From positions 2,984 through 66,983 of the forward strand of contig CAYJQV010000004.1 of assembly GCA_964372395.1 (NCBI GenBank): DNA of 64,000 nt. The letters run 5' to 3'. Position numbers and translations under genes: made by a program. The notes beneath the pieces were generated by a model. The model made no database searches. It was not told where the DNA came from and was given only the letters and a program-made list of their open reading frames with translations. Numbering within the stretch: the stretch's first letter is position 1; every line of letters starts with the position of its first letter. This stretch comes from an uncultured Planctomycetia bacterium (GTDB lineage: Bacteria; Omnitrophota; Gorgyraeia; 1-14-0-20-64-10). This document shows positions 1 to 64,000 of the stretch, one piece after another.

Positions 1-2
1 TG

Positions 3-401
3 ATCGTTCCCCTCACCAGGGAGATCGGGCCCGGCTGGGCCCGCGGGAAGTTCCACTGGTGGCCGGAGGGCAATTTCGCCGCGTTCATTCACCCGTGGCA
101 CCGGCCGCTGTTTGGGGTGACGCCGATCCAGTTCCAATGGGAGTGGGCCACGCCGCGCCGCTGGAAGCCGTACCTCTTCGCGGGCGCGGGGGTCCTCTAC
201 GCCAATGTGAATCGCCGGGAGACGCGCAAGGAGCTCAACTTCAACCTGCAGGGCGGGATCGGCGCCTATTTCGACTTCGGCAAGGACACCTCCCTCATTG
301 TCGAGTACCGGCATATTCACCTCTCCAACGCGGGGCTCCACGAGGACAACGCGGGGATGAACACCAACAACTTTCTCGTCGGGGTCTCCGTCCGGAAGTA
401 G
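3..401 (+). CDS. PagL-like lipid A deacylase / acyloxyacyl hydrolase outer-membrane beta-barrel protein (C-terminal part; 5' end lies upstream of window)
   Basis: Frame-3 ORF open from the window start to a stop at 399-401. C-terminus ...EYRHIHLSNAG... resembles the His/Ser active-site region of PagL-family deacylases, and the alternating hydrophobic pattern fits a beta-barrel. Confidence 0.5.
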   Translation: MVPLTREIGPGWARGKFHWWPEGNFAAFIHPWHRPLFGVTPIQFQWEWATPRRWKPYLFAGAGVLYANVNRRETRKELNFNLQGGIGAYFDFGKDTSLIVEYRHIHLSNAGLHEDNAGMNTNNFLVGVSVRK

Positions 402-419
402 GGCGTACACCTCATCGCG

Positions 420-1445
420 ATGAAAACGGCGGTCAAGATCTCCCCAGGCAAGCTGAAAGGAATCCGGGCCGTGGCCGATCCGCGCGGGGTGATCCGGGCG
501 GCGGCGATGGACCAGAGGGGGTCCCTGCGCAAGTCGCTGGCCAAGGAGCGGGGCGTCCCGCCGGAGGAGATCACCGACCGGGAGATGGCGGAGTTCAAGA
601 CGCTGGTGAGCCGCGTGCTCACCGAGCATGCCAGCGCCATCCTCCTGGATCCGGAGTACGGGCTGGAGGCGGCGCGGGCGCGCCGGAAGGGGAGCGGCCT
701 TCTGCTCGCCTACGAGCAGACCGGCTACGACCAGACGATGGAGGGAAGGGTCCCCAGTCTCATCCCGTACTGGACGGTGAAGAAGACGATCGAGGCCGGC
801 GGGGACTGCGTGAAACTCCTCCTGTACTACAGCCCCGATGAGAAGCCGCAGGTGAACGAGGTCAAGAAGGCCTTCGTGACCCGGATCGGCGCCGAGTGCG
901 CCCACTACGACATCCCCTTCTTCCTGGAGTTTGTCGGGTACGACCCCAAGGGCGGGGACGGGAAGGGGCCGGAGTTCGCCAAGGAGAAGCCCCGCATCGT
1001 CACGGAGAGCATGCGGGAGTTTTCCAGACCGGAGTACGGGGTGGATGTGCTGAAGGTGGAGATCCCGGTGAACACGCAGTTCGTCGAGGGGACGAGGATG
1101 TTCAGGAACCAAGGGGTGGCGCAGACCCGCCCGCAGGCGCTGGAGGCGTACCGGCAGGCGGCCTCGGCGGCGCGGCTTCCCTTCATCTACTTAAGCGCGG
1201 GGGTGAGCGACGAGCAGTTCCGGGAATCGCTGGAGCTCGCCGGCGAGGCAGGGGTCTCTTTCGCAGGGGTGCTGTGCGGCCGGGCCACCTGGAAGGAGGG
1301 CATCCCGGTCTACGCCAAATCCGGGGCGGCGGCGTTCGAGGCGTGGCTCAATACCCAAGGGGTCAAGAACATCCAGGCGCTCAACGAGGTCCTGGACAGG
1401 AACGCCAGCCCCTGGCACGCGAAGTATGGAGAAGATTTTTCTTGA
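420..1445 (+). CDS. class I aldolase, tagatose-1,6-bisphosphate aldolase (LacD)-like
   Basis: 341-aa ORF. The AMDQRGSLRK motif and overall length match the LacD/DUF2090 aldolase family. RBS-like sequence upstream. Confidence 0.6.
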   Translation: MKTAVKISPGKLKGIRAVADPRGVIRAAAMDQRGSLRKSLAKERGVPPEEITDREMAEFKTLVSRVLTEHASAILLDPEYGLEAARARRKGSGLLLAYEQTGYDQTMEGRVPSLIPYWTVKKTIEAGGDCVKLLLYYSPDEKPQVNEVKKAFVTRIGAECAHYDIPFFLEFVGYDPKGGDGKGPEFAKEKPRIVTESMREFSRPEYGVDVLKVEIPVNTQFVEGTRMFRNQGVAQTRPQALEAYRQAASAARLPFIYLSAGVSDEQFRESLELAGEAGVSFAGVLCGRATWKEGIPVYAKSGAAAFEAWLNTQGVKNIQALNEVLDRNASPWHAKYGEDFS

Positions 1446-1541
1446 TTTCGAGGCGGGGCCCCTCTAGAATGGCGCACGCGCTCGATGGGAGCGCAAACGT
1501 TTGTGTCACATCGGCAAAACAGAAAGGCAGAGCACGTTCGA

Positions 1542-1757
1542 ATGGCAAAAGGAACAGTGAAGTGGTTCAGTGATCAGAAGGGGTACGGATTCATCACCCC
1601 CGAGAACGGGAAGGATGTCTTCGTGCACTACTCCGCGATTCAAGGGGAGGGTTTCAAGACCCTCCGGGAGGGTGAATCGGTGGAGTTCGACATCACCACC
1701 GGCCCCAAGGGCGAGCAGGCCTCCAACGTGAGGCGGCTTTCCCAGAGCAACGCGTAA
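1542..1757 (+). CDS. cspA: cold-shock protein, CspA family
   Basis: [34 protein letters not shown]... is a classic CSD with RNP1/RNP2 motifs. The internal ATG at 1542 was chosen over the upstream ORF-track start. Long 5' UTR as is typical for csp genes. Confidence 0.9.
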
Positions 1758-1790
1758 GGCTCACACCCTCACCGATTGCTTTTGACTTAA

Positions 1791-1826
1791 GGCCCGGGAG
1801 GTTTTTCTCCCGGGCCTGATTTTTTT
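1791..1826 (+). terminator. Rho-independent terminator after cspA
   Basis: GGCCCGGGAG-gtttttct-CCCGGGCC hairpin followed by TGATTTTTTTCTGG U-tract. Confidence 0.8.
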
Positions 1827-1840
1827 CTGGCGGGGGAGGC

Positions 1841-2260
1841 ATGGTGAACCCCTTCGGCGTGAGCGAGGCTAAAGCGTGGGATCTGGCCGAGCGACTGCAC
1901 CGGCTCGGCGTGCGGGAGGAGGATCTTCAGGAGACCTTTATCCGCTCGCGGGGACCCGGCGGCCAGAATGTGAACAAGGTCTCCACCTGCGTGGTCCTCA
2001 GGCATCGCCCCAGCGGGATCGAGGTCAGGGTGCAACGGGAACGCTCCCAGGCGCTGAACCGGTTCCTCGCCCGCCGGCTGCTGGCCGACCGGCTGGAGGA
2101 GATGCACTTGGGGCGGCTCTCCGCCGAGCGCCGGAGGATCTACCGGATCCGCCGCCAGAAGCAGAGACGCTCCCGCCGGACGCAGCAGAAGCTGCTCGCC
2201 GCCAAGCGCCTCCACTCCCTCAAGAAACAGAAGCGCCGCCGGCCCTCCCTGGATGAATGA
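1841..2260 (+). CDS. arfB: alternative ribosome-rescue factor ArfB (peptidyl-tRNA hydrolase, RF-1 domain)
   Basis: 139 aa with a GGQ motif (RSRGPGGQNVNKV) and a basic C-terminal tail, as in ArfB/YaeJ. Confidence 0.85.
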   Translation: MVNPFGVSEAKAWDLAERLHRLGVREEDLQETFIRSRGPGGQNVNKVSTCVVLRHRPSGIEVRVQRERSQALNRFLARRLLADRLEEMHLGRLSAERRRIYRIRRQKQRRSRRTQQKLLAAKRLHSLKKQKRRRPSLDE

Positions 2261-2873
2261 ACGCCTCGCAGCCGATCGGACAGTCGCCGCGTACCGGCTG
2301 CAGGCCCGCCGGGCGATCGCCAGCTGGAGCCGGGGCCGGCGGGTCCCTGCCTTCCTGAAGCAGTTTGTATCGAACCTTCCCTCCGGAGCGCGGGTTCTCG
2401 ACTACGGCTGCGGGATCGGGCGCGAGATCCGCTGGATGCAGCGGGGAGGACTGCGCGTGGAGGGGGTGGACGCGACGCTGGAATTCGTGCGGGAGGCCCG
2501 CCGCCGGTGTCCGGGGGTTCCGATCCGGCACGCTCGATTTGAGAGCGTCCCGCTGGAACCGGGCGCGTACGACGGGATCTGGTGCAACGCAGCCCTCACG
2601 CATGTTCCTCCCGAAGAGCTCAGGCGCCAGCTCGCCAAACTGCACCAGGCGCTGCAGCCCGGCGGCGTCCTGGGGCTCACCCTCGCCTGGGGCAGGCGGA
2701 AGGGGTTCACGGAGCGCGATTGGATCCCGGGCAGGTACGTGGCCGGTTATGGTCGCCGTGAAGCCGCCCTGTTCCTGCGGGGGTGGCAGCTTCTGTCGCT
2801 GAAGGTGGTCTCGCGGGACGGCCGGAAGGGACGCTGGATCCAGATTCTGGCTCGTCCGGATTTGATACACTAG
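2253..2873 (+). CDS. class I SAM-dependent methyltransferase
   Basis: VLDYGCGIGRE glycine-rich SAM motif. 8-nt overlap with arfB. Confidence 0.7.
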   Translation: MNERLAADRTVAAYRLQARRAIASWSRGRRVPAFLKQFVSNLPSGARVLDYGCGIGREIRWMQRGGLRVEGVDATLEFVREARRRCPGVPIRHARFESVPLEPGAYDGIWCNAALTHVPPEELRRQLAKLHQALQPGGVLGLTLAWGRRKGFTERDWIPGRYVAGYGRREAALFLRGWQLLSLKVVSRDGRKGRWIQILARPDLIH

Positions 2874-2887
2874 AAGGGAGCCCTCTC

Positions 2888-4819
2888 ATGGAGAAGAACG
2901 GTTTTTCGGATGCAGCGGTGATCTCCTTCGAGAGCCGGCTGATGGAGCCGATGGCGGAGAGCATCCGCCGCAACGGCGGCCGGCCGGTGAGCGCTCCCTC
3001 CCTGCGCGAGGTCCCCCTGGAAGAGAACCTGCAGGCCTTCGCCTTCGGGGAGAAGCTCCTGGCGGGGAAGATCGACATGCTGATCTGCCTGACCGGCGTG
3101 GGGACGCGGACCCTGCTGCAGGCCCTCTCCACCCGGTTTGACCTGGCGAAGGTCCTGGAGGCGCTCGGGCGGATCACGGTGGTGGCGCGCGGCCCCAAGC
3201 CGATCCGGGTCCTGAAGGAGTACGCGATCCCCATCACCCTGACGATCCCGGAGCCGAACACCTGGCGGGAGATTCTGGAAACGCTGGATGAGAGCGCGCG
3301 CGGCATCTCGCTGGGGGGCAAGACGGTGGCGGTTCAGGAGTACGGGATCTCCAACGCGCAGCTCATCGAGGGGTTGAAAGAGCGCGGGGCCAACGTCCTG
3401 CGGGTTCCGGTCTACCGCTGGGACCTGCCGAAGGACACCGGGCCTCTGCTGGCCGGGGTGCGGCAGATGATCGAGGGCCAGGTGCAGGTTGCCGTCTTCA
3501 CCAACGCGGCCCAGGTTCACCATCTGTTCCGGTTTGTCTCCGGCGAGGGATTGGAGAAGCCTCTGCGGGAGGCCCTGAGGCGGGTGGTGATCGCCTCGGT
3601 GGGGCCGATGACGACGGAGGCGCTCCTGGAGGCGGGGTTGTCGGCGGATTTCGAGCCGACGCATCCGAAGATGGGGGTGCTGGTGTCGGAGCTGGCCGAT
3701 CGGGCGGAGCAGCTCGTGCGCGAGAAGAGGGAGGGCCCGGCGCGGCCCTCCTGGCGGACGCGCCCGGCCTCGGCCGGTGCGTCTGGATCGAGGGAAGAGG
3801 CCGCGTTCTTAAGGACGTGCCGGCGGCAGCCGGTTCCCTTCACCCCGATCTGGCTCATGCGGCAGGCGGGAAGGTATCTCAAGGAGTACCGGGCGATCCG
3901 GAACAAGGTTCCGTTCGCCGAGCTGTGCAGGAATCCGCAGCTCGCGGCGGAGGTGACGGTGGTGGCGGCCGGGCGGCTCAAGGCCGACGCTGCGATTATC
4001 TTCTCCGACTTGCTGCTCATCCTGGAGCCGATGGGGTTGGCGCTGGAATACGGGTCGGAGAACGGGCCGGAGGTGGCCGGGAGGGTGGCCAGCGCGCAGG
4101 AGATCGATCGGCTGGCCGAGGTGGAGCCGGCCGAGTCGCTTCCATTTGTTTTCGAGGCGGTGCGGATCGCGCGGAGCGCCCTGAGCCCGCAGGTGCCGCT
4201 CATCGGATTCTCCGGGGCGCCCTTCACACTGGCCTCGTATCTCCTGGAAGGGGGAAGCTCCCGTTCGTTCCTCCGGACGAAGCAGCTCATGCACACCGAC
4301 CCCGGGGCCTGGAAGGCCCTCATGGAGAAGCTGGTGCGGGCTCTGGTGAAGCACCTCAACAAGCAGATCGAGGCCGGCGCCGATGCGGTGCAGATCTTCG
4401 ACAGCTGGGTGGGGTGCCTCGCCCCGGCCGATTACCGGGAGCATGTGCTCGCCCATACCCAGGCGTTGATCCAAGGGGTCAAGCCGGGGGTTCCGGTGAT
4501 CCATTTCGGGACCGGGACGGCGGCGTTCCTGAAGGAAATGCGCCAGGCCGGCGGGGATGTGATCGGTGTGGACTGGAGGGTGGAGCTGGACAAGGCCTGG
4601 GAGGCGGTGGGGCACGATGTCGGGATCCAGGGGAATCTGGATCCGGCGGTCCTGCTCTCTCCACGGGAGGTGATCCGTGAGCATGTGGAGCGGATCCTCG
4701 CCCAGGCGGGTGGCCGGCCGGGGCACATCTTCAACCTCGGGCATGGTGTGCTGCCCAATACCCCGGAGGAGAACGTCCTTTACCTCGTCGAGACGGTGCA
4801 CGAGCTGAGTCGGCGTTGA
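2888..4819 (+). CDS. fused uroporphyrinogen-III synthase (HemD) / uroporphyrinogen decarboxylase (HemE)
   Basis: ATG at 2888 with a GAAGGGA RBS. N-terminal ~270 aa is HemD-like. After a Pro/Ala/Ser-rich linker the sequence ...FTPIWLMRQAGRYLKEY... is the HemE N-terminal signature, and the remainder is HemE. One continuous 643-aa ORF. Confidence 0.8.
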   Translation: MEKNGFSDAAVISFESRLMEPMAESIRRNGGRPVSAPSLREVPLEENLQAFAFGEKLLAGKIDMLICLTGVGTRTLLQALSTRFDLAKVLEALGRITVVARGPKPIRVLKEYAIPITLTIPEPNTWREILETLDESARGISLGGKTVAVQEYGISNAQLIEGLKERGANVLRVPVYRWDLPKDTGPLLAGVRQMIEGQVQVAVFTNAAQVHHLFRFVSGEGLEKPLREALRRVVIASVGPMTTEALLEAGLSADFEPTHPKMGVLVSELADRAEQLVREKREGPARPSWRTRPASAGASGSREEAAFLRTCRRQPVPFTPIWLMRQAGRYLKEYRAIRNKVPFAELCRNPQLAAEVTVVAAGRLKADAAIIFSDLLLILEPMGLALEYGSENGPEVAGRVASAQEIDRLAEVEPAESLPFVFEAVRIARSALSPQVPLIGFSGAPFTLASYLLEGGSSRSFLRTKQLMHTDPGAWKALMEKLVRALVKHLNKQIEAGADAVQIFDSWVGCLAPADYREHVLAHTQALIQGVKPGVPVIHFGTGTAAFLKEMRQAGGDVIGVDWRVELDKAWEAVGHDVGIQGNLDPAVLLSPREVIREHVERILAQAGGRPGHIFNLGHGVLPNTPEENVLYLVETVHELSRR

Positions 4820-5952
4820 AGCGGACTGTCATCATCGGTGGCGGTATCTCCGGGCTGGCGCTGGCACACCGGCTCGCCGAGCTCAGCCGCGGGGCCGCTC
4901 ATCCGGTTACCCTGCTTGAAGCCAGCCCCCGGTTCGGCGGTCTCATCGAAACGCGCCGGCAGGATGGCTTTCTGCTGGAGGGGGGGCCGGATGGGTTTCT
5001 GGCAGAGAAGCCGGGGGCAGCCGAGCTGTGCCAACGGCTTGGGATCGCGGGAGAGCTGGTTCAGACCCGGGCCGATTTTCGTCGGCTGTACGTCCTGCAG
5101 CGGGGGAGTCTCGTCGAGTTCGAACGATGTGAGGAGGAGCTGCGCCAGCAGCTCGCCCGCCGCTTCTACGGGATGGAGGCGGGGAATCCCCGATACGGCC
5201 AGTTCGTGAGCCTTCGGGATGGGCTGGGCAGGCTGGTGGAGCGATTGCTTGAACAGATGCAGGAGGTCCGATTGCTTCCCAACACCCCGGCCTGCGGGCT
5301 GGAACGAACGGCTGCGGGCTGGAAGATCCATCTTCCGGGCGCAGAAACCCTTGAGGCCGAAGCGCTTTGCCTGGCGCTGCCGGCCCCTCAGGCGGCGGGG
5401 CTCACGAGGTCCTTCGCTCCGCAGATCGCCGATCTGCTGGAAGAGATCCGTTACATGCCGGTGGCCACCGTGAATCTGGGTTTCCGGAAAGAGGATCTGC
5501 CCGCGCTGCCCAGGGGATTCGGCTATGTGGTCCCGGCGGATGCCGTCGAGACGGTGCTGGGCTGCACATTCTCCGACTTCAAATTCCCGGGGCGCGCCCC
5601 CGAAGGGGGAGCCCTTCTTCGGATCTTTGCAGGGGGATCGGTCCGGCCTGAGGCGGTGACGCAGCCGGATGGAACGCTGGTGGAAGGGATCCGGTCGGAG
5701 CTCAGGCGGCACCTGGGGCTCCTCGCCAGACCGCGGCTGGTCTGGATCCGCCGATATCCCAACGCCGTGCCGGAGCATGCCCCAGGAAACTCGGGGGGCG
5801 TGGAAGCCCTGGAGAAAGAAACCGAACGCTGGCCCGGCCTTTACCTGACCGGCTGCCGGGGCGTGGGCCTCCCTGACCGCATCCGCCAGGCGGTGCTCAC
5901 CGCGGAACAGATCTCCGACTGGGCTGCCCATCCCCAGGCGCACTCAAAGTAG
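4816..5952 (+). CDS. hemY: protoporphyrinogen/coproporphyrinogen III oxidase (HemY/CgoX family, FAD-dependent)
   Basis: TTG start overlapping the hemDE stop. N-terminal VIIGGGISGLALAHRL FAD-binding fold. Position between hemE and hemH. Confidence 0.8.
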   Translation: MKRTVIIGGGISGLALAHRLAELSRGAAHPVTLLEASPRFGGLIETRRQDGFLLEGGPDGFLAEKPGAAELCQRLGIAGELVQTRADFRRLYVLQRGSLVEFERCEEELRQQLARRFYGMEAGNPRYGQFVSLRDGLGRLVERLLEQMQEVRLLPNTPACGLERTAAGWKIHLPGAETLEAEALCLALPAPQAAGLTRSFAPQIADLLEEIRYMPVATVNLGFRKEDLPALPRGFGYVVPADAVETVLGCTFSDFKFPGRAPEGGALLRIFAGGSVRPEAVTQPDGTLVEGIRSELRRHLGLLARPRLVWIRRYPNAVPEHAPGNSGGVEALEKETERWPGLYLTGCRGVGLPDRIRQAVLTAEQISDWAAHPQAHSK

Positions 5953-5956
5953 TCAT

Positions 5957-5971
5957 TTGTAATCTCTTGTA
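5957..5971 (+). promoter_or_regulatory. putative RelB operator: direct repeats TTGTA-N5-TTGTA
   Basis: AT-rich patch (tcaTTTGTAatctcTTGTAgtctatgg) just upstream of relB in an otherwise GC-rich region. The repeats are spaced one helical turn apart. Confidence 0.35.
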
Positions 5972-6006
5972 GTCTATGGTCTGCCTGCAGGGCGGAGGTG
6001 GATCGC

Positions 6007-6225
6007 ATGGTAAAGCCGCTCACGGTAAGACTGTCGGAAGAGGTCATGATGGCTCTGGATCGAGTCGCAGACGAGGTGGATCGCCCCCGATCCTACCTCA
6101 TCCGCAGGGCCGTGGAGGCTTATCTGGACGAATACGCGGAGTATCAGATTGCGCTGGAGCGCCTCCGGGACAAGGACGACAGGGTGATCTCCGGAAAAGA
6201 GCTGCGCAGGCGCCTTGGCCTTTAA
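6007..6225 (+). CDS. relB: type II antitoxin, RelB/DinJ family (ribbon-helix-helix)
   Basis: MVKPLTVRLSEEVMMALDRVADE... RHH fold. An acidic C-terminus overlaps the toxin gene. Confidence 0.8.
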   Translation: MVKPLTVRLSEEVMMALDRVADEVDRPRSYLIRRAVEAYLDEYAEYQIALERLRDKDDRVISGKELRRRLGL

Positions 6226-6466
6226 GGTCCACTACAAGTCTTCGGTCGAGCATGATCTCAGGAAGCTCGGACGGCCCACCGCCAAGCGACTGCTTTCCAA
6301 ACTGGAGAGGGTTCTGTCCGTGAACCCCCGCGCGGGAGAGCCGTTGCGCGGAGAATTCCAGGGATTATTCGGGGTTCGGATCGGGGAGCACCGCGTCATC
6401 TATTCGAAGATGCCGGAGGGGGTTCTTGCCCTCCGGATCGGCCACCGGCGGGAGGTATACCGATAG
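6215..6466 (+). CDS. relE: type II toxin, RelE/ParE family
   Basis: 83 aa, TTG start, 11-nt overlap with relB. The ...RIGEHRVIY... core resembles RelE/ParE. Confidence 0.75.
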   Translation: MAFKVHYKSSVEHDLRKLGRPTAKRLLSKLERVLSVNPRAGEPLRGEFQGLFGVRIGEHRVIYSKMPEGVLALRIGHRREVYR

Positions 6467-6481
6467 AGGCATGGTGCGCGG

Positions 6482-7417
6482 ATGAGGTTTGATCACGTCC
6501 TGCTGATCGGATTCGGGGGACCGACCCGGCCGGAGGAGGTCCGGCCTTTTCTGGAACGGGTGACCGGCGGCACCCGGGTCCCGGAGGCGCGCCTCCAGGA
6601 GGTGGCGCGGCATTACGAGGTGACCGGCGGTGTCTCTGCCTACAACCCGCTCGCCAGGAAGCTCTCGGAAAGGCTGGAGCAGGATCTGGCCGGCCGCGGC
6701 GCTCCCCTTCCGGTTTTTCTGGGGATGAGGAACTGGCATCCGCTTCTGCCGGATGTCCTGCGGACAATCCAGGGGCGCGGGCTCCGGCAAGGGATCGGGG
6801 TCATCCTGGCTCCCCACCGGTCCGAGGCGAGCTTCGACCGGTATATCGCAAGTCTCGAGGAGGCCCTCCTGGCAACATCGGCGGGGCTCTTCTACGAGTC
6901 CCTCGGCCCGTGGTACGATCATCCTCTCTTCATCGAGGCGCAGGCCGCCCGGGTTCTGGAGATGCAGGAAAGGCAGGGAGGGGCTGCGGCGGCCAGCACG
7001 CACCTGCTCTTCACCGCGCACTCCATTCCCCTGGAGATGGCGCACCGGTGCCGGTACGAGGAGGAGGTGGGCACCTCCAGCCGGAGGATCGCCGAGCGGC
7101 TGGGGGTGGACGACTGGTCTGTCGCGTACCAGTCCCGCAGCGGCCCGCCCGGACAGCGATGGCTGGAGCCGGATCTGCTCGCCGCTGCGCGGGGGCTGGC
7201 CCGCCGGGGGATCCAGGCCCTGGTGGCGGTGCCGGTCGGGTTTCTCTTCGATCACACGGAGGTGCTTTACGATCTGGACGTGGAGCTCCGGGCGGCCGCG
7301 GAGCAGGCGGGCCTGCGTTACTCACGGGCTTCCACCGTGATGGACCATCCGAGCTTTGTGGAGATGCTTTCGCAGCTCATTCGGACACAGGCGGGCCGCA
7401 ACGGAGGCGGAAGATGA
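6482..7417 (+). CDS. hemH: ferrochelatase
   Basis: 311 aa. MRFDHVLLIGFGGP... N-terminus and a ...AHSIPLEMA... His-region typical of ferrochelatase. Confidence 0.9.
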   Translation: MRFDHVLLIGFGGPTRPEEVRPFLERVTGGTRVPEARLQEVARHYEVTGGVSAYNPLARKLSERLEQDLAGRGAPLPVFLGMRNWHPLLPDVLRTIQGRGLRQGIGVILAPHRSEASFDRYIASLEEALLATSAGLFYESLGPWYDHPLFIEAQAARVLEMQERQGGAAAASTHLLFTAHSIPLEMAHRCRYEEEVGTSSRRIAERLGVDDWSVAYQSRSGPPGQRWLEPDLLAAARGLARRGIQALVAVPVGFLFDHTEVLYDLDVELRAAAEQAGLRYSRASTVMDHPSFVEMLSQLIRTQAGRNGGGR

Positions 7418-8328
7418 CGAGGACTGCCGAAACGGTTCTGGAGACGAATCTGCCGGGGATCCGGCGCTTCAAGAAGGGGAAGGTGCGGGACGTGTACGAC
7501 CTGGGAGAGGAGCTGCTCATCGTCGCCACGGACCGGATCTCCGCCTTCGACGTCGTGATCCCGACCGGGATCCCGTTCAAGGGGGCGGTGCTCACCCAGC
7601 TGTCGGCCTTCTGGTTCGAGAGGATGAAGGCCCTGACCCCGTCGCACTTCATCTCGGCCGACATCCGGCAGATCGCCGCGCGGCATCCGGAGCTGGCGCC
7701 CCATGAGCGCCTGCTGGCGGGGCGATCGACGCTGGTCCGGAAAGGCCAGGTGGTCCCCATCGAGTGCGTGGTGCGGGGCTACCTGTCCGGATCCGGCTGG
7801 AAGGATTATCTGAAGAGCGGCGCGGTCTGCGGGGTCGCGCTGCCGGAGGGCCTCCAGGAATCGGAGGAGCTGCCGGAGCCCATCTTCACCCCGGCGACGA
7901 AGGAAGAGCAGGGGCACGATCTCAACATCAGCGAAGAGGAGATGGCCAGCCGGGTGGGGCAGGGGCTCACCGGGAAGCTTAAATCGGTGAGCCTCAAGGT
8001 CTACACCGAGGCACGGGATTACGCCAGGACGCGCGGGATCCTGATCGCCGATACGAAGTTTGAGTTCGCCCTGCGGGATGAGGAGCCCCTGCTGGTGGAC
8101 GAGCTGCTCACGCCGGATTCCTCCCGGTTCTGGCCGAAGGGGGAGTACCAGCCGGGCCGGCCGCAGGCGAGCTTCGACAAGCAGTTTGTGCGGGACTACC
8201 TGGAGGGCATCCGGTGGGATAAGAACCCGCCGGCCCCGGCCCTCCCGGAGGAGATCGTCCGCAAGACGAGCGAGATCTACCTGCTGGCGCTGCAGCAGCT
8301 CACGGGGAGAAATCTGGGGGCACAATGA
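7414..8328 (+). CDS. purC: phosphoribosylaminoimidazole-succinocarboxamide synthase (SAICAR synthetase)
   Basis: ATGA overlap with the hemH stop. Strong PurC similarity throughout (...GKVRDVYDLG...LIADTKFEF...). Confidence 0.9.
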   Translation: MTRTAETVLETNLPGIRRFKKGKVRDVYDLGEELLIVATDRISAFDVVIPTGIPFKGAVLTQLSAFWFERMKALTPSHFISADIRQIAARHPELAPHERLLAGRSTLVRKGQVVPIECVVRGYLSGSGWKDYLKSGAVCGVALPEGLQESEELPEPIFTPATKEEQGHDLNISEEEMASRVGQGLTGKLKSVSLKVYTEARDYARTRGILIADTKFEFALRDEEPLLVDELLTPDSSRFWPKGEYQPGRPQASFDKQFVRDYLEGIRWDKNPPAPALPEEIVRKTSEIYLLALQQLTGRNLGAQ

Positions 8329-8359
8329 CCATTGTGTCCCCAAAATAGGGGGGAGGGCG

Positions 8360-8851
8360 ATGGCCTCTTCAAAGGAATCGGTACGGGTGGGGATCCTCAT
8401 GGGGAGCGAGAGCGACCTCTCCAAGATGGAGAAGGCGGCGGAGGTCCTGAAGCAGTTCGGCGTCCCGCACGAGATGAAGGTGATCTCCGCCCACCGCCTG
8501 CCGGACCGGGTGGCGGAGTACGCCAGCTCGGCAGAGAAGCGGGGGATCCAGGTGCTGATCGCGGGGGCGGGGATGGCCAATCACCTGGCCGGGACCCTGG
8601 CGGCCCGGACCACCCTGCCGGTCATCGGGGTGCCCCTGAGCGGTTCGGCCCTCTCCGGGGTGGATGCCCTCTATTCCACCGTTCAGATGCCCAAGGGGGT
8701 TCCGGTGGCGACGGTGGCGGTGGATCTGGCGGCCAACGCCGCCTTCCTGGCGGTGGAGATTCTGGCGCTCGGCGATGCCAAGCTGGGACGGAAGCTCAAA
8801 GAGTACCGGCAGGCCGAGCGGAAGAGACTGGAGGCGTCCCTCTCCGAATGA
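8360..8851 (+). CDS. purE: N5-carboxyaminoimidazole ribonucleotide mutase
   Basis: MASSKESVRVGILMGSESDL...GAGMANHLAGTLAA... is the canonical PurE. GGGGGAGGG RBS. The upstream part of the listed ORF is a GC-frame artefact. Confidence 0.9.
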   Translation: MASSKESVRVGILMGSESDLSKMEKAAEVLKQFGVPHEMKVISAHRLPDRVAEYASSAEKRGIQVLIAGAGMANHLAGTLAARTTLPVIGVPLSGSALSGVDALYSTVQMPKGVPVATVAVDLAANAAFLAVEILALGDAKLGRKLKEYRQAERKRLEASLSE

Positions 8852-8860
8852 AGCCCGTGG

Positions 8861-9517
8861 TTGCGGCGCGTGCAGCTCATCCTCTATGACCTCGATGGGA
8901 CCCTCGTCGACACGCGGGAGGACATCGCCCGGGCGGCCAATCACATGCGCTCGGCGATGGGGCTTGCGCCCCTGCCGCGGGAAGCGATCTGCGCCCACGT
9001 CGGCTGGGGCTTGAGCCAGCTCGTGCAGAGCTGCCTGGGAACCGGCGAGCCGCAGGCCATCGAGGAAGGGATCCGGATCTACCGGGCCCATTACGCCGAG
9101 CATCTTCTGGATCACACCGTTCTGTACCCCGGGGCTCAGGAGCTCCTGGAGCATTTTCGGGACAGGCGCCAGGCGGTGGTGACCAACAAACCCAACCCTT
9201 ACTCCCGCGAGATCCTGACCGCCCTGGGTGTGGCCGGTTATTTCTTCGAGATTGTGGCGGGCGACTCCGGCTTTGCCAAGAAGCCGGACCCCCAGGCGAT
9301 CCGGGCGCTGATGGAGCGGGCAGGGGTGCCGGCAGGGGAGACGCTTCTCGTCGGCGACAGCCCGATTGACGTGGAGACCGGCCGACGGGCGGGGGTGAAG
9401 TCTGTCGCGGTGGGCCACGGCTTTTCCCCGGAGGAGGAGCTCCAGAAGGCCTGCCCCGACTGGGCGGTGAGGGATCTCCGGGAGCTCCTGGATCTGGCGA
9501 GGAGCGAGCAATGGTAG
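8861..9517 (+). CDS. gph: HAD-family hydrolase, phosphoglycolate phosphatase-like
   Basis: LILYDLDGTLVDT motif I and a ...VGDSPIDVETG... motif III. Confidence 0.75.
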   Translation: MRRVQLILYDLDGTLVDTREDIARAANHMRSAMGLAPLPREAICAHVGWGLSQLVQSCLGTGEPQAIEEGIRIYRAHYAEHLLDHTVLYPGAQELLEHFRDRRQAVVTNKPNPYSREILTALGVAGYFFEIVAGDSGFAKKPDPQAIRALMERAGVPAGETLLVGDSPIDVETGRRAGVKSVAVGHGFSPEEELQKACPDWAVRDLRELLDLARSEQW

Positions 9518-10557
9518 CCCGCAGGCCCTACACCACGGGCTACGCCCAGGTGGACCGGAGGATCGCGGAGCTTCTGGAATCCTTCGGCGACGGTTTCGAC
9601 CGGGAGCTGCTGGCGGAGATGGTCACCTCCATCTACCGCTTCGGGCGGGACGGGGCCTCGACGATCGATCTGAAGATCGTCAACAGCGCGGTGAAGGAGC
9701 TGCGCTACGCCTTCAAGGTGTTCCAGCCCTATCGCCGTATCCGCAAGGTCGCGATCTTCGGGTCGGCCCGCACGCCGCGCGGGGATCCCTCTTACGAGAT
9801 GGCCAGGGAGTTCGGCCGGATCATGGCCCGGTCGAGGTGGATGGTGATCACCGGTGCGGCCAGCGGCATCATGAAGGCCGGCCACGAGGGGGCGGGTCGG
9901 GAGGCCAGCTTCGGCCTCAACATCCGGCTTCCCTTCGAGCAGGAGGCGAACCCCGTCATCGCCCGTGACAGGAAGCTGGTGAGCTGCAAGTACTTCTTCA
10001 CCCGGAAGCTGCTCTTCATCAAGGAGTCGGACGCTACGGTCCTCTTCCCCGGGGGGTTCGGGACGCTGGACGAGGGCTTCGAATGCCTGACCCTCGTCCA
10101 GACGGGCAAAAGCGTGCCGCGCCCCATCGTCTTCGTGGATTATCCGGACGGGCGCTTCTGGGGGCCCCTCCTGAAGTTCTTCGACGACGTCTGTCGCGAG
10201 GAGAAGATCTCCTCCAGCGACCGGTCGCTCTACACGGTGGCCCGTTCGGCGAGAGAGGCCGCCGCCCAGGTCAAGGGATTCTACCGGGTGTATCACTCCA
10301 TGCGGTACGTGGGGGAGGAGACGGTCTTCCGCCTCCAGAAGCCAATGCCGGATCGGGTGGTGCGGGATCTCTCCAGGCAGTTTGGGGACATCCTGATCTC
10401 CGGCAGGATCCGGCAGGGGGAGGCCCTTTCCGAAGAGGAGGAGAGCCAGCGGGACGAGCCGGAGCTGCAGAAGCTGCCGCGTCTCATCTTCCGTTTCAAC
10501 CGCAGGGACTACGGCCGCCTGGTGGAGCTCATCCACCGCATCAACGCCGGCGGCTGA
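9511..10557 (+). CDS. LOG-family (TIGR00730) nucleotide 5'-monophosphate nucleosidase, PpnN-like with N- and C-terminal extensions
   Basis: PGGFGTLDE and ...AIFGSAR... LOG motifs. 348 aa. Confidence 0.75.
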   Translation: MVARRPYTTGYAQVDRRIAELLESFGDGFDRELLAEMVTSIYRFGRDGASTIDLKIVNSAVKELRYAFKVFQPYRRIRKVAIFGSARTPRGDPSYEMAREFGRIMARSRWMVITGAASGIMKAGHEGAGREASFGLNIRLPFEQEANPVIARDRKLVSCKYFFTRKLLFIKESDATVLFPGGFGTLDEGFECLTLVQTGKSVPRPIVFVDYPDGRFWGPLLKFFDDVCREEKISSSDRSLYTVARSAREAAAQVKGFYRVYHSMRYVGEETVFRLQKPMPDRVVRDLSRQFGDILISGRIRQGEALSEEEESQRDEPELQKLPRLIFRFNRRDYGRLVELIHRINAGG

Positions 10558-10592
10558 GCCGGCCCCTCCGCCAGCCCCGATCCGGAGCCCCC

Positions 10593-10621
10593 TTGCCCAA
10601 CATGTCAATATGTAGTAAAAT
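10593..10621 (+). promoter_or_regulatory. sigma70-like promoter (TTGCCC-N17-TAAAAT) for the XRE regulator
   Basis: AT-rich island in a GC-rich context. Correct 17-nt spacing. The predicted TSS lies 1-3 nt upstream of ATG 10631, which would make the mRNA leaderless. Confidence 0.45.
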
Positions 10622-10630
10622 TGCTACTGA

Positions 10631-11128
10631 ATGCCATACCTGCCGTTTGCCCGATCAGTGGCGCTGTGGAGGATCGAGCGGGGGCTCAGCCAGGAGGAGC
10701 TCGCCCGGCGGGCGGGGATCCCCCGGCCGAACCTTTCGGCCATCGAACGGGGCAAACGGGACGTCACCCTGGCGACGCTGAGGGCGCTTGCGGGGGCGCT
10801 GCGTGTCCGGCCCGGGGTTCTGGCGGACTGTATCCCCCCGAGGGCGGATGAGGGGAAGGCGCCTCTCTCCCGGGAGGAGATGGAGCGTGTGGCGGACAGG
10901 GTGGTTTGGGGCGGATCGGCGCGAAGCCGGAGGGAGCGGGCGCTCGTGGATGCGCTGAGGAGCCTGGTCCGGCACCGGTTGACCCCGATTCAGAGAGGCG
11001 GCGGGGATCCCCGCAGAGGGTACCGGTCTGCAGCCAGGGCCTGGTTGTGGCTGAGGTCCACTTATCCCCCGGAGGCGGTGAAGGGTCTCCTTCAGCGGAT
11101 CACGGATCGGGAGGCGCGGGCAGCATGA
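10631..11128 (+). CDS. XRE-family helix-turn-helix transcriptional regulator with C-terminal extension
   Basis: LSQEELARRAGIPRPNLSAIERGKRDVTLATLRALAGAL is an HTH_XRE domain. Confidence 0.8.
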   Translation: MPYLPFARSVALWRIERGLSQEELARRAGIPRPNLSAIERGKRDVTLATLRALAGALRVRPGVLADCIPPRADEGKAPLSREEMERVADRVVWGGSARSRRERALVDALRSLVRHRLTPIQRGGGDPRRGYRSAARAWLWLRSTYPPEAVKGLLQRITDREARAA

Positions 11129-11730
11129 GGAAGCAGATCCATGAGTTCTTCGAGGTTCTTGCACGGGAGCTGGACCGGCCCGCGCGGGTCATCCTGATCG
11201 GAGCGGCCGCCGGCGCGCTGTGGGGCTCGGTGCGGCCGAGCCAGGATGTGGACTTCGAGATCCGGGTGGCTGGCTCCGGTCCTGCCGGCGAGCGGGATAT
11301 CCAGACGGCGATTCAGCGGGCCGTGGAGGCGACCGGGGTTCAGGCGAACTACGCCGAGGAGATCGGTCGCTGGGGCATGATCTCTCTTGCGGACTACCGC
11401 AGGCATACGGCCCTCTACCGCCGATTTGGAAAGCTGGAGCTTCGCCTGCTCGATCCTGCCTACTGGGCGATCGGGAAGCTGGACCGCTACGTGCAATCGG
11501 ATGCGCAGGATCTGCTCTTCGTCCTCAGGAAGCGGAGGCCCTCCCTGAGACACGCGACCCGGGTGTGGGGACGGGCACTGCGCCAGAGCCCCCTCTCGGA
11601 GACAAAGCTGCTCTTCCGCAGGCACGTCGGGCATTTCCTGCGCACTCACGGGCGGGAGATTTGGGGGGAGCGGTTTGACCCGGCTGAGGCGGTCCGGGCG
11701 TTCCACCGCCACGCCGGCGTCTCGGTTTGA
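11124..11730 (+). CDS. minimal nucleotidyltransferase (MNT/AbiEii-like fold) protein
   Basis: ATGA overlap with the XRE gene. The ...GAAAGALWGSVRPSQDVDFEI... motif matches the GS-x(n)-DxD nucleotidyltransferase signature. Confidence 0.55.
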
Positions 11731-12844
11731 GGGCATGGAATGAATCCTGGCGCGGCACCCGGAGCCGCGCCAGGCGGCTGCGCGGGGCGGGATAGAGCCG
11801 GCCGGCCAGGCGGCGCATCCCCGCGGTCAGGGAAACCGCTGCAAGTTCATGGGACGGCACCCAGCGCAGGTCGATGTACCCGCCGGAGGGGCGGGGCTTT
11901 CCCTTCCAGCGGCAGCGCAGGGCCCGCAGATGCAGACGGCGATGGGAGAGGATCTGAATGACCTGCGCCTGGGGTTGTCCGGGCTCCGCCTGCACGCCCA
12001 GCCGTTCCCGAAGCAGGCCGGAGAGGCGGCCGGCGCGGGAGCTGCCCGGCCGGTGTTCGCCTCCCGGGAATTCCCAGAGGCCGGGCAGGAGGCCGGACAG
12101 GGGCCGCCGCGCGAGAAGGACGCGGCCGTCCTGTTCCAGGATGCCGCACAGGTAGGTGATCCGCTTCTTCGGCGTCTGCCGGCGCGCGGGAGGGATCCGC
12201 TCCTGCCAGCCGTTGCGGCGGGTGACGCAGCCGGATCGGATCGGGCACGCGGGACAGCTCGGATGCCGGGGCAGGCAGATGGTCGCTCCCAGATCCATCA
12301 GGGCCTGGTTGAAATCGCCGGGGCGGTTCTCAGGCACAAGCTGACCGGCGATCCCCCAGAGCCGGGCCTGAACGGCGGTTTGCCAGGGGTCCTGCCGGAT
12401 CCCGAAATAGCGGCAGAGGACCCTGAGGACATTTCCGTCAAGGACCGGCGCGGGGCGGTCGAAGGCGATGCTGGCGATGGCGCCGGCGGTGGTCCTGCCG
12501 ATCCCAGGCAGCCGGGTGAGATCCTCCGGACGGTCGGGGATCCGGCCCCCGCGCTCGCGCACGACCTGGATCGCCCCGGCATGCAGGTTCTTCGCGCGCG
12601 AATAGTAGCCCAGCCCGGACCAGGAATCCAGGACGGCGGTCAGCGGGGCGCGGGAGAGGGCCTCGAGGCTCGGGAAGCGGCGGAGGAACCGCTCATAGTA
12701 GGGAATGACGGTCTCCACCTGCGTCTGCTGAAGCATCGCCTCGGACACCCAGATGTGGTAGGGATTCCCGCTCTTTCTCCAGGGAAGATGCCGGCGGGCG
12801 TGTCGCCGGTACCAGGCCAGAAGCCGATCCTGCAACGCGCGCAT
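11525..12844 (-). CDS. mutY: A/G-specific adenine DNA glycosylase
   Basis: HhH-GPD domain, an FeS cluster loop (CLPRHPSCPACPIRSGC) and a C-terminal NUDIX-like domain (GLWEFPGGE). A low-complexity tail extends the ORF to 11525. Confidence 0.85.
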   Translation of the reverse strand: MRALQDRLLAWYRRHARRHLPWRKSGNPYHIWVSEAMLQQTQVETVIPYYERFLRRFPSLEALSRAPLTAVLDSWSGLGYYSRAKNLHAGAIQVVRERGGRIPDRPEDLTRLPGIGRTTAGAIASIAFDRPAPVLDGNVLRVLCRYFGIRQDPWQTAVQARLWGIAGQLVPENRPGDFNQALMDLGATICLPRHPSCPACPIRSGCVTRRNGWQERIPPARRQTPKKRITYLCGILEQDGRVLLARRPLSGLLPGLWEFPGGEHRPGSSRAGRLSGLLRERLGVQAEPGQPQAQVIQILSHRRLHLRALRCRWKGKPRPSGGYIDLRWVPSHELAAVSLTAGMRRLAGRLYPAPRSRLARLRVPRQDSFHALKPRRRRGGGTPGPPQPGQTAPPKSPARECAGNARRACGRAALSPRGGSGAVPVPTPGSRVSGRASAS

Positions 12845-12875
12845 GGGCGATCCCCGACCTTCCGTTCGGAGCCGG

Positions 12876-13649
12876 TCAGGGACGGGCCGCGGGCATGAAG
12901 ACAAGCCCTCGGAATGACTGCCAGCGGGCGTCCCGGAACTCCCTCAGCCCGTAGAGGATTGAGGAGGCGTCCCGCCGGCAGTACGTCCGGCCCAGGCGGT
13001 CCCAGAAGGAGAAGATGCTGGCGTAGTTGGAGTTGGTCTCGGCCGGGATGTCGGAATGATGAACCCGGTGCATGTTGGGGGAGACCAGGGCCAGGCGGAT
13101 CCAGCGATCGATCCGCTGGGGGAGGGCGATGTTGCTGTGGTGGAAGAGGATGACCGGCTGAAGGACCAGCTCATACAGGACCAGATTCTTCAGGGAGATC
13201 CCCAGCAGCGGGATCACCGCCAGCCGCAGCAGCGTGGAGATCACCATCTCCCCGAGATGGAACCGGTAGGCCGAGGTGGAGTCCACCGCCGGGTCGCTGT
13301 GGTGAACGCGATGGAACCGCCAGAGGAGCGGCAGCGCATGATTGGCGCGGTGCCAGAGGTACATCCACAGATCAAAGGCGAGGAAGCCGGCCAGGAGCTG
13401 CGAACGGTCGGCCAGGTTCAGCCGCGGGAGGAGCCCGACGGCGGTGAGCTCTCCCCAGCGGGCCGAGGCGGCCACCAGTCCGCTGAATCCGAGGGTCAGC
13501 ACGAAGCCGTTGAGGAGCCCGATGCCGATGTTCCGGATCCCGTGCGTGAGCCGCTGCGGCCGATCCATGAAGAGGGGGACAACCGACTCCAGCCAGAGGC
13601 ACAATCCCAGGGCGGACAGGTGGATTGCGAAGGCCGCCTGCCCCATCAT
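12876..13649 (-). CDS. sterol desaturase / fatty-acid hydroxylase superfamily membrane protein
   Basis: Histidine boxes HRANH, HRVHH and HRVHHSD. Confidence 0.75.
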   Translation of the reverse strand: MMGQAAFAIHLSALGLCLWLESVVPLFMDRPQRLTHGIRNIGIGLLNGFVLTLGFSGLVAASARWGELTAVGLLPRLNLADRSQLLAGFLAFDLWMYLWHRANHALPLLWRFHRVHHSDPAVDSTSAYRFHLGEMVISTLLRLAVIPLLGISLKNLVLYELVLQPVILFHHSNIALPQRIDRWIRLALVSPNMHRVHHSDIPAETNSNYASIFSFWDRLGRTYCRRDASSILYGLREFRDARWQSFRGLVFMPAARP

Positions 13650-13655
13650 CGTGCC

Positions 13656-14174
13656 CTACGAAACAGCCAGCTCTTCCTCATCCCACCAGCGCAGCTCCTC
13701 GAGGATCTCTTCCTCGGAGCCCAGCTCTTCCGGCGACGGGGCCTCGTCCGTCTGCTCCAGCTCTTCCCAGAGTTTCAGGATCTCCGCCTCCTCTTGGGGG
13801 CCGATCGCCTCCGCCAGCACGATCCGATCGGATTCCTCCAGCTCCTCTTCCAGGGAACGTTCCCCCAGCTCCTCCAGGAGGGACACCTCCATCAGGATCT
13901 CGGATTCCGGGCCCACGATTCCCGGGGGGATTCCTGTCGGGCGCAATCCCGCGACGACGAGGAGCAGCGCAGCAGCCAGAGCGCCGCTCCACGCAAGGCC
14001 CCATCGGGGCTGCAGGGTCCAGCGGGGACGGAAGAGCGGTGCCGGTGCTTCGCGCGGACGGATCCGGGCCAGGACTTCCTCGCTGAACCGCTCCAGGAGA
14101 TGCGCAGGAGGGTTCTTCAATGGATGACGGCTCAGCCATCCGCGGAGCCAGGAGTCCCAATCGGCGGGCTTCAT
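13656..14174 (-). CDS. putative membrane anti-sigma factor
   Basis: ATGA overlap with the ECF sigma stop. One TM helix and a very acidic C-terminal domain. Confidence 0.5.
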   Translation of the reverse strand: MKPADWDSWLRGWLSRHPLKNPPAHLLERFSEEVLARIRPREAPAPLFRPRWTLQPRWGLAWSGALAAALLLVVAGLRPTGIPPGIVGPESEILMEVSLLEELGERSLEEELEESDRIVLAEAIGPQEEAEILKLWEELEQTDEAPSPEELGSEEEILEELRWWDEEELAVS

Positions 14175-14761
14175 CGGCCGCCCCCCGCTGAGAGGAACGG
14201 CTCCAGCAGGCCTCGCAGGCCGTGTGCCGCCCGGAAGAGGTGCGCCTTGACCGTTCCCAGGCGGCATCCCATGACCTCGGAGACTTCCTCGAGAGACATC
14301 CCATGCAGATGATGCAGCAGGAAAGCGGTGCGCTGTTTCATCGGCAGCCTCCCGAGGCCGTCTGCCAGGCGGCCTGCCAGCTCCCGGTCCGCTGCCGCCT
14401 GTCGGGGATCCTGCCGGGGGTCGGCCAGCTCAAAAAGCTCAGGGGCCTCCTCGGGAGGGTCCGCCTCGGACCGGAGGGAAACCATGGCGGGCTGGCGTGC
14501 CTTCCTTCGGAAGAAGTCCTTGCACTCGTTCGCCACGATCCGGTAGAGCCAGGTTGAAAAGCGGGATCCTCCGCGAAAGCGGCCGAGGGCGCGGTAGGCC
14601 TGGACAAAGGCGTTCTGGGCCAGATCCCGGGCGTCTTCGAAGTTGCCCACGAAGCTGTAGGCGAGCTTGCATGCGGCGAGCTGGTAGCGCTCCACCAGCT
14701 CGCCGTAGCGCTCAACCTCGCCGCCTCGCACCGCCCCAAGGATCTCCTCATCGGTGGCCAT
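14171..14761 (-). CDS. RNA polymerase ECF sigma factor (sigma-70 family, sigma-24 type)
   Basis: Region 2 (YRLAYSFVGNFEDARDLAQNAFVQAYR) and region 4 (MSLEEVSEVMGCRLGTVKAHLFRA). Confidence 0.85.
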   Translation of the reverse strand: MATDEEILGAVRGGEVERYGELVERYQLAACKLAYSFVGNFEDARDLAQNAFVQAYRALGRFRGGSRFSTWLYRIVANECKDFFRRKARQPAMVSLRSEADPPEEAPELFELADPRQDPRQAAADRELAGRLADGLGRLPMKQRTAFLLHHLHGMSLEEVSEVMGCRLGTVKAHLFRAAHGLRGLLEPFLSAGGGR

Positions 14762-14777
14762 GGCCGGAGACAGTGTA

Positions 14778-15467
14778 TCACCTACGGTTTCCCCCGCGAG
14801 ACCCTTGGCCCCCGCGAGACCCCTGGCCCCCGTGAGACCGCGGCGAACGATGCTCTCCGCCGCGCCCAACCCCGCCGCGCCCTTCACCTCGGCCGTGGTC
14901 GCGGACCCCGTGGTCGCGGTGCGGGTGCCGCCCGTCCCGGAGGCCCTCCCTGCGGTCGTGAACGCGCTCCCTCCAGTGCGGATGGTTCTTCATGAACCGG
15001 CGGTGGGCCTCCGGGTGGGTTTCCTTCATACGCTCCAGCTTTTCCCGGCGCCAGTTCTGCCGATGCTCCAGCACCTCCCGGTAACGTTCCGGGTTCTTCT
15101 GCTTCAGCTCCGAGAGCCGCTTCTCCAGCCGCTCCTGGCGCTTCGCCTTCAGGCGCTCGTACAGCTGCGGCCGGTTTTCCTTGATCCACTGGAGCCGCTT
15201 CTGTTTCTTCTCCCGGATCTTGGCCATCGCCTGCCGGTAGGCATCCGGGTTGTTCTCCTTCAGGTACTCGAGCCGTTCACGCAGCTTGGCCCGCTTTTCC
15301 TGAACCGCCTGGCGGAACTTCTCCCTATCCGGTCCGGCGGTTCGCGCCTCCTCGCCGTATTCCTCGTCTCCCTCCGCCTGTTCCTCCGACTCCGCGTGGG
15401 CAGGCCGGCCGAGGGGAAGAATCGCAAGCCAAAGCACTGCAACGAGAAGAAGCAAATGTCTGTTCAT
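14778..15467 (-). CDS. secreted repeat protein (signal peptide; helical NPxxY/R-rich repeats; Gly/Arg-rich C-terminus)
   Basis: MNRHLLLLVAVLWLAILPLGRPAHA signal peptide. Repeated ENNPDAYRQ / ENRPQLYER / KNPERYRE units. First gene of the ECF sigma operon. Confidence 0.5.
   Translation of the reverse strand: MNRHLLLLVAVLWLAILPLGRPAHAESEEQAEGDEEYGEEARTAGPDREKFRQAVQEKRAKLRERLEYLKENNPDAYRQAMAKIREKKQKRLQWIKENRPQLYERLKAKRQERLEKRLSELKQKNPERYREVLEHRQNWRREKLERMKETHPEAHRRFMKNHPHWRERVHDRREGLRDGRHPHRDHGVRDHGRGEGRGGVGRGGEHRSPRSHGGQGSRGGQGSRGGNRR
14787..14840. repeat. 18-bp tandem repeat (about 2.7 copies; gagacccttggcccccgc-like) encoding GGQGSRGG repeats
   Basis: Direct inspection of the sequence. Confidence 0.6.
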
Positions 15468-15515
15468 CGTCTTTCCCTCCTTCTGCCCATTTAGACGCCG
15501 GACAGAGGAAAAGGT

Positions 15516-15905
15516 TTACAGAGAACCGGTCAGAGGAACCCGGGGTGCACGGCGGCGCTCTTCGGGGATGCCGGGAGGAGAGATGAGCTGGCGGACGAGG
15601 GTTCGGTCCGATTCCTCCATTCGCGTGAAGGAGATCCCCAGGCGGAACCGTCCGGCGTAGGGCAGGCAGTGAACCACGCGGCCGGTGATCTGCATGAGCC
15701 CCGGCGGGTGAGCGGGGAGGGGCAAGGCAGTGCGTGAGAATTCAAGCCGAACCAGCAGGCCCCACGGGAGAGAAACGTTGCTCAGGAGGCCGAGCCCATA
15801 CTCGCTGATGTCGTAGAGGAAGGCCTCGATCGGCCCGTCCGGCTTGTACACCGTCTGCGACCGCTCCGGATCTTCATGGACCTCCACGTTTACAGGGATC
15901 GGCAT
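15516..15905 (-). CDS. PilZ domain protein (c-di-GMP receptor-like)
   Basis: ~130 aa with PilZ-like motifs. Confidence 0.5.
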   Translation of the reverse strand: MPIPVNVEVHEDPERSQTVYKPDGPIEAFLYDISEYGLGLLSNVSLPWGLLVRLEFSRTALPLPAHPPGLMQITGRVVHCLPYAGRFRLGISFTRMEESDRTLVRQLISPPGIPEERRRAPRVPLTGSL

Positions 15906-15951
15906 TGCTAGCAACTATTCTATCACCCACCGCCCAGAGGAGGCCGGTATA

Positions 15952-18900
15952 ATGGAGAGGGTTAAGGTCGCCATGCCGAACAAGACGCTGGAGGTTTTGC
16001 TCAAGGAGGGAAGGGCCTTCCCGCCGCCGGAAGCTTTTGCCCGCCGCGCGAACGTCCGGGATCCCGGCGTGTACGAACAGGCCGCCAGGGACCCATTGGC
16101 ATTCTGGGAATCGTTCGCCGGGGAGCTGCACTGGTTCAGCCGGTGGGGCAAGGTGCTGGAGTGGGAGCTGCCGGACGCCCGCTGGTTTGTCGGCGGCAAG
16201 ACCAACCTCTCCTATAACTGCCTGGACCGCCACCTGTCCGGCGCGCGCAGGGACAAGCCGGCGATCCTGTGGGAGGGAGAGCCCGGGGAGGAGCGGCGCC
16301 TCACCTACGCCCAGCTGCACCGGGAGGTCTGCCGGTTCGCGCACGCGCTCGAGCGGCTCGGGGTGAAGCGGGGTGATCGTGTGACGATCTACATGCCGAT
16401 GGTGCCGGAGCTGGCGATCGCCATGCTCGCCTGCGCGCGGATCGGGGCCCCGCACAGCGTGGTCTTCGGCGGGTTCAGCGCCGAGGCGCTGGGGGACCGG
16501 CTCCGTGATTCGCAGTCCAGGGTGCTGGTGACCGCCGATGGGGGCTGGAGGCGGGGCTCTGTGGTGCCGCTCAAGAGGAGCGCCGACGAGGCGCTGGAGG
16601 CGGCCCCCTCCGTGGAGAAGGTGGTCGTCTTCCGGCGGTTGAAGGAATCGGGCTGTCCGATGAAGCCGGGCCGGGATCTCTGGTGGGAGGAGCTCGTGGC
16701 CGGGCAGCCGGACCAGCACGAGGCGGCTCGGCTCGATTCGGAGCAGATGCTGTACCTCCTGTACACGAGCGGGACCACCGGCAAGCCCAAGGGGATCGTC
16801 CACACCACCGGCGGCTACATGGTCGGCTGCTACGCGACCACGAGGTGGATCTTCGACCTGAAGGAGGAGGACACCTTCTGGTGCGTTCCCCCAGGAACCA
16901 AAGTGATCGCGAACCCAGAGCCCAAATCCATTGAGCAGATTAAGGTCGGAGATCGAGTTCTAGCACACGACGGGAGGTACTCTGAAGTCCGTCGACTTTA
17001 CAGGCGGCACTACGAAGGCGACCTCGTAAGGATCCAGACTCTGTATTGCGGCGAACCGTTCCTGCTGACCCCCAACCACTCTGTGCTCTGCGGACGAAAG
17101 GGGAGAACAGGGATTCTCTGGAAACCGGCAGGTGAACTGACGGAAAAGGATTTCGTCTTGCTTCCGAAACTCCGAGAAAACCAAGACCGGGAATTCATAA
17201 AGATATCCGCCGTCGTCAGGGGATGTGTGGTCGTCGGCGAGAGAGTCCGGCGCCCGAAGATCCGCTTTTCCCTGCCTGAGAAAATACCCCTTGATCCTCG
17301 TTTTATGCGTTTAGCAGGCTACTATCTTGCAGGGGGAAGCGTGGCGTCCAAAGGCCGCGCACTGCAGTTCTCCTTTAATCGGCGCGAGGAGCCTTATGCC
17401 GATGACGTCCTATCTCTTTTGGAGGAAATCTTCGGAATCAGCGGAAAGAAGGCATGGATCAATAACCTCTGCGAGATCCGGGTGGGCTCTGTACTGCTCG
17501 CCGAGTTCATGCCTGCCCTCTTTGGAAGCAAAGCCCCTAACAAGCGAATTCCGGACGAGTGGCTCTGTTTTCCCGATGGAAAGCTGGCCGAGCTGCTGAA
17601 GGGTCTTTGGCGGGGAGATGGCAGTGCGGATCGGGACTCGTTCAGGTTCCACACCACATCCGAAGTTCTCGCCCACCAGGTCAGGATGATTCTAACCAAG
17701 ATGGGCTTGCTGAGCTCGATCGGTTGTCGCAAGAGGGAGCGCATTGGGCCCAGCCGGATCGGCGGCAGAAGCATCATCGCCCGGCACGATTGCTATTGCA
17801 TAAAAGTGGGCGGAAGGGCGCTCCAAAAGCTCTCTGAAATCCTCGGGGTGCGCCATCCTTTTATCGGGAAGCGCATCTCGGTTCGGCGACGCGGCATGCG
17901 CTCGAAAAATTACCTGTGGTTGCCCATCCGGTCCGTCAAGCGGGAGTATTACGAGGGCGAAGTCTACAACATAGAGACCGACAAGCATTCCTATGTCCTG
18001 AGTAACATGGCGGTCCATAACTGCACGGCTGACATCGGTTGGGTGACAGGCCATTCGTACGTGGTTTACGGACCTCTGCTCAACGGGGCGACCACCCTCA
18101 TGTACGAGGGGGCGCCGGATCATCCGGGCAAGGACCGCTTCTGGCAGATCGTGGAGAAGTACCGGGTCAGCGTCTTCTACACCGCCCCCACGGCGATCCG
18201 GGCCTTCATCAAATGGGGAGAGGAGCTGCCCGGCGGTCATGACCTCACGAGCCTGCGGCTGCTCGGCTCGGTGGGGGAGCCGATCAACCCCGAGGCCTGG
18301 ATCTGGTACCACCGGGTGGTGGGCCACGGCCGCTGTCCCGTGGTGGATACCTGGTGGCAGACCGAGACCGGACAGATCCTGATCTCGCCCCTTCCCGGGC
18401 TGACGAAGCTCAAGCCCGGCTCGGCGACCCTTCCGTTCCCGGGGATCGAGGCGGACGTGGTGGACGACAAGGGGAATCGCTCCGATTCCGGCTACCTGGT
18501 GATCCGATCCCCCTGGCCCGGGATGCTGCGGGGAATCTACGGGGATCCGGAGCGCTACCGGGCCCAGTACTGGAGCCGGTTCCCCGGCCTTTACTTCACC
18601 GGCGATGGGGCGAAGCGGGATCCGGACGGCTGCTTCTGGCTGCTCGGCCGGGTGGACGACGTCCTGAAGGTGAGCGGCCACCGGCTTTCCACCATGGAGA
18701 TCGAGTCGGCGCTGGTGGACCATCCCTCGGTCGCCGAGGCGGCGGTGGTGGCCAAGCCGCATGAGATCAAGGAGAACGCCGTGGTCGCCTTCGTGACGCT
18801 CAAGTCCAGCGTCCGGCCCGCCGATGGTTTGACGGAGGAGCTCAAGGCGCACGTGGTGCGGAAGATCGGTGCCATCGCGCGGCCGGATGAGGTGATCCTG

Positions 18901-19050
18901 ACGGCCGAGCTGCCGAAGACCCGATCTGGCAAGATCATGCGGCGCCTGCTGCGCGACATCGCGGAGGGGAAGGCTCTTGGAGACACCACCACGCTGGCGG
19001 ACGCGGGCGTCGTGCAGGCGCTGAAGGAGAAGTATGGCGAGTCTGAGTGA
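15952..19050 (+). CDS. acs: acetyl-CoA synthetase (AMP-forming), interrupted by an in-frame intein (extein 1: 15952-16881; extein 2: 18022-19050)
   Basis: AGGAGG RBS with ATG at 15952. YTSGTTGKPKG P-loop. The conserved FW|CTADIGWVTGHSY motif is split by a 380-aa insert. The C-terminus is typical Acs (...KTRSGKIMRRLLR...). Confidence 0.9.
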   Translation: MERVKVAMPNKTLEVLLKEGRAFPPPEAFARRANVRDPGVYEQAARDPLAFWESFAGELHWFSRWGKVLEWELPDARWFVGGKTNLSYNCLDRHLSGARRDKPAILWEGEPGEERRLTYAQLHREVCRFAHALERLGVKRGDRVTIYMPMVPELAIAMLACARIGAPHSVVFGGFSAEALGDRLRDSQSRVLVTADGGWRRGSVVPLKRSADEALEAAPSVEKVVVFRRLKESGCPMKPGRDLWWEELVAGQPDQHEAARLDSEQMLYLLYTSGTTGKPKGIVHTTGGYMVGCYATTRWIFDLKEEDTFWCVPPGTKVIANPEPKSIEQIKVGDRVLAHDGRYSEVRRLYRRHYEGDLVRIQTLYCGEPFLLTPNHSVLCGRKGRTGILWKPAGELTEKDFVLLPKLRENQDREFIKISAVVRGCVVVGERVRRPKIRFSLPEKIPLDPRFMRLAGYYLAGGSVASKGRALQFSFNRREEPYADDVLSLLEEIFGISGKKAWINNLCEIRVGSVLLAEFMPALFGSKAPNKRIPDEWLCFPDGKLAELLKGLWRGDGSADRDSFRFHTTSEVLAHQVRMILTKMGLLSSIGCRKRERIGPSRIGGRSIIARHDCYCIKVGGRALQKLSEILGVRHPFIGKRISVRRRGMRSKNYLWLPIRSVKREYYEGEVYNIETDKHSYVLSNMAVHNCTADIGWVTGHSYVVYGPLLNGATTLMYEGAPDHPGKDRFWQIVEKYRVSVFYTAPTAIRAFIKWGEELPGGHDLTSLRLLGSVGEPINPEAWIWYHRVVGHGRCPVVDTWWQTETGQILISPLPGLTKLKPGSATLPFPGIEADVVDDKGNRSDSGYLVIRSPWPGMLRGIYGDPERYRAQYWSRFPGLYFTGDGAKRDPDGCFWLLGRVDDVLKVSGHRLSTMEIESALVDHPSVAEAAVVAKPHEIKENAVVAFVTLKSSVRPADGLTEELKAHVVRKIGAIARPDEVILTAELPKTRSGKIMRRLLRDIAEGKALGDTTTLADAGVVQALKEKYGESE
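16882..18021 (+). mobile_element. full-size intein with LAGLIDADG homing-endonuclease domain inside acs
   Basis: Starts with Cys (CVPPGTKVIANPEP...). Block B TPNH. LAGLIDADG-like motifs LAGYYLAGGSV and LLKGLWRGDGS. Ends ...MAVHN followed by the +1 Cys of the extein. Confidence 0.85.
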
Positions 19051-20236
19051 GGTCGAGAAAAGCTCCCGGCGGACGGTCTGGCTGGAGGGGCAGGTATTGT
19101 GCCTCCTGGATCAGCGGGCCCTGCCGCACCGCAGGGTCGTCCTGCGCCTGGAGTCGTATCGGCAATCCGTGCAGGCGATCCGGGAGATGGCGGTGCGCGG
19201 GGCGGGGACCATCGGTGCCGCAGGCGCATTCGCCATGGCGCAGGCGGTGCTTGCTGCCCCGCCGGACCGATTCCAGGAAGAGATCGAGCAGGCGCGGGCG
19301 GCTGTGAGCGGCGCCCGGCCCACAGCCAAGAACCTTTCCTACGGTGTCGAGCGGGTGGTGCGTGCGGTCCGCTCCGCGCGCGGTGTGGAAGAGGCCAGGG
19401 TGAAGGCGGCGGCGGAGGCGCAGGCCGTTTACGACGACGATGTCCGGATGACGGAGAAGATCGCCGAGGCAGGCCTGGGGGTGCTGCCGGGCGGCAAGGC
19501 GGTGCTCACCCACTGCAATGCCGGCTGGCTGGCGTACCCGGGATGGGGCACGGCGCTGGCGCCCCTGTACCTGGCCCACTCCACCGGCCGCCCGGTCTTT
19601 GTGATTGCGACGGAGACGCGCCCGCGCAGCCAGGGGGCGAAGCTGACGACCTGGGAGCTGTCCCAGGCCGGGGTGCCGCATGCGCTGATCGCCGACACCG
19701 CGGCCGGTTCCACCATGGCGCAGGGGGAGATCGGCGCGGTGATTGTGGGAGCGGACCGGATCGCGGCCAATGGGGATACCGCCAACAAGGTCGGGACCTA
19801 CACCCTGGCGGTTCTGGCGAAGGCGCATGGGATCCCGTTTTATGTCGCGGCCCCCTCCCCTACCTTCGATGCGAAGTGCCCATCCGGCGCCCAGATCCCG
19901 ATTGAGGAGAGGGACGAGCGGGAGGTTCTGGAGGTGGAGGGGGCGGTGGACGCCGGCGCCGGGACGCTCGCTTCGGTTCGCGTAGCCACACCGGGCGTCC
20001 GCGCCAGGAACCCGGCCTTTGACGTGACCCCGGCTTCCTACATCACCGCCTTCATCACCGAGTGCGGGTTGATCCAGCCCAACCGGGAATCGGTCGGGCG
20101 ATTCTTTGCCAGCACCGCTGAAGGAAGAGCCCCAGCAGCGCTCCAACCCAGTTCAACGCCACATCCGACCACTGAAAAAACCTCTGCGGCAGGAATCCCT
20201 GGACGGCCTCCTCAGCCCAGCCGACCAGTAAGATAA
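19034..20236 (+). CDS. mtnA: S-methyl-5-thioribose-1-phosphate isomerase (eIF-2B alpha/beta/delta family) with ~50-aa low-complexity C-terminal tail
   Basis: ...GADRIAANGDTANKVGTY... and ...NPAFDVTPASYITAFITE... are MtnA signatures. 17-nt overlap with acs. Confidence 0.8.
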   Translation: MASLSEVEKSSRRTVWLEGQVLCLLDQRALPHRRVVLRLESYRQSVQAIREMAVRGAGTIGAAGAFAMAQAVLAAPPDRFQEEIEQARAAVSGARPTAKNLSYGVERVVRAVRSARGVEEARVKAAAEAQAVYDDDVRMTEKIAEAGLGVLPGGKAVLTHCNAGWLAYPGWGTALAPLYLAHSTGRPVFVIATETRPRSQGAKLTTWELSQAGVPHALIADTAAGSTMAQGEIGAVIVGADRIAANGDTANKVGTYTLAVLAKAHGIPFYVAAPSPTFDAKCPSGAQIPIEERDEREVLEVEGAVDAGAGTLASVRVATPGVRARNPAFDVTPASYITAFITECGLIQPNRESVGRFFASTAEGRAPAALQPSSTPHPTTEKTSAAGIPGRPPQPSRPVR

Positions 20237-20444
20237 TGGCCAAGGGGAAAGGCCGTCCGGCCCGAAAGGCCCAGCCGGTCAGGACACCCAGCGCAGCGTA
20301 CTCCAGGATGTGAAACTCCTCGATCGTCACAAATCTTCCGATCCGGTCCCGGAGGAAACCGGTCCAGACAGGCCAGGCGGCCGGGAGCGTTGCAAAGAGG
20401 AGGAGGATGTACCCCGCCACACACCAGCGGGGAGCGCTCTTCAC
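20055..20444 (-). CDS. VanZ-family membrane protein
   Basis: 129 aa, 3-4 TM helices. ...EEAVQGFLPQRFFQWSDVALNWVGALLG... matches the VanZ signature (ExxQxxxPxR..D...N..G). Confidence 0.65.
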   Translation of the reverse strand: MKSAPRWCVAGYILLLFATLPAAWPVWTGFLRDRIGRFVTIEEFHILEYAALGVLTGWAFRAGRPFPLAIILLVGWAEEAVQGFLPQRFFQWSDVALNWVGALLGLFLQRCWQRIARPIPGWAGSTRTR

Positions 20445-20445
20445 G

Positions 20446-20769
20446 TCAGCCGGGACCCTCCCTCTCAGGCAGCAGGGTCACCTCCAGGGATGTCGTTTGC
20501 CACCAGATCCAACGGCCGAATGGGCCCGCCCAGGCGACCCAGGCGAACGGCAGGATGCTGGTGGCACGATAGCGGGTATTGCACGACACGCAGTAACAGG
20601 TGAGCCCCATCCGCTGGAGCGGGCCGCGGAGGAAGGTTCGCCGGACCGGCACGGCAGTGGCAAGCCGCCCGCGGCAGGAGGGGCAGAAGCGAGGGGCGGG
20701 GTAGAACTGATAGGCGGGCAGGGGTGCGGTGGGAGGCGCGGGTGGGGGCGGAGACGGGGGCAGCGCCAC
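20446..20769 (-). CDS. small Pro-rich zinc-ribbon membrane protein (DUF983-like), hypothetical
   Basis: GTG start overlapping the stop of the upstream FAD oxidase. CPSC...CVSC zinc ribbon followed by a hydrophobic helix. Strong GC3 coding bias. Lies between two same-strand genes. Confidence 0.4.
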   Translation of the reverse strand: MALPPSPPPPAPPTAPLPAYQFYPAPRFCPSCRGRLATAVPVRRTFLRGPLQRMGLTCYCVSCNTRYRATSILPFAWVAWAGPFGRWIWWQTTSLEVTLLPEREGPG

Positions 20770-22289
20770 TACAGCTCCTGGAGTAGCTCGATGGGAAAGA
20801 TGTTCCCTGGGCTGAGGATCCCCCGGGGATCGAGCCCCTTCTTCACACGCGCCATCTCCTTCAGCCCCTCGCGTCCTACCATCATCTCCAGGTAGGGGAC
20901 GCGCAGCTTTCCGATCCCATGCTCGGCGGAGATCGTACCGCCCAGCTGAATTGCCTTGCGGGCGATCCGCTCGTAGAAGGCAAGGGCACGCTTGAACTCC
21001 TCCTGGGTCGCGGGAAGGAAGTTGGCGTGCAGATGGTTGTCCCCGAGGTGTCCCCAGAGGGTGGCAGCCATCTGCGACTTCGGCAGCTCCTCCAGAGTGA
21101 AGCGGAACATCTCCTCCGCTCCGGGGTCCGGGACCGCGCAGTCGGTCCCGACCTTCCGGAAACCGTTCCGGGCCACCTTCTCGTTGACGAGCACCGGCAG
21201 GTCGTACCGGAATTTCCGGAACTCGCGGTGGTCCTCCGGCCGATGGGAGAACCAGCAGTCGGATGCACTGGCCCCCGCCGACTCGGAGGCCCCCGTCCAT
21301 TCCTGGAGGAGCGCCTCCTGCTCCGATTTGCTGCACTCCTGCTCGAAGAGCAGGGCCGCCCCCGCGTGCTCCGGCGTGTCCGGATGCTTCTCTGAAAGGA
21401 GCCGCAGGGAACAGGAGTCGAAGAACTCCAGGGCACGGGGGGAAAGCCCCATTCCCTGCACCCGTGGGGTCAGACCCTCTGGGGTCTGACCCCAGAGGGT
21501 CTGACCCCATTCTGCCTGGCCCTTGGCCTTGGCTGCGAAGCGGAAACAGTCCAGCTCCGTATTGAAGAAGAGGATCCCGCTGAAGACCGACTCGGGCCTC
21601 GGCAGGACTTTCAGCTCGATCCGGGTCACCACCCCCAGCGTTCCCTCGGATCCCACAAAGAGATCCACAAGATCCATTCCATCCTCGGCGAAATAGCCGG
21701 CCGCGTTCTTGGGGCAGCGGGACCGGTAGGTGGGCACCGGCAGGTCCGCGGAGGCGCCAGCCGGGAAGGGAATCCGGAGGATTCCCTGGCGGGCGGTAAT
21801 CTCTCCGCGCCGGATCTCCAGAACCTCCCCGCTGGCCAGCACGACGCGCAGGGCTTGCACGTACGCGCGGGTCGGGCCGTACTTGAACGACCGTGAACCG
21901 GAGGCGTTGGTGGCCACGTTCCCCCCGAGCGAGGCCTTCCTCTCTCCGGGGTCCGGCGGATAGAAGAGCCCTCGCGGCTCCAGTGCGGCGTCCAGCTCGG
22001 AGAGGGTAACGCCCGGCTCAACGATGGCGATCCCTGCGGGAGAGGTCCTGTCCCACCGGACCTCCAGGATCCGGTTCATCTTCTCCGTGCAGAGGACCAC
22101 GCCCCCTTGAGGGACCCTCGCCCCGGTCAAGCCGGTTCCCGCGCCGGAGATCGTCACGGAAATTCCCTGCTTCTGGAAGGTGCCGAGGAGGGAGGCCACC
22201 TCACCTTCGGAGGTCGGCAGGAAGATCCGGTCCGCCTTCCCGCGAAAATGGGAGGCGTCCCGCAGATGGTCGTCCGCCGCCTGGTTCAC
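20769..22289 (-). CDS. FAD-linked oxidase (GlcD / D-lactate dehydrogenase family) carrying an in-frame repeat-derived insertion
   Basis: FAD-binding PCMH domain (...TISGAGTGLTGARVP...) and a C-terminal FAD-oxidase domain. A 15-aa WGQTLWGQTPEGLTP insert is encoded by the palindromic repeat at 21466-21508. Confidence 0.8.
   Translation of the reverse strand: MNQAADDHLRDASHFRGKADRIFLPTSEGEVASLLGTFQKQGISVTISGAGTGLTGARVPQGGVVLCTEKMNRILEVRWDRTSPAGIAIVEPGVTLSELDAALEPRGLFYPPDPGERKASLGGNVATNASGSRSFKYGPTRAYVQALRVVLASGEVLEIRRGEITARQGILRIPFPAGASADLPVPTYRSRCPKNAAGYFAEDGMDLVDLFVGSEGTLGVVTRIELKVLPRPESVFSGILFFNTELDCFRFAAKAKGQAEWGQTLWGQTPEGLTPRVQGMGLSPRALEFFDSCSLRLLSEKHPDTPEHAGAALLFEQECSKSEQEALLQEWTGASESAGASASDCWFSHRPEDHREFRKFRYDLPVLVNEKVARNGFRKVGTDCAVPDPGAEEMFRFTLEELPKSQMAATLWGHLGDNHLHANFLPATQEEFKRALAFYERIARKAIQLGGTISAEHGIGKLRVPYLEMMVGREGLKEMARVKKGLDPRGILSPGNIFPIELLQEL
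21466..21508. repeat. palindromic repeat element copy A (GGGGTCAGACCC-tct-GGGGTCTGACCCC-agag-GGTCTGACCCC)
   Basis: Perfect 12-bp inverted repeat plus a third arm. Lies inside a CDS and is in frame. Confidence 0.8.
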
Positions 22290-22311
22290 TCCGGCTTCGG
22301 AATCAGCTGCG

Positions 22312-22944
22312 CTAGCGGCCGCGTCGGGCGGTGACGACCGAGGATTTCATGAGGGCGTCGGCCGCCGGCGGCGAGAAGCCGACATAGCCGCGGTGTCTCT
22401 CGATGATCTCGACCACCGTGAAGGGGTGCCCGCGCTTGACGTCGGCGGCGGTGAAGACCTGCCTGAGATCGGTTCCCGGCGCCCCGACGATCGGCCCGGC
22501 GAAGCGGATCCCCTTCTTCTTCATGAGGATGACCGCCCGGTCAATCTCCTCGACCCGGACCGCGATGTGGTGGAGGACCCTGTCCGAAAAGCGCCGCACC
22601 CAGGGAGGGATGACGCTGGTGTTGCCGCGGGGCCCCTTGAAGGCCTGATCCATGAAAACGGCCGGCAGCCCGGGCTTTCGGTACACCTTGGCCCACCAGT
22701 CGTCGTACTCGAGGATGCCCTCCCTGCCGATCGTCCGGTCCCAACGGAACCCCAGCCGGAGGAACTCCTTCGCCCGCCGGTCCACATCCAGAGTCCGGAC
22801 CGTGATGTGGTCCACCAGGGGGAAGAGGCCGACCCCGATCCGATCCAGGTGCTCCCGGAGAATGCCGGAGGGGCGGGAGTTCCTCACGAACTCCTCCACA
22901 TAGCGCCGGACGACCCTTTCCGCGCGATCGCGAGGCGGCTTCAT
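22312..22944 (-). CDS. VOC (glyoxalase/dioxygenase-like) family protein
   Basis: Two glyoxalase-like beta-alpha-beta modules. Weak family assignment. Confidence 0.45.
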   Translation of the reverse strand: MKPPRDRAERVVRRYVEEFVRNSRPSGILREHLDRIGVGLFPLVDHITVRTLDVDRRAKEFLRLGFRWDRTIGREGILEYDDWWAKVYRKPGLPAVFMDQAFKGPRGNTSVIPPWVRRFSDRVLHHIAVRVEEIDRAVILMKKKGIRFAGPIVGAPGTDLRQVFTAADVKRGHPFTVVEIIERHRGYVGFSPPAADALMKSSVVTARRGR

Positions 22945-23038
22945 GGCAGCATTATAACCGATTCAGCCGGGCTGGCTGAAACGAACAGCCCCGGGATCTT
23001 TGAAGACCCCGGGGCCGTTGGGGATGAGACGCGGGCTC

Positions 23039-23404
23039 TTACGCGCCCCACATGCACATGGGGCAGTCGGAAGCGATCTGAGAGCCGTCCTTGGCCTTGG
23101 GCAAGGGAGCGGTGATGATTTCAGACGCACCCTTGACGGCGCGCAGGCAGGTGTGTCCGATCCCCTTCCCAACGCCGACCAGAACGTTCCCGCCAGCCCT
23201 GGCCTCCTTCACCGGCTGATTGACCAACTCCGTCCAGCACAGGCCGGTGTTGGCCGCCCCGCGGGTCAACTGCGAGCCGCTCTTCACCAGGTGGTTGTCG
23301 GAGGTTGTGTTCGTGCAGACCGGGCAGTCCCCCGCAGCCAGGGCGACGGCGGACAGCCCGAGCAGTACCGTCAACACCACAACTCCCTGCAAGAACCTTT
23401 TCAT
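23039..23404 (-). CDS. small secreted Cys-rich hypothetical protein
   Basis: MKRFLQGVVVLTVLLGLSAVALAA signal peptide. Six Cys residues. ATG at 23402-23404. The upstream ORF extension is ignored. Confidence 0.5.
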   Translation of the reverse strand: MKRFLQGVVVLTVLLGLSAVALAAGDCPVCTNTTSDNHLVKSGSQLTRGAANTGLCWTELVNQPVKEARAGGNVLVGVGKGIGHTCLRAVKGASEIITAPLPKAKDGSQIASDCPMCMWGA

Positions 23405-23639
23405 CCTGCCCTCCCCATGGGTTGTACCGGCCCAACGCACCGGTGTGAAATTGCCATAGGATACAATACGCCGGCCTTTCGCGCAAGCAATGCCGTCACC
23501 GCCTGGCATCGGTGGCTTTCCAGGCAAGGGGTCCCCATCCATGCGGCGGGTCGTTAATAGGCATTAAAATCTACTTAGATCATTGACGCTGGTGGATCGA
23601 TCAGCCATACTTTCTAATGAAACCACCGAGGAGCTAGAG

Positions 23640-24002
23640 ATGAAGGCAACTTTACCTGTCTTGATCACAGCGGCAAGCATAGCGTTTTTCTCGCCTGAGA
23701 ACGCCCAGGCGATAGAGCCGATACAGGGTCATGGAGCCGTCGAATCTGCCGTCAGCGATGGAGGGCCCCAGGCGATTCCTGAAGAGATGAAACCCCAAGC
23801 CGCCAGCCTTACATTGATCGTGGATCCAAAGAACCGGGAGCTGCCAAAGCCGCCTCCTCGCCCAATTCCAGATCCCGAGCCGGAGCCGCCACCGCCGCCT
23901 GTCCCTCCGAGCAGAATCGTGAATCCGGAAACCGGGGAGCCGGTCATAGACTCTCAGCCTGCCTTGCCCGATCTGAAAGATATTCCCGAGGGGATTGTGT
24001 AA
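23640..24002 (+). CDS. secreted Pro-rich hypothetical protein (lower GC than surroundings)
   Basis: GAGGAG RBS. MKATLPVLITAASIAFFSPENAQA signal peptide. PEPEPPPPPVPP tract. Local GC is ~55%. Confidence 0.5.
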   Translation: MKATLPVLITAASIAFFSPENAQAIEPIQGHGAVESAVSDGGPQAIPEEMKPQAASLTLIVDPKNRELPKPPPRPIPDPEPEPPPPPVPPSRIVNPETGEPVIDSQPALPDLKDIPEGIV

Positions 24003-24007
24003 GAAGG

Positions 24008-24898
24008 TTAAGTTAAACCGAGGCCGGTGAGGATCGCCTCGGTGGAGCGGAAGCGATTCAAGGCGTAGAAGTGGAGTCCCGGCACGCCGGATTTAAGCAG
24101 TTCCTCGCACATCCTCGTTGAGAGCTCGATCCCGTACTGAGTCGCCCCCTCGTCGTCCTTTTCGTACTTGGCCAGATCCTGCTCAATCTTGGGCGGGATC
24201 TTGGCTCCGCAGAGGGCGGCGAAGCGCCTGAGCTGCGCCACCGACAGGATCGGCAGGATCCCTGGGATGACAGGCACGGTGACACCGGCTCTGCGGACCT
24301 CTTCCATGAATTCAAAGAAGCAGGTGTTGTCGAGGAAAAGCTGCGTGATCACCACGCAGCCCCCTGCCTGAATCTTCCTTTTCAAGAAGGCGATGTCCGA
24401 GGCCCGGTCCTTCGCCTCCGGGTGAACCTCGGGGAAGCCGGTCACCGCGATGGCAAACCATGGCTCGCCGGTCTTCTCCGACCGGATCCGGCGGGCCTCC
24501 TCAATCAGCTCGACCGAGGAGGTGAAGCCATCCGGATGGGGCTTGAAGTCCGGCTGATCGCGCGGAGGGTCTCCCCGAAGCGCCAGGAGATTGTACACGC
24601 CGGCCGCCTGGATCCGCCCGAGGTTCTCGCGCGTGTCGGCCTTGGACTGGCCGATGATGTTGAGATGGCAGGTCGTTTCGACCTGCGCCTGGTTCTTCAT
24701 CCGGCCGCACAGCTCGATGGTGAGATCCCGGGTGGAGCCGCCGGCCCCGTAGGTCATGGAGAAGAAGGCCGGGTGGAAACGTTTCAGCCGGGGGATCGTC
24801 TCGCCGAAGAGCTTCTCGATCCCCTCCGGGGTCTTGGGCGGGAAGAACTCGATGGAGATGTCCGGCTTTCCCGAACGGTAGAGCTCGTGGAATCTCAC
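24008..24898 (-). CDS. metF: 5,10-methylenetetrahydrofolate reductase
   Basis: ISIEFFPPKT...MTYGAGGSTR... are MetF signatures. Confidence 0.9.
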   Translation of the reverse strand: MRFHELYRSGKPDISIEFFPPKTPEGIEKLFGETIPRLKRFHPAFFSMTYGAGGSTRDLTIELCGRMKNQAQVETTCHLNIIGQSKADTRENLGRIQAAGVYNLLALRGDPPRDQPDFKPHPDGFTSSVELIEEARRIRSEKTGEPWFAIAVTGFPEVHPEAKDRASDIAFLKRKIQAGGCVVITQLFLDNTCFFEFMEEVRRAGVTVPVIPGILPILSVAQLRRFAALCGAKIPPKIEQDLAKYEKDDEGATQYGIELSTRMCEELLKSGVPGLHFYALNRFRSTEAILTGLGLT

Positions 24899-25521
24899 GA
24901 GCGGCGGTCAGCCGCGGGGGCGTTGCGGCCTTTGCGGCGGGCGGCGCGGACGATGGCGAAGGCGAGCCCGGCAAAGAGGACGTAGGGAGTGGCCATGAGG
25001 AAATAGATGGAGCGAGCGTATGCCACGGTCAGCCGCCGGGCCAGCTCCGGATCGCCGGCGGAGGAGATGGCGTCCTTGCAGGCGGGACAGGCGGAGGCCC
25101 AGTCGATCTGGTAGAGCATCAGGTAAACGACCACACCGGTCACCGAGACGTACAGCCAAAGGGGCAATGTCCAGCGGGCGATGCGTTCGTGTTCCACGAG
25201 GCGATTCCGGAGCGCCAGGAAGAGGGTCCGGAGGGCGAGCGGCACAATCGCCACGGCGAGCACGGTGTGGGAGATGAGGATGACAAAGTAGAGTGGACGC
25301 ACCCATCCAGTTCCCTGGAACCGGGTCGATCCGTGCAGGTAATGGTAGGTGAGGTACGAGAGGAGGAAGAGGATTGAGACGGCGAAGGCGGCTCCCATGC
25401 AGGCGGCGTGCGAGGCGGTGTTTCGCCGGCGGATGAAGAGGTATCCGGCCAGGAGCAGGACCGCGGAGGTGGCGTTGAGCACCGCGTTGACGCCGGGGAG
25501 CATGCTAGAGGGCACGGGCAT
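24895..25521 (-). CDS. DUF420 membrane protein with C-terminal CxxC/TM extension (oxidase-associated)
   Basis: Four TM helices typical of DUF420, then ...ACPACKD... and a further TM helix. Sits in the cytochrome oxidase operon. Confidence 0.55.
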   Translation of the reverse strand: MPVPSSMLPGVNAVLNATSAVLLLAGYLFIRRRNTASHAACMGAAFAVSILFLLSYLTYHYLHGSTRFQGTGWVRPLYFVILISHTVLAVAIVPLALRTLFLALRNRLVEHERIARWTLPLWLYVSVTGVVVYLMLYQIDWASACPACKDAISSAGDPELARRLTVAYARSIYFLMATPYVLFAGLAFAIVRAARRKGRNAPAADRRS

Positions 25522-26116
25522 TTCGGATCAGTTTCTTGAAGGCCTTCGGTTCGGTGGAATCGTACCAGCCGCGGATCGTTCCCTCGCGGTCCATGAGGAC
25601 GAAGCGGACGCTGTGGGTGATCGGCTCCTCGGCGGTGCCTTCGTTGGAGAGACTCAGCCCGAAATCGCCCACGACGAGGCGAGGGATCTGCCGGGGCTCT
25701 CCGGTCAGGAAATGCCAGCGGGAGTGGTCGGCCCCATAGCGCTTCGCGTAGTCGGCCAGGACCGGCGGCGTGTCCCGCTGCGGGTCCACGCTGACAGAGA
25801 CCAGATGGATCTCGGGAGGAAGCTCCTTCTGCAGGATCGCCATCTTCCGGGTCATCTCCGGGCAGGTGCCGGGGCAGGAGGTGAAGATGAAGTCTGCGAT
25901 CCAGACCCTGCCCTTGAGAGTTGAGCTGTCGAACCGCTGCGCATTCTGATCCACGAGCTGAAAGGGAGGGGGCTGGCCATAACGGGGCAGCTCCATCCCG
26001 GGGCCGGAGGTGTGCGGCAACTTCGCCCATTGGCTCCAGGCGAAGGAGCCGAGCACGGCGATCAGGGCCGCCGCGAAGAGGCCCCAGAGCAGATGACTCG
26101 AGCGGGTTGTGCCCAT
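25505..26116 (-). CDS. SCO1/SenC copper chaperone (thioredoxin-like)
   Basis: N-terminal TM helix. The FIFTSCPGTCP CxxxC copper-binding motif, plus the conserved His further down. Confidence 0.85.
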   Translation of the reverse strand: MGTTRSSHLLWGLFAAALIAVLGSFAWSQWAKLPHTSGPGMELPRYGQPPPFQLVDQNAQRFDSSTLKGRVWIADFIFTSCPGTCPEMTRKMAILQKELPPEIHLVSVSVDPQRDTPPVLADYAKRYGADHSRWHFLTGEPRQIPRLVVGDFGLSLSNEGTAEEPITHSVRFVLMDREGTIRGWYDSTEPKAFKKLIRNARAL

Positions 26117-26131
26117 CCTTTCAAACTCCGG

Positions 26132-26410
26132 CTAGAGGGCGGCGGTCAGAACCAGGAGAACCGCAAGCCCGATGAGGAAGAAAGGAAAGACAGCGACCAC
26201 CCAGATGGGGACCAGCCGCTCGAATTTCAGGTGCATGTAGAAGAGACTCACCAGCGCCGCCTTGACGGCGGCAACGGCGAGGATGAGCAGGACCGCGCCG
26301 GTCTTGGAGACCGGCAGAACCGTCACGTAGGTTCCGGCGACCAGAAGCGCGATGAGCCAGACCCAGATCCAGAAGTATTTCGCGTAAGTCGGCTGCGCGT
26401 GCGTGGACAC
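26132..26410 (-). CDS. cytochrome c oxidase subunit IV (bacterial CoxD/CtaF family)
   Basis: 92 aa, three TM helices, YMHLKFE motif. Confidence 0.7.
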   Translation of the reverse strand: MSTHAQPTYAKYFWIWVWLIALLVAGTYVTVLPVSKTGAVLLILAVAAVKAALVSLFYMHLKFERLVPIWVVAVFPFFLIGLAVLLVLTAAL

Positions 26411-26425
26411 TCGGACAGCGCCCTC

Positions 26426-27013
26426 CTAGATGAGATACAGCAGTGGAAAGAGAAAGATCCAGACCAGATCCACGAAATGCCAGTACAGCCCGGAGATCTC
26501 GACGATGTGGCTGCGCGCCCTGAAGAAATCACTCCGGAAGGTCGACGCCAGGACCCAGAGATTGGCGATCACCCCGCCGAGCACATGAAGCCCATGGAAG
26601 CCGGTCAGGGTGAAGTAACAGTCCCAGAAGAGGCCTGTTCCGGGCAGATGGCCGTGGGCAAACTTCACCGAGTACTCGTACGCCTTGACCCCGAGGAAAG
26701 CGGCCCCCAGCAGGATCGTCAAGGCGAGGAAGAGCCGCAGCCGGGCCGCGTCCTGCTGATGAACCGCGGCGACACCCAGCGCCATCGTCATCGAGCTCGA
26801 GAGAAGGATGAAGGTGTTGAGGGCCGCCAGCGGGATCTGGAGCTCCTCGCCCGGCTGCGGCCAGTGGGGCAGCCCCGCGCGCAGCACGATGGAGGCCCCG
26901 ATGAGGCCGGTGAAGAACATGACCTCCGAGGCCAGGAAGAGCCACATCCCCAGCTTGGGCGAGGGGATCCCGGTGGAGGTCGCCTCCAATGCATGTGCCG
27001 CTGGCTGCGTCAT
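26426..27013 (-). CDS. ctaE: cytochrome c oxidase subunit III
   Basis: ...GMWLFLASEVMFF...HGLHVLGGV... His-rich TM helices. ATGA overlap with the upstream gene. Confidence 0.85.
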   Translation of the reverse strand: MTQPAAHALEATSTGIPSPKLGMWLFLASEVMFFTGLIGASIVLRAGLPHWPQPGEELQIPLAALNTFILLSSSMTMALGVAAVHQQDAARLRLFLALTILLGAAFLGVKAYEYSVKFAHGHLPGTGLFWDCYFTLTGFHGLHVLGGVIANLWVLASTFRSDFFRARSHIVEISGLYWHFVDLVWIFLFPLLYLI

Positions 27014-28792
27014 GAGATCACCCGATCCAGCGTCAGCGTGGTCAAAAGAACCGGCAGGTACACGACCGAGGCCAGGAAGAGCCGATGGGCGGTCTGTCCT
27101 GAGCGGGCCCGTGCCGTGGCAAGCCCCAGCCCCAGGAAGATGACCCCACCCGCCAGTGCCACCGAAAAGTAGAGCCATCCGGCGAAGCCCAGACCCACCG
27201 GGAGAAGACTGACCGGCAGAAGCGCGGCCAGGTACAGAACCACCTGCCGGAAGGTGAGGCCCCCTTCCGGATCGAGAACCGGCAGCATCCGGAAGCCGGC
27301 CTGCCGGTAGTCGGACCGGAACTGCCAGGCGAGCGCCAGGAAATGAGGGAGCTGCCAGAGGAAGAGGATGGAGAAGAGCCACCAGGCCGGCAGGCCCAGC
27401 ATCCCCCGCGCCGCTGCCCAGCCGATCATGGGTGGCAGGGCGCCCGGCACCGCCCCCAGCAGAGTGCAGAGCGCCGAGCGGCTCTTGAGCGGCGTGTAGA
27501 TGAAGAGGTAGGTGACCAGGGTCAGGGCAGCCAGCGCCGCGGCCAGCAAGTGAACCCCGAAGCTGAGCGTGGCCAGGCCGGCGATCGATAGGGTGACCCC
27601 CACAGCCAACCCTGCTTCCGGTGACACCCTGCCGGAGGGGATGGGGCGCGTGCGGGTGCGAGACATCCGGGAATCGGCCTGCCACTCCATCGCCTGATTG
27701 AGCGCGGCCGCTGCTGCGCCCACCAGCGTGGTTCCGATGAGTGTTGCGATGAACCGCCCCCAGGGGAACGGGCCCACTTGGCCCATGAGGAATCCGAGCA
27801 GAACCGTGAGGACCGACAGGATCGTCAACCGCGGCTTGGTGAGCTCCAGGAGGTCGGCAAGGCGCGCGCCACCGGACTGGCGGCGCGAGAGAGGCGCAGA
27901 GCCGGGCAGGGGGGCGAGAGCCGCGCGCAGGGAGTGGGTGGTGAGAACCGCTGAGGTGGCCAGGAGGAGAGCTCCCACGGCGACATGACCCGTGGCGGTG
28001 AACGGATTCGAGCCCTGGAGGAAGGTCAGGAGACCCAGGAGGATTTGCAGCGGAACGAGCAGAAGGAGAATCCGCGCCGGCCCGACGTATTCGGGCCGGT
28101 CGGAGTAGTCCCTGAGACAGACGAAGGCGGCGCGCAGGAGAACCGCCCCGGCCAGGATCGCTCCGGTTCCGTGCGCCGCCAAGAGCGGGGCGCTCCATCC
28201 GAGATGCCGCAGGGCCGCACCTAGCAGGAGCTGAAGGTAAACCAGCGCGGTCATCGAGAGGAACAACCCCCAAGGCACGCGTCGAGGGGTCAGACCCTCT
28301 GGGGTCAGACCCTGGAGGGTCTGACCCCAGAGGGTGTTCCAGCCGGGGCCGAGCACTGTGGCGAGGACTGCCAACAGCGCAAAGAAGGTCTGTCCCAGCG
28401 TTGCATGGGCGATGGAGATTGGCGCCGGCAGGAGGAGCAGCACCGTCAATCCCCCCAGGATCCCCTGCAGGACCACGGCGGCGAATGCCGCCAGCGCCAG
28501 CCGGCGAACCCAGCGGCGCTTCTCAGCGGCCAGGATGGCGAGGGTGAGCAGCAAGGTCAACAGCCCCACACCCGCGGCAACCAGGCGGTGGGTGTGCTCG
28601 TAACGGATGCCGCCCACCATCGGGGGGAACAGGGAGCCGTACGAAAGGGGCCAGTCCGGGACGGCGAGCCCGGAGCCGGTGGAGGTGACCAGCCCGCCTG
28701 CGATGATCAGAAGAAAGCCAGCCGCCGCGGTGAACCAGGCGAAAACCTGAAGGGGTCTGACCCCAAGAGGCTTTTCGGGGTCAGACCCCATG
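27010..28792 (-). CDS. fused haem A synthase (CtaA/COX15, N-terminal) / protohaem IX farnesyltransferase (CtaB/COX10, C-terminal); carries one internal and one N-terminal palindromic-repeat insertion
   Basis: N-terminus ...GGLVTSTGSGLAVPDWPLSYG... is CtaA. The C-terminal half has the UbiA-family motif NQAMEWQADSRMSRTRTRP, which is CtaB. The start is placed at the ATG inside the repeat (28790-28792), and the true start is uncertain. An in-frame LWGQTLQGLTPEGLTP insert is present. Confidence 0.75.
28286..28328. repeat. palindromic repeat element copy B (GGGGTCAGACCC x2 direct, then GGGTCTGACCCC)
   Basis: Inside the ctaA-ctaB CDS, in frame. Confidence 0.8.
28752..28789. repeat. palindromic repeat element copy C (GGGGTCTGACCCC-N12-GGGGTCAGACCCC) at the ctaD/ctaA junction
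   Basis: Contains the ctaD stop codon (TGA inside GGGGTCTGA on the minus strand) and a candidate ctaA start ATG. Confidence 0.75.
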
Positions 28793-30526
28793 GGGTTTCT
28801 CCGTCTGCAGCTGCCAGTCCCGTCTTGCCCCTGGCACGGAGTACTCGTATGGCCCGCAGTGGACGGTGGGTGTGGTGGCGAAGTTCCCGTGGGGCGGAGG
28901 AGAAGGGACGGTCCACTCCAGTGTCGTCGCCTCCCAGGGATTCTCATTCACCCTCTTGCCGCGGAAGAGAGATGAGAAGAAGTTATAGACGAAGAGAAGC
29001 TGCGACGCGAACAGGCAGAAGGCGGCCACACTCATCATCCGGTTCAACCCCACCAGATTCGCCAGGGCCGGATACTGCGTGTAGTCGTAGATCCGCCGCG
29101 GCATGCCGCCCAGGCCCAGGATGAACATCGGGAACATGACCGCATTGAAGAGCAGGAAGGAGAGCCAGAAATGGATCTTCCCCAGCCGCTCGTTCATTGC
29201 GCGGCCGAACATCTTGGGGAACCAGTAGATGATGCCGGCGAAGGCGCCGAAGAGGGAGCCGCCGAAGAGGACGTAGTGGATGTGCCCGACGACGAAGTAG
29301 GTGTCGTGCAGGTACATGTCCACCGGGGTGGAGCCGAGGAAGATGCCGGTGAGGCCCCCGATGATGAACATCGAGATGAAGCCCAGCGCGTGGAGCATCG
29401 GCGTGGTCAGCCGGATGGATCCGCGCCAGAGGGTGCCCAGCCAGCTGAACACCTTGACGCCGGTGGGGACCGCCACCGCCATGGTGGAGATCATGAAGGT
29501 GGTTCCCAGGACCGGATTCATCCCGGCGTGGAACATGTGGTGCGCCCAGACGAGGAAACCGACCGCCCCGATCCCCACGGAGGCGTAGGCGATCGCCCTG
29601 TAGCCGAAGAGCGGCTTCCGGGAGAAGTTGGGCAGGATGTCGGAGATAAAGCCCATCGCCGGCAGGATCATGATATAGACCGCCGGGTGGGAGTAGAACC
29701 AGAAGAGGTGCTGCCAGAGGACCGCCTGCCCGCCGGCGTAGGGAAGGGGATTGCCGTCAACGATCATCCCGGCCGGCAGGAAGAAGCTGGTCCCCAGCGT
29801 CCGATCCAGGAGCAGCAGGATGAGGGCTGAGGCGAGGACCGGCGTCGCCAGCAGGGTGAGCACCGCCGTCGTGAAGAGGGCCCAGATGGAGATCGGCAGA
29901 CGATGGAAGCTCATCCCCGGGGCGCGGTGATTGACGATGGTGGCGATGTAGTTCACCGACCCGAGGATGTTGGAGAACCCCAGCAGGATGAGCCCCGCCG
30001 TCCAGAAGGTCTGGCCCGCCCCCATCGTCTCCTTCGCCCCGGACAGCGGCGGGTAGGCGGTCCAGCCGGCGGCGGCGGCCCCCCCCTCCGCCCAGAACCC
30101 GAGCATGACGGTGATCGCCGCAGGCGGGAAGAGCCAGTAGGAGAGCATGTTGAGCCGCGGGAACGCCATGTCGGGCGCGCCCACTTTAAGCGGGATGAGG
30201 TAATTGCCGAAGGCGCCCGCCAGGAGCGGGATGATCCCGAAGAAGATCATCGCCGAGCCGTGCATGGTGAAGAGGACGTTGTAATACTCCGGCACCATGT
30301 AGCCGCCCGGCATCCCCTCCGGGGCGAACTTCTCCATGAAGGGCAGCGGTGTCCCCGGCCAGCCGAGCTGCCAGCGCATCAGCATGGCCAGCACGCCGCC
30401 GAAGAGCATGAAGAGCAGCGAGCTGAAGAGGAACTGGATGCCGATGATCTTATGGTCGGTCGAGAAGATGTACCTCCTCAGAAAGGGGACTGTCCCCCCC
30501 CGCCCCGGATGCGCTGCTTCACTCAT
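28781..30526 (-). CDS. ctaD: cytochrome c oxidase subunit I
   Basis: 581 aa with haem-copper oxidase His ligands throughout. The C-terminal ...KPHGV and the stop are encoded by the palindromic repeat. Confidence 0.9.
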   Translation of the reverse strand: MSEAAHPGRGGTVPFLRRYIFSTDHKIIGIQFLFSSLLFMLFGGVLAMLMRWQLGWPGTPLPFMEKFAPEGMPGGYMVPEYYNVLFTMHGSAMIFFGIIPLLAGAFGNYLIPLKVGAPDMAFPRLNMLSYWLFPPAAITVMLGFWAEGGAAAAGWTAYPPLSGAKETMGAGQTFWTAGLILLGFSNILGSVNYIATIVNHRAPGMSFHRLPISIWALFTTAVLTLLATPVLASALILLLLDRTLGTSFFLPAGMIVDGNPLPYAGGQAVLWQHLFWFYSHPAVYIMILPAMGFISDILPNFSRKPLFGYRAIAYASVGIGAVGFLVWAHHMFHAGMNPVLGTTFMISTMAVAVPTGVKVFSWLGTLWRGSIRLTTPMLHALGFISMFIIGGLTGIFLGSTPVDMYLHDTYFVVGHIHYVLFGGSLFGAFAGIIYWFPKMFGRAMNERLGKIHFWLSFLLFNAVMFPMFILGLGGMPRRIYDYTQYPALANLVGLNRMMSVAAFCLFASQLLFVYNFFSSLFRGKRVNENPWEATTLEWTVPSPPPHGNFATTPTVHCGPYEYSVPGARRDWQLQTEKPHGV

Positions 30527-31178
30527 TGGCCTTGGTCTCCTTCAGCCAGGTTTCAAACTCCGCCGGGGACTCAGCGGTCACGAATCCCCGCATGCGGTAG
30601 TGGCCCAAACCGCACAGCTCCGCGCAGCGGATCTCGAAGACCCCGGGCCGGGTCACCTCCAGCCACGCCTCCGTCGGCATCCCCGGCACGGTGTCCTGCT
30701 TCAGGCGGAACTCCGCCACGAAGAAGCTGTGGATCACATCCTTGGATCGAAGCTTGAGGAGCACCGGCTGTCCGACGGGCAGGTGCAGCTCGTTGAGGCT
30801 CGCCACGTCGTCCTCCGTCTCGAGCTGGCCGTCGGCTCCGGGGTAGCGGATGTTCCAGGCGAACTGCTCGGCCAGGATCTCGACCTGGAGCGCGTCGGGG
30901 GGCCGGTAGCCGGGGTAGCGGATCTCCGCCCAGACCCGCTGGCTGGCGAGGGTCAGCCCCGCCAGGATGAGCGCCGGGATCACCGTCCAGATGACCTCCA
31001 GGCCGGTGTGGCCGTGGACGTAAGAGGCCTTCCGATCGGCGCGCGAGCGGTACCTTAGCACGAACAGCAGAAGCCCGCCCTGGACCAGGAAGAAGAAAAA
31101 GCCGGTGATCCAGAGGATCGCCCAGAAGAGCTGATCAACCTTCGGGCCGTACGTGGAGGCCGACTCAGGAAACCACAT
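30519..31178 (-). CDS. ctaC: cytochrome c oxidase subunit II (CuA; no fused cytochrome c domain)
   Basis: Two N-terminal TM helices. HSFFVAEF...CAELCGLGHYRM is the CuA site. Confidence 0.85.
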   Translation of the reverse strand: MWFPESASTYGPKVDQLFWAILWITGFFFFLVQGGLLLFVLRYRSRADRKASYVHGHTGLEVIWTVIPALILAGLTLASQRVWAEIRYPGYRPPDALQVEILAEQFAWNIRYPGADGQLETEDDVASLNELHLPVGQPVLLKLRSKDVIHSFFVAEFRLKQDTVPGMPTEAWLEVTRPGVFEIRCAELCGLGHYRMRGFVTAESPAEFETWLKETKANE

Positions 31179-31181
31179 GCG

Positions 31182-32021
31182 TTACTTGGGGGCGAAGCCG
31201 AAGCTCACCTGCTTGCTTTCCCCCTCCTCCAGCGTGATCTTTTGAACCTGCGTCCCCAGCTTCTCGTGCCAGGCCTCCACCGTGTAGGAGCCGGCCGGCA
31301 GGCCCCGGATTGAAAAGGTTCCATCCTCCTTGCTCACGGCGAAGAAGGGATGGCTGAAGACGCCCGCGTGGGCCGACATCCAGGGGTGGACATTGCACTT
31401 GAAGGGGACCCCCACCTCCTCCTTGTCGAACGTCTTGGTGGTCTTCATCCCCTTCTGCGGCTGGGCGAGGTTGAACTTCTTGTTCAGCTTCGCCTGGCAG
31501 TTGATGTTGTGGAGGGTGGGGTCGGAGTTTCGGATCTCCAGCGGCTGGCCCGCCTGGATCCCGAAGACGTGAGGTTCGTAGAGGCAGCCAGCCTGGTCGA
31601 GGACGACCGGCGCGGTCGGGGCGGGGAAGCTTCCCTGCACCCCCTCCTTGACGTAGACGAGCACGTGCTGGAGGGCGCCGTTGTTGACCACCACCTCCTG
31701 CGAGAGGGCCTCCCCCGAATGCTGCTGAAGGCAGACCGGATCGGCGGACATCTTCAGCTTCTGGCGGGCGGGTGCTGAACCGCTGAAACTCACCTTGCCG
31801 GAGATGCTGCCGCTTCCCGCGGGAGCCGCTTCTGCTAAGTTTTTGTCCAGGAATGTCCCGCGATGCGGGGCTTCTTCCGGCGCCGGGGCCTGTGCTACCC
31901 GGCCGGCGGTGGTCCCTTCCGGCTTCTTCCCCGCCGCCAGCGCCGATAAACCGTCCAACCCCCACACCACAAGAAGAGAAGTAACGCATGCCGTTGCCGC
32001 TGCCTTGAAGAGGGGTCTCAT
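31182..32021 (-). CDS. secreted cupredoxin-like (type-1 copper) protein
   Basis: AAAGGAGGAGG RBS. Signal peptide MRPLFKAAATACVTSLLVVWG. Candidate T1Cu ligands ...EPHVFG... and ...FKCNVHPWMSAH... (C-x2-H-x2-M). Confidence 0.5.
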   Translation of the reverse strand: MRPLFKAAATACVTSLLVVWGLDGLSALAAGKKPEGTTAGRVAQAPAPEEAPHRGTFLDKNLAEAAPAGSGSISGKVSFSGSAPARQKLKMSADPVCLQQHSGEALSQEVVVNNGALQHVLVYVKEGVQGSFPAPTAPVVLDQAGCLYEPHVFGIQAGQPLEIRNSDPTLHNINCQAKLNKKFNLAQPQKGMKTTKTFDKEEVGVPFKCNVHPWMSAHAGVFSHPFFAVSKEDGTFSIRGLPAGSYTVEAWHEKLGTQVQKITLEEGESKQVSFGFAPK

Positions 32022-33340
32022 TCCTGTGCCTCCTCCTTTTCCTCCGACGTTAAGACCAGGTTGACCCAAAGAGAATTGGACCGATGCCTTCCCTGCTCGC
32101 CATTGCCGCCGTCCCAGAGCATGATCCCCAGCGGCACCCGTTTCCCAGCGGCCAGCTCAACCCCGCCGGCTCCTGCTTTCAGCGGGCGCCGGAGGAGGAG
32201 CGTCCACCGGCCATCGCTGTAAGAAGCCCCCCCGCGCGCTTCCTTTTCAGCGGACCACATGCGCAGATCCAGCGCCGGTGCATCGGGGCCGGCCGACCAG
32301 TTCCGGAGGGATCCGAAGGACTCCCTCTGCCTGGGATCCGGAAGGAAGGCCAGCGCCGCCGCGTCAGGCGGCGACTCCCGGCTTTCGGTCCGGTCGTGCC
32401 AGGCAAGGAGGAAGGCGATCTCCTCGTCATTGTACAACGCCTTGGCGGAGATTGCATTGACCCGCGAGGGAACGACGCGCCCTTCTCGATAGAGGTTTCC
32501 GGAGAGTCTTAAATCCGACCAGGGGATCGCCTCCCACTGGGGATCCTGCGGACCCTCGGGGAGTTTCCCTGCGGCGGGTGCCGCCTCCACCGTGCGGCTC
32601 CAGCGGGGTTTCACCTGCAGCGAATGGACGTAGTAGGCGAGATCCCACACCTCCGCCGCGGAGACCGCCTCCGCATAGGAGGGCATCGGGGTTCCGTCAA
32701 TGCCGGTCATCAGCCGCGTCAGGATCTCCTTGGGCTCGGAGCCGCTGCGGTAGTTCCATCCCTGCGTCAGATCCGCCGCCTGGATCGGCTCATTCCACTG
32801 GTCCACCAGGGTGGGGGCGGAAGGCCCGTCCCCGCGGCCGAGGTTCCCGTGGCAGGCGTTGCATCCGAGCTGCTTGTACAGCTCCTGGCCCCGCTGGAGG
32901 TTTGCCTTGGGCCGGCCCGGATCGGTGCCGAGCGGGATCGGTTCCGGCTTCTGGTCCGCGAAGGCGGGCGAGAGGCCCTTCACATACTCCACAAGCTGCC
33001 AGCGGGTTTCCTCGGGCAGCCGGGTGAAGTCCGGCATCCGGCTGCCGGGCAGGCCGCCACTAATCGTTTGGAAGAGGTCCTCGTCCGTGGGCGGGGTGCC
33101 GCTCGCGGTGGTTCGGAACTTGAAGACCCCCTCGGACAACGGGCGGGGTCGGGGGAACATGCGTGCCGCGTCCCGGCCGTCACCGGCCCCGGTCGGCCCG
33201 TGGCAGCGGGCGCAGTTGTCCTGATACGCCTGTTGGCCGGCCGCCGGGTCCGGAGCGGGCCGGGCCTGCTGACCAGCCGCCGGAGTGGGCCAGGAGAGGA
33301 GTACGGTCAGGATGAGGGATGCCGGTGGAATTGATCTCAT
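32018..33340 (-). CDS. dihaem c-type cytochrome (signal peptide; CARCH and CNACH motifs) with C-terminal domain of unknown function
   Basis: Two CxxCH haem-binding motifs. First gene of the oxidase operon. Confidence 0.7.
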   Translation of the reverse strand: MRSIPPASLILTVLLSWPTPAAGQQARPAPDPAAGQQAYQDNCARCHGPTGAGDGRDAARMFPRPRPLSEGVFKFRTTASGTPPTDEDLFQTISGGLPGSRMPDFTRLPEETRWQLVEYVKGLSPAFADQKPEPIPLGTDPGRPKANLQRGQELYKQLGCNACHGNLGRGDGPSAPTLVDQWNEPIQAADLTQGWNYRSGSEPKEILTRLMTGIDGTPMPSYAEAVSAAEVWDLAYYVHSLQVKPRWSRTVEAAPAAGKLPEGPQDPQWEAIPWSDLRLSGNLYREGRVVPSRVNAISAKALYNDEEIAFLLAWHDRTESRESPPDAAALAFLPDPRQRESFGSLRNWSAGPDAPALDLRMWSAEKEARGGASYSDGRWTLLLRRPLKAGAGGVELAAGKRVPLGIMLWDGGNGEQGRHRSNSLWVNLVLTSEEKEEAQE

Positions 33341-33413
33341 GGAGAAAGCCCCATTCTAGCCAATGCCAATCCGGCTTGCAACAGCTTCGGGCAGGCCTTC
33401 TTCGGGCCGGCCG

Positions 33414-34493
33414 CTAGAGCTGGCGCAGCAGCAGGGCCGTGAGCAGGCCGAGGTACGTCCCCAGGATGTTCCCGAAGATCGCCATGAGGAGGCCCGCGGT
33501 GGCCAGCCGGGGTGAGAAGGTGGCTCCGACGATCGGCGCCGAGATGGTGCCGCCGATGTTGGCCTGCGAGGCGGTGGCGATGAGCCCCAGGGGCGCCCGG
33601 AGAAGGCAGCCCGCAAGGAGCAGGACCGCCCCGTGGATGGCGATCCAGGTCACCCCCAGCGCGAGAAAGACGGGGGCGGCGGTGACGGCGGTCAGATCGG
33701 CTCGGGCCCCGATGGAGGCGAGCAGCACGTACAGGGCAAGGGTCCCCAGCCGCGGCAGAGCCCCTTGGCCCAGCGTGCGGGCGGCTGTCCCTGAAAGCAG
33801 AAGGGCGAACGTGGTCACGAGCAGGACGGTCCAGGTGGGGGCTGTGATAACCCTGCCGACCGGAGGCAGCCTCTGAGCCAGAGATTGGGCCGCCCAGGAG
33901 ACCGCCAGGCCGAGGCCAATTCCCAGGGCCAGATTCCTGGCGGAGCGGGAGGCGCCGCTCTCGTGGCTGGTCCGCCGCGCGGTTTCCTCGTCTGTTTCCG
34001 GCATGACCCCGCGCCAGACCCACTTTTCCTGCAACCCGGCGCTGGCGATGAGGAGCGCCATCCAGCTGTAGGCCACCGCGGCATCCACGACCACGATGGG
34101 ACCGATGAGGGAATCCGGCACCTGCAGCGCCTCCTTGATCGCCAGCAGATTCGCAGAGCCCCCGATCCAGCTGGCCGATAGGGCACCCACCGCTCCCCAG
34201 GCGCCGGCGGGCAGCCAGGCCCTGTAGAGGGAAAAGCTCACCAGGGCTCCGATCACGGTGCCGGCGGAACCGGCCAGCATGACGAGCAGCGCCTTTCTTC
34301 CGAGAGCCGCCATGGACGCGAGGTCGGTTCCCAACAGGAGGAAGACGAGACAGATCGGCAGGAGCTGCTCGGAGAGGAGGGGGTAGGCGGGATGGCTTCT
34401 CGGGATCCAGCCCGCCGCGCTGGCCAGCATCGGCAGGAAGTAGCACCAGAACGGGACCGGTATCCGGCGCAGGATTCGAGGCAGAGAATTCAT
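33414..34493 (-). CDS. DUF819-family integral membrane protein
   Basis: 359 aa with ~10 TM helices. Confidence 0.55.
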   Translation of the reverse strand: MNSLPRILRRIPVPFWCYFLPMLASAAGWIPRSHPAYPLLSEQLLPICLVFLLLGTDLASMAALGRKALLVMLAGSAGTVIGALVSFSLYRAWLPAGAWGAVGALSASWIGGSANLLAIKEALQVPDSLIGPIVVVDAAVAYSWMALLIASAGLQEKWVWRGVMPETDEETARRTSHESGASRSARNLALGIGLGLAVSWAAQSLAQRLPPVGRVITAPTWTVLLVTTFALLLSGTAARTLGQGALPRLGTLALYVLLASIGARADLTAVTAAPVFLALGVTWIAIHGAVLLLAGCLLRAPLGLIATASQANIGGTISAPIVGATFSPRLATAGLLMAIFGNILGTYLGLLTALLLRQL

Positions 34494-35578
34494 GGGCCCG
34501 GAAAGGGGAACTCCACGCCGGTCCCCGGTCGAGTGGGGCAGACCCCCAGGCGAGCCCCTCGGGCCGAGAAGCCGGGGCGGCAGCGCGGGGAGACGACCAG
34601 GAGGTGCGAGTCCAGGTCAACGAAGTTGAAGGCGCCGGATCCGCAGGCCAGGGCGACACTGTGCGAGAGGCCGATCGCCGATTCCGCCATGCATCCGATC
34701 ATGAGCGTTCTCTGAGCCGCCCGGGCCCGCCCGATGATCTGGATCGCACCCATCAGGCCGCACTTGGCCAGCTTCACGTTGATCACCGAGACCCACCGCC
34801 GGCGCAGAAGCCGCAGCGTCTCCTCCACGGTCCGGGCCGATTCGTCCGCGGCGACCGGGATGAGCCCTTCCATTTCCACCCGGCGCAGGCCCTCCGGATC
34901 GGAGCGCGGGACCGGCTGTTCGAACAGCCGGACCGGCAACCGCTGCTGGCGCAGGAAAAGGCAGAATCGGATCGCCTCCAAAGCGGAGAATCCCTGGTTG
35001 CCGTCCATCCAGAGGGCCGCGCGTGGGGCGACGCGGTGAACCGCGACCAGCCTGCGGAGGTCCTGGTCGATGTCCCGGCCGGTGACCTTCACCTTGAGCC
35101 GGCGGAAGCCGGCGCGGGCCACCCGGCGCGCGAAGCGTGCGGCAACCTCCGGCTCCCAGGCGGAGATCGTGATGCCCGTGGTGACGGAACGCCGCCGCCC
35201 ACCCAGCCAGCGCCAGAGGGGCAGACCCGCCGCGCGGGTGTAGGCATCGATGAGCGCGCATTCCAGCGCCGAGGCCGCTGCCGGCTGTTCCCCCGCTTGC
35301 TGCCAGAGGCGATGAAGCCGTCGGCGAAAGGAGGAGATCGGCTGCCCCATGAGCGTCGGGATGAGGGGCCGCAGCGCCTTGACCATCGATCCTTGCGTCT
35401 CCTCCGGCCAGGCGAGGGAGGCGGAGGCCTCCCCGTAGCCGGTCGTCCCATTCGACAGCCGCACGGCCACCAGGAGATTCCGGCTTTCCCATTTCTCACC
35501 GAGGGCCGTGACGAACGGCTGGCGCAGGGGCAGATGGAGGGGCAGCAGCCCCACGCCGGCGATCCGCGGGGCAGTCAC
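34490..35578 (-). CDS. mandelate racemase/muconate lactonizing enzyme family protein, dipeptide (L-Ala-D/L-Glu) epimerase-like
   Basis: GTG start overlapping the NlpC/P60 stop (GTGA). KVKV catalytic lysines, metal ligands (...WMDGNQG..., ...AADES..., ...DLDS...), second Lys in ...INVKLAKCG.... Confidence 0.7.
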   Translation of the reverse strand: MTAPRIAGVGLLPLHLPLRQPFVTALGEKWESRNLLVAVRLSNGTTGYGEASASLAWPEETQGSMVKALRPLIPTLMGQPISSFRRRLHRLWQQAGEQPAAASALECALIDAYTRAAGLPLWRWLGGRRRSVTTGITISAWEPEVAARFARRVARAGFRRLKVKVTGRDIDQDLRRLVAVHRVAPRAALWMDGNQGFSALEAIRFCLFLRQQRLPVRLFEQPVPRSDPEGLRRVEMEGLIPVAADESARTVEETLRLLRRRWVSVINVKLAKCGLMGAIQIIGRARAAQRTLMIGCMAESAIGLSHSVALACGSGAFNFVDLDSHLLVVSPRCRPGFSARGARLGVCPTRPGTGVEFPFPGP

Positions 35579-36540
35579 CGAAGATAGCTCCCGAACCAGA
35601 CACGGCGGTTGCCTGCCTGTCTGAGCCACTCCTCCAGTGAGATCTCCCGCACCCGCTGCCCTGTGCCGGGGCCCTCGATCACCTTTCCATCGCCCGCGTA
35701 AAGTGCGACATGGCTGATCCGATCCGGTTTTTCCGGATCGGAGAGAAAGAGCAGATCGGCCGGCTGCAGCTCCTCGCGCCCGATCTGCCGCGCCTTCATC
35801 CACTGTTCGTGCGCATCCCGCGGGATCTGGACACCGGCGGCCTGATGGACCAGCCCGACAAGGCCGGAGCAGTCGACTGCGGTGTGCGGCGGGCCGACGG
35901 CACCGGGATCGTGCGCCGATCGCCCCCCCCAGTAGTAGGGATCGCCGAGGAAGAGGCGCGCCAACCGGACGATCTCCTCCCGGGCGGGAAATTGGTCCGC
36001 AGCGTTCAGGGCGCCGGGCTCCCGCGCCTCCTTCTCCCGGAGCCAGCCGGCGGTGCCGTCCAGCAACCGGATCTTCCGCCAGCCGCCGTGGGACGTCCCC
36101 ATCAGCCGCGTTCCGAGGGAGAGGGAAAGCAATGCGGCCGCCCGGCCGTTCGGGGCAGAGCGCACCTGCGCGATTTTCGCGAGGACCACCAGATTGAAGA
36201 GCCAGCCCTTCTGCTCCTCCACCAGATCGGAAAGCCGGACCCAGCCCGGATACCCTTCCCACTGCCCGTTGTGGGTCCATTCCAGCTGGTCCACAGCAGC
36301 CACGCGGGCCCAGCCTCCACGGATCTCCTGCACCCGGACCGGGTCGCCGTAGAGGAGCTGGCTTTCCTCCAGCGGATCGTGCTCCAGCGTGGGCCCCGGT
36401 TCCCCGGGCTCGCGGCGCAGATCGGCCACGGGCACGGCGACCCGCGCCCGGTACAGGAAAGGTTCCTCGGCATTCGCAAGGGGGGATCGAAGCAGCAGCG
36501 CGAGAAGAGCGAGGCCGAGGCAGATCCGCATGGGCTTCAT
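35575..36540 (-). CDS. NlpC/P60 family peptidase with SH3b domains (gamma-D-Glu-L-Lys endopeptidase, YkfC-like)
   Basis: Signal peptide. Two SH3b-like domains. C-terminal ...AVDCSGLVGLVH...H...H... Cys-His-His catalytic triad. Confidence 0.75.
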   Translation of the reverse strand: MKPMRICLGLALLALLLRSPLANAEEPFLYRARVAVPVADLRREPGEPGPTLEHDPLEESQLLYGDPVRVQEIRGGWARVAAVDQLEWTHNGQWEGYPGWVRLSDLVEEQKGWLFNLVVLAKIAQVRSAPNGRAAALLSLSLGTRLMGTSHGGWRKIRLLDGTAGWLREKEAREPGALNAADQFPAREEIVRLARLFLGDPYYWGGRSAHDPGAVGPPHTAVDCSGLVGLVHQAAGVQIPRDAHEQWMKARQIGREELQPADLLFLSDPEKPDRISHVALYAGDGKVIEGPGTGQRVREISLEEWLRQAGNRRVWFGSYLR

Positions 36541-36586
36541 TATCCCACCGGGGCCCAAGCGGCGGGATTATAATGGGACCGTTGCC

Positions 36587-37384
36587 ATGCGCCGGATTTC
36601 CGTCCTCGCGATCTCAGCCCTTCTTTATTCTTCCCTTTTCCCGCGCCCGGTTTTCCCCCTGAACCTGGATCGTCTGGACGCCGAGGAGCTCCGCTTGAGG
36701 GAATCGATCATGAGGCGGCTCGTTCCGCTCGCCGACCGGCGCAGGCAAGAGGGAACCGCACCCCTCATCACCTTCGAGGAGCTGTACGCGGGCCTGAGCC
36801 AGCGGGAGATCGAGTTCCTCGAGCAGTTCCGCCGGGTGGACCCGGCGGAGGTGGGCGGCTCCAGCCGGCGGCTTCCGCCGCCAGCGGCCGACAGCGAATT
36901 CGTCCGGCTGGACCGGCAGGTGGTCCTGCGCGAGGGCAAGCCGATCCGGCTCGATGCACAGTATCTGCCGCGGACAGCGCACGAGGCGTACCGCCGGATG
37001 ATGGCGGCCATGGAGGAGGATCTCGGCAAGCGGCTGCTGGTCGAGTCCGGATACCGCTCCCCGGCCTATCAGCTCTACCTCTTCCTCTACTACATGCCAA
37101 AGCACGGCCACTCCGTCCGGGAGACCAACCGCCACGTCGCCCTGCCCGGGTGCAGCGAGCATGGGAGCCCCGATTTTCAGGCGATCGACTTCATCACCCC
37201 GGAGGGGGTGAACGGCGAGGATCGGCCGGAGGAGTTCGAGGAGCTGCAGGAGTACGGCTGGCTGCGGGCTCGCGCGCGGGAGTTCGGCTTTCGCCTGTCG
37301 TACCCTCGCGGCGGTCCCTCCGCATTCGAGCCATGGCACTGGCATTGGGAGAAAGGGAACTTTTCGGAAAGGGACTTTCCATGA
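36587..37384 (+). CDS. peptidase M15 family (VanY-like D-Ala-D-Ala / L,D-carboxypeptidase), secreted
   Basis: Signal peptide MRRISVLAISALLYSSLF. ...SGYRSPAYQ... and ...HGSPDFQAIDF... are Zn-ligand motifs. Confidence 0.7.
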   Translation: MRRISVLAISALLYSSLFPRPVFPLNLDRLDAEELRLRESIMRRLVPLADRRRQEGTAPLITFEELYAGLSQREIEFLEQFRRVDPAEVGGSSRRLPPPAADSEFVRLDRQVVLREGKPIRLDAQYLPRTAHEAYRRMMAAMEEDLGKRLLVESGYRSPAYQLYLFLYYMPKHGHSVRETNRHVALPGCSEHGSPDFQAIDFITPEGVNGEDRPEEFEELQEYGWLRARAREFGFRLSYPRGGPSAFEPWHWHWEKGNFSERDFP

Positions 37385-38943
37385 AGCCGGTGTCTCCCAA
37401 GGCGGAGCGCCCCAGCCTTTCCTGGAAGGGGCTGTACAAGGAGGCGGCGCTCTACCAAGCGGCGCTGAAGCTTTACACCAAGGCCCTCTTCCAGTGGAGG
37501 AAAGCCCTCTCCACCTCCTCCGATGGGAAGACGCTCTACGATTTTGCCCGGACGGGTCTGGAGCGCTTGGATTCGGTTCATGGAAGGCTCGAGTCTGCCA
37601 CGTTCCACTTCCGCGCGGGGACCGCCCGCACCCACAACTTCAACGGAAAGATCCGAACGCTGTACATCTATCCATGGGAGGAAAAGGTGGTGGATCTGCT
37701 GCTCTACCGGCTGATGAATGCGAAATTCCACGCCCTTTTTTCACCCTGCTCTTACGCCTACCGGTGGCGCGGGTACGGCGTAGACCTCTGCCAGAGGCGC
37801 CTCGCGTCCCAGATCGGACGGAAGGGCAAGCCCCTCTATCTCTTCAAGCGGGACATTGCCAGGTTCTTCGATTCCATCGACCATTCGATTTTGCTGGAGC
37901 GGCTCTCCGAATACGTCCCGCAGGAGGATTACCTCTGGCAGCTTCTCCGGCAGCGGGTGGAGTTTCCCTATGAAGCAGGCGGGCGGATCGTACGGGCGGC
38001 GCAGGGGGTTCCTTTCGGGACCCCGGTGGCCTGTTTCTTTGCGAACCTGTATCTGACGTGGCTGGACCGCCAGCTGGACCAGCGAAAGGGCCTGGCGTAC
38101 TTCCGCTATGCAGATGACCTGATCGGGATCGGATCCGATCCCGATGTGGTGCTGGCTGCGGCCGACTGCTGCGACCGGATGCTGGAGGAGCTGAAACTCT
38201 CCGTCAAGCCGAGCCAGTTTCTGCAGGGAGTTGTCTGCGCCACCCCGACGGAGCGCCCGCCCTTTGCCTGGATCACAAGGTTCAGGCACCTGGGACTGGA
38301 ATTTCGGTGCGATGGCCGCACAGGCCTTTCGAGGGACAAGAGGCGGAAGATCTGCAACCTTTTCCAGTATGCCTTCCGCCGCAAGGCAGGGCGGTTTCGC
38401 AAGATTTCCTCTCCGCAAAAGCGGGCCGAGCTGGCGGTGGAGATCGCCCGAAGGGTTCTGGACCAGCAGCTCCGGCACGTCAGCATCATCGACTACTACC
38501 TCAGGCACGTCCGGGATGAAGAGCAACTGCGGCAGATCGACCGGTGGCTGGCGGAGGAGGTTCTCTCCATCTCTCTGGGCGGGCACCGAAGGGGACATTT
38601 TCGTCGGATCTCCTTCCGGCGGTTGCGCGAGATGGGCCTGCCCTGCCTACGGCACCGCAGCCGCCTGATCCGCCACGGCCAGATCAAAACCTCCTTCTTC
38701 CGTTGGAAGGAGTATCAGCAACAGAAGGCAAAGCGAGGGGGATGGCGCCAGGCTGGAGGTCGGAAAAACCCCAGCCTTTTCCCCGTGCCTGGAAGCATCC
38801 GCCGCGAGCACCCCGTGGGAGAGGGAGGCGGACTGTCGACAGGCGGTATTGAAGACAGATTCGCTGAAGCGAATCTGTCGTTGTCCTGCCATCCCCCTTC
38901 GCTTCCATCCAAGAGAGAGGAGCCGACCGATGGGGCTTCTTGA
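37381..38943 (+). CDS. reverse transcriptase (RNA-directed DNA polymerase), retron / group-II-intron-like lineage, free-standing
   Basis: ATGA overlap with the M15 stop. RT motifs 1/2 (RTLYIYPWEEKVVDLLLYRLMN; SYAYRWRGYG), motif A (LFKRDIARFFDSIDHSILL), motif B (QGVPFGTPVACFFANLYL), motif C FRYADDLIGIG (YADD at 38107-38118), motifs 6/7 (LKLSVKPSQF...FRHLGLEF). No En/HNH or maturase-intron context. The C-terminal ~100 aa is low-complexity and may be non-coding. Confidence 0.85.
   Translation: MKPVSPKAERPSLSWKGLYKEAALYQAALKLYTKALFQWRKALSTSSDGKTLYDFARTGLERLDSVHGRLESATFHFRAGTARTHNFNGKIRTLYIYPWEEKVVDLLLYRLMNAKFHALFSPCSYAYRWRGYGVDLCQRRLASQIGRKGKPLYLFKRDIARFFDSIDHSILLERLSEYVPQEDYLWQLLRQRVEFPYEAGGRIVRAAQGVPFGTPVACFFANLYLTWLDRQLDQRKGLAYFRYADDLIGIGSDPDVVLAAADCCDRMLEELKLSVKPSQFLQGVVCATPTERPPFAWITRFRHLGLEFRCDGRTGLSRDKRRKICNLFQYAFRRKAGRFRKISSPQKRAELAVEIARRVLDQQLRHVSIIDYYLRHVRDEEQLRQIDRWLAEEVLSISLGGHRRGHFRRISFRRLREMGLPCLRHRSRLIRHGQIKTSFFRWKEYQQQKAKRGGWRQAGGRKNPSLFPVPGSIRREHPVGEGGGLSTGGIEDRFAEANLSLSCHPPSLPSKREEPTDGAS
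38854..38879 (+). ncRNA. perfect 11-bp stem / 4-nt loop hairpin (GACAGATTCGC-TGAA-GCGAATCTGTC), candidate structured RNA element at the RT / Zn-ribbon junction
   Basis: Seen directly. The lower-GC, non-coding-looking stretch 38700-38930 surrounds it. Confidence 0.35.
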
Positions 38944-39436
38944 CCGATTGAAGAGAATCGCGCTCTGTCCGGAGTGCCGCTCCAAAGGCGCTGTACGGGA
39001 CTGGAAGGGGGCAGTCCGGTGCCGCAGGCCGGGTTGTCGCCACTACGATTCGAGCCTTTTGAAGGAGGGAAGGCCGTTCGACGTATCCCACCCTGTTGCC
39101 AGGAGAAGTCATACCGGTTCCTTCGATCCAGGGCCACACGGCGTGATGATCCGGTACAGGAACTTCGAGGGGGATGACGTGGAATTCGAAGGGGGCCGCA
39201 GGACGGTGCGTTTTCGGAAGGCCCATATTTCCGTGCGCGCAGCTCCGACCGGGCGACGGATCTCCCTGGCGAAGAAGTTCATCGAAAATCTGTCGGACCT
39301 CAAGCCCAACCCGGCCTTCCCTGTGCCAGAGCCGAGCCGGGTCGAGCGCCAAATCCTGGCGTTCCACCACAGAAGGGGGAGCACATCGCCGCGCTACGAG
39401 GAGTTGCGCCGGAAGTATCCCAGTTGGACCCCGTGA
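38930..39436 (+). CDS. zinc-ribbon hypothetical protein co-transcribed with the RT
   Basis: AGAGAGGAG RBS. CPEC...CRRPGC Zn ribbon at the N-terminus. 14-nt overlap with the RT ORF end. Confidence 0.55.
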   Translation: MGLLDRLKRIALCPECRSKGAVRDWKGAVRCRRPGCRHYDSSLLKEGRPFDVSHPVARRSHTGSFDPGPHGVMIRYRNFEGDDVEFEGGRRTVRFRKAHISVRAAPTGRRISLAKKFIENLSDLKPNPAFPVPEPSRVERQILAFHHRRGSTSPRYEELRRKYPSWTP

Positions 39437-40770
39437 CGGAACCGCCGGCCCATTCGCTGAAGCGAGCGCTTGGCCTGTGGGACGCGACGGCGCTGGTGGT
39501 CGGCTGCGTGATCGGGGCGGGGATCTTCCGCACCGCCGGCTCGATCGCGGCGCAGCTGCATTCGCCGGGGCTCTTCATGGCGGTCTGGCTGGCGGGCGGC
39601 GTCATCTCCTTCGCCGGGGCCCTCTGCTACGCGGAGCTGGGGGCGGCCTACCCGAAGACCGGCGGGGACTACGTCTACCTGCAGGAGGCCTACGGGCGGC
39701 CGACCGGTTTCGTCTTCGGCTGGGCGAAGCTCTTCACCGAGCGGATCGGAACGATCGCGATCCTGGCGATGGTCTTTGCGGAATACCTGGGATCGAGCGG
39801 CCTGTACGGGCAAACGGCGGTGCGCTGGGTCGCCACGGGCGCGGTCATTCTGCTCACCACGGCCAACGTGGTGGGGGTGCAGGTGGGCAAGAATGTCCAG
39901 AACGTGTTCACCGCACTCAAGCTGGCGGCGATTCTTGGGATCATTGGGATCGGATTTTTCGCCAGCGGGGCCGGGTGGGCGCCGGCGGTTCCGGCCGCTT
40001 CCGCTGCGACGGAGGATGTCCCATGGCGCGCTTTTGGGGTGGCCCTTGTCTTCGTCCTCTGGACCTACGGCGGCTGGACCGAGTCGGCTTATGTCGCGGA
40101 GGAGATCCACGATCCCCACCGGAACCTCCCCTGGTCGATCCTGCTGGGGCTGGGGATTGTCACAGCGCTGTACCTGGCGGTCAACTGGGTTTACCTCTGC
40201 GCGATTCCGTTGGAGGAGATGCCGGGCCGGCCGCTGGTGGCGGCCGAGGTGATGCAGAAAGCGGTCGGCCCTGTGGGGGCCCGGGTGACGGCGCTCATGG
40301 TAGCCGCCTCTGCCTTCGGAGCGCTCAACGGCTACATCATGACCGGCGGGAGGATCCTGCTGGCCCTCGGCCAGGATCATCCGCTGTTCCGACAGTTGGG
40401 GGGGATTCACCCGAGGTTCCTCACCCCGGCGCGTGCCCTCCTCTTCAGCGCCCTGGGCGCGATGGCCATGCTTTGGATCGGCACCTTTGACCAGATCGTG
40501 ACCTACTCCACGGTGGCGATCTCCCTCTTCTTCGCTCTGGGGGCCTTCAGCGTTGTGGTGCTGCGGGTGAAAGACCCAGCCCGGCCCCGGCCGTACCGGG
40601 TGTGGGGTTATCCTCTCACCCCGCTCTTCTTCGTCGCGGCGATGGCCTTCTTCATCGCCGATGTGACCTGGATGCAGCCGAAGGAAACCCTCTTTGGATT
40701 TGGGCTCACGCTCCTGGGGATCCCGGTGTACCTCTGGTCGCGGCGGCTGGAAAAGGAGCGGCGGGGGTGA
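39424..40770 (+). CDS. APC-family amino acid permease
   Basis: 12 TM helices. ...GAGIFRTAGSIAAQ... APC signature. TTG/GTG start. Confidence 0.8.
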   Translation: MDPVTEPPAHSLKRALGLWDATALVVGCVIGAGIFRTAGSIAAQLHSPGLFMAVWLAGGVISFAGALCYAELGAAYPKTGGDYVYLQEAYGRPTGFVFGWAKLFTERIGTIAILAMVFAEYLGSSGLYGQTAVRWVATGAVILLTTANVVGVQVGKNVQNVFTALKLAAILGIIGIGFFASGAGWAPAVPAASAATEDVPWRAFGVALVFVLWTYGGWTESAYVAEEIHDPHRNLPWSILLGLGIVTALYLAVNWVYLCAIPLEEMPGRPLVAAEVMQKAVGPVGARVTALMVAASAFGALNGYIMTGGRILLALGQDHPLFRQLGGIHPRFLTPARALLFSALGAMAMLWIGTFDQIVTYSTVAISLFFALGAFSVVVLRVKDPARPRPYRVWGYPLTPLFFVAAMAFFIADVTWMQPKETLFGFGLTLLGIPVYLWSRRLEKERRG

Positions 40771-41471
40771 GCAGGGGGCGGCTGGGATTGGCGGGGGTTC
40801 TTCTCACGCTGGTTCCGGCGCTGGCGGCCGCGGCCGACCCGGACGAATTCGTCCGCCAGCGCGAGGCGATGGTGGCCGAGCAGATCGAGGCGCGCGGGGT
40901 GAAGGATCCCGGCGTGCTTGATGCGATGCGAACGGTTCCGCGGCACGAGTTTGTTCCGGAGTCGCTGCGCGCGGCCGCGTACCAGGACTCCCCGCTTCCC
41001 ATCGGCGAGGGGCAGACGATCTCCCAGCCGTACATCGTGGCCCTCATGACGGAGCTGGCCGAGGTGGGCCCGCAGGACAAGGCACTCGAGATCGGCACCG
41101 GATCCGGGTACCAGGCTGCGGTGCTGGCGGAGCTCACCCCGCGGCTCTTCACGATCGAGATCCTGCCGGCCCTGGCAGCCCGGGCCGAGGCGACCCTCAG
41201 GCGGCTCGGCTACACCCGCGTGAGGGTGCGCGTGGGGGACGGCTACCTCGGCTGGCCGGAGGAGGCGCCGTTCGATGCGATCCTGGTGACCGCCGCCCCG
41301 GATCACATCCCCCAGCCGCTCGTGGACCAGCTGGCGGAGGGCGGGGTGCTGGTGATCCCGGTCGGGCCGGAGGGCCGGACGCAAGAGCTGAAGCGTCTCC
41401 GGAAGCAAGAAGGCCGCGTGGTTGAAGAGGAGGTCATCCCCGTCATCTTCGTTCCCTTGGTTCGGCAGTAG
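40767..41471 (+). CDS. pcm: protein-L-isoaspartate O-methyltransferase, apparently with N-terminal signal peptide
   Basis: GTGA overlap with the permease stop. N-terminal hydrophobic segment VSRGRLGLAGVLLTLVPALAAAA. ...TISQPYIVALM... and ...EIGTGSGYQAAVLA... are PCMT motifs. Confidence 0.8.
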   Translation: MSRGRLGLAGVLLTLVPALAAAADPDEFVRQREAMVAEQIEARGVKDPGVLDAMRTVPRHEFVPESLRAAAYQDSPLPIGEGQTISQPYIVALMTELAEVGPQDKALEIGTGSGYQAAVLAELTPRLFTIEILPALAARAEATLRRLGYTRVRVRVGDGYLGWPEEAPFDAILVTAAPDHIPQPLVDQLAEGGVLVIPVGPEGRTQELKRLRKQEGRVVEEEVIPVIFVPLVRQ

Positions 41472-41529
41472 CAGGGCATGCTATACTGTCGTCCATGCCG
41501 CACCTGTGGCGGGGTAGCCAGCCAGCTGA

Positions 41530-42546
41530 ATGAGTAGATCCGCTTCGAGAATCTTCCCGGGGTTCGTTCTTGCGCTGCTCATCGGGCTTTGCCCGGAGGG
41601 CTTCCCGAACGTTCCGGTGCGTTCCTTCCGGCTGACGTATGAGGTGAGCCTGCCCGCCATCCCGAACGAGGCGGGTGAGCTGAAGATCTGGGTTCCGCTG
41701 AGCCGGTCCGACGAGATTCAGAGGATCCGGTGGCGGGTGATCCAGGTCCCCTATGCCTACCGGCTGACGAAAGACCCGCAGTACGGCAACGAGATCCTCT
41801 TCCTGGATCTGAAGCGGCCGCTCCCGCCGGCCCTGGATCTGGCGATCCATTACGACGCGGAGGTCCGGGAGGTTCGGCCGGCGATGGAGAGGGCGGAGCC
41901 GTTCATCCCCGACGAGGTCCGCCGCCGGCTGGCCCTTCATCTCGAATCGAATCAGCTCATGGTGGTGGACGACGGGGTTCGGGAGCTGGCCCGGTCGGTG
42001 ACGGCCCATGCGGGCACACCGGCGGAGAAGGCCAGGGCGATCTTCCAGTACGTCATCGAGCGGATGCGCTACGAGAAGGAGACGCCCGGCTGGGGTCAGG
42101 GCGATACCCTGCGGGCCTGCGCGGTCGGGGCGGGCAACTGCACCGATTTCCATTCCCTCTTCATCTCGCTGGCGCGGGCCTCCGGCATCCCGGCCCGGTT
42201 TGCGATCGGCCTGCCGGTGCCGCAGAAGCCGGAGGGGGAGATCCCGGGGTATCACTGCTGGGCGGAGTTCTTCCTGCCGGGTGCCGGCTGGGTTCCGGTG
42301 GATGCGTCAGAGGCCTGGAAGGACCCGCAGCGCACGGATTACTTCTTCGGCACGTACGACCCGAATCGGCTGACGGTGAGTCTCGGGCGGGACGTCCAGC
42401 TCGAGCCGAAGCCGGCCTCCAGCGATTTCATCAACATCTTCTTCTTCCCTTATGTGGAGTTGGACGGGATGCCGTTGGAGAAGGGGCGGTTTCAGACGAG
42501 GTTTCGGTTCCGCGATTTGAACAGCAGAGGAGGCGTTGATGCGTAG
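41530..42546 (+). CDS. transglutaminase-like cysteine protease domain protein (secreted)
   Basis: Signal peptide. ...GAGNCTDFHSLF...H...D... is the Cys-His-Asp core. Confidence 0.7.
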   Translation: MSRSASRIFPGFVLALLIGLCPEGFPNVPVRSFRLTYEVSLPAIPNEAGELKIWVPLSRSDEIQRIRWRVIQVPYAYRLTKDPQYGNEILFLDLKRPLPPALDLAIHYDAEVREVRPAMERAEPFIPDEVRRRLALHLESNQLMVVDDGVRELARSVTAHAGTPAEKARAIFQYVIERMRYEKETPGWGQGDTLRACAVGAGNCTDFHSLFISLARASGIPARFAIGLPVPQKPEGEIPGYHCWAEFFLPGAGWVPVDASEAWKDPQRTDYFFGTYDPNRLTVSLGRDVQLEPKPASSDFINIFFFPYVELDGMPLEKGRFQTRFRFRDLNSRGGVDA

Positions 42547-42763
42547 AGCGCGTTGGATGACTGCGGCGGTGGTTTCGAGCGTCGCGGGGCTTGCCCTGAT
42601 CGGTTGCCAGAGGCAGCAGCCGGCGGGCAAGGGCAAGGAGCACGGCGGCAAGGAGCATGCGGGCGCGGCGCTGAAGGAGCACGGCGGCAAGGAGCACGGC
42701 GGGGCCGCGGTGGCCAAGGAGCACGGCGGCAAGGAGCACGGCGGGGCGACCGTCACGAATTAG
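42536..42763 (+). CDS. small lipoprotein with six KEHGG(A) repeats
   Basis: Lipobox LIGC. Repeats KEHGGKEHAG / KEHGGKEHGG x3. Confidence 0.55.
   Translation: MMRRARWMTAAVVSSVAGLALIGCQRQQPAGKGKEHGGKEHAGAALKEHGGKEHGGAAVAKEHGGKEHGGATVTN
42625..42750. repeat. tandem ~15-bp repeats (aaggagcacggcggc) encoding the KEHGG units
   Basis: Direct inspection of the sequence. Confidence 0.6.
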
Positions 42764-42778
42764 GAAGGAGGAATCAAG

Positions 42779-43189
42779 GTGACGAAAGGCATGAGCACGG
42801 TCCTCTTTGCCGCGTTCGCGATCCTGTCGTTGGCGGGCTCCTCTTTGGGCGCCGAGCCGACGGCGGAGGAGCTGCGGCAGACGATCCGGGATTACATCCA
42901 GTCGCAGGAGCAGCAGACAGGGGCGTTTATCATCCCTGATCCCAAGCAGAAGGGGCTGCTGCGCACCCTGTCCCTCATCCGGGTCCATGAGCGGGTCGGC
43001 AAAACAGGCGATTACTACTACTCCTGCACCGACATGAAGGATCTGAAGAGCCAGGACGAGCTGGACCTGGATTTCGACGTCTCCGACACGGGCGGGAAAC
43101 TTGCGGTCGTTGCGGTGAGGATCCACAAGGACAACGGGAACCCCCGCTACACGTACGACTCGAACGACAACCTCATCCCGCTGGAGTAG
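42779..43189 (+). CDS. secreted hypothetical protein
   Basis: Signal peptide MSTVLFAAFAILSLAGSSLGA. No recognisable domain. Confidence 0.45.
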   Translation: MTKGMSTVLFAAFAILSLAGSSLGAEPTAEELRQTIRDYIQSQEQQTGAFIIPDPKQKGLLRTLSLIRVHERVGKTGDYYYSCTDMKDLKSQDELDLDFDVSDTGGKLAVVAVRIHKDNGNPRYTYDSNDNLIPLE

Positions 43190-43334
43190 TCGGGCAAGTC
43201 CCCCAGGCATCGGCGGACAGCAGCCCCTGATTCTCCAGGTCTGCCTGACCGAGGCCGAGATCCATCGGGATTTCATCCTTGCCCTGAAGCGCCGGAGGCT
43301 CACGGAGCGGTTCTTCTACTGGTTCCCCGCCTCC

Positions 43335-44168
43335 GTGCGGGCTTGGTTGCGGCTTTGCAGTTCCAGGCGGTATAAGAATGCGGCCCGCTCGCGGCAGCTT
43401 TGCGAGCGGGCCGCTTCTTTTCTGGTCCCGCGCCTGCGGGCCGGCCCCGCGCAGTGGGTCGCCCTCGGCGTGGGGCAGGGGGAGAAGGAGATGCTTTTCC
43501 TGCGGCCTCTGGCGCCTCGGCAGAGGATCGAGTACGTACCGTGGGACACCAGTCAGACTCTCCTCGAAATGGCCGGCCGGCGCGCTCTGGGCTGCGGGCT
43601 TTCCGTTTGGGCCATGAAGGCGGACCTGGAGCAGGAGTCGCACTGGAAAGCCGTTCCGGCCGCTCCGCGTGGGAGCCGGAGGGTCCTCTCGGTTTTCGGG
43701 AACAGCCTGGGGGCCGTGAGGCTGGATCGGTTGCTCACCCGCGCCAGCCAGCTCCTTCACCGCGGAGACTGGTTCCTGGTGGACGGGGAGCTCCATGCCG
43801 GAGAGGCAACGCTCGCCGGCTACGATCATCCGGTCAACCGCGCCTTTGCCTTTGCGCCGCTTGAGGCGGCCGGATTCTCGCGGGCCGACGGGGAGCTTCG
43901 CTTCACGCTGCGCGCCCCGAGCGGCGGCTCGCCGCTGGGGCGGCTGGAGAAGCAGTTTGACCTGAAGAGACCGGTCGCCCTGCGCCTGGGCGGGGAGATG
44001 CTCCGGTTCCGGAGGGGAGATCGGATCCGGATGAGTCCTTCCGACAAGTGCGACCTCGAGGCCATGACGGCGCGGCTCGGGCAGGACCGGCTGTTTCAAG
44101 TCGAGGAGCGGCTCCTCTCGTCGGATCGGAGGTTCGCCCTCTGGATCCTGCGCAGGAGCGGCCGGTGA
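43335..44168 (+). CDS. EgtD-like (Methyltransf_33) SAM-dependent methyltransferase, N-terminally short or disrupted
   Basis: ...WVALGVGQGEKEMLFL... (compare ELGSGTSEKT), ...RIEYVPWDTS... (compare FIPFDVD), ...LSVFGNSLGAV... (compare FLGSTIGN). The upstream in-frame region still encodes an EgtD-like N-terminus but has no canonical start codon. Confidence 0.45.
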   Translation: MRAWLRLCSSRRYKNAARSRQLCERAASFLVPRLRAGPAQWVALGVGQGEKEMLFLRPLAPRQRIEYVPWDTSQTLLEMAGRRALGCGLSVWAMKADLEQESHWKAVPAAPRGSRRVLSVFGNSLGAVRLDRLLTRASQLLHRGDWFLVDGELHAGEATLAGYDHPVNRAFAFAPLEAAGFSRADGELRFTLRAPSGGSPLGRLEKQFDLKRPVALRLGGEMLRFRRGDRIRMSPSDKCDLEAMTARLGQDRLFQVEERLLSSDRRFALWILRRSGR

Positions 44169-44836
44169 AGGAGACCGCGCAGGCCTACGACCGGCTGGCG
44201 GCCGTTTACGACGAGCGGTGGCGGCACTATCTGGACGAGACCTTGGACTGGGTCTCGAGGCACGTGGAGGCCCGCTGGCCGCTCCGCCTGCTGGACGTCG
44301 GGTGCGGCACCGGCGAGCTCATCCGGCGGCTCAAGACCCACATGCGGGAGACGTTCTTCGTCGGGCTGGACCCTTCCGCCGGGATGCTGGGCCGGGCGGA
44401 TCTGAAGTTCCCGGAGGGGGAAGGCCGCACGGCGCTGGTGCAGGCTACCGCTGACAGGATCCCTTTGAAGGACGGCTCCTTCGACTGGGTCGCCTGCGTC
44501 AACAGCCTGCACTGCTTCGCAGAACCCGAGCGGGCGACCATGGAGATGGCGCGCGTCTTGAGGCCGGAAGGGAAGCTCCTTCTCATTGACTGGAGCGGGG
44601 AGTCGTGGCTGTGCCGGCTGCTGGACGCCTGGTGCCGCCGGTTCGATCCGGCCCATGTCCGGATGTACCGGCCGGACGAGGCGAAGGAGATGCTGGAGCG
44701 GGCCGGGCTTTCCCTGCTGGCGATTGAGAACTTCCGGGTGGGCGGGCCGGCCGGCCTTCGCCTGTGGGAGATGATGTCGCTGACGGCGGTCAAGCCGGCC
44801 TCCGGGCTGCCCGCGTCAAGCGGGTTGGCCGCGTGA
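44165..44836 (+). CDS. class I SAM-dependent methyltransferase (Methyltransf_11/25-like)
   Basis: GTGA overlap with the upstream stop. [11 protein letters not shown] motif I. Confidence 0.7.
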
Positions 44837-44840
44837 CCTG

Positions 44841-44880
44841 TTCCCCCGGAGGTCAGACCCCCAGGGGGACAGGTCCCTTA
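44841..44880. repeat. degenerate copy D of the palindromic repeat (GGTCAGACCCCC-AGGGGGACAGGTCCC)
   Basis: Intergenic. Partial match to the GGGGTCAGACCC family. Confidence 0.4.
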
Positions 44881-44970
44881 TTTGTGGTAGCATGGGCGCT
44901 GGCGGCGGCGTGGCTGGCCCTCTTCGTCGCGGGCGGGCCGGACGCAGAGGCGGCAGGGACCTCGCCCAGG

Positions 44971-47109
44971 ATGAAACGAGACGCTCCACCCCACACCAAT
45001 CGGCTGATCCGGGAAAAATCCCCCTATCTCCTCCAGCACGCGGACAACCCTGTGGACTGGTACCCCTGGGGGGAGGAGGCCTTCGAGAAGGCCCGCCGGG
45101 AGGAGAAGCCGATCTTTCTCTCCATCGGCTACTCCACCTGTCACTGGTGCCACGTCATGGAGCGGGAATCATTCGAGGATCCGGAGGTGGCCTCCATCCT
45201 GAACGAGCATTTTGTCTCCATCAAGGTGGACCGGGAGGAGCGGCCGGACGTGGACAGCCTCTACATGCAGTCGGTCATCGAGATCACCGGGCAGGGGGGC
45301 TGGCCGCTGTCGGTCTTCCTGACGCCGGAGCTCAAGCCGTTCTACGGAGGGACCTACTTCCCGCCGGAGGACCGCTGGGGCCAGCCGGGCTTCAAGAGAC
45401 TTCTGCTCGGCCTGGCCGACGCCTGGAAGAAACAGCGGGACCAGATCCTCGACTCCAGCGAGCGGCTGGTCCGGCTGCTCCGGGAGGGGGAGGGATCGCT
45501 CGGTTCGGGTGAGCTTCTCCTTTCGGAAGAGGTCCTGCGCACCGCCTACCGGCTCTTCGAGGCCACCTTCGATGAGCGGTTCGGCGGCTTCGGCTCGGCG
45601 CCCAAGTTTCCGTCGGCCCACAACCTCTCGTTCCTGCTCCGGTATTGGAAGCGGTCCCGGCAGGAGCGCGCGCTCGAGATGGTGGAGGCGACCCTCGAGG
45701 CGATGGCGGCGGGCGGGATCTTCGATCAGCTCGGAGGCGGCTTCCACCGCTACTCCACCGACGCCCAGTGGCGGATCCCCCATTTTGAGAAGATGCTCTA
45801 CGACCAGGCGATCCTCTCCCGCGCCTATCTGGAGGCGCATCAGGCAGCGGGGAAGGAGGCGTACGGCGCGGTGGCCCGCCGGATCTTCGACTACGTCCTT
45901 CAGGATCTGACCGGGCCGGAAGGGGCCTTTTATTCAGCGGAGGACGCCGACAGCGAGGAACCCGCGACGGCGCCCTCGGCACCAAGTGCCAAGCCGGTAC
46001 CTGGTACCGAAAAGAAGGAAGGGGCCTTCTATCTCTGGACGGAGAAGGAGATCGAGGAGCTTCTGGGTCCTGAGCGGGCGAAGACTTTCAGGGCCGCCTA
46101 CGGCGTGACGCGCGGCGGCAATGCGCTGAGTGACCCCACAGGGGAGCTGCGCGGAAAGAACGTCCTGTACCTCGCCCGCCCTGCCGGAGAGATGCCGGAG
46201 CTGGCGCGGGAGAAGGAGATCCTCCTGGCGGCGCGCCTTCGCAGGCCGAGGCCGCACCGGGATGACAAGGTTCTGACCGACTGGAATGGCCTCATGATCT
46301 CCAGTCTCGCCTTCGGCTCGCGTGTCCTGGCTGAGCCGCGGTACCGGGAGGCGGCGGAAAGGGCGGCACAGTTCATCCTGGCCCGGCTGATCCGGGAGGA
46401 CGGCCGGCTCCTCCACCGCTGGCGGGATGGGGAGGCGGCCATCCTGGGGACCCTCGAGGATTACGCCTTCCTGATCCACGGCCTCGTGGATCTCTACGAG
46501 GCGACCTTCGAGGCGGTCTACCTCGCGCAGGCCAAGCGGCTGACCGGGGAGATGGTGCGCCTCTTCTGGGATGAATCTCAGGGCGGTTTCTTCCTCGCCG
46601 GCTCCGACGCGGAGCTGCTGCCGGTCCGCCAGAAGCGGTTCTCCGACGGGGCGATCCCCTCAGGGCACTCCATCGCGGTGCTCGATCTGGTCCGGGTGGG
46701 GCGGCTCACCATGCAGCGGGACTGGGAGGCAAGGGCGGAGCAGGTGCTGCGGTCTCTGCTCGAGAAATCGTCAGCGCCGGAATCGGCCCGGCACCCGGGT
46801 GCTTTCCCCCAGATCCTGGCCGCGCTCGATTTCCTGCTGGGCCCCTCGATGGAAATCGTGATCGCCGGAGCCCCGGAGGACCCGGCGACCGGAAAGATGA
46901 TCCGGGCGGTCTGGGAGAGATTCATCCCCAACCGGGTGGTCGTCTTCCATCCGCCCGGCCCGGCCGGCGAGGCGATCGAGAAGGTGGTCCCCTTCGTGGA
47001 AGGCCAAGTTGCCCAGGAGGGCAAGCCGACCGCCTACGTCTGCCGGAACTACGCCTGCGACCTGCCGGTGACCAGCGTGGAGAAGCTCCATGAGCAGCTC
47101 GAGCGATAG
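44971..47109 (+). CDS. thioredoxin-domain protein of the DUF255/YyaL family (N-terminal Trx-like domain + six-hairpin glycosidase-like domain)
   Basis: ...[29 protein letters not shown]...STCHWCHVM... is the hallmark of this family. An alternative GTG at 44884 would add a signal-peptide-like extension. Confidence 0.8.
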
Positions 47110-49678
47110 GGACGCTCGGACCGTTCCGGCTTCCGGCGTCCATCTTCCCAGAATGTTCCGCTGGCAAGCGGAGGAGATCTTCTTTTTCCTGGACCCTGAA
47201 TCCCCCCACTGGATCGCCACCGATGCGCGGGCGGCCAGGATCATCGGCTGGCTGGAGGAGGGCTTGACCGGCGAGCCGCTCCTTCATCGCTACGCCCAGG
47301 CCGAGGGGCTTGCGGTGGAGAAGGCCTGGCTGCACCTGCACGACTTCACAGGGGCGCTGTTGCGCTGCGGGTTCGCTCAAACCCAACCGGCCCAGCCGAA
47401 GCCTTACCTCGGCCGGGCCGCTTACGCCGCTGCCGGCGCCTTGCGGGAGCTCTGGCTCCACACGAACAACATCTGCAACCTGAGCTGCACCCATTGCCTG
47501 GTGGACTCCGCCCCATGGGTGAAGGACTGGGGCCTTCCGACGCCGCAGATCCCCGAGCTGGTGGACGAGGCGGCGGCCCTCGGTGCGGACCGGTTCTATC
47601 TGACCGGCGGGGAGCCGTTCATGAGGAAGGATCTGGGCCGGATCCTCAGCCACATCACCGAGCGCCGGAAGGCGGAGGCGATCGTGCTCACCAACGCGAT
47701 GCTGCTCAAGGGAGAGCGCGGCGGGGAGCTGAAACGCCTGCCGAGGGAGCGTCTGCGGTTTCAGGTGAGTCTGGATGGGGCGACTCCTGCAACCAACGAC
47801 CGGATCCGGGGCGTCGGCTCCTTCGAGCGGACGCTGGAAGGCCTTCGCTGGCTCAACGCCCACGGCTTTGAAACCTCTCTGACCACCGTGGTGACCCGAG
47901 CCAACCTGCAGGAGCTGCCGGGGCTGGCCCGCCTCTGCCGGCAGGCGGGCGGCCGGGTGCAGCACCTCATGTGGGCTCATCGCCGGGGCCGGATCCTCTC
48001 CGGGACGGCAGCGGACGATTTCCCAACGGCGGAGGAGCTGGCCGCGGCGGTCCGCCGGGTCCGGCGCGTCGCGGAAGAGGAGGGTGTCGCGCTGGACAAC
48101 TGGGAGACGGTCAAGCAGCGGGTCAACGGCCCCCCCGGGGTCAAGTACGATCTGGGCAACGCCTGCTGGGATTCCCTCTGCATCTATTCCGACGGGACGG
48201 TGTACCCCTCCGCGGCGCTGGCCAATTTTCCGCCGCTCGCGCTGGGCTCCCTGCAAGGATCCGGCCGGGAACCGGGCCGCAAGCCCGACCGGCTCGCCGA
48301 GATCTGGCAGAATTCACCGGTCGCCCGGACGTTCCGCCGGATGAGCCTGGTGGACAAGCAAACCCTGGCGGAGGATCCTTTCCGGTTCCTCACCGGAGGG
48401 GGGGACATCGAGCACTCCTTCTGGTTCAACCTCAACGGCGAATCCCCCGCGGCTCCCATCGCCCCGGAGCGGCTCCGCCGGATCCTGGCGGGGCCGGATC
48501 CCTACCATCCGCTCTACGTCGCGCTCATGAAGGATGCGATGGCCGAGATCGCCCGCCGCCAGCGCGATTCGATCAACCGCCGCTCCGGCTACGATGTGCC
48601 GCGGATCCTCCATGCCATGGGGCAGGGGGCGATCCACTGCGCCACGGAGGATCTGGCGGTGACCGAGGAGGTGGATGTCCGGACGCTCCATTCCAACTGC
48701 GTCCTGGCATTCGACGTGGACAAGCCCCGGCGGCTGGTGCGCGAGTACTACGGAAAGGCCGCTTTAAAACCGGTGGCGGAGCTCTGCTGTCCGACGAAGT
48801 TCGATCCATCCCTCGTCGGGCACATCCCCCAGGAGGTGGTGGATCGGTTCTACGGCTGCGGCTCGCCGGTCACCCTGGCGGGGCTCCGGCCGGGCGAGAC
48901 GCTGGTCGACCTGGGCTCGGGCGCCGGGATTGACTGCTTCATCGCGGCCAAGCTCGCGGGGCCGACCGGCAAAGCGATCGGCATCGATATGACCGATGAG
49001 ATGCTCAAGGTGGCCAATGCGAATCGGCCTGTGGTCGCCGCCAACCTCGGCTACGACGTCGTCGAGTTCCGCAGCGGGTACCTCGAGCAGGTGCCGGTGG
49101 AATCCAAGTTTGCGGATGTGGTCACCTCCAACTGTGTGGTCAACCTCTCGCCGGACAAGCCGAAGGTCTTCGCCGAGATTTGGAGGATCCTGAAGGACAA
49201 CGGCCGGATGGTGGTGGCCGACATCGTCTCCGACCGGCCGGTGCCGGCCCGCCTGAAGGTCAATCCCCAGCTCTGGGGCGAGTGCACGGTGGGCGCCCTC
49301 ACCGAGGCGGAATTCCTGGCTGGGTTGGAGGAGGCCGGCTTCTACGGCCTGTCTGTCTTGAAGAAGAGCTACTGGAAGGCGATCGAGGGCTACGACTTTT
49401 ATTCGGTGACGGTGCTGGGGTTCAAGTTCGAGAAGACGTCCGGCTGCCGCTTCATCGGTCAGCGGGCGATCTACCTCGGCCCCTTCAAGTCGGCCATGGA
49501 CGAGGAAGGGCATCTCTTCCCCCGCAACGAGCCGGTGGAGGTCTGCACCGACACCGCCGCCAAGCTGGCCAAGCCCCCATACGCCGGCAGATTCATCGTC
49601 ATTGCGAGCCCCGGCCCTTCCGCCGTTGCGGGCCCCGAAGGGGCGAAGCAATCTGCGTGCGGCCCCGGCTGCTGCTAA
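47090..49678 (+). CDS. fusion protein: radical SAM / SPASM-like domain (ArsS-like) + arsenite S-adenosylmethionine methyltransferase (ArsM)
   Basis: CNLSCTHC (CxxxCxxC) radical SAM cluster. ...[14 protein letters not shown]... auxiliary-cluster-like Cys. C-terminal half has ...ELCCPTKF...[52 protein letters not shown]...SNCVVNL...WGECTVGA... with all ArsM catalytic cysteines. An alternative start ATG lies at 47153. Confidence 0.75.
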
Positions 49679-49709
49679 AAGACTCCTTTTGCAATCACAA
49701 AAACCGCTA

Positions 49710-49742
49710 GGCCGATTGAGAAATCGGCCATACTTTATGTTT
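49710..49742 (+). terminator. candidate intrinsic terminator / hairpin (GGCCGATT-gaga-AATCGGCC + T-rich tail)
   Basis: 8-bp perfect stem followed by atactttatgttt. Sits in the AT-rich gap after the rSAM-ArsM gene. Confidence 0.35.
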
Positions 49743-49767
49743 AGACGGAGCAGAAGGAGGGAAGAGC

Positions 49768-50106
49768 ATGGCACGCAACCGATCTTGGATGCTCGTTGTG
49801 ATCTTGACGGGGATGGTGGCACTCGCCTCGGCGGGGGTCTCCTCTGCGGAGGAGGCGACCGCCTGGAACAAGCTGCAGCGGGGCGCGGTCAACACGACCA
49901 CCGGATGGCTGGAGATGATGGTTCAGCCGGTCGAGGGAGCGAAGGCCGAGTCCCCCTTCATGGGGGTGGTCACCGGCTTTGGGAAGGGGATCCTGCTGGG
50001 ACTGCAGCGGACCGGCCTGGGACTGGCGGACAGCCTCTCCTTTCCGGTCGGGCCGTACGATCGGCCCGCCATGGAGCCGGAGACCCTCTTCGGCCCGGTC
50101 AAGTAA
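49768..50106 (+). CDS. exosortase system-associated protein, TIGR04073 family
   Basis: 112 aa, signal peptide. ...GAVNTTTGWLEMM... is the family core. Confidence 0.6.
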   Translation: MARNRSWMLVVILTGMVALASAGVSSAEEATAWNKLQRGAVNTTTGWLEMMVQPVEGAKAESPFMGVVTGFGKGILLGLQRTGLGLADSLSFPVGPYDRPAMEPETLFGPVK

Positions 50107-50139
50107 GCTTAGTCGGCGTATCCGTCGTTTCAGCGGCAC

Positions 50140-50178
50140 GGGGTCAGACCCTCAAGGGGTCTGACCCCGTTTTTTCGG
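50140..50178 (+). terminator. Rho-independent terminator formed by palindromic repeat copy E (GGGGTCAGACCC-tcaa-GGGGTCTGACCCC + GTTTTTTCGG)
   Basis: Perfect 12-bp stem, 4-nt loop and a U-run. Confidence 0.8.
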
Positions 50179-50191
50179 TAGGCCAGCCAGC

Positions 50192-51433
50192 GTGAAGGTT
50201 TCGGTCATCCTGCCGGTGCTGGACGAAGCGGAGAACCTGCGCCGGCTGCTCCCCCAGCTTGTCGGCCGCGCCGAGGAGGTATGGGTGGCTGACGGCGGCT
50301 CCACCGACTCCACGGCTCGAGATGCCGAGGCCGCAGGCGCCCGAGTGATCCGATCCCCGCGCGGCCGCGGAGCGCAGATGAATGCGGCAGCGGCGCAGGC
50401 GACCGGGGATCTCCTGTGGTTCCTCCACGCCGATTCCGTCGTGCCGGCCGACTGGCGGCACCAGATCACGCAAGCCCTCCGGGACCCTGCGATTCTCGGC
50501 GGAGCGTTCCGTGTCCGGATTGACGCCCCCGGCCTGCCTTACCGCCTGCTGGATGCGTGGGGCCTGCTGCGGCTCAGATTCCAGCCGGGCTGTTTCTACG
50601 GGGATCAGGGGATCTTCGTCCGGCGGGAGGCGTTTGAGCGTCTCGGCGGCTTCTCCGACTGGCCGGCGCTGGAGGACCTGGACTTCTCATTTCGCTTGAA
50701 TCGGCTCAGGAGGACGCGCCTGCTCAACGCAAAAATCCTCACCTCCGCCCGGCGCTGGAAGCAGGAAGGTTGGTGGCGCACGGTGATCCAGCACAGCCGG
50801 GCGGCCCTCTCGTATCGGCCATTGACCTTGGGGATCCTGGCCAAGGCCCCGATCCCAGGCCAGGTCAAGACCCGCTTGTGCCCGCCGCTCACGCCGGAGC
50901 AGGCGGCGAATCTGGCCGGCCGGCTCCTCGCGGAAACGGTCTCAACCGCCCGGGAGCTTCCCCGGGTGCGCGTGACGGTGGTGGTGGCGCCGGATGAAGG
51001 GATCCCGCATGTCCGGGAGCTTCTCCCCAGAGCCATTCCGATGATTCCGCAGGGGGACGGTGATTTCGGCAGGAGGATGCTTCGGTTCTTTGAGTCGGCC
51101 TTCCAGGAGGGATCCCGCGGAGCCGTCATCCTGGGCGCGGATCACCCCGGCCTGCCCAAGGAGTACCTGGCGCAGGCGATCGGTTTCCTTCGGAAGGGAA
51201 GGGACGAGGTGGTTCTCGGTCCGACGGAGGACGGCGGCTACTACCTGATCGGGATGGCCCGGCTTCACCCGGAGCTGTTCGAGGGGATCCCCTGGAGCAC
51301 ATCGGAGGCGTTCCGGCTGACCTGCGACCGGGCGAAGCGCCTCGGCTTGCCGGTTGCCGTGCTGCCGTCGTGGTTCGACCTCGACCGCCCGGAGGACCTG
51401 GCCCGGTTTGCGCGGCATACCGCCGTCGGGTAG
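50192..51433 (+). CDS. fused family-2 glycosyltransferase (TIGR04283-like) / DUF2064 (TIGR04282-like) protein
   Basis: GTG start. N-terminal VSVILPVLDEAENL...ADGGSTD GT2 motifs. The C-terminal half resembles DUF2064. Confidence 0.6.
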   Translation: MKVSVILPVLDEAENLRRLLPQLVGRAEEVWVADGGSTDSTARDAEAAGARVIRSPRGRGAQMNAAAAQATGDLLWFLHADSVVPADWRHQITQALRDPAILGGAFRVRIDAPGLPYRLLDAWGLLRLRFQPGCFYGDQGIFVRREAFERLGGFSDWPALEDLDFSFRLNRLRRTRLLNAKILTSARRWKQEGWWRTVIQHSRAALSYRPLTLGILAKAPIPGQVKTRLCPPLTPEQAANLAGRLLAETVSTARELPRVRVTVVVAPDEGIPHVRELLPRAIPMIPQGDGDFGRRMLRFFESAFQEGSRGAVILGADHPGLPKEYLAQAIGFLRKGRDEVVLGPTEDGGYYLIGMARLHPELFEGIPWSTSEAFRLTCDRAKRLGLPVAVLPSWFDLDRPEDLARFARHTAVG

Positions 51434-51442
51434 AATGGCCTT

Positions 51443-51769
51443 ATGGGGATGCCGGACAAGCCGCCGCGGGCGAGGGACCCGAGGATCGCAGCGGTGGTCA
51501 ACCAGAACGGGTGCACCGGGTGCGAGGCGTGTATCACCGTCTGCCCGGTGGACTGCATCGAGACCGTGCCGGGAGCGGAGAGGCCGGGGCTGTTCAGGCT
51601 CGTGGAGATCGACCTGGACCGCTGCATCGGCTGCGGGCTCTGCCCCAAGATCTGCCCGTGGGACACGATCACGATGGAGCCGTACCCGCAGGCCAAGGAG
51701 ATCGCCCCGCTGGTCACCTTTCGCAGCGTGGTCCCCGGCCATCGGGCGGGGGTGAGCTCGCCGGTCTGA
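51443..51769 (+). CDS. 2x[4Fe-4S] ferredoxin
   Basis: CTGCEACITVCP and CIGCGLCPKICP cluster motifs. Confidence 0.8.
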   Translation: MGMPDKPPRARDPRIAAVVNQNGCTGCEACITVCPVDCIETVPGAERPGLFRLVEIDLDRCIGCGLCPKICPWDTITMEPYPQAKEIAPLVTFRSVVPGHRAGVSSPV

Positions 51770-51787
51770 CGTTTAACCTCTCACCGA

Positions 51788-52258
51788 ATGGCGACGTATC
51801 TGACCAAGGCCGGCGTGGCCAAGCTGGAGGGCGAGCTGAAGGAATTTCGCCGGCAGAAACACTCCCTGGAGGAAGAGGTACGTAAGGCCCGTGAACACGG
51901 CGACCTCCGGGAGAACGCGGAGTACCAGGCGGCCAAGGAGCGCCTGCAGCAGGTCATGGGCAGGATCGCGGATCTGCAGTACAAGCTCTCCCACGTCGAG
52001 GTCGTGGATCCCTCCGAACAGAAGAGCGATGCGGCGATCCTCGGCACCCGCGTCACCGTCAGGGATTTGAGCACCGGCCGGCAGGAGCGGTACACGCTGG
52101 TGGGGCCGGATGAATCGGATCCGGCCTCCGGCAGGATCTCCATGCTCTCCCCCCTGGGCAAGGCGTTCCTCGGGCACAAGGTGAAGGAAAAGGTGACCGC
52201 CCAGCTTCCCGGCGGGGCGCTCTCCTTCGAGATCCTCTCCATCGAGCCGGCCGGGTAG
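51788..52258 (+). CDS. greA: transcription elongation factor GreA
   Basis: N-terminal coiled coil. The ...GDLRENAEY... acidic finger. C-terminal FKBP-like domain. Confidence 0.9.
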   Translation: MATYLTKAGVAKLEGELKEFRRQKHSLEEEVRKAREHGDLRENAEYQAAKERLQQVMGRIADLQYKLSHVEVVDPSEQKSDAAILGTRVTVRDLSTGRQERYTLVGPDESDPASGRISMLSPLGKAFLGHKVKEKVTAQLPGGALSFEILSIEPAG

Positions 52259-52264
52259 CCCCTC

Positions 52265-53467
52265 TTGGGATCCCCAGACCGGAACCGGATTCTCCTGGCG
52301 GCGTTCCTGCGCGCGTTGGGAACCGGTCAGGTGGGGGTGCTGCTCGCCCTCTATCTGGCCAAGGGGGGATTGGACGCCGGCCGGATCGGTCTCCTGGTGG
52401 CGATCGGGCTGGCGGGGCTGGCGGCCGGGACCTTCCTGGTCAGCTTCTGGGCCGATCGGATCGGACGGCGGCGGACCCTCATGCTCCTCGCCGGGTTGAC
52501 TGCGCTCGGCGGTTTCGGGCTGGCCCTTTTCCCTTCGTTTCCTCTGCTGGCGGGCCTGTGCTTCCTTGGGATGGTCAACGCCATGGGCCGGGAGCGGGGA
52601 GCCCTCTTCACGCTGGAGGTGGCGATTCTCCCCGAGACCACCGACGCGGCCCACCGCACCCAGGCGCTGGCCTGGTACAACCTTATCCTGGATGTCGGGC
52701 TGGGCCTGGGTTCCCTTCTGGCCGGTCTGCCGGTTCTCCTGCGCCGCACGCTCGCTCTTCCCGAGTTGGCGTCGTATCAGTGGACCTTCGCGGGGTATGG
52801 CGCGCTGGGGATTTTGTCCATCCTCCTCTATCTGGGCCTGACACCCCGGGTCGAGACGCACGGGCCGACCCCGTGGCACCGGGTCAGCCCCGCATCCCGC
52901 AAGGTGATTACCCGCCTGTCGCTGCTCTCGGGGCTCGACAGCTTTGCCGGCGGATTCCTGCCCGCGACCCTGATCGCTTACTGGTTCTTCAAGAGGTTCG
53001 GCGCGGACGAGGCGGTCCTTGGGCCCCTCTTCCTCGTGGCCCACCTGGTGAACGCCCCGTCGTACCTGGTGGCGGCGTGGCTCTCCCGGCGGATCGGTCT
53101 GGTGAACACCATGGTCTTCACCCACCTTCCGGCCAACCTGTCCCTCATCGCGATTCCCTTCGCTCCTTCTTTTGCAGCGGCGGTCGGGCTTTATCTGGTG
53201 CGGGAGTTCCTGGTGGAGATGGATGTCCCCACGCGGCAGTCGTACATCCTGGCCGTGGTGGAGCCCGGCGAGCGGACCCTGGCGTCGGGGGTCACGAATC
53301 TCAGCCGGACCGGGGCCTGGGCGCTGGGGCCCACCCTCTCGGGATACGCGATGAAGAACCTGAGCCTGAGCATGCCCCTCTTCATCGGCGGGGGACTCAA
53401 GGTGGTTTACGATCTGTGGCTGTGGGCCGCCTTCCGGCGGCTCAAGCCGCCCGAGGAACGGCGATGA
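52265..53467 (+). CDS. MFS transporter
   Basis: 12 TM helices. Start TTG. Confidence 0.7.
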   Translation: MGSPDRNRILLAAFLRALGTGQVGVLLALYLAKGGLDAGRIGLLVAIGLAGLAAGTFLVSFWADRIGRRRTLMLLAGLTALGGFGLALFPSFPLLAGLCFLGMVNAMGRERGALFTLEVAILPETTDAAHRTQALAWYNLILDVGLGLGSLLAGLPVLLRRTLALPELASYQWTFAGYGALGILSILLYLGLTPRVETHGPTPWHRVSPASRKVITRLSLLSGLDSFAGGFLPATLIAYWFFKRFGADEAVLGPLFLVAHLVNAPSYLVAAWLSRRIGLVNTMVFTHLPANLSLIAIPFAPSFAAAVGLYLVREFLVEMDVPTRQSYILAVVEPGERTLASGVTNLSRTGAWALGPTLSGYAMKNLSLSMPLFIGGGLKVVYDLWLWAAFRRLKPPEERR

Positions 53468-53814
53468 GGATTCTCGTCGACGGGAACAACGTTCTTCCGG
53501 CGCTTGGGCTCCTGCGCCCTCCGCAGGCGGAGCAGTTCCTTCAGCAGCTGGAACGGACGGCGGCGGAGAGGGATTGGGATGTCACCGTGGTCTTTGATGG
53601 GCCGGAGCGGTTCCTGCGCCGCGAGGAGGGAATCCTGACGGTTTTTTATGGAAAGGGCAGAAGCGCGGATGCGCTGATCGAACGGATGGTGCATGAGGCG
53701 CCGGATCGCTCGCAGGTGGTGGTCGTGACCCAGGACCGGAGCGAGGCCGATCTCGTGCTGGGTCTGGGAAGCCGTGTCTGGAGCCCCAGCCGGCTGAAGG
53801 AAGAGATGGGGTAA
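53464..53814 (+). CDS. NYN/YacP-like domain protein
   Basis: MRILVDGNNV... and ...VVFDG... are NYN-domain motifs. ATGA overlap. Confidence 0.6.
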   Translation: MRILVDGNNVLPALGLLRPPQAEQFLQQLERTAAERDWDVTVVFDGPERFLRREEGILTVFYGKGRSADALIERMVHEAPDRSQVVVVTQDRSEADLVLGLGSRVWSPSRLKEEMG

Positions 53815-53844
53815 AATAGGGGCCAAAATGAGAGGGAGGTACCG

Positions 53845-54399
53845 ATGATCATGGTTTGGATCATTCTTGCAATTCTGTTGGCGGTCGTCGTCTGGGCGGT
53901 CGCGGTGTACAACGGGCTCATCCAGCTTCGGATCCGGGCGGAGGGGTCCTGGTCGGACATTGACGTCCAGCTCAAGCGCCGGTACGACTTGATCCCGAAT
54001 CTCGTGGAGACGGTGAAGGGCTACGCCGCCCACGAGAAGAGGGTCTTTGAGGCGGTGACCGAGGCGCGGGCCAGGGCGATGGGGGCGACCTCACCTGGTG
54101 CCAGGGGAGAAGCCGAGCAGGGGCTGGCGGGGGCCTTGAAGAGCCTCTTTGCCGTTGCGGAGAATTACCCGCAGCTGCGCGCCAGCGAGAACTTCCAGGG
54201 ACTTCAAGGTTCCCTCAACCAGTTGGAGGAGGCGATCCAGAACGCCCGCCGGTACTACAACGCGGTGGTCCGGGACTACAACACCAAGATCCATCTCCTT
54301 CCGGACCGGCTCGTGGCGGCCCTGGCCGGGTTCCAGACGAAGGAATTCTTCCAGCCGGACAGCGCGGAAGAGCGCAGGAACGTCAAGGTTGCCTTCTAG
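53845..54399 (+). CDS. lemA: LemA family protein
   Basis: N-terminal TM helix. ...YNGLIQLRIRAEGSWSDIDVQLKRRYDLIPNLVETVKGYAAHEK... is LemA-like. Confidence 0.85.
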   Translation: MIMVWIILAILLAVVVWAVAVYNGLIQLRIRAEGSWSDIDVQLKRRYDLIPNLVETVKGYAAHEKRVFEAVTEARARAMGATSPGARGEAEQGLAGALKSLFAVAENYPQLRASENFQGLQGSLNQLEEAIQNARRYYNAVVRDYNTKIHLLPDRLVAALAGFQTKEFFQPDSAEERRNVKVAF

Positions 54400-56062
54400 A
54401 CCGCTCCTGGCGCTGGCGACGCTGCTCCTGCTCGCGGGCGGGGCGGCAGCGTGGGAGATCGAGTCCTTCCACGCGGATCTTGCGGTGCAGCCGGACGGCT
54501 CCCTGCGAGTCACGGAGACGATCGCCGCTGATTTCCAGGGCGAGGAGCGGCACGGCATCTACCGGGACATCCCGCTGGTCAGCGAAGACCGGATGCGGAT
54601 CCGCCGCTCCATCCGGGTGACCTTCCTGGAGGCGACGGACGAGAACGGGCAGCGGTGGCCGGCGCGGCTGGAGCGGGAGGGGATCTTCCGCCGGATCCGC
54701 CTGGGCTCCCGAACGGCGACCCACAGCGGGCGAAAGAGCTTCCGGATCGTGTATCGGGTGGACCGGATCCTGCAATCCTTTCCCGGGCACGACGAGCTGT
54801 ACTGGAACGTGACCGGCAACGAATGGGCGGTTCCGATCCGGCGCGCCTCGGCACGGCTCTGGCTGCCTGAGCCGGTCGAACGGCAGCGGCTGCTGGCGAC
54901 CGCCTACACCGGCCGGTACAGCTCCACCGCGGGCGATGTGGAGATCACCCTCGAGGGGGACCGTGCCATCCGGTACCAGGCCCGTTCCGGCTTCAGCCCG
55001 CTGGAGGGGCTGACCATCGTGGCCGGCTGGCCGCCGGGATTGGTGGAGATGCCCTCGGCGCTCGCCCGCCTCCTCTGGTTCTTCCAGGACAACTGGGTCC
55101 TCTCCATTCCGCTGGCGGTGTTCCTCGTCATGCTGATCCTCTGGTGGAACTTCGGGAGGGATCTGCCGCGAGAGAGCGTCACCGTGCAGTACGAGCCGCC
55201 GCAGGGGATGACCCCGGGGGAGGTCGGCACACTTCTCGACGACCACGCCGAGCTTCGGGATGTCACCGCAGGCATCGTGGATCTGGCCCGGCGCGGGTAC
55301 CTGACCATCGAGGAGAAGAAGAGCCGGGAGTATCGTCTCATCCGGCAACCCGGCGCCGGAGACAAGGGGCAGGAGAAGCCGAAGCCGCACGAATCGCTGC
55401 TCCTCGCCCAGCTCTTCGCTGCGGCCGATACGGTGGAACTTTCCAGTCTGGAGAACCGCTTCTACAGGCACCTCCCCGAGGTCCGGAAGCGGCTGTACGA
55501 GGAGCTCACCCGCCAGGGGTACTGGGCGGCGAGTCCCGAGACAGTGCGCGGAGTTTGGCGGATTATCGCCATCGCCCTCGTTGTGATCGGCTATCTCGCT
55601 CTCGATCTTGTGCCGCTGTCCGTGGCGCTCTGCCTCTTCCTCTCGGGCGGGATCGTCTGGTGGTTCGGCCGCTACATGCCGCGCAAGACCCCCCAAGGGA
55701 TGCGGGCCCTGGAGAGAATCCTCGGGCTCCAGGAGTTCCTGCGGCGGACCGACGAGGATCGCCTCCGTCGGGAATCCGACCCCTCCGCCCTGTTCGAGAG
55801 GATGCTTCCCTATGCCATGGCGCTGGGGGTGGCGAACCAATGGGCAAGCGCCTTTGAGGAGATCTACCGAGTCCACCGGCCGCGCTGGTACTCCAGCTAC
55901 GATGGGAGCACCTTCACCCCGTCCGACTTCACCCGGCGGGTGGACCGGAGCGTTGCGCGCATGGGAACGGTTTTGGCCTCAGCGCCCCGGCACAGCGGAG
56001 GAAGCGGCTTTGGCGGCGGTTTCTCCGGCGGCGGCGGTGGCGGAGGGGGAGGGGCTTGGTAG
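54389..56062 (+). CDS. DUF2207 domain membrane protein (Gly-rich C-terminus)
   Basis: TTG start overlapping lemA. Signal or TM segment, large extracytoplasmic domain, TM helices, GGGGGGGGAW tail. Canonical LemA partner. Confidence 0.7.
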   Translation: MPSRPLLALATLLLLAGGAAAWEIESFHADLAVQPDGSLRVTETIAADFQGEERHGIYRDIPLVSEDRMRIRRSIRVTFLEATDENGQRWPARLEREGIFRRIRLGSRTATHSGRKSFRIVYRVDRILQSFPGHDELYWNVTGNEWAVPIRRASARLWLPEPVERQRLLATAYTGRYSSTAGDVEITLEGDRAIRYQARSGFSPLEGLTIVAGWPPGLVEMPSALARLLWFFQDNWVLSIPLAVFLVMLILWWNFGRDLPRESVTVQYEPPQGMTPGEVGTLLDDHAELRDVTAGIVDLARRGYLTIEEKKSREYRLIRQPGAGDKGQEKPKPHESLLLAQLFAAADTVELSSLENRFYRHLPEVRKRLYEELTRQGYWAASPETVRGVWRIIAIALVVIGYLALDLVPLSVALCLFLSGGIVWWFGRYMPRKTPQGMRALERILGLQEFLRRTDEDRLRRESDPSALFERMLPYAMALGVANQWASAFEEIYRVHRPRWYSSYDGSTFTPSDFTRRVDRSVARMGTVLASAPRHSGGSGFGGGFSGGGGGGGGGAW

Positions 56063-56586
56063 AGCTTCCGCTCCGGATCGGGGTGATCGGCTCAGGGCGG
56101 GCAAATCCCCGCTGGGATGAATGGGCCACTCAGGTCGGTCAGGCCATCGCGCAGGCGAAGGCGGTCCTCATCTGCGGGGGATTGAGCGGGGTGATGGCCG
56201 CGGCCGCCCGCGGGGCCCGGCAGGCCGGCGGGATGACGATCGGGATCCTGCCCGGCGCCGATGCGCGGCAGGCCAACCCGGACATCCAGATCCCGATCCC
56301 GACGGGGCTGGGAGAGGGGCGCAATCTCCTCGTGGTGCAATCCAGCGATGTCCTCATCGCGATCGGCGGCGGGGCCGGAACGCTCTCCGAGATCGGGTTC
56401 GCCCTGAAACTCCGCAAGCCGCTGCTGCTTCTGGGCTCCTGGAAGATCGATCTTCCGGACGGGGCGGATCCCCTTGCCGTTCCTCCCAGGGCCGTCCAAA
56501 CGCCCGAGGAGGCCGTGCGCTTGGCGCTTGATCTGGCTGGGGGTAGTAAGCCTTCGGAAAGAAGGCGCCCTTATTTATTTCAGTAA
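56056..56586 (+). CDS. TIGR00725-family (SLOG/LOG-like Rossmann fold) protein
   Basis: ...IGVIGSGRAN...LICGGLSGVMAAAARGA...IAIGGGAGTLSE... Confidence 0.65.
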   Translation: MVELPLRIGVIGSGRANPRWDEWATQVGQAIAQAKAVLICGGLSGVMAAAARGARQAGGMTIGILPGADARQANPDIQIPIPTGLGEGRNLLVVQSSDVLIAIGGGAGTLSEIGFALKLRKPLLLLGSWKIDLPDGADPLAVPPRAVQTPEEAVRLALDLAGGSKPSERRRPYLFQ

Positions 56587-56598
56587 TACATTTTTATA

Positions 56599-56627
56599 TT
56601 GACTTACTTTGTTTGAATCGGTATACT
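56599..56627 (+). promoter_or_regulatory. strong sigma70-type promoter TTGACT-N17-TATACT (vapBC), with TACTTTGT direct repeats as a candidate operator
   Basis: AT-rich island. Perfect 17-nt spacing. GAGGAGG RBS 8 nt before the ATG at 56650. Confidence 0.6.
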
Positions 56628-56649
56628 TTGTGTTGAGGAGGTGATCCTG

Positions 56650-56883
56650 ATGGTAGAGACCGCTGTTGTCACAACCAAGGGGCAGTTGGTTATCCCCGCC
56701 CGCCTCCGGCGGCGGCATCACATCAAACCGGGGACACGGGTCTGCCTCGTCGAGGAGGGGGACCGGGTGATCCTCAAGCCCCTGACGCCCGAATACTTCG
56801 AGAAGATGGCGGGCATCCTCGGCACCGGAGGCCGCGTGCTGAAGGCGTTCCTGGAGGAGAAGAAAAGGGAGCGGGAGCTGTGA
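56650..56883 (+). CDS. vapB: AbrB/MazE/SpoVT-family antitoxin (VapB-like)
   Basis: ...VVTTKGQLVIPARLRRRHHIKPGTRVCLVEEGDRVILKP is a SpoVT-AbrB swapped-hairpin domain. Confidence 0.75.
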   Translation: MVETAVVTTKGQLVIPARLRRRHHIKPGTRVCLVEEGDRVILKPLTPEYFEKMAGILGTGGRVLKAFLEEKKREREL

Positions 56884-57278
56884 GCGGGTTTGTGCTCGAC
56901 GCGTACAGCCTCTTTGTCTATCTGGAGCGCGGGGCCGGCTACGAGCAGATGGCTGCCCATTTGCAGCACGCGACCCAGGCGGATAGGGATCTTCTGCTTT
57001 GCACCGCCAACTGGGGGGAGGTGTATTACGGTTTCATGCGGGAAGCAGGCCAGGCGAAGGCGGAGGAGGTCAGGCGGATTATCGAAACCCTGCCCATTGA
57101 GATGGTTGACGCCGATCTGAATCTCGCGCGTCAAGCCGCGATCTACAAGGCTACTCACAAGATGTCCTACGCCGACTGCTTCGCCGCCGCCCTGGCGAAA
57201 GCGCACCGCGCTACCTTAGTGACTGGCGACAGAGACTTCAAGCAGCTTGAGGGCGAGATCAAGGTTCGCTGGATGTGA
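56880..57278 (+). CDS. vapC: PIN-domain ribonuclease toxin (VapC)
   Basis: GTGA overlap with vapB. VLDAYSLFVYL at the N-terminus. Acidic residues at PIN positions (D..E..D..D). Confidence 0.75.
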   Translation: MSGFVLDAYSLFVYLERGAGYEQMAAHLQHATQADRDLLLCTANWGEVYYGFMREAGQAKAEEVRRIIETLPIEMVDADLNLARQAAIYKATHKMSYADCFAAALAKAHRATLVTGDRDFKQLEGEIKVRWM

Positions 57279-57420
57279 AGCGTTAGAGAAAAAGAGAACG
57301 GGGTTATTGTGGCGCAGATTTTTGCTCCAGAAAGATACATGAGATCAGAAGAGGATGGTTTGGTTGCCGTCGCCCTTGACGCTGTGGTGAGATCAGGGGC
57401 AACCCAAGGGCGAAGCACTG

Positions 57421-57756
57421 GTGAAGAAAACCCTGGCCTTGTTGACTGGTGGGGTTGAGCAAGATGTGCCGGCTACTGGCAATAGGAAGAAGGTAGACCG
57501 GCAGACCATGGAGGGACGGATTGCTACGAGGGTCGAGAACAGTCAGGCGTACAAGAAGTATCTACAGGCCAAATCTCTCGAAGGAATAACCGAGTATGAA
57601 CTGTGCGATCTCCTTTATGCTACCCTGGAGAGTACACCGGAAACTCTCGCCAAGAACTTCGAGGTAATCGTGCAGCAGTTGCAGCGATCATCCACAAGGT
57701 CTTGTTGGATTCAAGATTCCGACGCAGATAGACCTTCGAAATTTCGCGAGCAGTAG
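57421..57756 (+). CDS. hypothetical protein (low-GC ORF, ~50% GC)
   Basis: GTG start. No recognisable domain. Local GC composition is far below the genomic background. Confidence 0.35.
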   Translation: MKKTLALLTGGVEQDVPATGNRKKVDRQTMEGRIATRVENSQAYKKYLQAKSLEGITEYELCDLLYATLESTPETLAKNFEVIVQQLQRSSTRSCWIQDSDADRPSKFREQ

Positions 57757-57792
57757 TAACGGGGGACATAAGCAGTAACCACACGGGGCACC

Positions 57793-58431
57793 ATGGTTCA
57801 AAGCAAGACGATTCGGCGACTGGAGGAGCGGATGGCGGTCGTGGAACCCGGCACGCTCCGGTACGAAACGCTGGAGGCGGCCAGGCGGTTCAAGGGCTCC
57901 TGGATCGAGCTCGGGCGCCATCTCTGGACGGTCTGGAAGGAGAAGGCGTATCGTCCCTGGGGCTACCTCACCTTCGAGGCGTACTGTGCCAAGGAGCTCC
58001 ACATCCGCTCCGCCACCGCGAAGAAGCTCCTGCACTCCTATTTCTTCCTCGAAAAGGAGGAGCCGGCCACCCTCAAGCGGCTGACCTCCGAGGCCCCGGC
58101 GGCCGCCCTGCCTTCGGCGGAGGCGGTGAATGTCCTGCGGCTGCTCAAGGGCCGGCAGGGGATTCCCGAGGGGGAGTACCAGCGGGTTCGCACGTATGTC
58201 CTGGAGGACGGCCGCGATCTCCCGCTGGTTCAGAAGGAGGTCCGCCAGATCCTGGAGGAGAGCCGTCCCGACTCGCAGGAAGCCCGGGCGCAGCGGAGGA
58301 GGGCGGTGATCCGAAGGACAGTGGGGACGCTCAAATCCCTTCGGCGCGAGCTGGCCGAGGGCGATTCCATTCCGAAAAAGCTGCTCGGCGAGCTGGATCA
58401 GCTCGTGCGAAAACTTGAGGAGGTCCTTTGA
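57793..58431 (+). CDS. hypothetical protein
   Basis: 212-aa ORF with good coding bias. No confident family. Confidence 0.4.
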   Translation: MVQSKTIRRLEERMAVVEPGTLRYETLEAARRFKGSWIELGRHLWTVWKEKAYRPWGYLTFEAYCAKELHIRSATAKKLLHSYFFLEKEEPATLKRLTSEAPAAALPSAEAVNVLRLLKGRQGIPEGEYQRVRTYVLEDGRDLPLVQKEVRQILEESRPDSQEARAQRRRAVIRRTVGTLKSLRRELAEGDSIPKKLLGELDQLVRKLEEVL

Positions 58432-58453
58432 AACTGGGCGAGGTCATTTGAGG

Positions 58454-58864
58454 ATGATCCGGAAGATCCAGTCCACCCAGGCCGGCTGGGGGGTGGCGCT
58501 CCTGAGGATGACCTTAGGTGTGCTCTTCTTCCGGGAAGGGGCGATGAAGCTCTTCGGGTGGTTTGGAGGAGGCGGTTTCGCCAGCACCTGCGCCTACTTC
58601 CGGCAGCTTGGGATTCCGTTTCCGGAATTCAACGCCGTGTGGGTGGGATCCGTGGAGCTGGTGGGGGGAGCGGCCCTGCTGGCCGGTTTCTTGACACGGC
58701 TGGCCGCCGTTCCCATCGCGGCGACGATGGGGGTGGCGATCGCGACAGCGCATCTGGCCGGCGGCTGGAGCTACCCGGCGCTGATCATCGCCTCCTGCGC
58801 AACCCTCCTGCAGGCCGGGTCCGGCCCTCTCTCTGTGGACGCCGCCCTCTCCAAGAAGCCCTGA
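58454..58864 (+). CDS. DoxX-family membrane protein
   Basis: 4 TM helices. ...RMTLGVLFFREGAMKLFGWFGG... is DoxX-like. Confidence 0.65.
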   Translation: MIRKIQSTQAGWGVALLRMTLGVLFFREGAMKLFGWFGGGGFASTCAYFRQLGIPFPEFNAVWVGSVELVGGAALLAGFLTRLAAVPIAATMGVAIATAHLAGGWSYPALIIASCATLLQAGSGPLSVDAALSKKP

Positions 58865-58867
58865 CGG

Positions 58868-59236
58868 GTGAGCCTCCCGCCCTTCGTCCAATGGATGAGC
58901 CGGCGCAACGGCGAGTCGCTCGCCAAGGCCCTCTCAAAACGGATTCAGAGATCGTCCGCCGAATCTCCGAAGCTCTCGCCCTCCGAGCACTGGGGGAGAG
59001 CGCTGGAGAGCCGGCCGGGCTGGCAGGGGATGGGGGGAGGCGCGTACCGTTTCCGGACCGGGGAATCGGTCGAGTTGAAATCCGGCAGCTCGCCCCGGGA
59101 GCTCCTGGCCCGGATCACCGCGATTGAGGTGAAGCCCCTGGCGTCGGGGATGCCGCCGGAGGTGCAGCGCATCCTGGAGGAAGAGGCGGTTTCCGCCGCG
59201 GTCGCCTGGTGGGAGGAGAATCACCGGATCCCATGA
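58868..59236 (+). CDS. hypothetical protein
   Basis: GTG-start 122-aa ORF between doxX and the O-methyltransferase. Weak call. Confidence 0.3.
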   Translation: MSLPPFVQWMSRRNGESLAKALSKRIQRSSAESPKLSPSEHWGRALESRPGWQGMGGGAYRFRTGESVELKSGSSPRELLARITAIEVKPLASGMPPEVQRILEEEAVSAAVAWWEENHRIP

Positions 59237-59871
59237 TTTCCGTTTTGGAGCCATTGGAGCTTTACGCCGAGAGGTGGACCTCTGCGGAGCCGGGAATCCT
59301 GAGGCGGCTGCGCGAGGAGACCCTCCGGACCCAGCCGATCCCTCAAATGATTGCCGGGCCGCTGCAGGGGCGCCTGCTGGCGCTGCTCGCCAGGATCTCC
59401 GGCGCGCGGCGGGTTCTGGAGATCGGAACGTTCGTCGGCTACAGCGCCCTTTGCTTTGCCGAGGCGCTTCCGGCTGGCGGGGAGGTGGTTACCATTGACT
59501 CCGATCCCTCGATCCTGAGCGTCACCCGGCGCTACTTTTCCCAGGTCCCTTACGGGAGGAAGATCCGGCTCCTCATGGGGCAGGCGTTGGAGATTATCCC
59601 GCGCCTGCCCGGTCCCTTTCATCTTGTCTACATTGATGCCGACAAGGTGAACTACGACCGCTATTACGACCTGGCCTTTCCCAAGGTTCCCTCGGGCGGC
59701 CTCATCCTCGCGGACAACGTCCTCTGGTCCGGGGCGGTGCTGGACGGCCGGGTGCGCGATCCCGATACCCGGGCGCTGCGGGCGTTTGTCCGGAAGGTCC
59801 GGCAGGACCGCAGGGTGGAGGCAATCCTGCTCACGGTGAGGGACGGGCTGCTGTTGGCCCGGAAGCGCTAG
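59233..59871 (+). CDS. class I SAM-dependent O-methyltransferase (family 3, caffeoyl-CoA OMT / YrrM-like)
   Basis: ...RVLEIGTFVGYSALCFAEAL... and ...LVYIDADKVNY... motifs. Confidence 0.8.
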   Translation: MISVLEPLELYAERWTSAEPGILRRLREETLRTQPIPQMIAGPLQGRLLALLARISGARRVLEIGTFVGYSALCFAEALPAGGEVVTIDSDPSILSVTRRYFSQVPYGRKIRLLMGQALEIIPRLPGPFHLVYIDADKVNYDRYYDLAFPKVPSGGLILADNVLWSGAVLDGRVRDPDTRALRAFVRKVRQDRRVEAILLTVRDGLLLARKR

Positions 59872-59933
59872 ATGACCAGAGACGTTCTTACGGCAGGGGC
59901 CGGGCGGCCCAAGGCGCTGGGGGAGGTCCCGGT

Positions 59934-61193
59934 ATGACCCGGCCGATCGGCCTCAAGCGGGGTTTACGCACCCCTTTCGTCAAGATGGGCAGGGAATTCG
60001 CCCGCCTGAATGCGGTGGATCTTTCCGTCCGCCTGGTGAACGCCCTGCTGGAGAAGCAGGTGGTTCCTCCGGAGCTCATCCAGCATCTCATCTGGGGGAT
60101 GGTGGTGCCGGACCCCAACATCTATTCGATCGCGCGCGAGGCGGTCCTCGGCTCGCGGCTCGACAACCGGGTGGAGGCGTACAGCATCTCCAGGGCCTGC
60201 GCCACCTCCCTGCAGGCCGCGGCCAACGCGGCTTCCTATTACCAGGCCTTTCCCGATGAGGGGAGCGTCGCCCTCGTGGGCGGGGTCGAATCGTTCTCCG
60301 CCAGCCGGCCGGTCCTCACGGACCGGGCCGCCGCCTTCTTCAAAACCCTGGCGAGCAAGGCGCCTATCGGTGCAAAGCTCCGGGCCTTCCTTGCCACACC
60401 GCCCGGGGCCTGGTGGCCCGTGGCCCCCTCCGCGAAGGAGTACTCCACGGGGCTGACCATGGGGGAGCACTGCGAGCTCATGGTGAAGGCCTTTGGCATC
60501 GCCCGGGAGCGCCAGGACCGGTTCGCCCTTGCCTCCCACCGGAATGCCGCCGCCGCCCGCGCGAAGATCGCCCCGCAGCTTGTTCCGGTGGACGGGGTGA
60601 ACCGGGACACGCTCATCCGGGAGCAGACCTCGATGGAGGCGCTGGGAGCGCTGCCGCCGGCCTTCGACCGATCCCCGGCCGGGACGATCACCGCGGGCAA
60701 CGCGAGCCCATTCACCGACGGAGCGGCCGCCCTTTTCGTGATCTCCCCCGCGCTGGAGGGCAGGGTCAAGCCCGACGCGGTCCTGCTGGATTTTGAATTC
60801 GTCGCCGTGGAGCCCAAGGAGGGATTGCTCATGGGGCCGGGGAAGGCGATGCTGAGGATCCTGAAGCGGCGGAATTTGCGGTGGAGCGATCTGGATTATC
60901 TGGAGATGCACGAGGCGTTCGCCGGCCAGGTCCTGTGCAATGTGGATGCGGTGAACAACCTCCGTCACCGGAGGGAGAGTTACGGGGTCGATTACGACGC
61001 TGGGATCCTGGATGAGGCCCGGCTCAACCCCTGGGGATCCTCCATCGCCTACGGGCATCCCTTCGGCGCCACGGGTGCCCGCATGCTCAGCCAGGCGATC
61101 GCCTATCTGCACGACACGAACAGCCGGCGCGCTCTTCTGGGGATCTGCACCGCCGGCGGCCTGGCCGGGTCGGCCCTCGTCGAGCGCCGCTGA
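59934..61193 (+). CDS. acetyl-CoA C-acyltransferase (thiolase)
   Basis: ...RACATSLQA... active-site Cys and the C-terminal ...GHPFGATGAR...GLAGSALVERR typical of thiolases. Confidence 0.85.
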   Translation: MTRPIGLKRGLRTPFVKMGREFARLNAVDLSVRLVNALLEKQVVPPELIQHLIWGMVVPDPNIYSIAREAVLGSRLDNRVEAYSISRACATSLQAAANAASYYQAFPDEGSVALVGGVESFSASRPVLTDRAAAFFKTLASKAPIGAKLRAFLATPPGAWWPVAPSAKEYSTGLTMGEHCELMVKAFGIARERQDRFALASHRNAAAARAKIAPQLVPVDGVNRDTLIREQTSMEALGALPPAFDRSPAGTITAGNASPFTDGAAALFVISPALEGRVKPDAVLLDFEFVAVEPKEGLLMGPGKAMLRILKRRNLRWSDLDYLEMHEAFAGQVLCNVDAVNNLRHRRESYGVDYDAGILDEARLNPWGSSIAYGHPFGATGARMLSQAIAYLHDTNSRRALLGICTAGGLAGSALVERR

Positions 61194-61276
61194 AGGAAAA
61201 CGTCTTTGCGAGGAGCGATAGCGACGAAGCAATCTGGTTTTGAAAGCAGGATTGCTTCGCCCCTCCGGGGCTCGCA

Positions 61277-61654
61277 ATGACGGCAGTGAAGTTTCTCTCC
61301 CTATGGCTACCCGTGGCCGGTTACACCGCCCTCATCTTCTGGGTCTCTTCCGTCTACCGGCCGGTTCCCGGGATCGAGCTCTTTGCCCAGATGGACAAGC
61401 TCTGGCACCTGGCCGAATACGCTCCGCTGGGCTGCTTTGTGCTGCGGGCGATCACCCGCTCCTTCCGTTCCATCGGGATGGCCCGCGCCTGGATGGCCGG
61501 CGGGGCATACGCCCTTGTCGTCGGGGTTCTGGATGAGTTTTACCAGTCCTTCGTCCCGATGAAGAATCCCAGCGGGTTCGATCTTCTCTTTGACCTGGCC
61601 GGGGCGCTCCTCGGCCAGTGGCTCTACGGCAGGAGGGTGGCCAAGACCCCGTAG
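61277..61654 (+). CDS. VanZ-family membrane protein (second copy in window)
   Basis: ...LDEFYQSFVPMKNPSGFDLLFDLAGALLG... Confidence 0.65.
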   Translation: MTAVKFLSLWLPVAGYTALIFWVSSVYRPVPGIELFAQMDKLWHLAEYAPLGCFVLRAITRSFRSIGMARAWMAGGAYALVVGVLDEFYQSFVPMKNPSGFDLLFDLAGALLGQWLYGRRVAKTP

Positions 61655-62385
61655 TGGTCGGAAGGGTGGCCCCCGGCGGCGGACGGCTGCCGGCAGGCCA
61701 CCTCGCACTGCACCGGCTTGAAGGGGCCCGCAGGATCCTGCCGGAGAAACAGGAAGTCGATGCGCCGATCCGGAAAGCGGACCGCATGCGACTGAATGTA
61801 CGGATTGGCGTTGTCCCACGTGATCCCGGCCTCGTTTGGATGGAGCTGCCCGAAGAGGTCGGTGAATCCGCCCTCCCGGATCCGGGCGATCGGCGCCTGA
61901 TCCGGTGCCGCGTTGAAATCGCCCGCCAGGAGAACCGTCGGCTTCAGGGAGGCCCCGCGATGCGGGACTCTCCCGGACAGAAACGAAAGGGAGGCCCCCC
62001 AGTACAGGAGTTGCTCCACCTGCGCCAGGCGAGTCGGCTCATCCTCCGCCCTCCATGCCAGATGAGTATTGCCGAGCCAGAGCGGGCCGGCGGCGCAGGA
62101 CAGCTCAGCCAGGAACAGCTGCCTGCGGTACGGCTCCAGCGGGGAGACGGCCGAGTAGGTGAAGGTTCTCGACGAGCTCACCGGGAACCGGCTTAAGATC
62201 GCCAGGCCTGCCTGCGGCGCATGCAGGCGGACCGGATAATTGGCAAAGGCCTCCAGGAGGGCGGGGTCGGTGACCTCCTGGAGGCAGGCGACGTCCGGGG
62301 CGAGATCCAGGATGGCCTGCACGAGCACGGACCGGCGCTCGGTCGGCCCGTTCTTTCCCCAGGTGTTGAGGGTGAGGATCTTCAT
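61624..62385 (-). CDS. endonuclease/exonuclease/phosphatase (EEP) family protein
   Basis: MKILTLNTWG...CLQEV...LLAGDFNA...SDHYGV are EEP motifs. The remainder of the 732-aa minus-strand ORF is an artefact opposite a plus-strand gene. Confidence 0.75.
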   Translation of the reverse strand: MKILTLNTWGKNGPTERRSVLVQAILDLAPDVACLQEVTDPALLEAFANYPVRLHAPQAGLAILSRFPVSSSRTFTYSAVSPLEPYRRQLFLAELSCAAGPLWLGNTHLAWRAEDEPTRLAQVEQLLYWGASLSFLSGRVPHRGASLKPTVLLAGDFNAAPDQAPIARIREGGFTDLFGQLHPNEAGITWDNANPYIQSHAVRFPDRRIDFLFLRQDPAGPFKPVQCEVACRQPSAAGGHPSDHYGVLATLLP

Positions 62386-62448
62386 CGCACCGGTCCTTTC
62401 GCCTTCGTCGTGGCCGATGATACCATATGCTCGATGGAGCCAAACCCG

Positions 62449-64000
62449 TTGCCGCAGCCGTGGAGATTCCCCGTTGCTGCGCTGATGGTCGCGCTCGCAG
62501 CTCTTGCGACCTCCTGCGGGCGCGCGGCGGATCCCCCCCAGCGCGTGTTGGGTCAGATCCGCTCCATGATCCACGGGGAATCGTTCCGGGAGGCCGCCTC
62601 GGAGGCCCGGGCCGCGCTGAAGCGGTACCCCAAGTCCGTCCGTCTGCAGCTTCTGCTGGCGAAGGCGGAGATGGGGCTGGGTCGCTTTGACGAAGCGGTG
62701 AAGGCCTTGGAGCCGGCGGCCCAGGCCGGCTGGGGAGGCGTGGAGCTCAACGGCACGCTCGGCCTGGCCCATTTCCGGCTTGGGCACTTTGAAAAGGCGA
62801 ATGCCTTCCTGGAGAAGGCCGAGGCGGCAGGCGCGCTCAGCGCCGGGTTCAGGAAGAAGCTTGGCTACGCCCGGTACTACCTGCGCGACGGGCGCGGAGC
62901 GATCGAAACCTTTCAGGCGCTGGCTGAGGCCGATCCGAAGGACGTAGAGACGCAGCTGGCGCTGGATGCGCTGATGAACCTCACCGGTCAGTGGCCGGCG
63001 GCCTGGATGGTCTGGTATCCGGAACCGTCTGGCGGCCTGCAGATCGCCTACCCGGGTGGTTGGGAGCGGCAGAGGAAGGAGTTCCTGACCGAGGCGGGGA
63101 AGCTCACATTCGTCTTCTGCTCTGGCAAGGTGTTCGAGCGGGAGGAACGCTTCCATCTGGGAGGGATTCTGTTTCTTTCCGTCTACCAGAACGCCTCCAA
63201 GGGGCCGCTGCCCAAGGTCCTGAAGGGACCTTACCGGCGCGGGGAGAAGGTCTTTGGAGAAGACGGGAGGGTCACCTACCACGCCACCTCCCCCACTGCG
63301 GAGCCGAGGTATGCAGCCGTCCCAAGGGAGCCGGGAGAGTTTGCCCGGTTCATGAGCCAGCAGACCCTGCGCGATATACTGGATGTCTGGGGCTTTTCCC
63401 TCAGGGACGCCGATTTGCATCCCTGGACCGGCAGGCGGGGCAACGCCTCGTACTGTGTCGGGGAGGTGATCGCGGAGGATCGGCAGGGCCGCCGGCTGTT
63501 TGGCCGGAGTCTCGGCTTCTACGACTCGTTCAACGACACCTACGGGGCCCTCCAGATCTACGGCCCGGATTGGGACGAGGAGAAGGTCCGGCAGATGTCC
63601 GAGGCGATCTTCCACCTGGCCCTCTTCGGCGGGGTGGTGGGGATTCCTCCCCTGCCGGAGGGGATGGTCTCCGTGGAGGAGTACCAATCCCGGATCCTGG
63701 GATTCCTGGAGAAGGGGGAGGCCGACCGGGCGCTCACCGAGGCGAAACGGGCTTTGACCGCCCATCCGCAGGTTTCCCAGCTTTACGTCCTTCTGGGCCG
63801 GGCCCATGAGGCACTTTGGCATCCTGAGGAGGCGGCGGCTGCGTATGAGAAGGCGCGCGAGCTGGGGACCCTCGACTTTGAGTCAGAGCTTGCCCTGGGC
63901 GGCCTGCGGTTGGGCCTGGGAGAGCTGGATGGGGCGAGGATCGCCTACACCCGGTCCCTCTCACTCAAGCCGTCCCATCCGGCCGCCCTCATCGGCCTGG
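62449..64000 (+). CDS. TPR-repeat lipoprotein (3' end beyond window)
   Basis: Open frame with no stop to the window end. TTG/ATG start. Lipobox LATSC. TPR-like repeats at both ends and a central domain of unknown function. Not in the ORF track because it has no stop codon in the window. Confidence 0.6.
   Translation, partial: MPQPWRFPVAALMVALAALATSCGRAADPPQRVLGQIRSMIHGESFREAASEARAALKRYPKSVRLQLLLAKAEMGLGRFDEAVKALEPAAQAGWGGVELNGTLGLAHFRLGHFEKANAFLEKAEAAGALSAGFRKKLGYARYYLRDGRGAIETFQALAEADPKDVETQLALDALMNLTGQWPAAWMVWYPEPSGGLQIAYPGGWERQRKEFLTEAGKLTFVFCSGKVFEREERFHLGGILFLSVYQNASKGPLPKVLKGPYRRGEKVFGEDGRVTYHATSPTAEPRYAAVPREPGEFARFMSQQTLRDILDVWGFSLRDADLHPWTGRRGNASYCVGEVIAEDRQGRRLFGRSLGFYDSFNDTYGALQIYGPDWDEEKVRQMSEAIFHLALFGGVVGIPPLPEGMVSVEEYQSRILGFLEKGEADRALTEAKRALTAHPQVSQLYVLLGRAHEALWHPEEAAAAYEKARELGTLDFESELALGGLRLGLGELDGARIAYTRSLSLKPSHPAALIGL

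Follow-up and report, generated by a model that had tools for sequence, protein, structure and literature searches.

Inteins are concentrated in proteins of replication, repair and nucleotide metabolism; in the main text of a 2015 survey, 62–67% of them fall in COG category L and 8–22% in category F, and nowhere in that text does an acetyl-CoA or CoA-ligase host appear (PMC4760082). The solved class-1 inteins that bear an endonuclease, namely TliVMA and PhoVMA (7QSU, 7QSS, 7QST), PI-PkoII (2CW7), PI-SceI (1VDE) and PI-PfuI (1DQ3), share a Hint domain that is split by a two-motif LAGLIDADG endonuclease, together with a Cys at position 1, a TxxH motif, a terminal His-Asn and a Cys at position +1, and they lie in highly conserved nucleotide-binding enzymes. 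In each LAGLIDADG motif the catalytic metal is bound by an acidic residue at the penultimate position, and I-DmoI cannot function without this residue (PMC3384342). The same fold also occurs in WhiA/DUF199-type proteins, free-standing transcription factors that have lost both acidic residues, along with basic residues, and carry Gly or Arg, neither of them acidic, where the metal would be bound (PMC3384342).

[quoted passage not shown] The acs precursor gene (15952..19050, plus strand) starts with the ATG at 15952, which an AGGAGG ribosome-binding site precedes by 8 nt, and runs as an uninterrupted 3099-nt frame to the stop codon at 19048–19050, encoding a 1032-aa Acs–intein fusion. Its 310-aa N-extein (15952..16881, plus strand) comprises ACAS_N and the first half of the AMP-binding domain, contains the YTSGTTGKPKG motif and ends in LKEEDTFW. 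The 380-aa insert follows (16882..18021, plus strand; CVPPGTKV...SNMAVHN). The 342-aa C-extein (18022..19047, plus strand) begins with CTADIGWVTGHSY, whose first residue is the +1 Cys (codon TGC, 18022–18024, plus strand), and continues through the rest of the AMP-binding domain to AMP-binding_C. The insert is thus flanked by EEDTFW on its N side and by CTADIGWVTGHSY on its C side. It also differs in composition from its surroundings, with a GC content of 0.56 against 0.67–0.68 in the exteins and a GC3 of 0.66 against 0.88–0.92.

Removal of the insert restores a 652-aa Acs with no residue gained or lost. Aligned with 8RPK and with the Salmonella enterica Acs 1PG3, the spliced protein has no gap at the junction, and the insertion point falls between Trp329 and Cys330 of the former and between Trp302 and Cys303 of the latter. 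It matches the NCBIfam acetate–CoA ligase model NF001208 in a single stretch (1002.5 bits, profile positions 5–646 of 649), whereas the match of the precursor is broken into two. Both forms exceed the curated cut-offs of NF001208 and TIGR02188 (657 and 725 bits), the precursor scoring 984.8 and 940.5 bits and the spliced product 1002.5 and 958.1. The same 1032-aa gene is present in a sibling assembly (GCA_947085785.1, locus L026), where it differs by one nucleotide outside the intein; the catalogued sibling protein carries a single residue change, R32H, and its Pfam domains run in the order ACAS_N, AMP-binding, Intein_splicing, LAGLIDADG_3, AMP-binding and AMP-binding_C. The closest named Acs relatives belong to Omnitrophica and Planctomycetota metagenome-assembled genomes at 74–77% identity, and it is on these that the taxonomic placing of the window rests.

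The N-terminal Cys, the TPNH motif, the C-terminal His-Asn and the +1 Cys noted in the sequence-only reading are all in place. Cys1, the block A nucleophile (codon TGC, 16882..16884, plus strand), is at least 90% conserved in alignment A1. In block B, TPNH (Thr63 to His66; 17068..17079, plus strand), T63 and H66 are invariant among 25 related inteins. Blocks F and G (EVYNIETDKHSYVLSNMAVHN; 17959..18021, plus strand) end in His379-Asn380, N380 being invariant and H379 conserved to 90% or more. In block F an Asn takes the place of the Asp seen in many class-1 inteins, and this Asn is typical of the whole family. Between these blocks lies the LAGLIDADG endonuclease domain, placed approximately at intein residues 105–335 (17194..17886, plus strand) from the secondary structure of a model and the match to I-DmoI. 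Its first motif, LAGYYLAGG, spans residues 144–152 (17311..17337, plus strand), with Gly151 as the penultimate residue, and its second, LLKGLWRGDG, spans residues 238–247 (17593..17622, plus strand), with G245, D246 and G247 invariant.

Profile searches agreed with this reading of the insert: Pfam PF14890 (Intein_splicing) scored 46.5 bits against a cut-off of 35.8, and PF14528 (LAGLIDADG_3) scored 49.1 bits against 22.5, in two stretches. TIGR01445 (intein_Nterm) stayed below its cut-off (20.1 against 24.5), and the region also matched NCBIfam models of intein-containing Tes, IF-2, Pol II, RecA and GyrA. An AlphaFold (AF2) model of the intein (pLDDT 92.6, pTM 0.90) places the LAGLIDADG helices at residues 139–151 and 232–246. 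In Foldseek searches its top PDB matches were TliVMA (E 3.5e-21), PI-PkoII, PhoVMA, PI-SceI and PI-PfuI, with a probability of 1.00 against solved inteins, and I-DmoI matched the endonuclease core with a TM of about 0.7 normalised by target length. Together, the sequence and the model support the assignment of 16882..18021 to a class-1 intein whose Hint domain is split by a LAGLIDADG domain and which interrupts acs at a conserved motif, and they indicate that the intein is probably competent to splice. It shares with the solved inteins their domain plan, their splicing residues and an insertion in a highly conserved nucleotide-binding enzyme. It differs in that it is only 13–20% identical to them (the best sequence match being PI-PkoII, E 8e-9), in that its host is a metabolic adenylate-forming ligase rather than a V-ATPase, DNA polymerase or ribonucleotide reductase, and in having no extra DNA-recognition domain as large as that of PI-SceI (380 aa against 454–537). 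The alternative that the insert is a bacterial intein-like (BIL) domain was rejected. BIL elements are Hint domains that sit where variable proteins are not conserved, and they usually lack both an endonuclease and a canonical +1 nucleophile, whereas this insert lies in an invariant Acs motif and has both an endonuclease domain and an HN/C junction (here and below, a slash marks the splice junction).

Both LAGLIDADG motifs recognised in the sequence-only reading are present, but the first has lost its catalytic acidic residue, another difference from the solved inteins. The metal-binding position of motif 1 is Gly151 (codon GGG, 17332–17334), where 23 of 23 relatives have Glu (GAA or GAG); motif 2 keeps the catalytic Asp246. 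The GGG codon is also found in GCA_947085785.1. With the metal-binding Glu of all 23 relatives missing from its motif 1, the endonuclease of the window intein is, to judge from its sequence, probably inactive and the element probably immobile in its present host. The substitution resembles that of the WhiA-type proteins, with the difference that one residue only has changed and the domain still lies inside an intein. Substitutions unique to one intein at otherwise invariant positions number five in the window intein and one to eight in its relatives, and, across the three closest alleles, dN/dS is about 0.08 for the intein, endonuclease domain included, and 0.11–0.32 for the exteins, all of these values being rough because dS is saturated. 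This lack of excess damage in a complete and confidently folded endonuclease domain suggests either that the inactivation was recent or that the Gly variant keeps some activity or another role.

The genes that flank acs are the same with and without the intein. Upstream is a PilZ-domain gene (15516..15914, minus strand), as seen in the gene calls of L026, L030 and L031, whose position next to acs is conserved in intein-bearing and intein-free relatives. Downstream is the conserved neighbour mtnA, for S-methyl-5-thioribose-1-phosphate isomerase (19034..20236, plus strand), whose first 17 nt are shared with the end of acs. The sequence-only reading had called for intein-free alleles in relatives, and these exist: the orthologues in L030 and L031, at 80–82% identity, have an intact FW/CTADIGW in the same PilZ–acs–mtnA neighbourhood. 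A candidate target of the endonuclease is defined by the L030 sequence ...GAGGACATTTTTTGG/TGTACCGCAGACATCGGTTGG, the intein-free site lying around GAGGACATTTTTTGG/TGTACCGCAGACATCGG. Elsewhere in the window, a look-up of the ORF at 13056–14309 returned no match, and Rfam, promoter and terminator scans gave nothing informative.

We know of the intein's same-site relatives through an exhaustive search and a junction-specific DNA pattern. A word-indexed search with the intein alone returned 24 relatives, none of them in Acs, and wrongly suggested that the element was unique, since the Acs alleles had escaped the index; repeated with 40-aa flanks, it was overwhelmed by 8000 Acs that have no intein. 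The closest inteins from the first sequence search (P0001–P0022, 27–37% identical over the full length) lie in IscU/NifU-type scaffold proteins, a Patescibacteria FAD-dependent oxidoreductase and a DNA methylase. Like the window intein they start with CVPP, contain GLWRGDG and end in LHN/C or VHN/C, but they occupy other hosts and sites (for example GNPxC/GD in IscU), and all of them keep the Glu of motif 1, which reads GYYLAEG. The junction pattern [VA]HN/CTADxxW[VI]T, run against 185,579 species genomes and against metagenomes, matched 9 times in the former (DPANN archaea, Patescibacteria and Planctomycetales) and 14 times in metagenome contigs, and every one of these matches is an Acs gene with a 378–385-aa intein at the same Trp/Cys-Thr-Ala-Asp site. 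In all, same-site Acs inteins occur in at least 25 other public sequences (L001–L009, L012–L025, L028 and L029; also P0145, P0147 and P0211). They are of one family with the window intein, at 33–76% identity, and differ from it in that all have the motif 1 Glu. As far as we can tell, public records give these inteins no name and list the genes as 'AMP-binding protein' or 'acyl-coenzyme A synthetase'. Some long contigs carry short fragments of Acs that were considered as possible split genes and rejected, since they proved to be plain frameshifted ORFs in which WCTADIGW is intact. The viral contigs searched held distant intein relatives only (at most 31% identity) and no Acs–intein junction, so that no phage vector was identified among them.

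The occupied hosts fall into two NCBIfam families, a short NF003313-type and a long NF001208-type Acs. Most same-site inteins reside in the short type (Planctomycetales, Patescibacteria) or in the long Acs of DPANN archaea, and the host type of the window is shared, among same-site carriers, only by L016/P0383, L028 and L029. Compared with the short Acs of Planctomycetales, the window intein is 59–66% identical and the exteins 40–43%, while compared with DPANN the inteins are 33–36% identical and the exteins 49–54%. The intein and host trees, built by neighbour-joining and carrying no support values, disagree in the same way as these identities. Such discordance between intein and host implies movement between paralogous genes. 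The intein is moreover present in 3 of the 120 closest Acs, and this sporadic presence among close orthologues, with an intein phylogeny discordant with that of the host, places the element in a homing family.

Taken as a whole, the observations are best explained, and we hold this with high confidence, by a class-1 intein that contains a LAGLIDADG homing-endonuclease domain, is spliced from its precursor, has a history of homing and now carries an endonuclease that is probably dead. On this model the 1032-aa precursor would be translated as one chain and would be catalytically inert, the 43-kDa intein lying 7–8 residues before the GWVTG segment that helps to form the acetate pocket. Splicing would begin with an N–S acyl shift at Cys1, after which the thioester would pass to Cys+1, cyclisation of Asn380 would free the intein, and an S–N shift would leave a native Trp-Cys peptide bond in an active 652-aa Acs of about 72 kDa. 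The family would have spread by homing, with the endonuclease as its driver, into the conserved site TGG/TGY-ACN-GCN-GAY, and would on the way have crossed between Acs paralogues, the short NF003313 type and the long NF001208 type. In the lineage of the window a single A-to-G change (GAG to GGG) would then have removed the metal-binding Glu of motif 1, leaving an endonuclease that is most likely incapable of double-strand cuts. The window intein would now be a fixed and immobile passenger, persisting because imprecise deletion would destroy Acs.

Several other explanations were weighed against this model. The intein might still be fully mobile and spreading in its population, if the Gly151 endonuclease is active or a nickase suffices for homing. 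An intact and, in the AF2 model, well-folded endonuclease domain that is under purifying selection in the clade, the lack of other damaging changes in excess and the retained Asp246 are all compatible with this; we nevertheless regard it as unlikely, given that the penultimate acidic residue is the most conserved residue of the active site and essential in I-DmoI, that Glu is kept in 23 of 23 relatives, and that Gly occurs at exactly such a position in the inactive LAGLIDADG domains of the WhiA type (PMC3384342). That the intein no longer splices, so that acs is disabled and its product an inactive 115-kDa fusion, could be argued from the Asn that replaces the common Asp in block F. However, that Asn recurs throughout the family, in alleles from many genomes, the nucleophiles and the block B and G residues are all intact and invariant across the family, and the exteins are under purifying selection with all Acs motifs kept, and we consider a failure to splice very improbable. 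We give virtually no credence to an assembly or frameshift artefact that joined acs to a separate endonuclease gene, an explanation that the sequence-only reading had itself named as a possible refutation. The source is a metagenome-assembled genome and public assemblies often contain frameshifted Acs ORFs, but the 3099-nt frame is unbroken, two assemblies one nucleotide apart carry the same gene, the same architecture recurs in more than 25 independent contigs, and the ends of the insert coincide exactly with the splice residues; this explanation was therefore rejected.

A further possibility is that the intein is kept as a regulatory switch, conditional splicing (controlled, for example, by a Cys1–Cys+1 disulfide and hence by redox state) activating Acs post-translationally. 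Both splice nucleophiles are Cys, the intein persists although its endonuclease is apparently dead, and conditional splicing is documented in other inteins such as those of RadA and DnaB. Against this, its persistence is explained equally well by the impossibility of imprecise deletion, and close relatives manage without the intein. We judge such a switch to be distinctly unlikely, and its narrower form, in which the Acs intein was retained after endonuclease loss and its splicing, together with acetate activation, is gated by Cys1/Cys+1 redox or another cellular signal, to be a long shot. Control of Acs by lysine acetylation is well known; if the switch were real, it would add a further layer of control to this enzyme of central carbon metabolism.

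The sequence-only reading had placed acs outside the classic intein hosts. We found no description of an Acs intein in the literature searched, the main survey being judged by its text, and Acs seems not to have been described so far as an intein host in that literature; with at least 25 same-site sequences, however, the element is not the one-off that this might imply. Intein-bearing acs genes are easily mis-called as over-long or fused, and the 380-aa intein, which has a Cys at each junction, is one that could be tried in protein engineering. While it reveals no new mechanism, the Acs intein extends the list of intein hosts by an adenylate-forming enzyme of central metabolism. Members of its family sit at a single site in both of two paralogous Acs families and are spread over DPANN archaea, Patescibacteria and PVC-type bacteria; they would offer a compact illustration, drawn from nature, of the homing cycle, from invasion through a cross-paralogue jump and fixation to endonuclease decay.

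The acs precursor is read on the forward strand from an ATG at window position 15952, with AGGAGG 8 nt upstream of it, to a stop codon at 19048-19050, in one uninterrupted frame of 1032 residues. Its match to acetyl-CoA synthetase (Acs) ends at ...LKEEDTFW and resumes at CTADIGWVTGHSY..., and the 380 residues between the two Acs-matching parts are encoded exactly by nt 16882-18021, where the sequence-only reading had placed an intein. The insert has a GC content of 0.56 (0.66 at third positions), as against 0.67-0.68 (0.88-0.92) in the host exteins. A near-identical genome (GCA_947085785.1, contig CAMTXW010000070.1, locus L026) carries the same 1032-aa gene, which differs from the window copy by one nucleotide, in the N-extein. 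Since a second assembly has the same gene, the structure is no assembly accident, and an artefactual insert, an option the earlier reading had allowed for, is scarcely credible with the frame uninterrupted.

Taken alone, the insert matched the Pfam profiles Intein_splicing (46.5 bits, cut-off 35.8) and, in two stretches, LAGLIDADG_3 (49.1 bits, cut-off 22.5), so that the proposed profile check came out above both cut-offs; weaker Hint-family matches lay at its N-terminus. Its NCBIfam matches were confined to the intein parts of intein-bearing host proteins (Tes, IF-2, Pol II large subunit, RNAP A'', RecA and GyrA), and it scored slightly under the cut-off of the intein_Nterm domain model. The class-1 hallmarks originally pointed out are all present, namely Cys1, block B TPNH (residues 63-66), His379-Asn380 and, directly after it, the Cys that belongs to the Acs motif. 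When the intein is put in an alignment with 24 relatives, T63, H66 and N380 show no variation, and conservation at C1 and H379 is at least 90%. An AlphaFold2 model based on that alignment (mean pLDDT 92.6, pTM 0.90) found its best solved-structure matches in endonuclease-bearing inteins, TliVMA (E 3.5e-21), PI-PkoII, PhoVMA, PI-SceI and PI-PfuI, and its central domain was matched by the free-standing LAGLIDADG enzyme I-DmoI. Among solved structures, PI-PkoII is the closest in sequence (E 8e-9).

Removal of the insert in silico gives the predicted 652-aa Acs, which matches NCBIfam NF001208 (acetate--CoA ligase) in one stretch at 1002.5 bits, from position 5 to position 646 of a profile of 649; for the precursor the score is 984.8 bits, in two stretches. 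The restored motif aligns without gaps at the junction to the solved Acs structures 8RPK and 1PG3 (S. enterica), as the sequence-only reading had anticipated, and the insertion point falls at Trp329|Cys330 and Trp302|Cys303, respectively. The downstream GWVTG corresponds to Gly308-Gly312 of 1PG3, and its Val310 and Thr311 are residues that we take to line the acetate pocket, with Val386 and Trp414. The intein therefore adjoins the Acs active site, and siting beside active sites is a common habit of inteins. The role of Trp414 in Acs has been confirmed (PMC10455477).

The Acs intein is not unique. Queried with the intein, a word-indexed protein database gave 24 relatives at 27-37% identity, all in non-Acs hosts; most of these are of IscU/NifU type, and a DNA methylase and a Patescibacteria FAD-dependent oxidoreductase also occur. 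Given these hosts, the lineage seems to favor metabolic over replication proteins. In the IscU/NifU-type Fe-S scaffolds (P0004-P0016) the inteins sit at the conserved GNPxC|GD cysteine. A HMMER search of 1.84 billion representatives gave 9274 intein relatives, headed by an AMP-binding protein of 949 aa whose intein, 51% identical, occupies the same site, with two more Acs-intein fusions, N-terminally truncated, next among the matches. A junction DNA pattern encoding [V/A]-H-N|C-T-A-D-x-x-W-[V/I]-T, for which about 0.1 chance matches are estimated in 596 Gb, occurred in 9 genomes out of 185,579 species representatives (four Planctomycetales, two Aenigmatarchaeota, one each of Pacearchaeota and Patescibacteria, and an unclassified bacterium) and in 14 metagenome contigs, one identical with a contig of a genome match; viral contigs gave no match to it. 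Each match lies in an Acs-family gene, in which an intein of 378-385 aa separates W from CTAD. Of the 120 proteins nearest to the spliced Acs, three carry the intein (P0303, P0305 and the copy in the sibling assembly); the other 117 lack it and include intein-free alleles of the kind that the sequence-only reading had proposed to look for, among them orthologues at 80-82% identity with intact FW|CTADIGW.

Several database entries deserve mention. Intein-bearing Acs of the P0211/P0300/P0301 cluster come from MAGs labelled Methanosarcinales archaeon and are annotated only as 'AMP-binding protein, partial' (MFQ6056264.1, MFQ6120950.1). Locus L022 (Ga0247727_10007354) has 703 open codons upstream of its intein, some 400 beyond a normal N-extein, which may reflect a true fusion or, in this high-GC contig, an upstream gene lacking stops. 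Many Acs entries on long ENA/NCBI contigs (P0053, P0069, P0075, P0088, P0090, P0109, P0128 and others) are ORFs both truncated and frameshifted, whose out-of-frame tails are rich in Arg, Gly and Pro, and their split-gene appearance was rejected as a database artefact.

The hosts of the Acs inteins fall in two Acs families, a long NF001208/TIGR02188 type (the window gene, its three close relatives and the DPANN genes) and a short NF003313 type (the Planctomycetales genes, 840.6 bits, cut-off 729), with which the Patescibacteria gene sides by extein sequence (CTADPGW). Between the window and the Planctomycetales short-type genes, intein identity is 59-66% and extein identity 40-43%; for the DPANN long-type genes the values are 33-36% and 49-54%. 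In neighbor-joining trees, which carry no support values and do not fix the direction of transfer, the inteins of the window and of two intein-bearing relatives (L028, L029) lie inside the Planctomycetales intein clade and their exteins group with other long Acs. As intein and extein disagree, the simplest reading of these sequences is that the intein passed between two Acs paralogues via the common W|CTAD site. At every locus intein GC is 3-12 points below that of the exteins. Among the three closest alleles, with dS saturated, intein dN/dS is about 0.08, as against 0.11-0.32 in the exteins, and since this value includes the endonuclease domain, the endonuclease has been under purifying selection within the Acs-intein family.

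The window copy departs from that family at the endonuclease active site. Both LAGLIDADG motifs reported earlier are there, and the second keeps Asp246, but the first (LAGYYLAGG) has at its penultimate position a Gly (GGG, nt 17332-17334), one transition from GAG. The sibling assembly has the identical codon. Glu (GAA or GAG) occupies the position in all 23 Acs-intein relatives covering it and in nearly all more distant relatives, and the Glu of PI-PkoII aligns to it. The penultimate acidic residue of each motif, a metal ligand, is essential in I-DmoI and is one of the two best-conserved residues of the active site, and the inactive domains of WhiA likewise have Gly or Arg there (PMC3384342). 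The window endonuclease would thus be unable to make the double-strand break required for homing; an enzyme still active, or nicking, with Asp246 kept and the domain intact, is unlikely. The window intein has just five substitutions of its own at positions that are invariant elsewhere (1-8 in relatives), and its domain is intact; the loss looks recent.

Taken together, the sequences very probably describe a splicing-competent class-1 intein, acquired by homing and now immobilised by loss of its endonuclease active site. The precursor would be inactive until the intein leaves, presumably by the standard four-step pathway. That this dependence serves regulation through conditional splicing seems quite improbable, and a splicing-dead pseudo-enzyme, with every splicing residue in place and the Acs whole once spliced, is highly doubtful.

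The acs-mtnA order is common to the intein-bearing (window, L026, L028, L029) and intein-free (L030, L031) loci, so the intein is a presence/absence polymorphism at one orthologous locus. In the window, L026, L030 and L031 the gene 5' of acs is a PilZ gene, and the intein-bearing loci have an ECF sigma-factor gene farther upstream. The genes around acs are ordinary chromosomal housekeeping (mtnA, metF, a glcD-like oxidase, a hemD-hemE fusion, greA); no second acs or second intein was found in the window, and an Rfam search matched no family. The 3' end of acs and the start of mtnA (start codon at 19034) overlap by 17 nt (19034-19050), and because an equal overlap with an IF-2B-family gene recurs in L028, L029 and L030, the sequences suggest a conserved, translationally coupled pair. 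Two Logan contigs (L010, L027; runs ERR4904391, ERR4904392) both break inside the C-extein near window 18693, some 670 nt 3' of the intein, for which strain heterogeneity (e.g., intein-plus and -minus alleles) or coverage are candidate reasons. Elsewhere, a 229-aa ORF (14778-15467, reverse strand) starts with what resembles a signal peptide, continues as a long, Lys/Arg/Glu-rich body that looks helical and ends in a tail rich in Gly and Arg. It has no NCBIfam match; its sibling-contig copy adjoins an ECF-type sigma-70 gene. The 678-aa HemD-HemE fusion (2783-4819, forward) joins uroporphyrinogen-III synthase (residues about 50-308) and uroporphyrinogen decarboxylase (residues 342-674) in one frame. 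An 862-aa protein (47090-49678, forward) combines a radical-SAM domain with class-I methyltransferase domains, preceded by a DsbH/thioredoxin-like 741-aa protein and followed by a glycosyltransferase and a ferredoxin.

We found no description of an Acs intein in the literature searched, the main text of a 2015 intein survey names no CoA-ligase host, and no NCBIfam 'intein-containing' model for Acs was among the matches of the precursor; in public records the genes go by 'AMP-binding protein' or 'acyl-coenzyme A synthetase'. Acs as an intein host, and an allele family that crosses paralogues and domains, thus appear undescribed; the biology of the Acs intein is canonical.

Follow-up and report, generated by a model that had tools for sequence, protein, structure and literature searches.

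Short REP/REPIN-like palindromic repeats lie within and between intact genes of an Omnitrophota-like bacterium

Four clusters of a short palindrome occur in the window (the whole 64-kb stretch of DNA analyzed here, from an uncultured Omnitrophota-like bacterium), and these copies probably represent a minimal type of REP/REPIN-like palindromic repeat whose family is restricted to one lineage. The element is best read as a REP/REPIN-like mobile palindrome that combines RPE-like in-frame behavior with MIRU-like behavior at gene junctions. The host genes are not broken by the copies, and a location in coding sequence is unusually frequent relative to known selfish palindromic repeats. Mobility is suggested by the presence/absence patterns of the copies.

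The repeat unit is a 13-nt near-palindrome, GGGGTC-W-GACCCC (W = A/T), found in arrays of two or three. A search of both strands of the whole window for GGGGTCAGACCC with ≤1 mismatch gave 15 matches, relative to a chance level of 1.24 ± 1.14 (maximum 4) in 100 dinucleotide shuffles. The strand-symmetric core GGGTCWGACCC is present in exactly 10 copies, all confined to four clusters at 21465–21509 (exact cores at 21467, 21482, and 21497), 28286–28335 (28287, 28302, and 28317), 28743–28798 (28753 and 28778), and 50138–50170 (50141 and 50157). These correspond to copies 1, 2, 3, and 5, a density of ~1 cluster per 16 kb; isolated single cores are absent from the window. The initial annotation had listed five loci of one palindrome family, and four of these stand. 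The fifth (44841–44880) corresponds to a separate intergenic hairpin on the plus strand (44835..44878) with a different stem (GACCTGTTCCCCC/GGGGGACAGGTC) and a single 1-mismatch core, about the chance level per window, and was rejected as a family member. The proposed unit, an inverted repeat with a 12-bp stem, also required revision: the arrays repeat the 13-nt palindrome every 15 nt, and the stems exceed 12 bp, the perfect or near-perfect inverted-repeat arms measuring 22 nt in copy 1 (21465–21486/21488–21509), 20 nt in copy 2 (28294–28313/28316–28335), 22 nt at 86% in copy 3 (28743–28764/28777–28798), and 14 nt in copy 5 (50138–50151/50157–50170). Because the arms are themselves 13-nt near-palindromes, "inverted" and "direct" repeats differ solely at the central base. 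An element thus comprises two or three units at 15–25 nt spacing, with a total length of about 29–59 bp, and one subfamily has additional outer arms (AAAACC...GGTTTT). All four arrays are predicted to form RNA hairpins, with folding energies from −33 to −52 kcal/mol (z of −4.7 to −8.2).

Copies 1 and 2 lie in frame within coding sequences and add the peptides that had been described from the open reading frames. Copy 1 (21465..21509) has three units at 21466, 21481, and 21496 (period of 15 nt) and forms a perfect 45-nt palindrome (−51.7 kcal/mol, z = −8.2). It is located in a minus-strand gene (20769..22289) for a 506-aa FAD-linked oxidase that is GlcD/D-lactate dehydrogenase-like and contains FAD_binding_4 and FAD-oxidase_C domains. 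The gene is intact, and the encoded peptide, WGQTLWGQTPEGLTP (in context, ...GQAEWGQTLWGQTPEGLTPRVQ...), falls in the linker that joins the two domains; in an AlphaFold model, insert residues 259–278 between these domains are coil with pLDDT < 50. The native sequence that adjoins copy 1 encodes GLSP, which is similar to the GLTP of the element. Copy 2 (28286..28335), with units at 28286, 28301, and 28316, a 15-nt period confirmed by TRF, an AGAGGGT extension, and a fold of −43.5 kcal/mol, lies inside the minus-strand ctaAB gene (27010..28791), which encodes a fused haem A synthase/haem O synthase (CtaA-CtaB, 593 aa). Its peptide, LWGQTLQGLTPEGLTP (...NTLWGQTLQGLTPEGLTPRR...), is placed by alignment in a variable loop of the CtaA moiety, between conserved N- and C-terminal parts. 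The insertion sites in both proteins are indel-rich in alignments, and each protein has gained a loop of about 15–20 residues. No copy interrupts the reading frame, and apart from the added segments the host proteins are conserved and of full length.

Copy 3 (28743..28798, minus strand, −39.9 kcal/mol) is a junction element that reads GAAACCCCAT-GGGGTCTGACCCC-GAAAAGCCTCTT-GGGGTCAGACCCC-TTCAGGTTT in gene orientation. As had been proposed, it bridges two genes. The ctaD (COX1) gene (28781..30526, minus strand, 581 aa) has its last codons, PHGV*, within this copy, including the TGA stop (...KPHGV*), and the annotated ATG of ctaAB (MGSDPEKPLGVRPLQ...) lies 8 nt upstream of that stop. The resulting 11-nt overlap, ATGGGGTCTGA, is contained in copy 3, which also supplies the first ~13 codons of ctaAB as annotated. 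Since this annotated start abuts a hairpin of ~−40 kcal/mol, translation of ctaAB probably depends on ribosomes that finish ctaD. One unit of a further palindrome with the same architecture, GGGGACAGTCCCC, lies in the part of ctaD that encodes the N-terminus (30484..30496, minus strand). The window has this unit once, and a 90% identical relative has two tandem units with a 16-nt period; the number of units per array shifts by slippage.

Copy 5 (50138..50176, plus strand) is an intergenic two-unit hairpin with 16-nt spacing and a predicted fold of −33.4 kcal/mol (z = −6.3). Its 15-bp stem is followed by TTTTTT, a textbook arrangement that agrees with the earlier assignment and suggests that this copy works as an intrinsic terminator; it is also the second-listed terminator-like site (15-pair stem) in the 44–52 kb region. 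The hairpin lies 32 nt past the end of a small ORF (49768–50106) that resembles a secreted protein and ~15 nt ahead of the GTG (50192) that opens the next gene, the coding status of these neighbors being assessed by GC3 and Pfam. A T-run is present only in this intergenic copy and is absent from the copies within coding sequences. In agreement with the initial annotation, gene tables and Pfam revealed no transposase or RAYT in the 64-kb window. The window does contain a UG26-like, defense-type reverse transcriptase (37381–38943).

Comparison with orthologues indicates that the copies are recent insertions and not ancestral sequence, one of the points on which the initial annotation had staked its reading. 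The copy 1 site is empty in an FAD-oxidase orthologue of 81–84% identity, and an orthologue of 86–90% identity has an unrelated 2×42-bp insert at the same codon. CtaA-CtaB orthologues of 90% and 80% identity lack both the loop insert (copy 2) and the junction element (copy 3). In the 90% relative, the ctaD|ctaAB junction is a plain ATGA overlap, and no GGGTCWGACCC core is present in 9 kb. The empty sites hold no seed unit. The filled and empty states are not related by clean insertion: each site shows replacement or divergence of ~15–20 nt of the native sequence, and comparison of the two states revealed no evident target-site duplication.

The same element, with AAAACC…GGTTTT flanks in common, is present in three other Omnitrophota-like MAGs, where its positions differ by genome within one conserved cta-to-FAD-oxidase synteny block. 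In GCA_016196375.1, one copy occupies a gamma-CA-like|tgt junction, at which the upstream gene ends in ...KPHGV* and the downstream gene starts with MGSDP..., and further copies lie inside tgt, at the end of atpC, and in the CtaA loop; the last is an independent, two-unit insert in the same loop as copy 2. In GCA_964603095.1, copies with the same AAAACCTGAAG flank are found at the ctaAB|ctaE and glyoxalase|FAD-oxidase junctions, and in the JACPTX01 MAG a copy lies near the C-terminus of a coding sequence. Flanks of 10–12 nt (AAAACCTGAAG/CCCCATGGGGTTT) are common to non-homologous sites in three MAGs. The copy 3 module recurs with the same flanks at unrelated junctions in loci L101 and L232, a repeated role in which stop and start are supplied for unrelated gene pairs. 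No copy of the element is present at syntenic loci L231 and L233. Together, the empty orthologue sites, the non-homologous positions in other MAGs, and the recurring junction role support the earlier suggestion of a selfish RPE-, REP-, or MITE-like palindrome that enters genes without disrupting them and would be mobilized in trans. The sample, which is small and biased to loci syntenic with the window, consists of 11 clusters from five MAG assemblies: five in frame within coding sequences, five at gene ends or junctions (three of which supply a TGA stop), and one intergenic terminator. Ten of the 11 therefore overlap coding sequence. The period is 15 nt in four of the five CDS-internal arrays, and the spacing of the fifth (L104) is 23 nt with a change of frame; spacings of 16–25 nt are seen in the intergenic copy and in three of the five junction or gene-end arrays. 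A metagenome scan for the junction form returned only four loci, none of them at a gene junction. In other phyla, hairpins built on this core lie mostly outside genes, and control scans did not show the core to be abnormally frequent.

The comparisons show that copies have arisen at new positions in the genome recently in evolution, and we propose that they persist only where the host tolerates them. Tolerance may follow from coding properties: five of the six reading frames are open, and the peptides are rich in Gly, Pro, Ser, Asp, Thr, and Gln (GQTP, GLTP, GSDP, GVRP), a composition suited to surface loops. The 15-nt period equals five codons, and therefore all units of such an array would be read in one open frame. 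In the T-form, the remaining sixth frame includes a TGA, preceded at a distance of 8 nt by an ATG in the CCCCATGGGG flank; on landing at an operon junction, the element could therefore swap a native overlapping stop/start, ATGA, for ATGGGGTCTGA. By analogy with REPINs, the leading candidate for the mobilizer is a RAYT-like HUH/Y1 transposase with a single gene copy elsewhere, which would act on the hairpin in single-stranded DNA. Alternatively, copies may spread between sites through recombination or template switching.

An unlikely alternative is that the copies are host-selected, cis-acting RNA or DNA structures whose spread reflects selection for function, such as termination, stabilization or processing of operon mRNA, translational coupling in cta, or binding of a dimeric protein at the 13-bp palindrome, in place of selfish mobility. 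Copy 5 is a convincing terminator, the ATG and TGA of the junction copies are placed so that both genes remain translatable, and co-option of REPs to such functions is documented (PMC3337134). Copies are also present in the cta operon of each of three genomes, though at different positions, and this enrichment is an ascertainment effect because those loci were the ones fetched. However, closely related genomes (80–90% protein identity) have none of these copies, the positions vary between genomes and are not conserved, and the enzyme-coding copies have no T-runs and no obvious regulatory logic. Co-option of individual copies is compatible with a mobile REP/REPIN-like family, and would fit alongside it without replacing it. 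Somewhat less probable still is an origin in situ, by local slippage or hairpin-templated duplication of a pre-existing GC-rich palindrome with no movement between sites. The ctaD palindrome that is single in the window and tandem in the 90% relative, the variation from two to three units, the other tandem duplication at the copy 1 site of the closest FAD-oxidase relative, and the native GLSP beside copy 1 are all consistent with such a process. In contrast, four unrelated loci in one window hold ten copies of an identical 11-nt core where ~1 is expected, too many for each to be an independent local invention, and neither the shared flanks at non-homologous sites nor the lack of a seed unit at empty sites agrees with local origin. 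Slippage accounts for the number of units, not for the family.

DNA uptake sequences of Neisseria and Pasteurellaceae (DUS/USS) are frequently arranged as inverted pairs with terminator function, and permissive coding frames tolerate them. A comparable word favored by a competence system would explain short inverted pairs that form a terminator once and lie in permissive coding frames several times. This explanation is very improbable: the motif occurs throughout in arrays of two or three and never as single units, its density is far below the ~1 per kb of uptake words, and it is missing from the 81–90% relatives and patchy in related MAGs, whereas uptake words are family-wide. Nor were competence genes noted among those of the window. 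A MAG contig with perfect palindromes, on which assemblers are known to stumble, could also contain palindromic junk or chimeric joins from metagenome assembly or binning. Such an artifact is the least credible explanation, given the intact frames through all copies in full-length, conserved proteins, the identical 593-aa CtaAB with both element-derived parts in three independent Logan assemblies (runs ERR4904390-92), and the same element in MAGs of other projects.

REP/REPIN elements are doublets of repetitive extragenic palindromes (REPs) that form hairpins and are mobilized by RAYT Y1 transposases. Their GGGG...CCCC palindromic cores form doublets in two configurations set by an asymmetric center, with variable spacing and flanking A/T runs (PMC3337134), and the P. 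fluorescens GI core is GGGGGCTTGCCCCC (PMC3337134; PMC3116915). The element described here shares the short, GC-rich core of GGGG...CCCC type, an asymmetric center (A-T versus T-A here, resembling TT-AA versus AA-TT in REPINs), hairpin-folding doublets, variable spacers, flanking A/T runs, an occasional terminator role, the lack of coding capacity of its own, and restriction of families to lineages (PMC3337134; PMC3116915). It differs in unit length (13 nt versus about 20–25), element length (29–59 bp versus about 90), the occurrence of triplet arrays (period 15 nt), and the lack of a RAYT within the 64-kb window. In addition, REPs are, as their name states, overwhelmingly extragenic, whereas coding sequence is overlapped by 10 of the 11 clusters here, a habit that does not support membership in the REPIN/RAYT family itself.

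Chunjie and other operon MITEs, Correia, ERIC, and the terminator-like SPRITE are likewise small, non-autonomous repeats; they can occupy operons or genes that stay functional and may supply terminators (PMC10969869). MITEs are usually 100–400 bp with IS-derived terminal inverted repeats and target-site duplications; at the sites compared here, no IS-type terminal inverted repeats, target-site duplication, or parent IS was found. Rickettsia palindromic elements (RPEs) are palindromes that lie in frame in unrelated housekeeping genes and add a peptide at tolerated sites while the protein stays active (PMC10969869). The in-frame palindromic insertion and the lack of a linked transposase (here within the window) are common to both (PMC10969869). 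In contrast, RPEs are about 100–150 bp, form defined Rickettsia-only families, and encode a conserved peptide of 30–50 residues, whereas the present elements are 3–5 times shorter, reside in a free-living, high-GC, Omnitrophota-like host, and also occur at gene junctions and as a terminator; their size and unrelated sequence do not support membership in the RPE family. Finally, mycobacterial interspersed repetitive units (MIRUs) are mobile short repeats at operon gene junctions that carry a small ORF coupled to the downstream gene through a stop/start overlap, so that insertion hardly affects expression (PMC12548453). Copy 3 and its L101 and L232 counterparts resemble them in that the TGA of the element terminates the upstream gene, with the start of the downstream gene at this TGA or beside it. 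Unlike these palindromes, MIRUs consist of direct tandem units (46–101 bp), are limited to mycobacteria, and carry a separate mini-ORF, whereas the elements described here extend the flanking genes.

Searching both strands of the window with GGGGTCAGACCC at up to one mismatch returned 15 matches, against 1.24 ± 1.14 in shuffled sequence. The exact core GGGTCWGACCC is present 10 times in the 64 kb, where about one occurrence is expected, and is confined to four clusters. Every arm of these hairpins is by itself a 13-nt near-palindromic unit, GGGGTC-W-GACCCC, and orientation is therefore set solely by the central A or T. Copy 1 (21465-21509) comprises three units at 15-nt spacing and forms a perfect 45-nt palindrome, and copy 2 (28286-28335) also carries three units at 15-nt spacing. 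Copy 3 (28743-28798) has two units spaced by 25 nt and extended imperfect outer arms (AAACC.../...GGTTT), and copy 5 (50138-50170) has two units spaced by 16 nt. All clusters of the family are doublets or triplets, both A-T and T-A doublet configurations are found among them, and element length ranges from 29 to 59 bp. RNA folding gave −51.7, −43.5, −39.9 and −33.4 kcal/mol for copies 1, 2, 3 and 5, with z-scores from −8.2 to −4.7. The initial annotation had listed five loci, and the repeat is borne out at four of them. The remaining locus (44841-44880), described there as a degenerate member, contains one core with a single mismatch, which is about the level of chance, and folds through an unrelated stem; it was rejected as a member of the family.

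The unit is compatible with translation in most registers. The A-form is translated as GVRP, GSDP or GQTP and the T-form as GSDP, GLTP or GV followed by a stop, such that five of the six frames are open and code for small, polar, turn-forming residues. A 15-nt period places all units of an array in one frame. The closed frame of the T-form, combined with the ATG of the CCCCATGGGG flank, creates an ATG-N8-TGA arrangement that, judging from its sequence, can substitute for a lost ATGA overlap.

The window has a GC content of ~66 %, and its proteins have their closest named relatives in 'Candidatus Omnitrophica/Omnitrophota' MAGs. The region of interest is a minus-strand cytochrome c oxidase operon (c-type cytochrome, COX2, ctaD, fused ctaA-ctaB, ctaE, COX4 and SCO1), after which come MTHFR, a glyoxalase-like gene and a FAD-linked oxidase on the same strand. 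As first described, two copies are in frame within coding sequences: copy 1 in the 506-aa FAD-linked oxidase (20769-22289; ...GQAEWGQTLWGQTPEGLTPRVQ...) and copy 2 in the CtaA part of the CtaA-CtaB fusion (ctaAB, 27010-28791; ...NTLWGQTLQGLTPEGLTPRR...). The junction of ctaD (28781-30526) and ctaAB likewise agrees with the earlier description, in that copy 3 holds both the ctaD stop and the annotated ctaAB start. This copy supplies the end codons and TGA of ctaD (...EKPHGV*), and the annotated ATG of ctaAB (MGSDPEKPLGVRPLQ...) lies 8 nt upstream of that TGA, giving an 11-nt overlap (ATGGGGTCTGA). Copy 5 is intergenic, located 32 nt past the stop of a small ORF (49768-50106) with coding-type GC3 (0.87). 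A 15-bp stem with a 3-nt loop is followed here by TTTTTT, and the next gene starts ~15 nt on. This GC-rich stem-loop with a T-run downstream of a gene is a predicted intrinsic (Rho-independent) terminator of the textbook kind that had been proposed for one locus. The T-run is found in copy 5 only, and copies 1-3 are not terminator-like. At 20446-21510 (minus strand) and similar places, the repeats also give rise to long ORFs in other frames that are spurious (one of them starts with MGSDPLGSDPRGSDP...), and they lengthen annotated termini (...KPHGV* in ctaD, MGSDP... in ctaAB), a source of mis-annotation in such MAGs.

To distinguish insertions from ancestral sequence, the host genes were compared with their orthologues, a check named in the initial annotation. 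Among 14 aligned FAD oxidases, the insert is present in the window's protein only; in an orthologue of 81-84 % identity (P0002), ...AKG continues directly to PGTGLSPRALEFF. The closest relative (P0003, 86-90 % identical) carries an unrelated insert at the very codon of copy 1, consisting of two tandem 42-bp GC-rich copies of GCGCAGCGGCTGGCGCTGGCGGAAGCGCCACCACGCGCCCCG that code for AQRLALAEAPPRAP twice (L002, ~340-450; JGI 3300045502 contig Ga0494960_00654091). The inter-domain linker of the FAD oxidase is an insertion hot spot, and in the AlphaFold model residues 259-278, which hold the insert, are predicted to be an unstructured, low-confidence coil lying between helix 245-255 and strand 286-290. 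The CtaA-CtaB proteins that are 90 % (P0122) and 80 % (P0123) identical have neither the loop insert nor the N-terminal MGSDPEKPLGVRPLQ extension. In the 90 % relative, the ctaD/ctaAB junction is a four-base overlap (...GAG CGA TGA / ATG AGA CTC...), and in the window a 56-nt element takes the place of ~17-22 nt; the core GGGTCWGACCC is absent from the 9-kb contig of this relative. An identical 593-aa CtaAB was recovered three times, in Logan assemblies of the separate runs ERR4904390, -91 and -92, which indicates that the inserts are real sequence. Apart from the insert, both the FAD oxidase and CtaA-CtaB are conserved and of full length, as is the case for RPE-type in-frame insertions that leave the gene intact. 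By these alignments, the window copies are insertions and not ancestral sequence.

A genome scan and follow-up sequences placed the same family on four further Omnitrophota-like contigs. In GCA_016196375.1, the element AGAAACCCCAT-GGGGTCTGACCCC-GTG-GGGTCAGACCCC-GTCAGGTTT lies at the junction of a hexapeptide/gamma-carbonic-anhydrase-like gene ending ...QKPHGV* and a tgt gene beginning MGSDPVGSDPVRFELL... (locus L101). Two-unit arrays of this assembly are also located within the reading frame of tgt (...LTGSDPAGSDPKRPLL...), in the CtaA loop that holds copy 2 in the window (RWGQTPRGLTPP) and at the extreme end of atpC, into an ATGA overlap. In GCA_964603095.1 (L232), TTAAAACCTGAAG-GGGGTCAGACCCC-...-GGGGTCTGACCCC directly follows the GTGA overlap of ctaAB and ctaE, and the N-terminus of COX3 is derived from the element (...SLKPEGVRPLFAEGGLTPEATSTG...). 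In the glyoxalase gene of this same locus, the TGA of an array is the stop (...KGSDPFFRKGV*), 6 nt ahead of the FAD-oxidase start. An in-frame array ~30 codons before the CDS end was found in a JACPTX01 MAG (L104), and there are no copies in the syntenic 21-kb loci of two further relatives (L231 and L233). Within this conserved gene block, the element is thus placed differently in every genome, or is absent. Flanks of 10-12 nt are common to non-homologous sites, although the orthologous proteins of those genomes are only ~56-60 % identical. The differing placement and shared flanks point to a dispersing repeat family under sequence constraint and not to local invention. Together with the empty orthologous sites, they lend support to the proposed reading of a selfish palindrome that genes tolerate. 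At three junctions (ctaD and ctaAB in the window, the gamma-carbonic-anhydrase-like gene and tgt, and glyoxalase and FAD oxidase in L232), the TGA of a unit is the upstream stop, and the annotated downstream start is in or adjoins the element.

In total, 11 clusters were found in five Omnitrophota-like MAG assemblies: five are CDS-internal, five lie at gene ends or junctions, three of which supply the TGA of the upstream gene, and one is the intergenic terminator. A coding sequence is overlapped by 10 of the 11. The 15-nt, or five-codon, period is observed in four of the five internal arrays, the exception being L104 with a 23-nt spacing and a change of frame. Two non-internal arrays (L101 and L123, both in GCA_016196375.1) have this period, and the other four have 16 or 25 nt. 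For comparison with other phyla, an automated test scored a hairpin as CDS-internal if a coding-like ORF crossed it with at least 40 codons on either side. By this test, 10 of 136 same-core hairpins from other phyla are internal, as opposed to 5 of 11 in the Omnitrophota group, a count that includes junction copy 3, which is not truly internal, and misses the curated internal L104. The difference is significant by the Fisher test both for strictly internal copies (p = 0.0018) and when junction copies are counted (p = 2e-9), which indicates that the intragenic habit is a property of the Omnitrophota-like family and not of the motif.

The core itself is widespread. It is paired at no fewer than 118 loci from many phyla, including Bacillus, Lachnospiraceae and low-GC Patescibacteria (34-38 % GC with Bacillus), and same-core families are expanded in Oxalobacteraceae, Gaiellaceae/Thermoleophilia, Hyphomicrobium, Alcaligenaceae and a Halomonas. 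The Halomonas sp. contig NZ_CANLFS010000002.1 contains 14 cores in 8 kb, two low-GC JGI metagenome contigs (L224 and L225) carry long arrays of same-core hairpins, and the giant-virus MAG IMGVR GVMAG-S-404869-41 has six same-core stretches. These Halomonas, metagenome and giant-virus expansions are independent families whose cores are alike by convergence. In a scan of viral contigs, the motif pair occurred in 26 stretches and three palindrome controls of the same composition in 0, 53 and 20, and the core is therefore not exceptional. A very large database will yield such a spread for any GC-rich hairpin arm that is palindromic. A universal function of the 13-mer was rejected, since these controls are comparable and any perfect hairpin with this 11-mer as its arm fits the pattern. 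The Tn3 terminal repeat begins GGGGTCTGAC...; a resemblance to it was considered alongside the universal-core idea and rejected on the control scans. When 2,393 ORFs from the 118 core-bearing loci were clustered all against all, no protein family proved to be recurrently linked to the hairpins. A metagenome scan for the junction cassette CCCCATGGGGTCTGACCCC...GGGGTCAGACCCC returned four loci, two intergenic and two in long arrays, with none at a gene junction, a result that is uninformative on the Omnitrophota lineage. A word-indexed search with the encoded peptides matched no host protein, and an exhaustive search of 50 % representatives returned only three unrelated repeat proteins. An exact lookup of the ctaD product gave no record, no Rfam family matched in the window, and searches of the available literature gave only unrelated primers and viral sequences for the exact 11- and 12-mers and no paper on palindromic repeats in Omnitrophota. 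We conclude that the core common to these phyla is a matter of coincidence or convergence, and that the copies of the window belong to one family with the Omnitrophota-like copies alone, which also have flanks and habit in common.

As to how the element moves, gene tables and Pfam scans revealed no DDE, serine, tyrosine or HUH/Y1 transposase in the window, and no RAYT (HUH/Y1, PF01797) is encoded within it. The initial annotation, which proposed mobilization in trans, was correct as to transposases; this picture has to be qualified by a 520-aa reverse transcriptase (RVT_1; 37381-38943, plus strand), the sole mobile-element-like gene in the window. Its best match in PADLOC is to the UG26 class of defence-associated reverse transcriptases (E = 4.5e-36), and a GC3 below that of the neighbouring genes suggests recent acquisition. 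Neither a target-site duplication nor IS-like termini are seen when filled and empty sites are aligned; a short native stretch is replaced. Single-strand transposition of the IS200/IS605-RAYT type leaves no duplication, and a hairpin-directed process of this kind would be compatible with the absent duplication. Templated copying would be equally compatible with the pattern of filled and empty sites. Unit number is altered by slippage, as indicated by another, similarly built palindrome, GGGGACAGTCCCC, which is single in the N-terminal coding region of ctaD in the window (30484-30496, minus strand) and tandemly duplicated in the 90 % relative (L122, 4281-4309), with a 16-nt period and five additional codons (...GRGQSPSGTVPF... 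versus ...GRGGTVPF...). The GGGGTCWGACCCC family is absent from the 9 kb of this relative.

Other repeats and insertions are seen in the window. The HIP1-like palindrome GGCGATCGCC occurs four times (2312, 16413, 29588 and 61094) against 0.53 expected, a count reached in 0 of 100 shuffles, and may be another over-represented palindromic word of the genome. At 42622-42747 (plus strand), between a transglutaminase-like gene and the next ORF, a 42-nt unit with an internal period of 15 nt is repeated in tandem ~2.8 times and encodes a repeat of the KEHGG type. The acetyl-CoA synthetase gene (15844-19050, plus strand; ~1,032-1,068 aa) has its two AMP-binding halves separated by an intein with Intein_splicing and LAGLIDADG homing-endonuclease domains; in three relatives, the syntenic genes encode 643-648 aa without an intein.

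At the ctaD/ctaAB junction, the annotated ATG directly abuts the 5′ side of a hairpin of about −40 kcal/mol, and for this reason coupling of ctaAB to ctaD is proposed: de novo initiation at ctaAB would be hindered, and its translation would rely on ribosomes that had unwound the hairpin while terminating ctaD. A tentative and rather doubtful extension is that the family is a selfish palindrome adapted to the coding DNA of gene-dense genomes, as opposed to REP-like hairpins that landed there by chance. This idea is based on the unit being open in five of six frames, the five-codon period, the loop-friendly peptides and the ATG-N8-TGA cassette with its A/T-rich outer arms. Such a cassette would replace the overlapping stop and start of an operon and hold the downstream gene in a translational coupling enforced by the hairpin. 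If true, Omnitrophota would possess a portable gene-junction module that is RPE-like and MIRU-like in one minimal element of less than 60 bp. Short palindromic repeats are usually held extragenic, and in-frame colonization of genes (RPEs) and coupled junction insertion (MIRUs) are each known mainly from one specialized lineage. Here, in-frame and junction behaviours and a predicted use as terminator are found with elements shorter than 60 bp in a high-GC phylum that is uncultured and free-living, which suggests that selfish repeats compatible with genes occur more widely than the classic cases would imply. For annotation, the repeats create lineage-specific indels in conserved enzymes and shift annotated starts and stops, and they can fragment MAG assemblies. 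If a hairpin of about −40 kcal/mol by the start allows the junction copies to enforce coupling, they would be a compact natural device for the study and engineering of termination-reinitiation.

Of the known systems, REP/REPIN sequences are the closest in architecture. They have a palindromic core of the GGGG...CCCC type whose asymmetric centre gives two doublet configurations, doublets that form hairpins and differ in spacer length, flanking A/T runs and an occasional terminator (PMC3337134); all of these features are shared by the present family, with the terminator a predicted one. As in the REPIN hairpin of two inverted REPs, all clusters are doublets or triplets (−33 to −52 kcal/mol). A REP is a short imperfect palindrome with many copies across a genome; in the 64 kb of the window, the 13-nt near-palindrome is clearly repeated, with 10 cores against ~1 expected. 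In contrast to the predominantly extragenic location of REPs, 10 of the 11 clusters overlap a CDS. The parent-IS terminal inverted repeats and target-site duplication of a MITE are absent from the alignments of filled and empty sites. RPEs insert in frame into genes of Rickettsia (PMC10969869), and the in-frame behaviour is alike, but size, sequence and host differ: RPE families 1-10 of Rickettsia are ~100-150 bp long, whereas these elements are 29-59 bp in an Omnitrophota-like host, and no sequence relation to RPEs was found. For MIRUs, insertion takes place at start codons and leaves a coupled overlap (PMC12548453), and a comparable operon-junction repeat overlapping stop and start is observed at three junctions, with starts taken as annotated. 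MIRUs are, however, specific to Mycobacterium and consist of direct, non-palindromic tandem units of 46-101 bp, in contrast to the palindromic arrays of 13-nt units in another phylum described here. By analogy, the family would behave as a REPIN that is tolerated in the manner of RPEs and MIRUs, and it is filed under none of the three.

Follow-up and report, generated by a model that had tools for sequence, protein, structure and literature searches.

Apparent in-frame insertion of a dispersed palindromic repeat into the inter-domain linker of an Omnitrophota flavoenzyme

The flavoenzyme gene and its extra segment

The window, which is the whole 64-kb stretch of DNA analysed here, carries on its minus strand (20769..22289) an intact gene for an FAD-linked oxidoreductase of 506 aa, identified by Pfam, PDB matches and dN/dS. 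Pfam places FAD_binding_4 at residues 20-159 and FAD-oxidase_C at residues 274-497, and the fold is that of the D-lactate / D-2-hydroxyacid dehydrogenase type (VAO/PCMH), with LctD (7qh2_C) and mouse LDHD as the best PDB matches. The initial annotation called the product GlcD-like. This is acceptable in a loose sense only, since the protein scored 246.3 bits against the GlcD equivalog model TIGR00387, below the cut-off of 567.9, and its two-domain fold is that of LctD and LDHD. The dN/dS of the gene was about 0.18 against the nearest outgroup orthologue (L001) and 0.14-0.21 across all pairs, and the gene is thus still under purifying selection.

Within this gene lies a perfect palindrome of 45 nt (21465..21509), extending one base beyond either end of the span 21466-21508 first assigned to it. 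Its arms (21465-21486 and 21488-21509) are 22 nt each, were 100% complementary in a repeat search and are separated by a 1-nt centre. The palindrome consists of three 13-nt units, GGGGTCWGACCCC, which start at 21466, 21481 and 21496 with a period of 15 bp, and every single unit is in turn a perfect palindrome of odd length. Both the sequence of the minus strand and the translation (...FAAKAKGQAE WGQTLWGQTPEGLTP RVQGMGLSPRALEFFD...) were exactly as first described. Folded as RNA, the 45 nt gave -51.7 kcal/mol (z = -8.2), and none of 200 shuffled sequences folded as well. Sequence inspection found no U-run after this hairpin. Rfam (at the gathering threshold) and ARAGORN returned no match over the whole window, so the hairpins do not belong to a known RNA family. 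A literature search for the motif strings returned only unrelated primers and virus sequences.

The initial annotation had proposed an alignment with homologues and a mapping of the insert onto a structure. In the alignment, L001, which shares with the window the gene order Glyoxalase_4, FAD oxidase, small ORF, VanZ and IF-2B, had exactly 60 nt fewer at this site, and all 19 of the more distant homologues in the protein alignment also lacked the segment. The missing segment (21459..21518, minus strand; DNA alignment with L001 and L002, and protein alignment) comprises 20 codons and encodes QAEWGQTLWGQTPEGLTPRV. Judged from these alignments, the 60-nt segment is an insertion in the flavoenzyme gene, and its presence is polymorphic among relatives. 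The reading frame is kept and the extra loop is tolerated, as had been expected, and the size of the addition is 20 residues and 60 nt rather than the 15 residues and 45 nt of the palindrome.

The 60 nt are made up of the three-unit palindrome and flanks of 9 and 6 nt, within a direct repeat of 12-14 nt. One copy of the direct repeat, CCCCATTCCCTG on the plus strand (21447..21458), corresponds to the ancestral target CAGGGAATGGGG, where L001 reads CCGGGAACGGGT; the other, CCCCATTCTGCCTG on the plus strand (21505..21518), lies at the opposite edge of the insert. The two copies agree at 12 of 12 positions, besides a 2-nt insertion, and the arrangement looks like a target-site duplication made on insertion.

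In the protein, the insert occupies residues 258-277, between FAD_binding_4 and the beginning of FAD-oxidase_C, whose match starts at residue 274. The Pfam limits and the AlphaFold model therefore put the site at the junction of the two domains, and not inside the C-terminal domain where it had been located before. The pLDDT of the model was 35-39 at the insert and below 50 for all of residues 259-278; residues 257 to 285 had no secondary structure, and the alignment with LctD passes over the insert stretch. According to the model, the loop formed by the insert is disordered and lies between the domains, and the low model confidence suggests that the loop is exposed at the surface.

Copies in the window and in other Omnitrophota

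With one mismatch allowed, the 13-mer occurs 11 times in the window, compared to 0.36 occurrences expected. The 11 units are distributed over five loci, three of which overlap coding sequence (two inside ORFs, one spanning a stop and a start codon). Apart from the flavoenzyme, the ORF copy is a second set of three units (28286..28328, minus strand), which keeps the frame of the CtaA portion of a ctaA-ctaB fusion gene (27010-28791, minus strand), reads WGQTLQGLTPEGLTP and is identical to the flavoenzyme copy at 43 of 45 nt. It falls in a loop that differs in sequence among the relatives, exceeding that of two of them by 6-7 aa and falling 4 aa short of that of a third. Because the loop varies in all relatives, this copy could not be demonstrated to be a net insertion. 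We considered whether the corresponding loop of L246 was a decayed three-unit repeat and rejected this, as its DNA had no convincing similarity. A close homologue of ctaA from a sister strain was looked for in the protein collection and not found, the best matches being 56-66% identical.

The copy at the cox1/ctaA junction has two units (28752..28789, minus strand). The TGA of a unit is the stop codon of cox1, and the ATG of ctaA (28791-28789), together with the first 13 codons of this gene, overlaps or falls within the repeat. The same junction is empty in L243 and L244, where the genes meet in a ATGCNTAG overlap, and L246 is also without a repeat there. A flanking direct repeat was looked for at this junction and none was evident; it was seen at the flavoenzyme site only. 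The two remaining loci lie between genes. One is a single unit with one mismatch (44849..44861), which follows the end of a methyltransferase gene (12 nt after its stop) and precedes a gene for a DUF255 thioredoxin-domain protein. The other consists of two inverted units (50140..50168, plus strand), 24 nt upstream of a glycosyltransferase gene, in which a hairpin is followed by TTTTTT and which looks like a terminator.

The repeat was also found at gene junctions in four Omnitrophota genomes, where its TGA is the stop of the upstream gene and the junction is empty in relatives. Junction copies that span the ends of neighbouring genes are those at cox1/ctaA in the window, at hexapeptide-protein/tgt in L105 and at DUF420/metF in L246; at the last site L246 has the repeat, and the window, L242 and L244 are empty. 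Copies that are not extragenic occur in L105, L108 and L246 as well, including in-frame copies in an FtsA-like linker of L108 and in the L105 Tgt, whose loop exceeds that of Z. mobilis TGT by 6 aa. Beyond the core, the junction copies of the window and L105 have the flanks AGAAACCCCAT... and ...TCAGGTTT in common. As far as the shared flanks show, the repeat family is specific to Omnitrophota.

A Pfam scan of the about 60 ORFs in the window found no transposase (Y1/RAYT or DDE; Y1_Tnp) and no IS element. Mobility of the repeat can thus be read only from the comparison of filled and empty sites. The one reverse transcriptase of the window (37150-38943) matched PADLOC RT_UG26 best and showed no link to the repeats.

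Origin and maintenance of the insert

We consider it probable, at roughly 80%, that a dispersed G+C-rich palindromic repeat was inserted in frame into the linker of the flavoenzyme and is tolerated there as a loop. A repeat with the unit GGGGTCWGACCCC would have entered the linker between the FAD-binding and cap domains of this D-lactate-dehydrogenase-like gene. Its survival would be due to a length divisible by three, a unit spacing of 15 bp (5 codons) and open frames: the repeat can be read through in two of three frames on either strand (WGQT/GLTP and GSDP), the GGG-GTC-TGA frame alone being closed. The 20 added residues form a disordered loop, presumably neutral, and the enzyme stays under purifying selection. 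The family also fills other permissive loops and junctions, and at the junctions the closed frame gives the upstream gene its stop. Occupying permissive sites and supplying stops in this manner, the repeat appears to behave as coding-compatible selfish DNA that is filtered by selection.

The sister strains complicate this picture. In three proteins of sister strains at dS 0.12-0.16 (P0241, P0243 and P0003), the insert site carries unrelated sequence that belongs to a 42-nt repeat family, and the inserts of L242 and the window are both exactly 60 nt between the anchors AAGGGY ... CTTTCCCCCC. In the same sister strain, metF contains an insertion of this family, too; its copy number is 1 in L242 and 2 in L002, and a search of the window did not find it. 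The sister-strain insert had a fold z of -0.36 and no palindromic score. It had been argued at the outset that a native loop would be indicated by homologues in which unrelated sequence forms an equivalent segment. Such homologues do exist, as these three proteins show, but a native loop is not indicated by them, because their segment is a copy of another repeat family, which points to a hotspot for repeat insertion. Random independent insertion does not predict an unrelated insert of equal length at one site, and this suggests a replacement or a targeted process. It is possible, though it seems to us improbable, that the loop was first filled by one repeat family in an ancestor shared by the strains of the window, L242 and L002, and that a swap of one family for the other followed without a change in length, for example by hairpin breakage and repair from another repeat copy or by a site-specific process. 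Consistent with this, the three strains are close (dS 0.12-0.18), the distance between L242 and L002 is not smaller than their distance to the window, and the ctaA copy, with its 43 of 45 matching nt, is a possible donor. On the other hand, the equal length may be a coincidence, no boundary sequence common to the interior of the two inserts was found, no recombinase was identified, and the comparison covers four lineages, too few to order the events. A broader form of this idea, which we regard as rather unlikely, is that in Omnitrophota tiny translation-compatible repeats serve as exchangeable modules at fixed loops and junctions and are swapped in a targeted way (site-specific or by hairpin-break repair), not by random insertion and selection. 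The case in point is the flavoenzyme loop, with two unrelated repeat families of equal length in strains dS 0.12 apart.

Alternatively, the element might be kept because it is useful, either as an mRNA hairpin that slows ribosomes or controls decay, or as a loop with a role in the protein. The hairpin is stable and sits at a domain boundary, the palindrome is perfect and undecayed, and the junction copies supply stop and start codons of neighbouring genes. However, the site is empty in L001 and all of the distant homologues, the hairpin lacks a trailing U-run, and the unrelated sequence of the sister strain, with no palindromic score, indicates that the site conserves no specific structure, so that we think a selected function unlikely. 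It is less likely still that the loop is natively hypervariable and that the palindrome, instead of being a copy of a dispersed element, was made on the spot from existing sequence of the gene through slippage or template switching. Native extensions of short length at the site in P0042, P0056, P0085 and P0091, and the 12-14-nt direct repeat that borders the insert, would fit such an origin, but the near-identical copy in ctaA, the four other loci in 64 kb and the unit with shared flanks at unrelated genes of other Omnitrophota genomes largely refute it. An assembly artefact is hardly credible. The source is a metagenome-assembled genome, and errors of an assembler can make chimeric sequences that are perfect palindromes. 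Nevertheless, the reading frame is intact, the unit is also present in complete genomes and many independent assemblies, and P0242, from a separate NCBI contig of 67,236 nt, is 100% identical to the window protein with the insert included (possibly from the same reads). A contig of the same length is also recorded as carrying cox1 with the end that derives from the repeat, and the cluster of proteins at 90% identity has four members of 506 aa, P0242 among them. These records also fit fixation of the insert.

Relation to known repeats and distribution of the motif

By analogy, the Omnitrophota repeat resembles the palindromic elements of Rickettsia (RPE) and is much smaller. RPE are described from Rickettsia as palindromic repeats of about 100-150 bp that lie in frame in unrelated housekeeping genes, add a conserved peptide module while the gene survives, and show filled and empty sites among relatives (Ogata et al. 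2000, as summarised in PMC10969869 and PMC3184786). The likeness lies in the in-frame insertion into genes that remain intact, here the flavoenzyme gene, ctaA, Tgt (L105) and the FtsA-like gene (L108). The difference is that our element is 30-60 nt long, with 13-nt units, a 15-bp period and a high G+C content, that the flavoenzyme insert has 45-60 nt in an Omnitrophota host, and that there is no relationship in sequence.

In mycobacteria, the MIRU are short G+C-rich repeats of 40-100 bp between operon genes, with ends that overlap the neighbours and a variable copy number (Supply et al. 1997, as summarised in PMC3184786); occurrence as perfect palindromes within enzyme domains is not reported for them. 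Our junction copies, which overlap the stop and start of neighbouring genes, resemble them in behaviour only, as does the 42-nt family with its varying copy number. Phylum and unit size set the repeat apart, and membership of the mycobacterial family appears implausible.

REP and REPIN sequences are tiny, G+C-rich, dispersed palindromes, often inverted pairs forming a long hairpin and mobilised by RAYT, and REP are extragenic by definition (PMC3116915, PMC3337134). Like them, the repeat is a short G+C-rich palindrome capable of a hairpin (units in pairs or triplets, 22-nt arms, -51.7 kcal/mol), and inverted pairs form one hairpin at 28752-28789 and 50140-50168. Unlike them, it overlaps coding sequence at three of the five loci and has a unit that by itself forms a perfect palindrome of odd length; the scan of the window found no RAYT gene. 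MITEs (ERIC, BOX, Correia, Nezha) are small non-autonomous repeats with stable hairpins and some in-frame host-gene fusions, and are usually AT-rich, longer than 100 bp and bounded by IS-derived terminal inverted repeats (PMC10969869). The stable hairpin, the in-frame fusion and the possible target-site duplication in the flavoenzyme gene recall MITEs, but here the whole element is palindromic and G+C-rich, no parent IS was seen in the window, and a flanking duplication was found at one site only.

Palindromic repeats of small size are as a rule regarded as extragenic, and Rickettsia has been the main example of their presence within protein-coding genes. Our case suggests that much smaller in-gene elements occur in the free-living, uncultured phylum Omnitrophota, where loops and linkers of core enzymes (flavoenzyme, heme A synthase, Tgt, FtsA-like protein) accommodate them and operon junctions draw stop and start codons from them. 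Such inserts lower the apparent sequence identity (the 92% 'difference' between strains here is largely due to the swapped insert), create strain-specific markers and flag positions of a protein that tolerate insertion. If the equal-length swap were indeed directed, it would be a new mechanism of coding-sequence change, previously undescribed in bacteria.

Over 118 genome stretches, drawn from many phyla, contained pairs of GGGTCWGACCC. A single pan-bacterial family or a conserved binding site was considered and is unsupported: a control palindrome was almost as frequent, so a wide spread of the motif across phyla is nothing unusual. Among viral contigs, 27 loci were counted for the target, 19 for the control GGGACWGTCCC and 0 for another control. 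In the other phyla, the spacing of the pairs peaked at 14 and 17 bp, and multiples of three made up only 42 of 155 spacings.

The insert in the GlcD-like gene

The gene that hosts the palindrome (ORF 20769-22289, minus strand) encodes a 506-aa protein with the Pfam domains FAD_binding_4 (residues 20-159) and FAD-oxidase_C (residues 274-497). By sequence and fold, its best solved relatives were LctD (7qh2_C), mouse D-lactate dehydrogenase and D-2-hydroxyglutarate dehydrogenase, and the fold match to the lactate dehydrogenase subunit LctD had a TM-score of 0.76/0.82. Because the protein obtained 246 bits with the GlcD equivalog model, below the cut-off of 567.9, the host gene is not GlcD itself; judged from its sequence, the product is a GlcD-like D-2-hydroxyacid dehydrogenase. 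An identical protein is recorded in NCBI assembly GCA_947085785.1 (contig CAMTXW010000070.1), and the 90%-identity cluster has four members of 506 aa each, one of which aligns with the window protein at 100% identity and is recorded on another contig, of 67 kb. For the window Cox1, all named homologues (70-85% identity) came from Candidatus Omnitrophica MAGs, which identifies the organism as a member of Omnitrophota.

At the insert site the minus strand reads ...GGCCAGGCAGAA TGGGGTCAGACCCTCTGGGGTCAGACCCCAGAGGGTCTGACCCCA CGGGTGCAGGGAATGGGG..., translated in the ORF as ...FAAKAKGQAEWGQTLWGQTPEGLTPRVQGMGLSPRALEFFD..., and the window DNA and the ORF matched exactly the sequence and translation of the initial annotation. 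A repeat search identified two 22-nt arms (21465-21486 and 21488-21509) that are 100% complementary with one base between them, and the palindrome is thus perfect and 45 nt long. It is built from a 13-nt unit, GGGGTCWGACCCC, repeated three times with a period of 15 bp (starts at 21466, 21481 and 21496). Its RNA folding was far beyond chance (-51.7 kcal/mol, compared to a shuffled mean of -26.7; z = -8.2; 0 of 200 shuffles equal). Read directly from the element sequence, two of the three frames are open on either strand: TGG-GGT-CAG-ACC is translated as WGQT/GLTP and GGG-TCA-GAC-CCC as GSDP, while the third, GGG-GTC-TGA, is closed, and the ORF table was consistent with this reading.

The protein was aligned with 21 homologues. 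P0002, the closest full-length outgroup (84% identity, 486 aa), reads ...FAAQAKG-PGTGLSPRALEFFD at the site, and the segment was also absent from 19 more distant homologues, four of which had short native extensions there. Since the contig of P0002 (L001) and the window share the gene order Glyoxalase_4, FAD oxidase, small ORF, VanZ and IF-2B, P0002 is an orthologue. In the DNA alignment, exactly 60 nt (21459-21518) were absent from L001, where the window's downstream CAGGGAATGGGG is represented by CCGGGAACGGGT. By this comparison the 60-nt segment is an insertion in the GlcD-like gene. The in-frame repeat insertion proposed initially was essentially right, and its length is a multiple of three as claimed, but the inserted segment measures 60 nt instead of 45 nt. 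The start of the insert, CAGGCAGAATGGGG, is a near-duplicate of the target following it, so that on the plus strand a direct repeat occurs at 21447-21458 (CCCCATTCCCTG) and 21505-21518 (CCCCATTCTGCCTG). We infer that it looks like a target-site duplication or a microhomology join; no matching flanking-duplication pattern was seen at the cox1/ctaA junction.

In an AlphaFold2 model for which the alignment of 22 sequences served as input (mean pLDDT 82.4), pLDDT dropped to 35-39 in blocks of residues 261-280 and was below 50 for residues 259-278. Residues 257-285 had no secondary structure and were flanked by a helix (245-256) and a strand (286-291), and in the LctD alignment query residues 243-271 fell between chain residues 231 and 237. 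Together, these observations argue that the insert is a disordered loop, which the model places where the FAD-binding domain meets the cap domain. The site had been assigned to the interior of the C-terminal domain; the model and the LctD alignment move the position to the domain junction. With the insert left out, Nei-Gojobori comparisons of the window gene gave dN/dS values of 0.18 against L001 (dS 0.51), and of 0.21 (dS 0.117) and 0.17 (dS 0.162) against the sister-strain loci L242 and L002, respectively. The gene is under purifying selection, and the intact 506-aa ORF, the modelled disordered loop and dN/dS of 0.17-0.21 bear out the suggestion that the extra loop is tolerated.

A second repeat family at the same site

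At the insert position, the sequence ...AKGWARAAPRLALAEAPPRAPAQQKTPLSPR... is found in two cluster members (P0241 and P0243) and in P0003, a partial protein. In L242 (ENA ERZ926041), the anchors AAGGGY and CTTTCCCCCC are spaced as in the window, and its insert is therefore also 60 nt. It is unrelated in sequence to that of the window and folded no better than shuffles (z = -0.36). A 42-nt unit is present in it once (4992-5033) and in L002 as two tandem copies (357-440); in protein the unit is 14 aa, about QRLxLxxAxPRxxx. L242 metF carries this unit (71% identical) as an in-frame tandem pair (1156-1239), which adds 28 residues (QRLPLSDAAPRPSG x 2) that are missing from the window MetF, otherwise 92% identical. 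An equivalent segment of unrelated sequence in homologues had been regarded as the mark of a native loop. Sister strains have such a segment (P0241, P0243 and P0003), but the segment is itself a repeat that recurs in L242 metF. No copy of the 42-nt family was found in the window by nhmmer, and no GGGGTCWGACCCC unit in the 15.7 kb of L242.

The loop thus has three states among close relatives, being empty in L001, filled by three GGGGTC units in the window and filled by the 42-nt family in L242 (one copy) and L002 (two copies), which points to the inter-domain loop as an insertion hotspot. The identical 60-nt length of the window and L242 inserts favours one insertion that was later replaced by another repeat family, although this identity could be a coincidence, and two independent insertions may have occurred at the site. 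L242 and L002 were no closer to each other (dS 0.18) than either was to the window (0.12 and 0.16). L242 also has four copies of a ~78-nt periodic repeat (10733-11012; 61-76% identical) in an ORF that matched no Pfam family (10550-11218); they probably form a protein-level repeat.

Dispersed copies and gene junctions in Omnitrophota

The unit was found 11 times in the window, compared to 0.36 expected, at five loci, and by sequence the repeat in the GlcD-like gene appears as a member of a dispersed family. Besides the three units in that gene (21466-21508), a ctaA-ctaB fusion carries three within its CtaA portion, also in frame (28286-28328), reading WGQTLQGLTPEGLTP and identical to the GlcD-like copy at 43 of 45 nt; two lie at the cox1/ctaA junction (28752-28789), one is intergenic (44849-44861), and an intergenic, terminator-like inverted pair is followed by TTTTTT (50140-50168). 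A related palindrome, GGGGACTGTCCCC, whose motif served as a control in the viral scans, is present within the cox1 region (30485-30497). No transposase was among the roughly 60 window ORFs searched for Pfam domains, and the genes identified were ordinary chromosomal ones.

Nine loci in four genomes comprised four intragenic copies in frame, three spanning gene junctions and two intergenic ones. In the window, cox1 ends in ...GAG AAA CCC CAT GGG GTC TGA and ctaA starts in the overlapping ATG GGG TCT GAC CCC..., giving MGSDPEKPLGVRP. This junction lacks the repeat in three syntenic Omnitrophota loci (L243, L244 and L246); ATGCNTAG is the overlap of the two genes in L243 and L244, whose CtaA proteins begin 12-13 residues later in the alignment. 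L246 has a unit pair at the DUF420/metF junction (11487-11523), where TGA is the DUF420 stop, and neither the window nor L242 or L244 has a repeat at this junction. In L105 (3569-3598), a MAG contig, a hexapeptide-repeat gene ends ...KPHGV* within a unit and the next gene, tgt, begins MGSDPVGSDP inside the same element, whose outer flanks, AGAAACCCCAT and TCAGGTTT, also border the window junction copy. A second, internal unit pair occurs in L105 Tgt (TGSDPAGSDPK), in a loop that is six residues shorter in Z. mobilis TGT. In L108, an FtsA-like ORF has a unit pair in its C-terminal linker (weak Pfam matches; ORF cut by the locus end).

The TGA inside the GGGGTCTGACCCC unit thus supplies the upstream stop (cox1, hexapeptide-repeat protein and DUF420) at three junctions in three Omnitrophota genomes, and at all of them (window 28752-28791, L105 and L246) the next ATG adjoins or overlaps the unit. 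In relatives the repeat is missing and the genes simply overlap. Among the intragenic copies, those in the GlcD-like gene, CtaA and Tgt (three of four) had the 15-bp period, as did the L105 junction copy; the period was 23 bp in the FtsA-like copy and 25 bp at the cox1/ctaA junction.

The ctaA-ctaB fusion (27010-28791, minus strand; COX15-CtaA + UbiA, heme A synthase + heme O synthase) has been conserved in the cox operons of related Omnitrophota. A protein-collection search with the window CtaA part did not return its own CtaA-CtaB (best match 56% identity), while other proteins of the contig were present; the gene caller may have handled the repeat-containing gene differently. Other features of the window include a HemD + HemE fusion (HEM4 + URO-D; 2783-4819, plus strand) and an acetyl-CoA synthetase gene (15844-19050, plus strand; 1068-aa ORF) with an intein carrying a LAGLIDADG homing-endonuclease domain (Pfam Intein_splicing + LAGLIDADG_3), whose sister-strain counterpart (L242 8108-10066; 652 aa) has no intein. 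A reverse transcriptase ORF of 597 aa (RVT_1; 37150-38943, plus strand), with a VanY-like gene on one side and an amino-acid permease gene on the other, best matched RT_UG26 in PADLOC (1e-36 range); its score did not come near the cut-off for group II intron maturases, and no intron RNA was detected with Rfam.

Relation to other repeats

In behaviour, the closest known elements are the Rickettsia palindromic elements (RPE), which likewise insert in frame into unrelated genes (PMC10969869, PMC3184786), but the Omnitrophota repeat is far shorter and its host belongs to another phylum. REP/REPIN units are similar in form (PMC3116915, PMC3337134); the Omnitrophota repeat, however, is not extragenic, and no RAYT gene was found among about 60 window ORFs. 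The junction copies resemble mycobacterial MIRU, whose ends overlap neighbouring genes (PMC3184786), but host phylum and unit size differ. On these grounds the repeat is not a member of RPE or REP/REPIN, and membership in MIRU is implausible. The hotspot and the junction copies make the case more interesting than a single tolerated insert, although it is still within known biology.

The search for GGGTCWGACCC pairs yielded more than 118 genome stretches (genome contigs L004-L121) belonging to many phyla, with Oxalobacteraceae, Gaiellaceae, Lachnospiraceae and Patescibacteria among the groups represented. As hairpin pairs they were present even in AT-rich Patescibacteria, and in Oxalobacteraceae the same flanking sequences, GAAATCT... 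and GTAAACC..., recurred. Arrays of three units with the 15-bp period were found in 74 metagenome contigs, some inside real genes (a FadB-like linker and a tannase N-terminal region). A single cross-phylum family was rejected: in viral contigs (L196-L241) the composition-matched control GGGACWGTCCC (19 loci) was nearly as common as GGGTCWGACCC (27 loci), the control GGGCTWAGCCC being absent (0), and multiples of three were not preferred among the spacings in other phyla (42 of 155). The best explanation of this occurrence is a large number of G+C-rich hairpin repeats unrelated to each other, and the cross-phylum pairs look like a general class of such repeats. Shared flanks support homology of the copies within Omnitrophota only. 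Soil and rhizosphere contigs with a G+C content of about 0.7 (L146, L139, L158, L129, L134, L147 and L189) had direct unit arrays of 15-bp period. In L146 and L139 a FadB-like ORF carries GLGSDPKGSDPRGSDPIS in frame between the 3HCDH and ECH domains, the L158 array lies in the tannase ORF, and many arrays are just upstream of start codons (ffh, dinB and rlmN).
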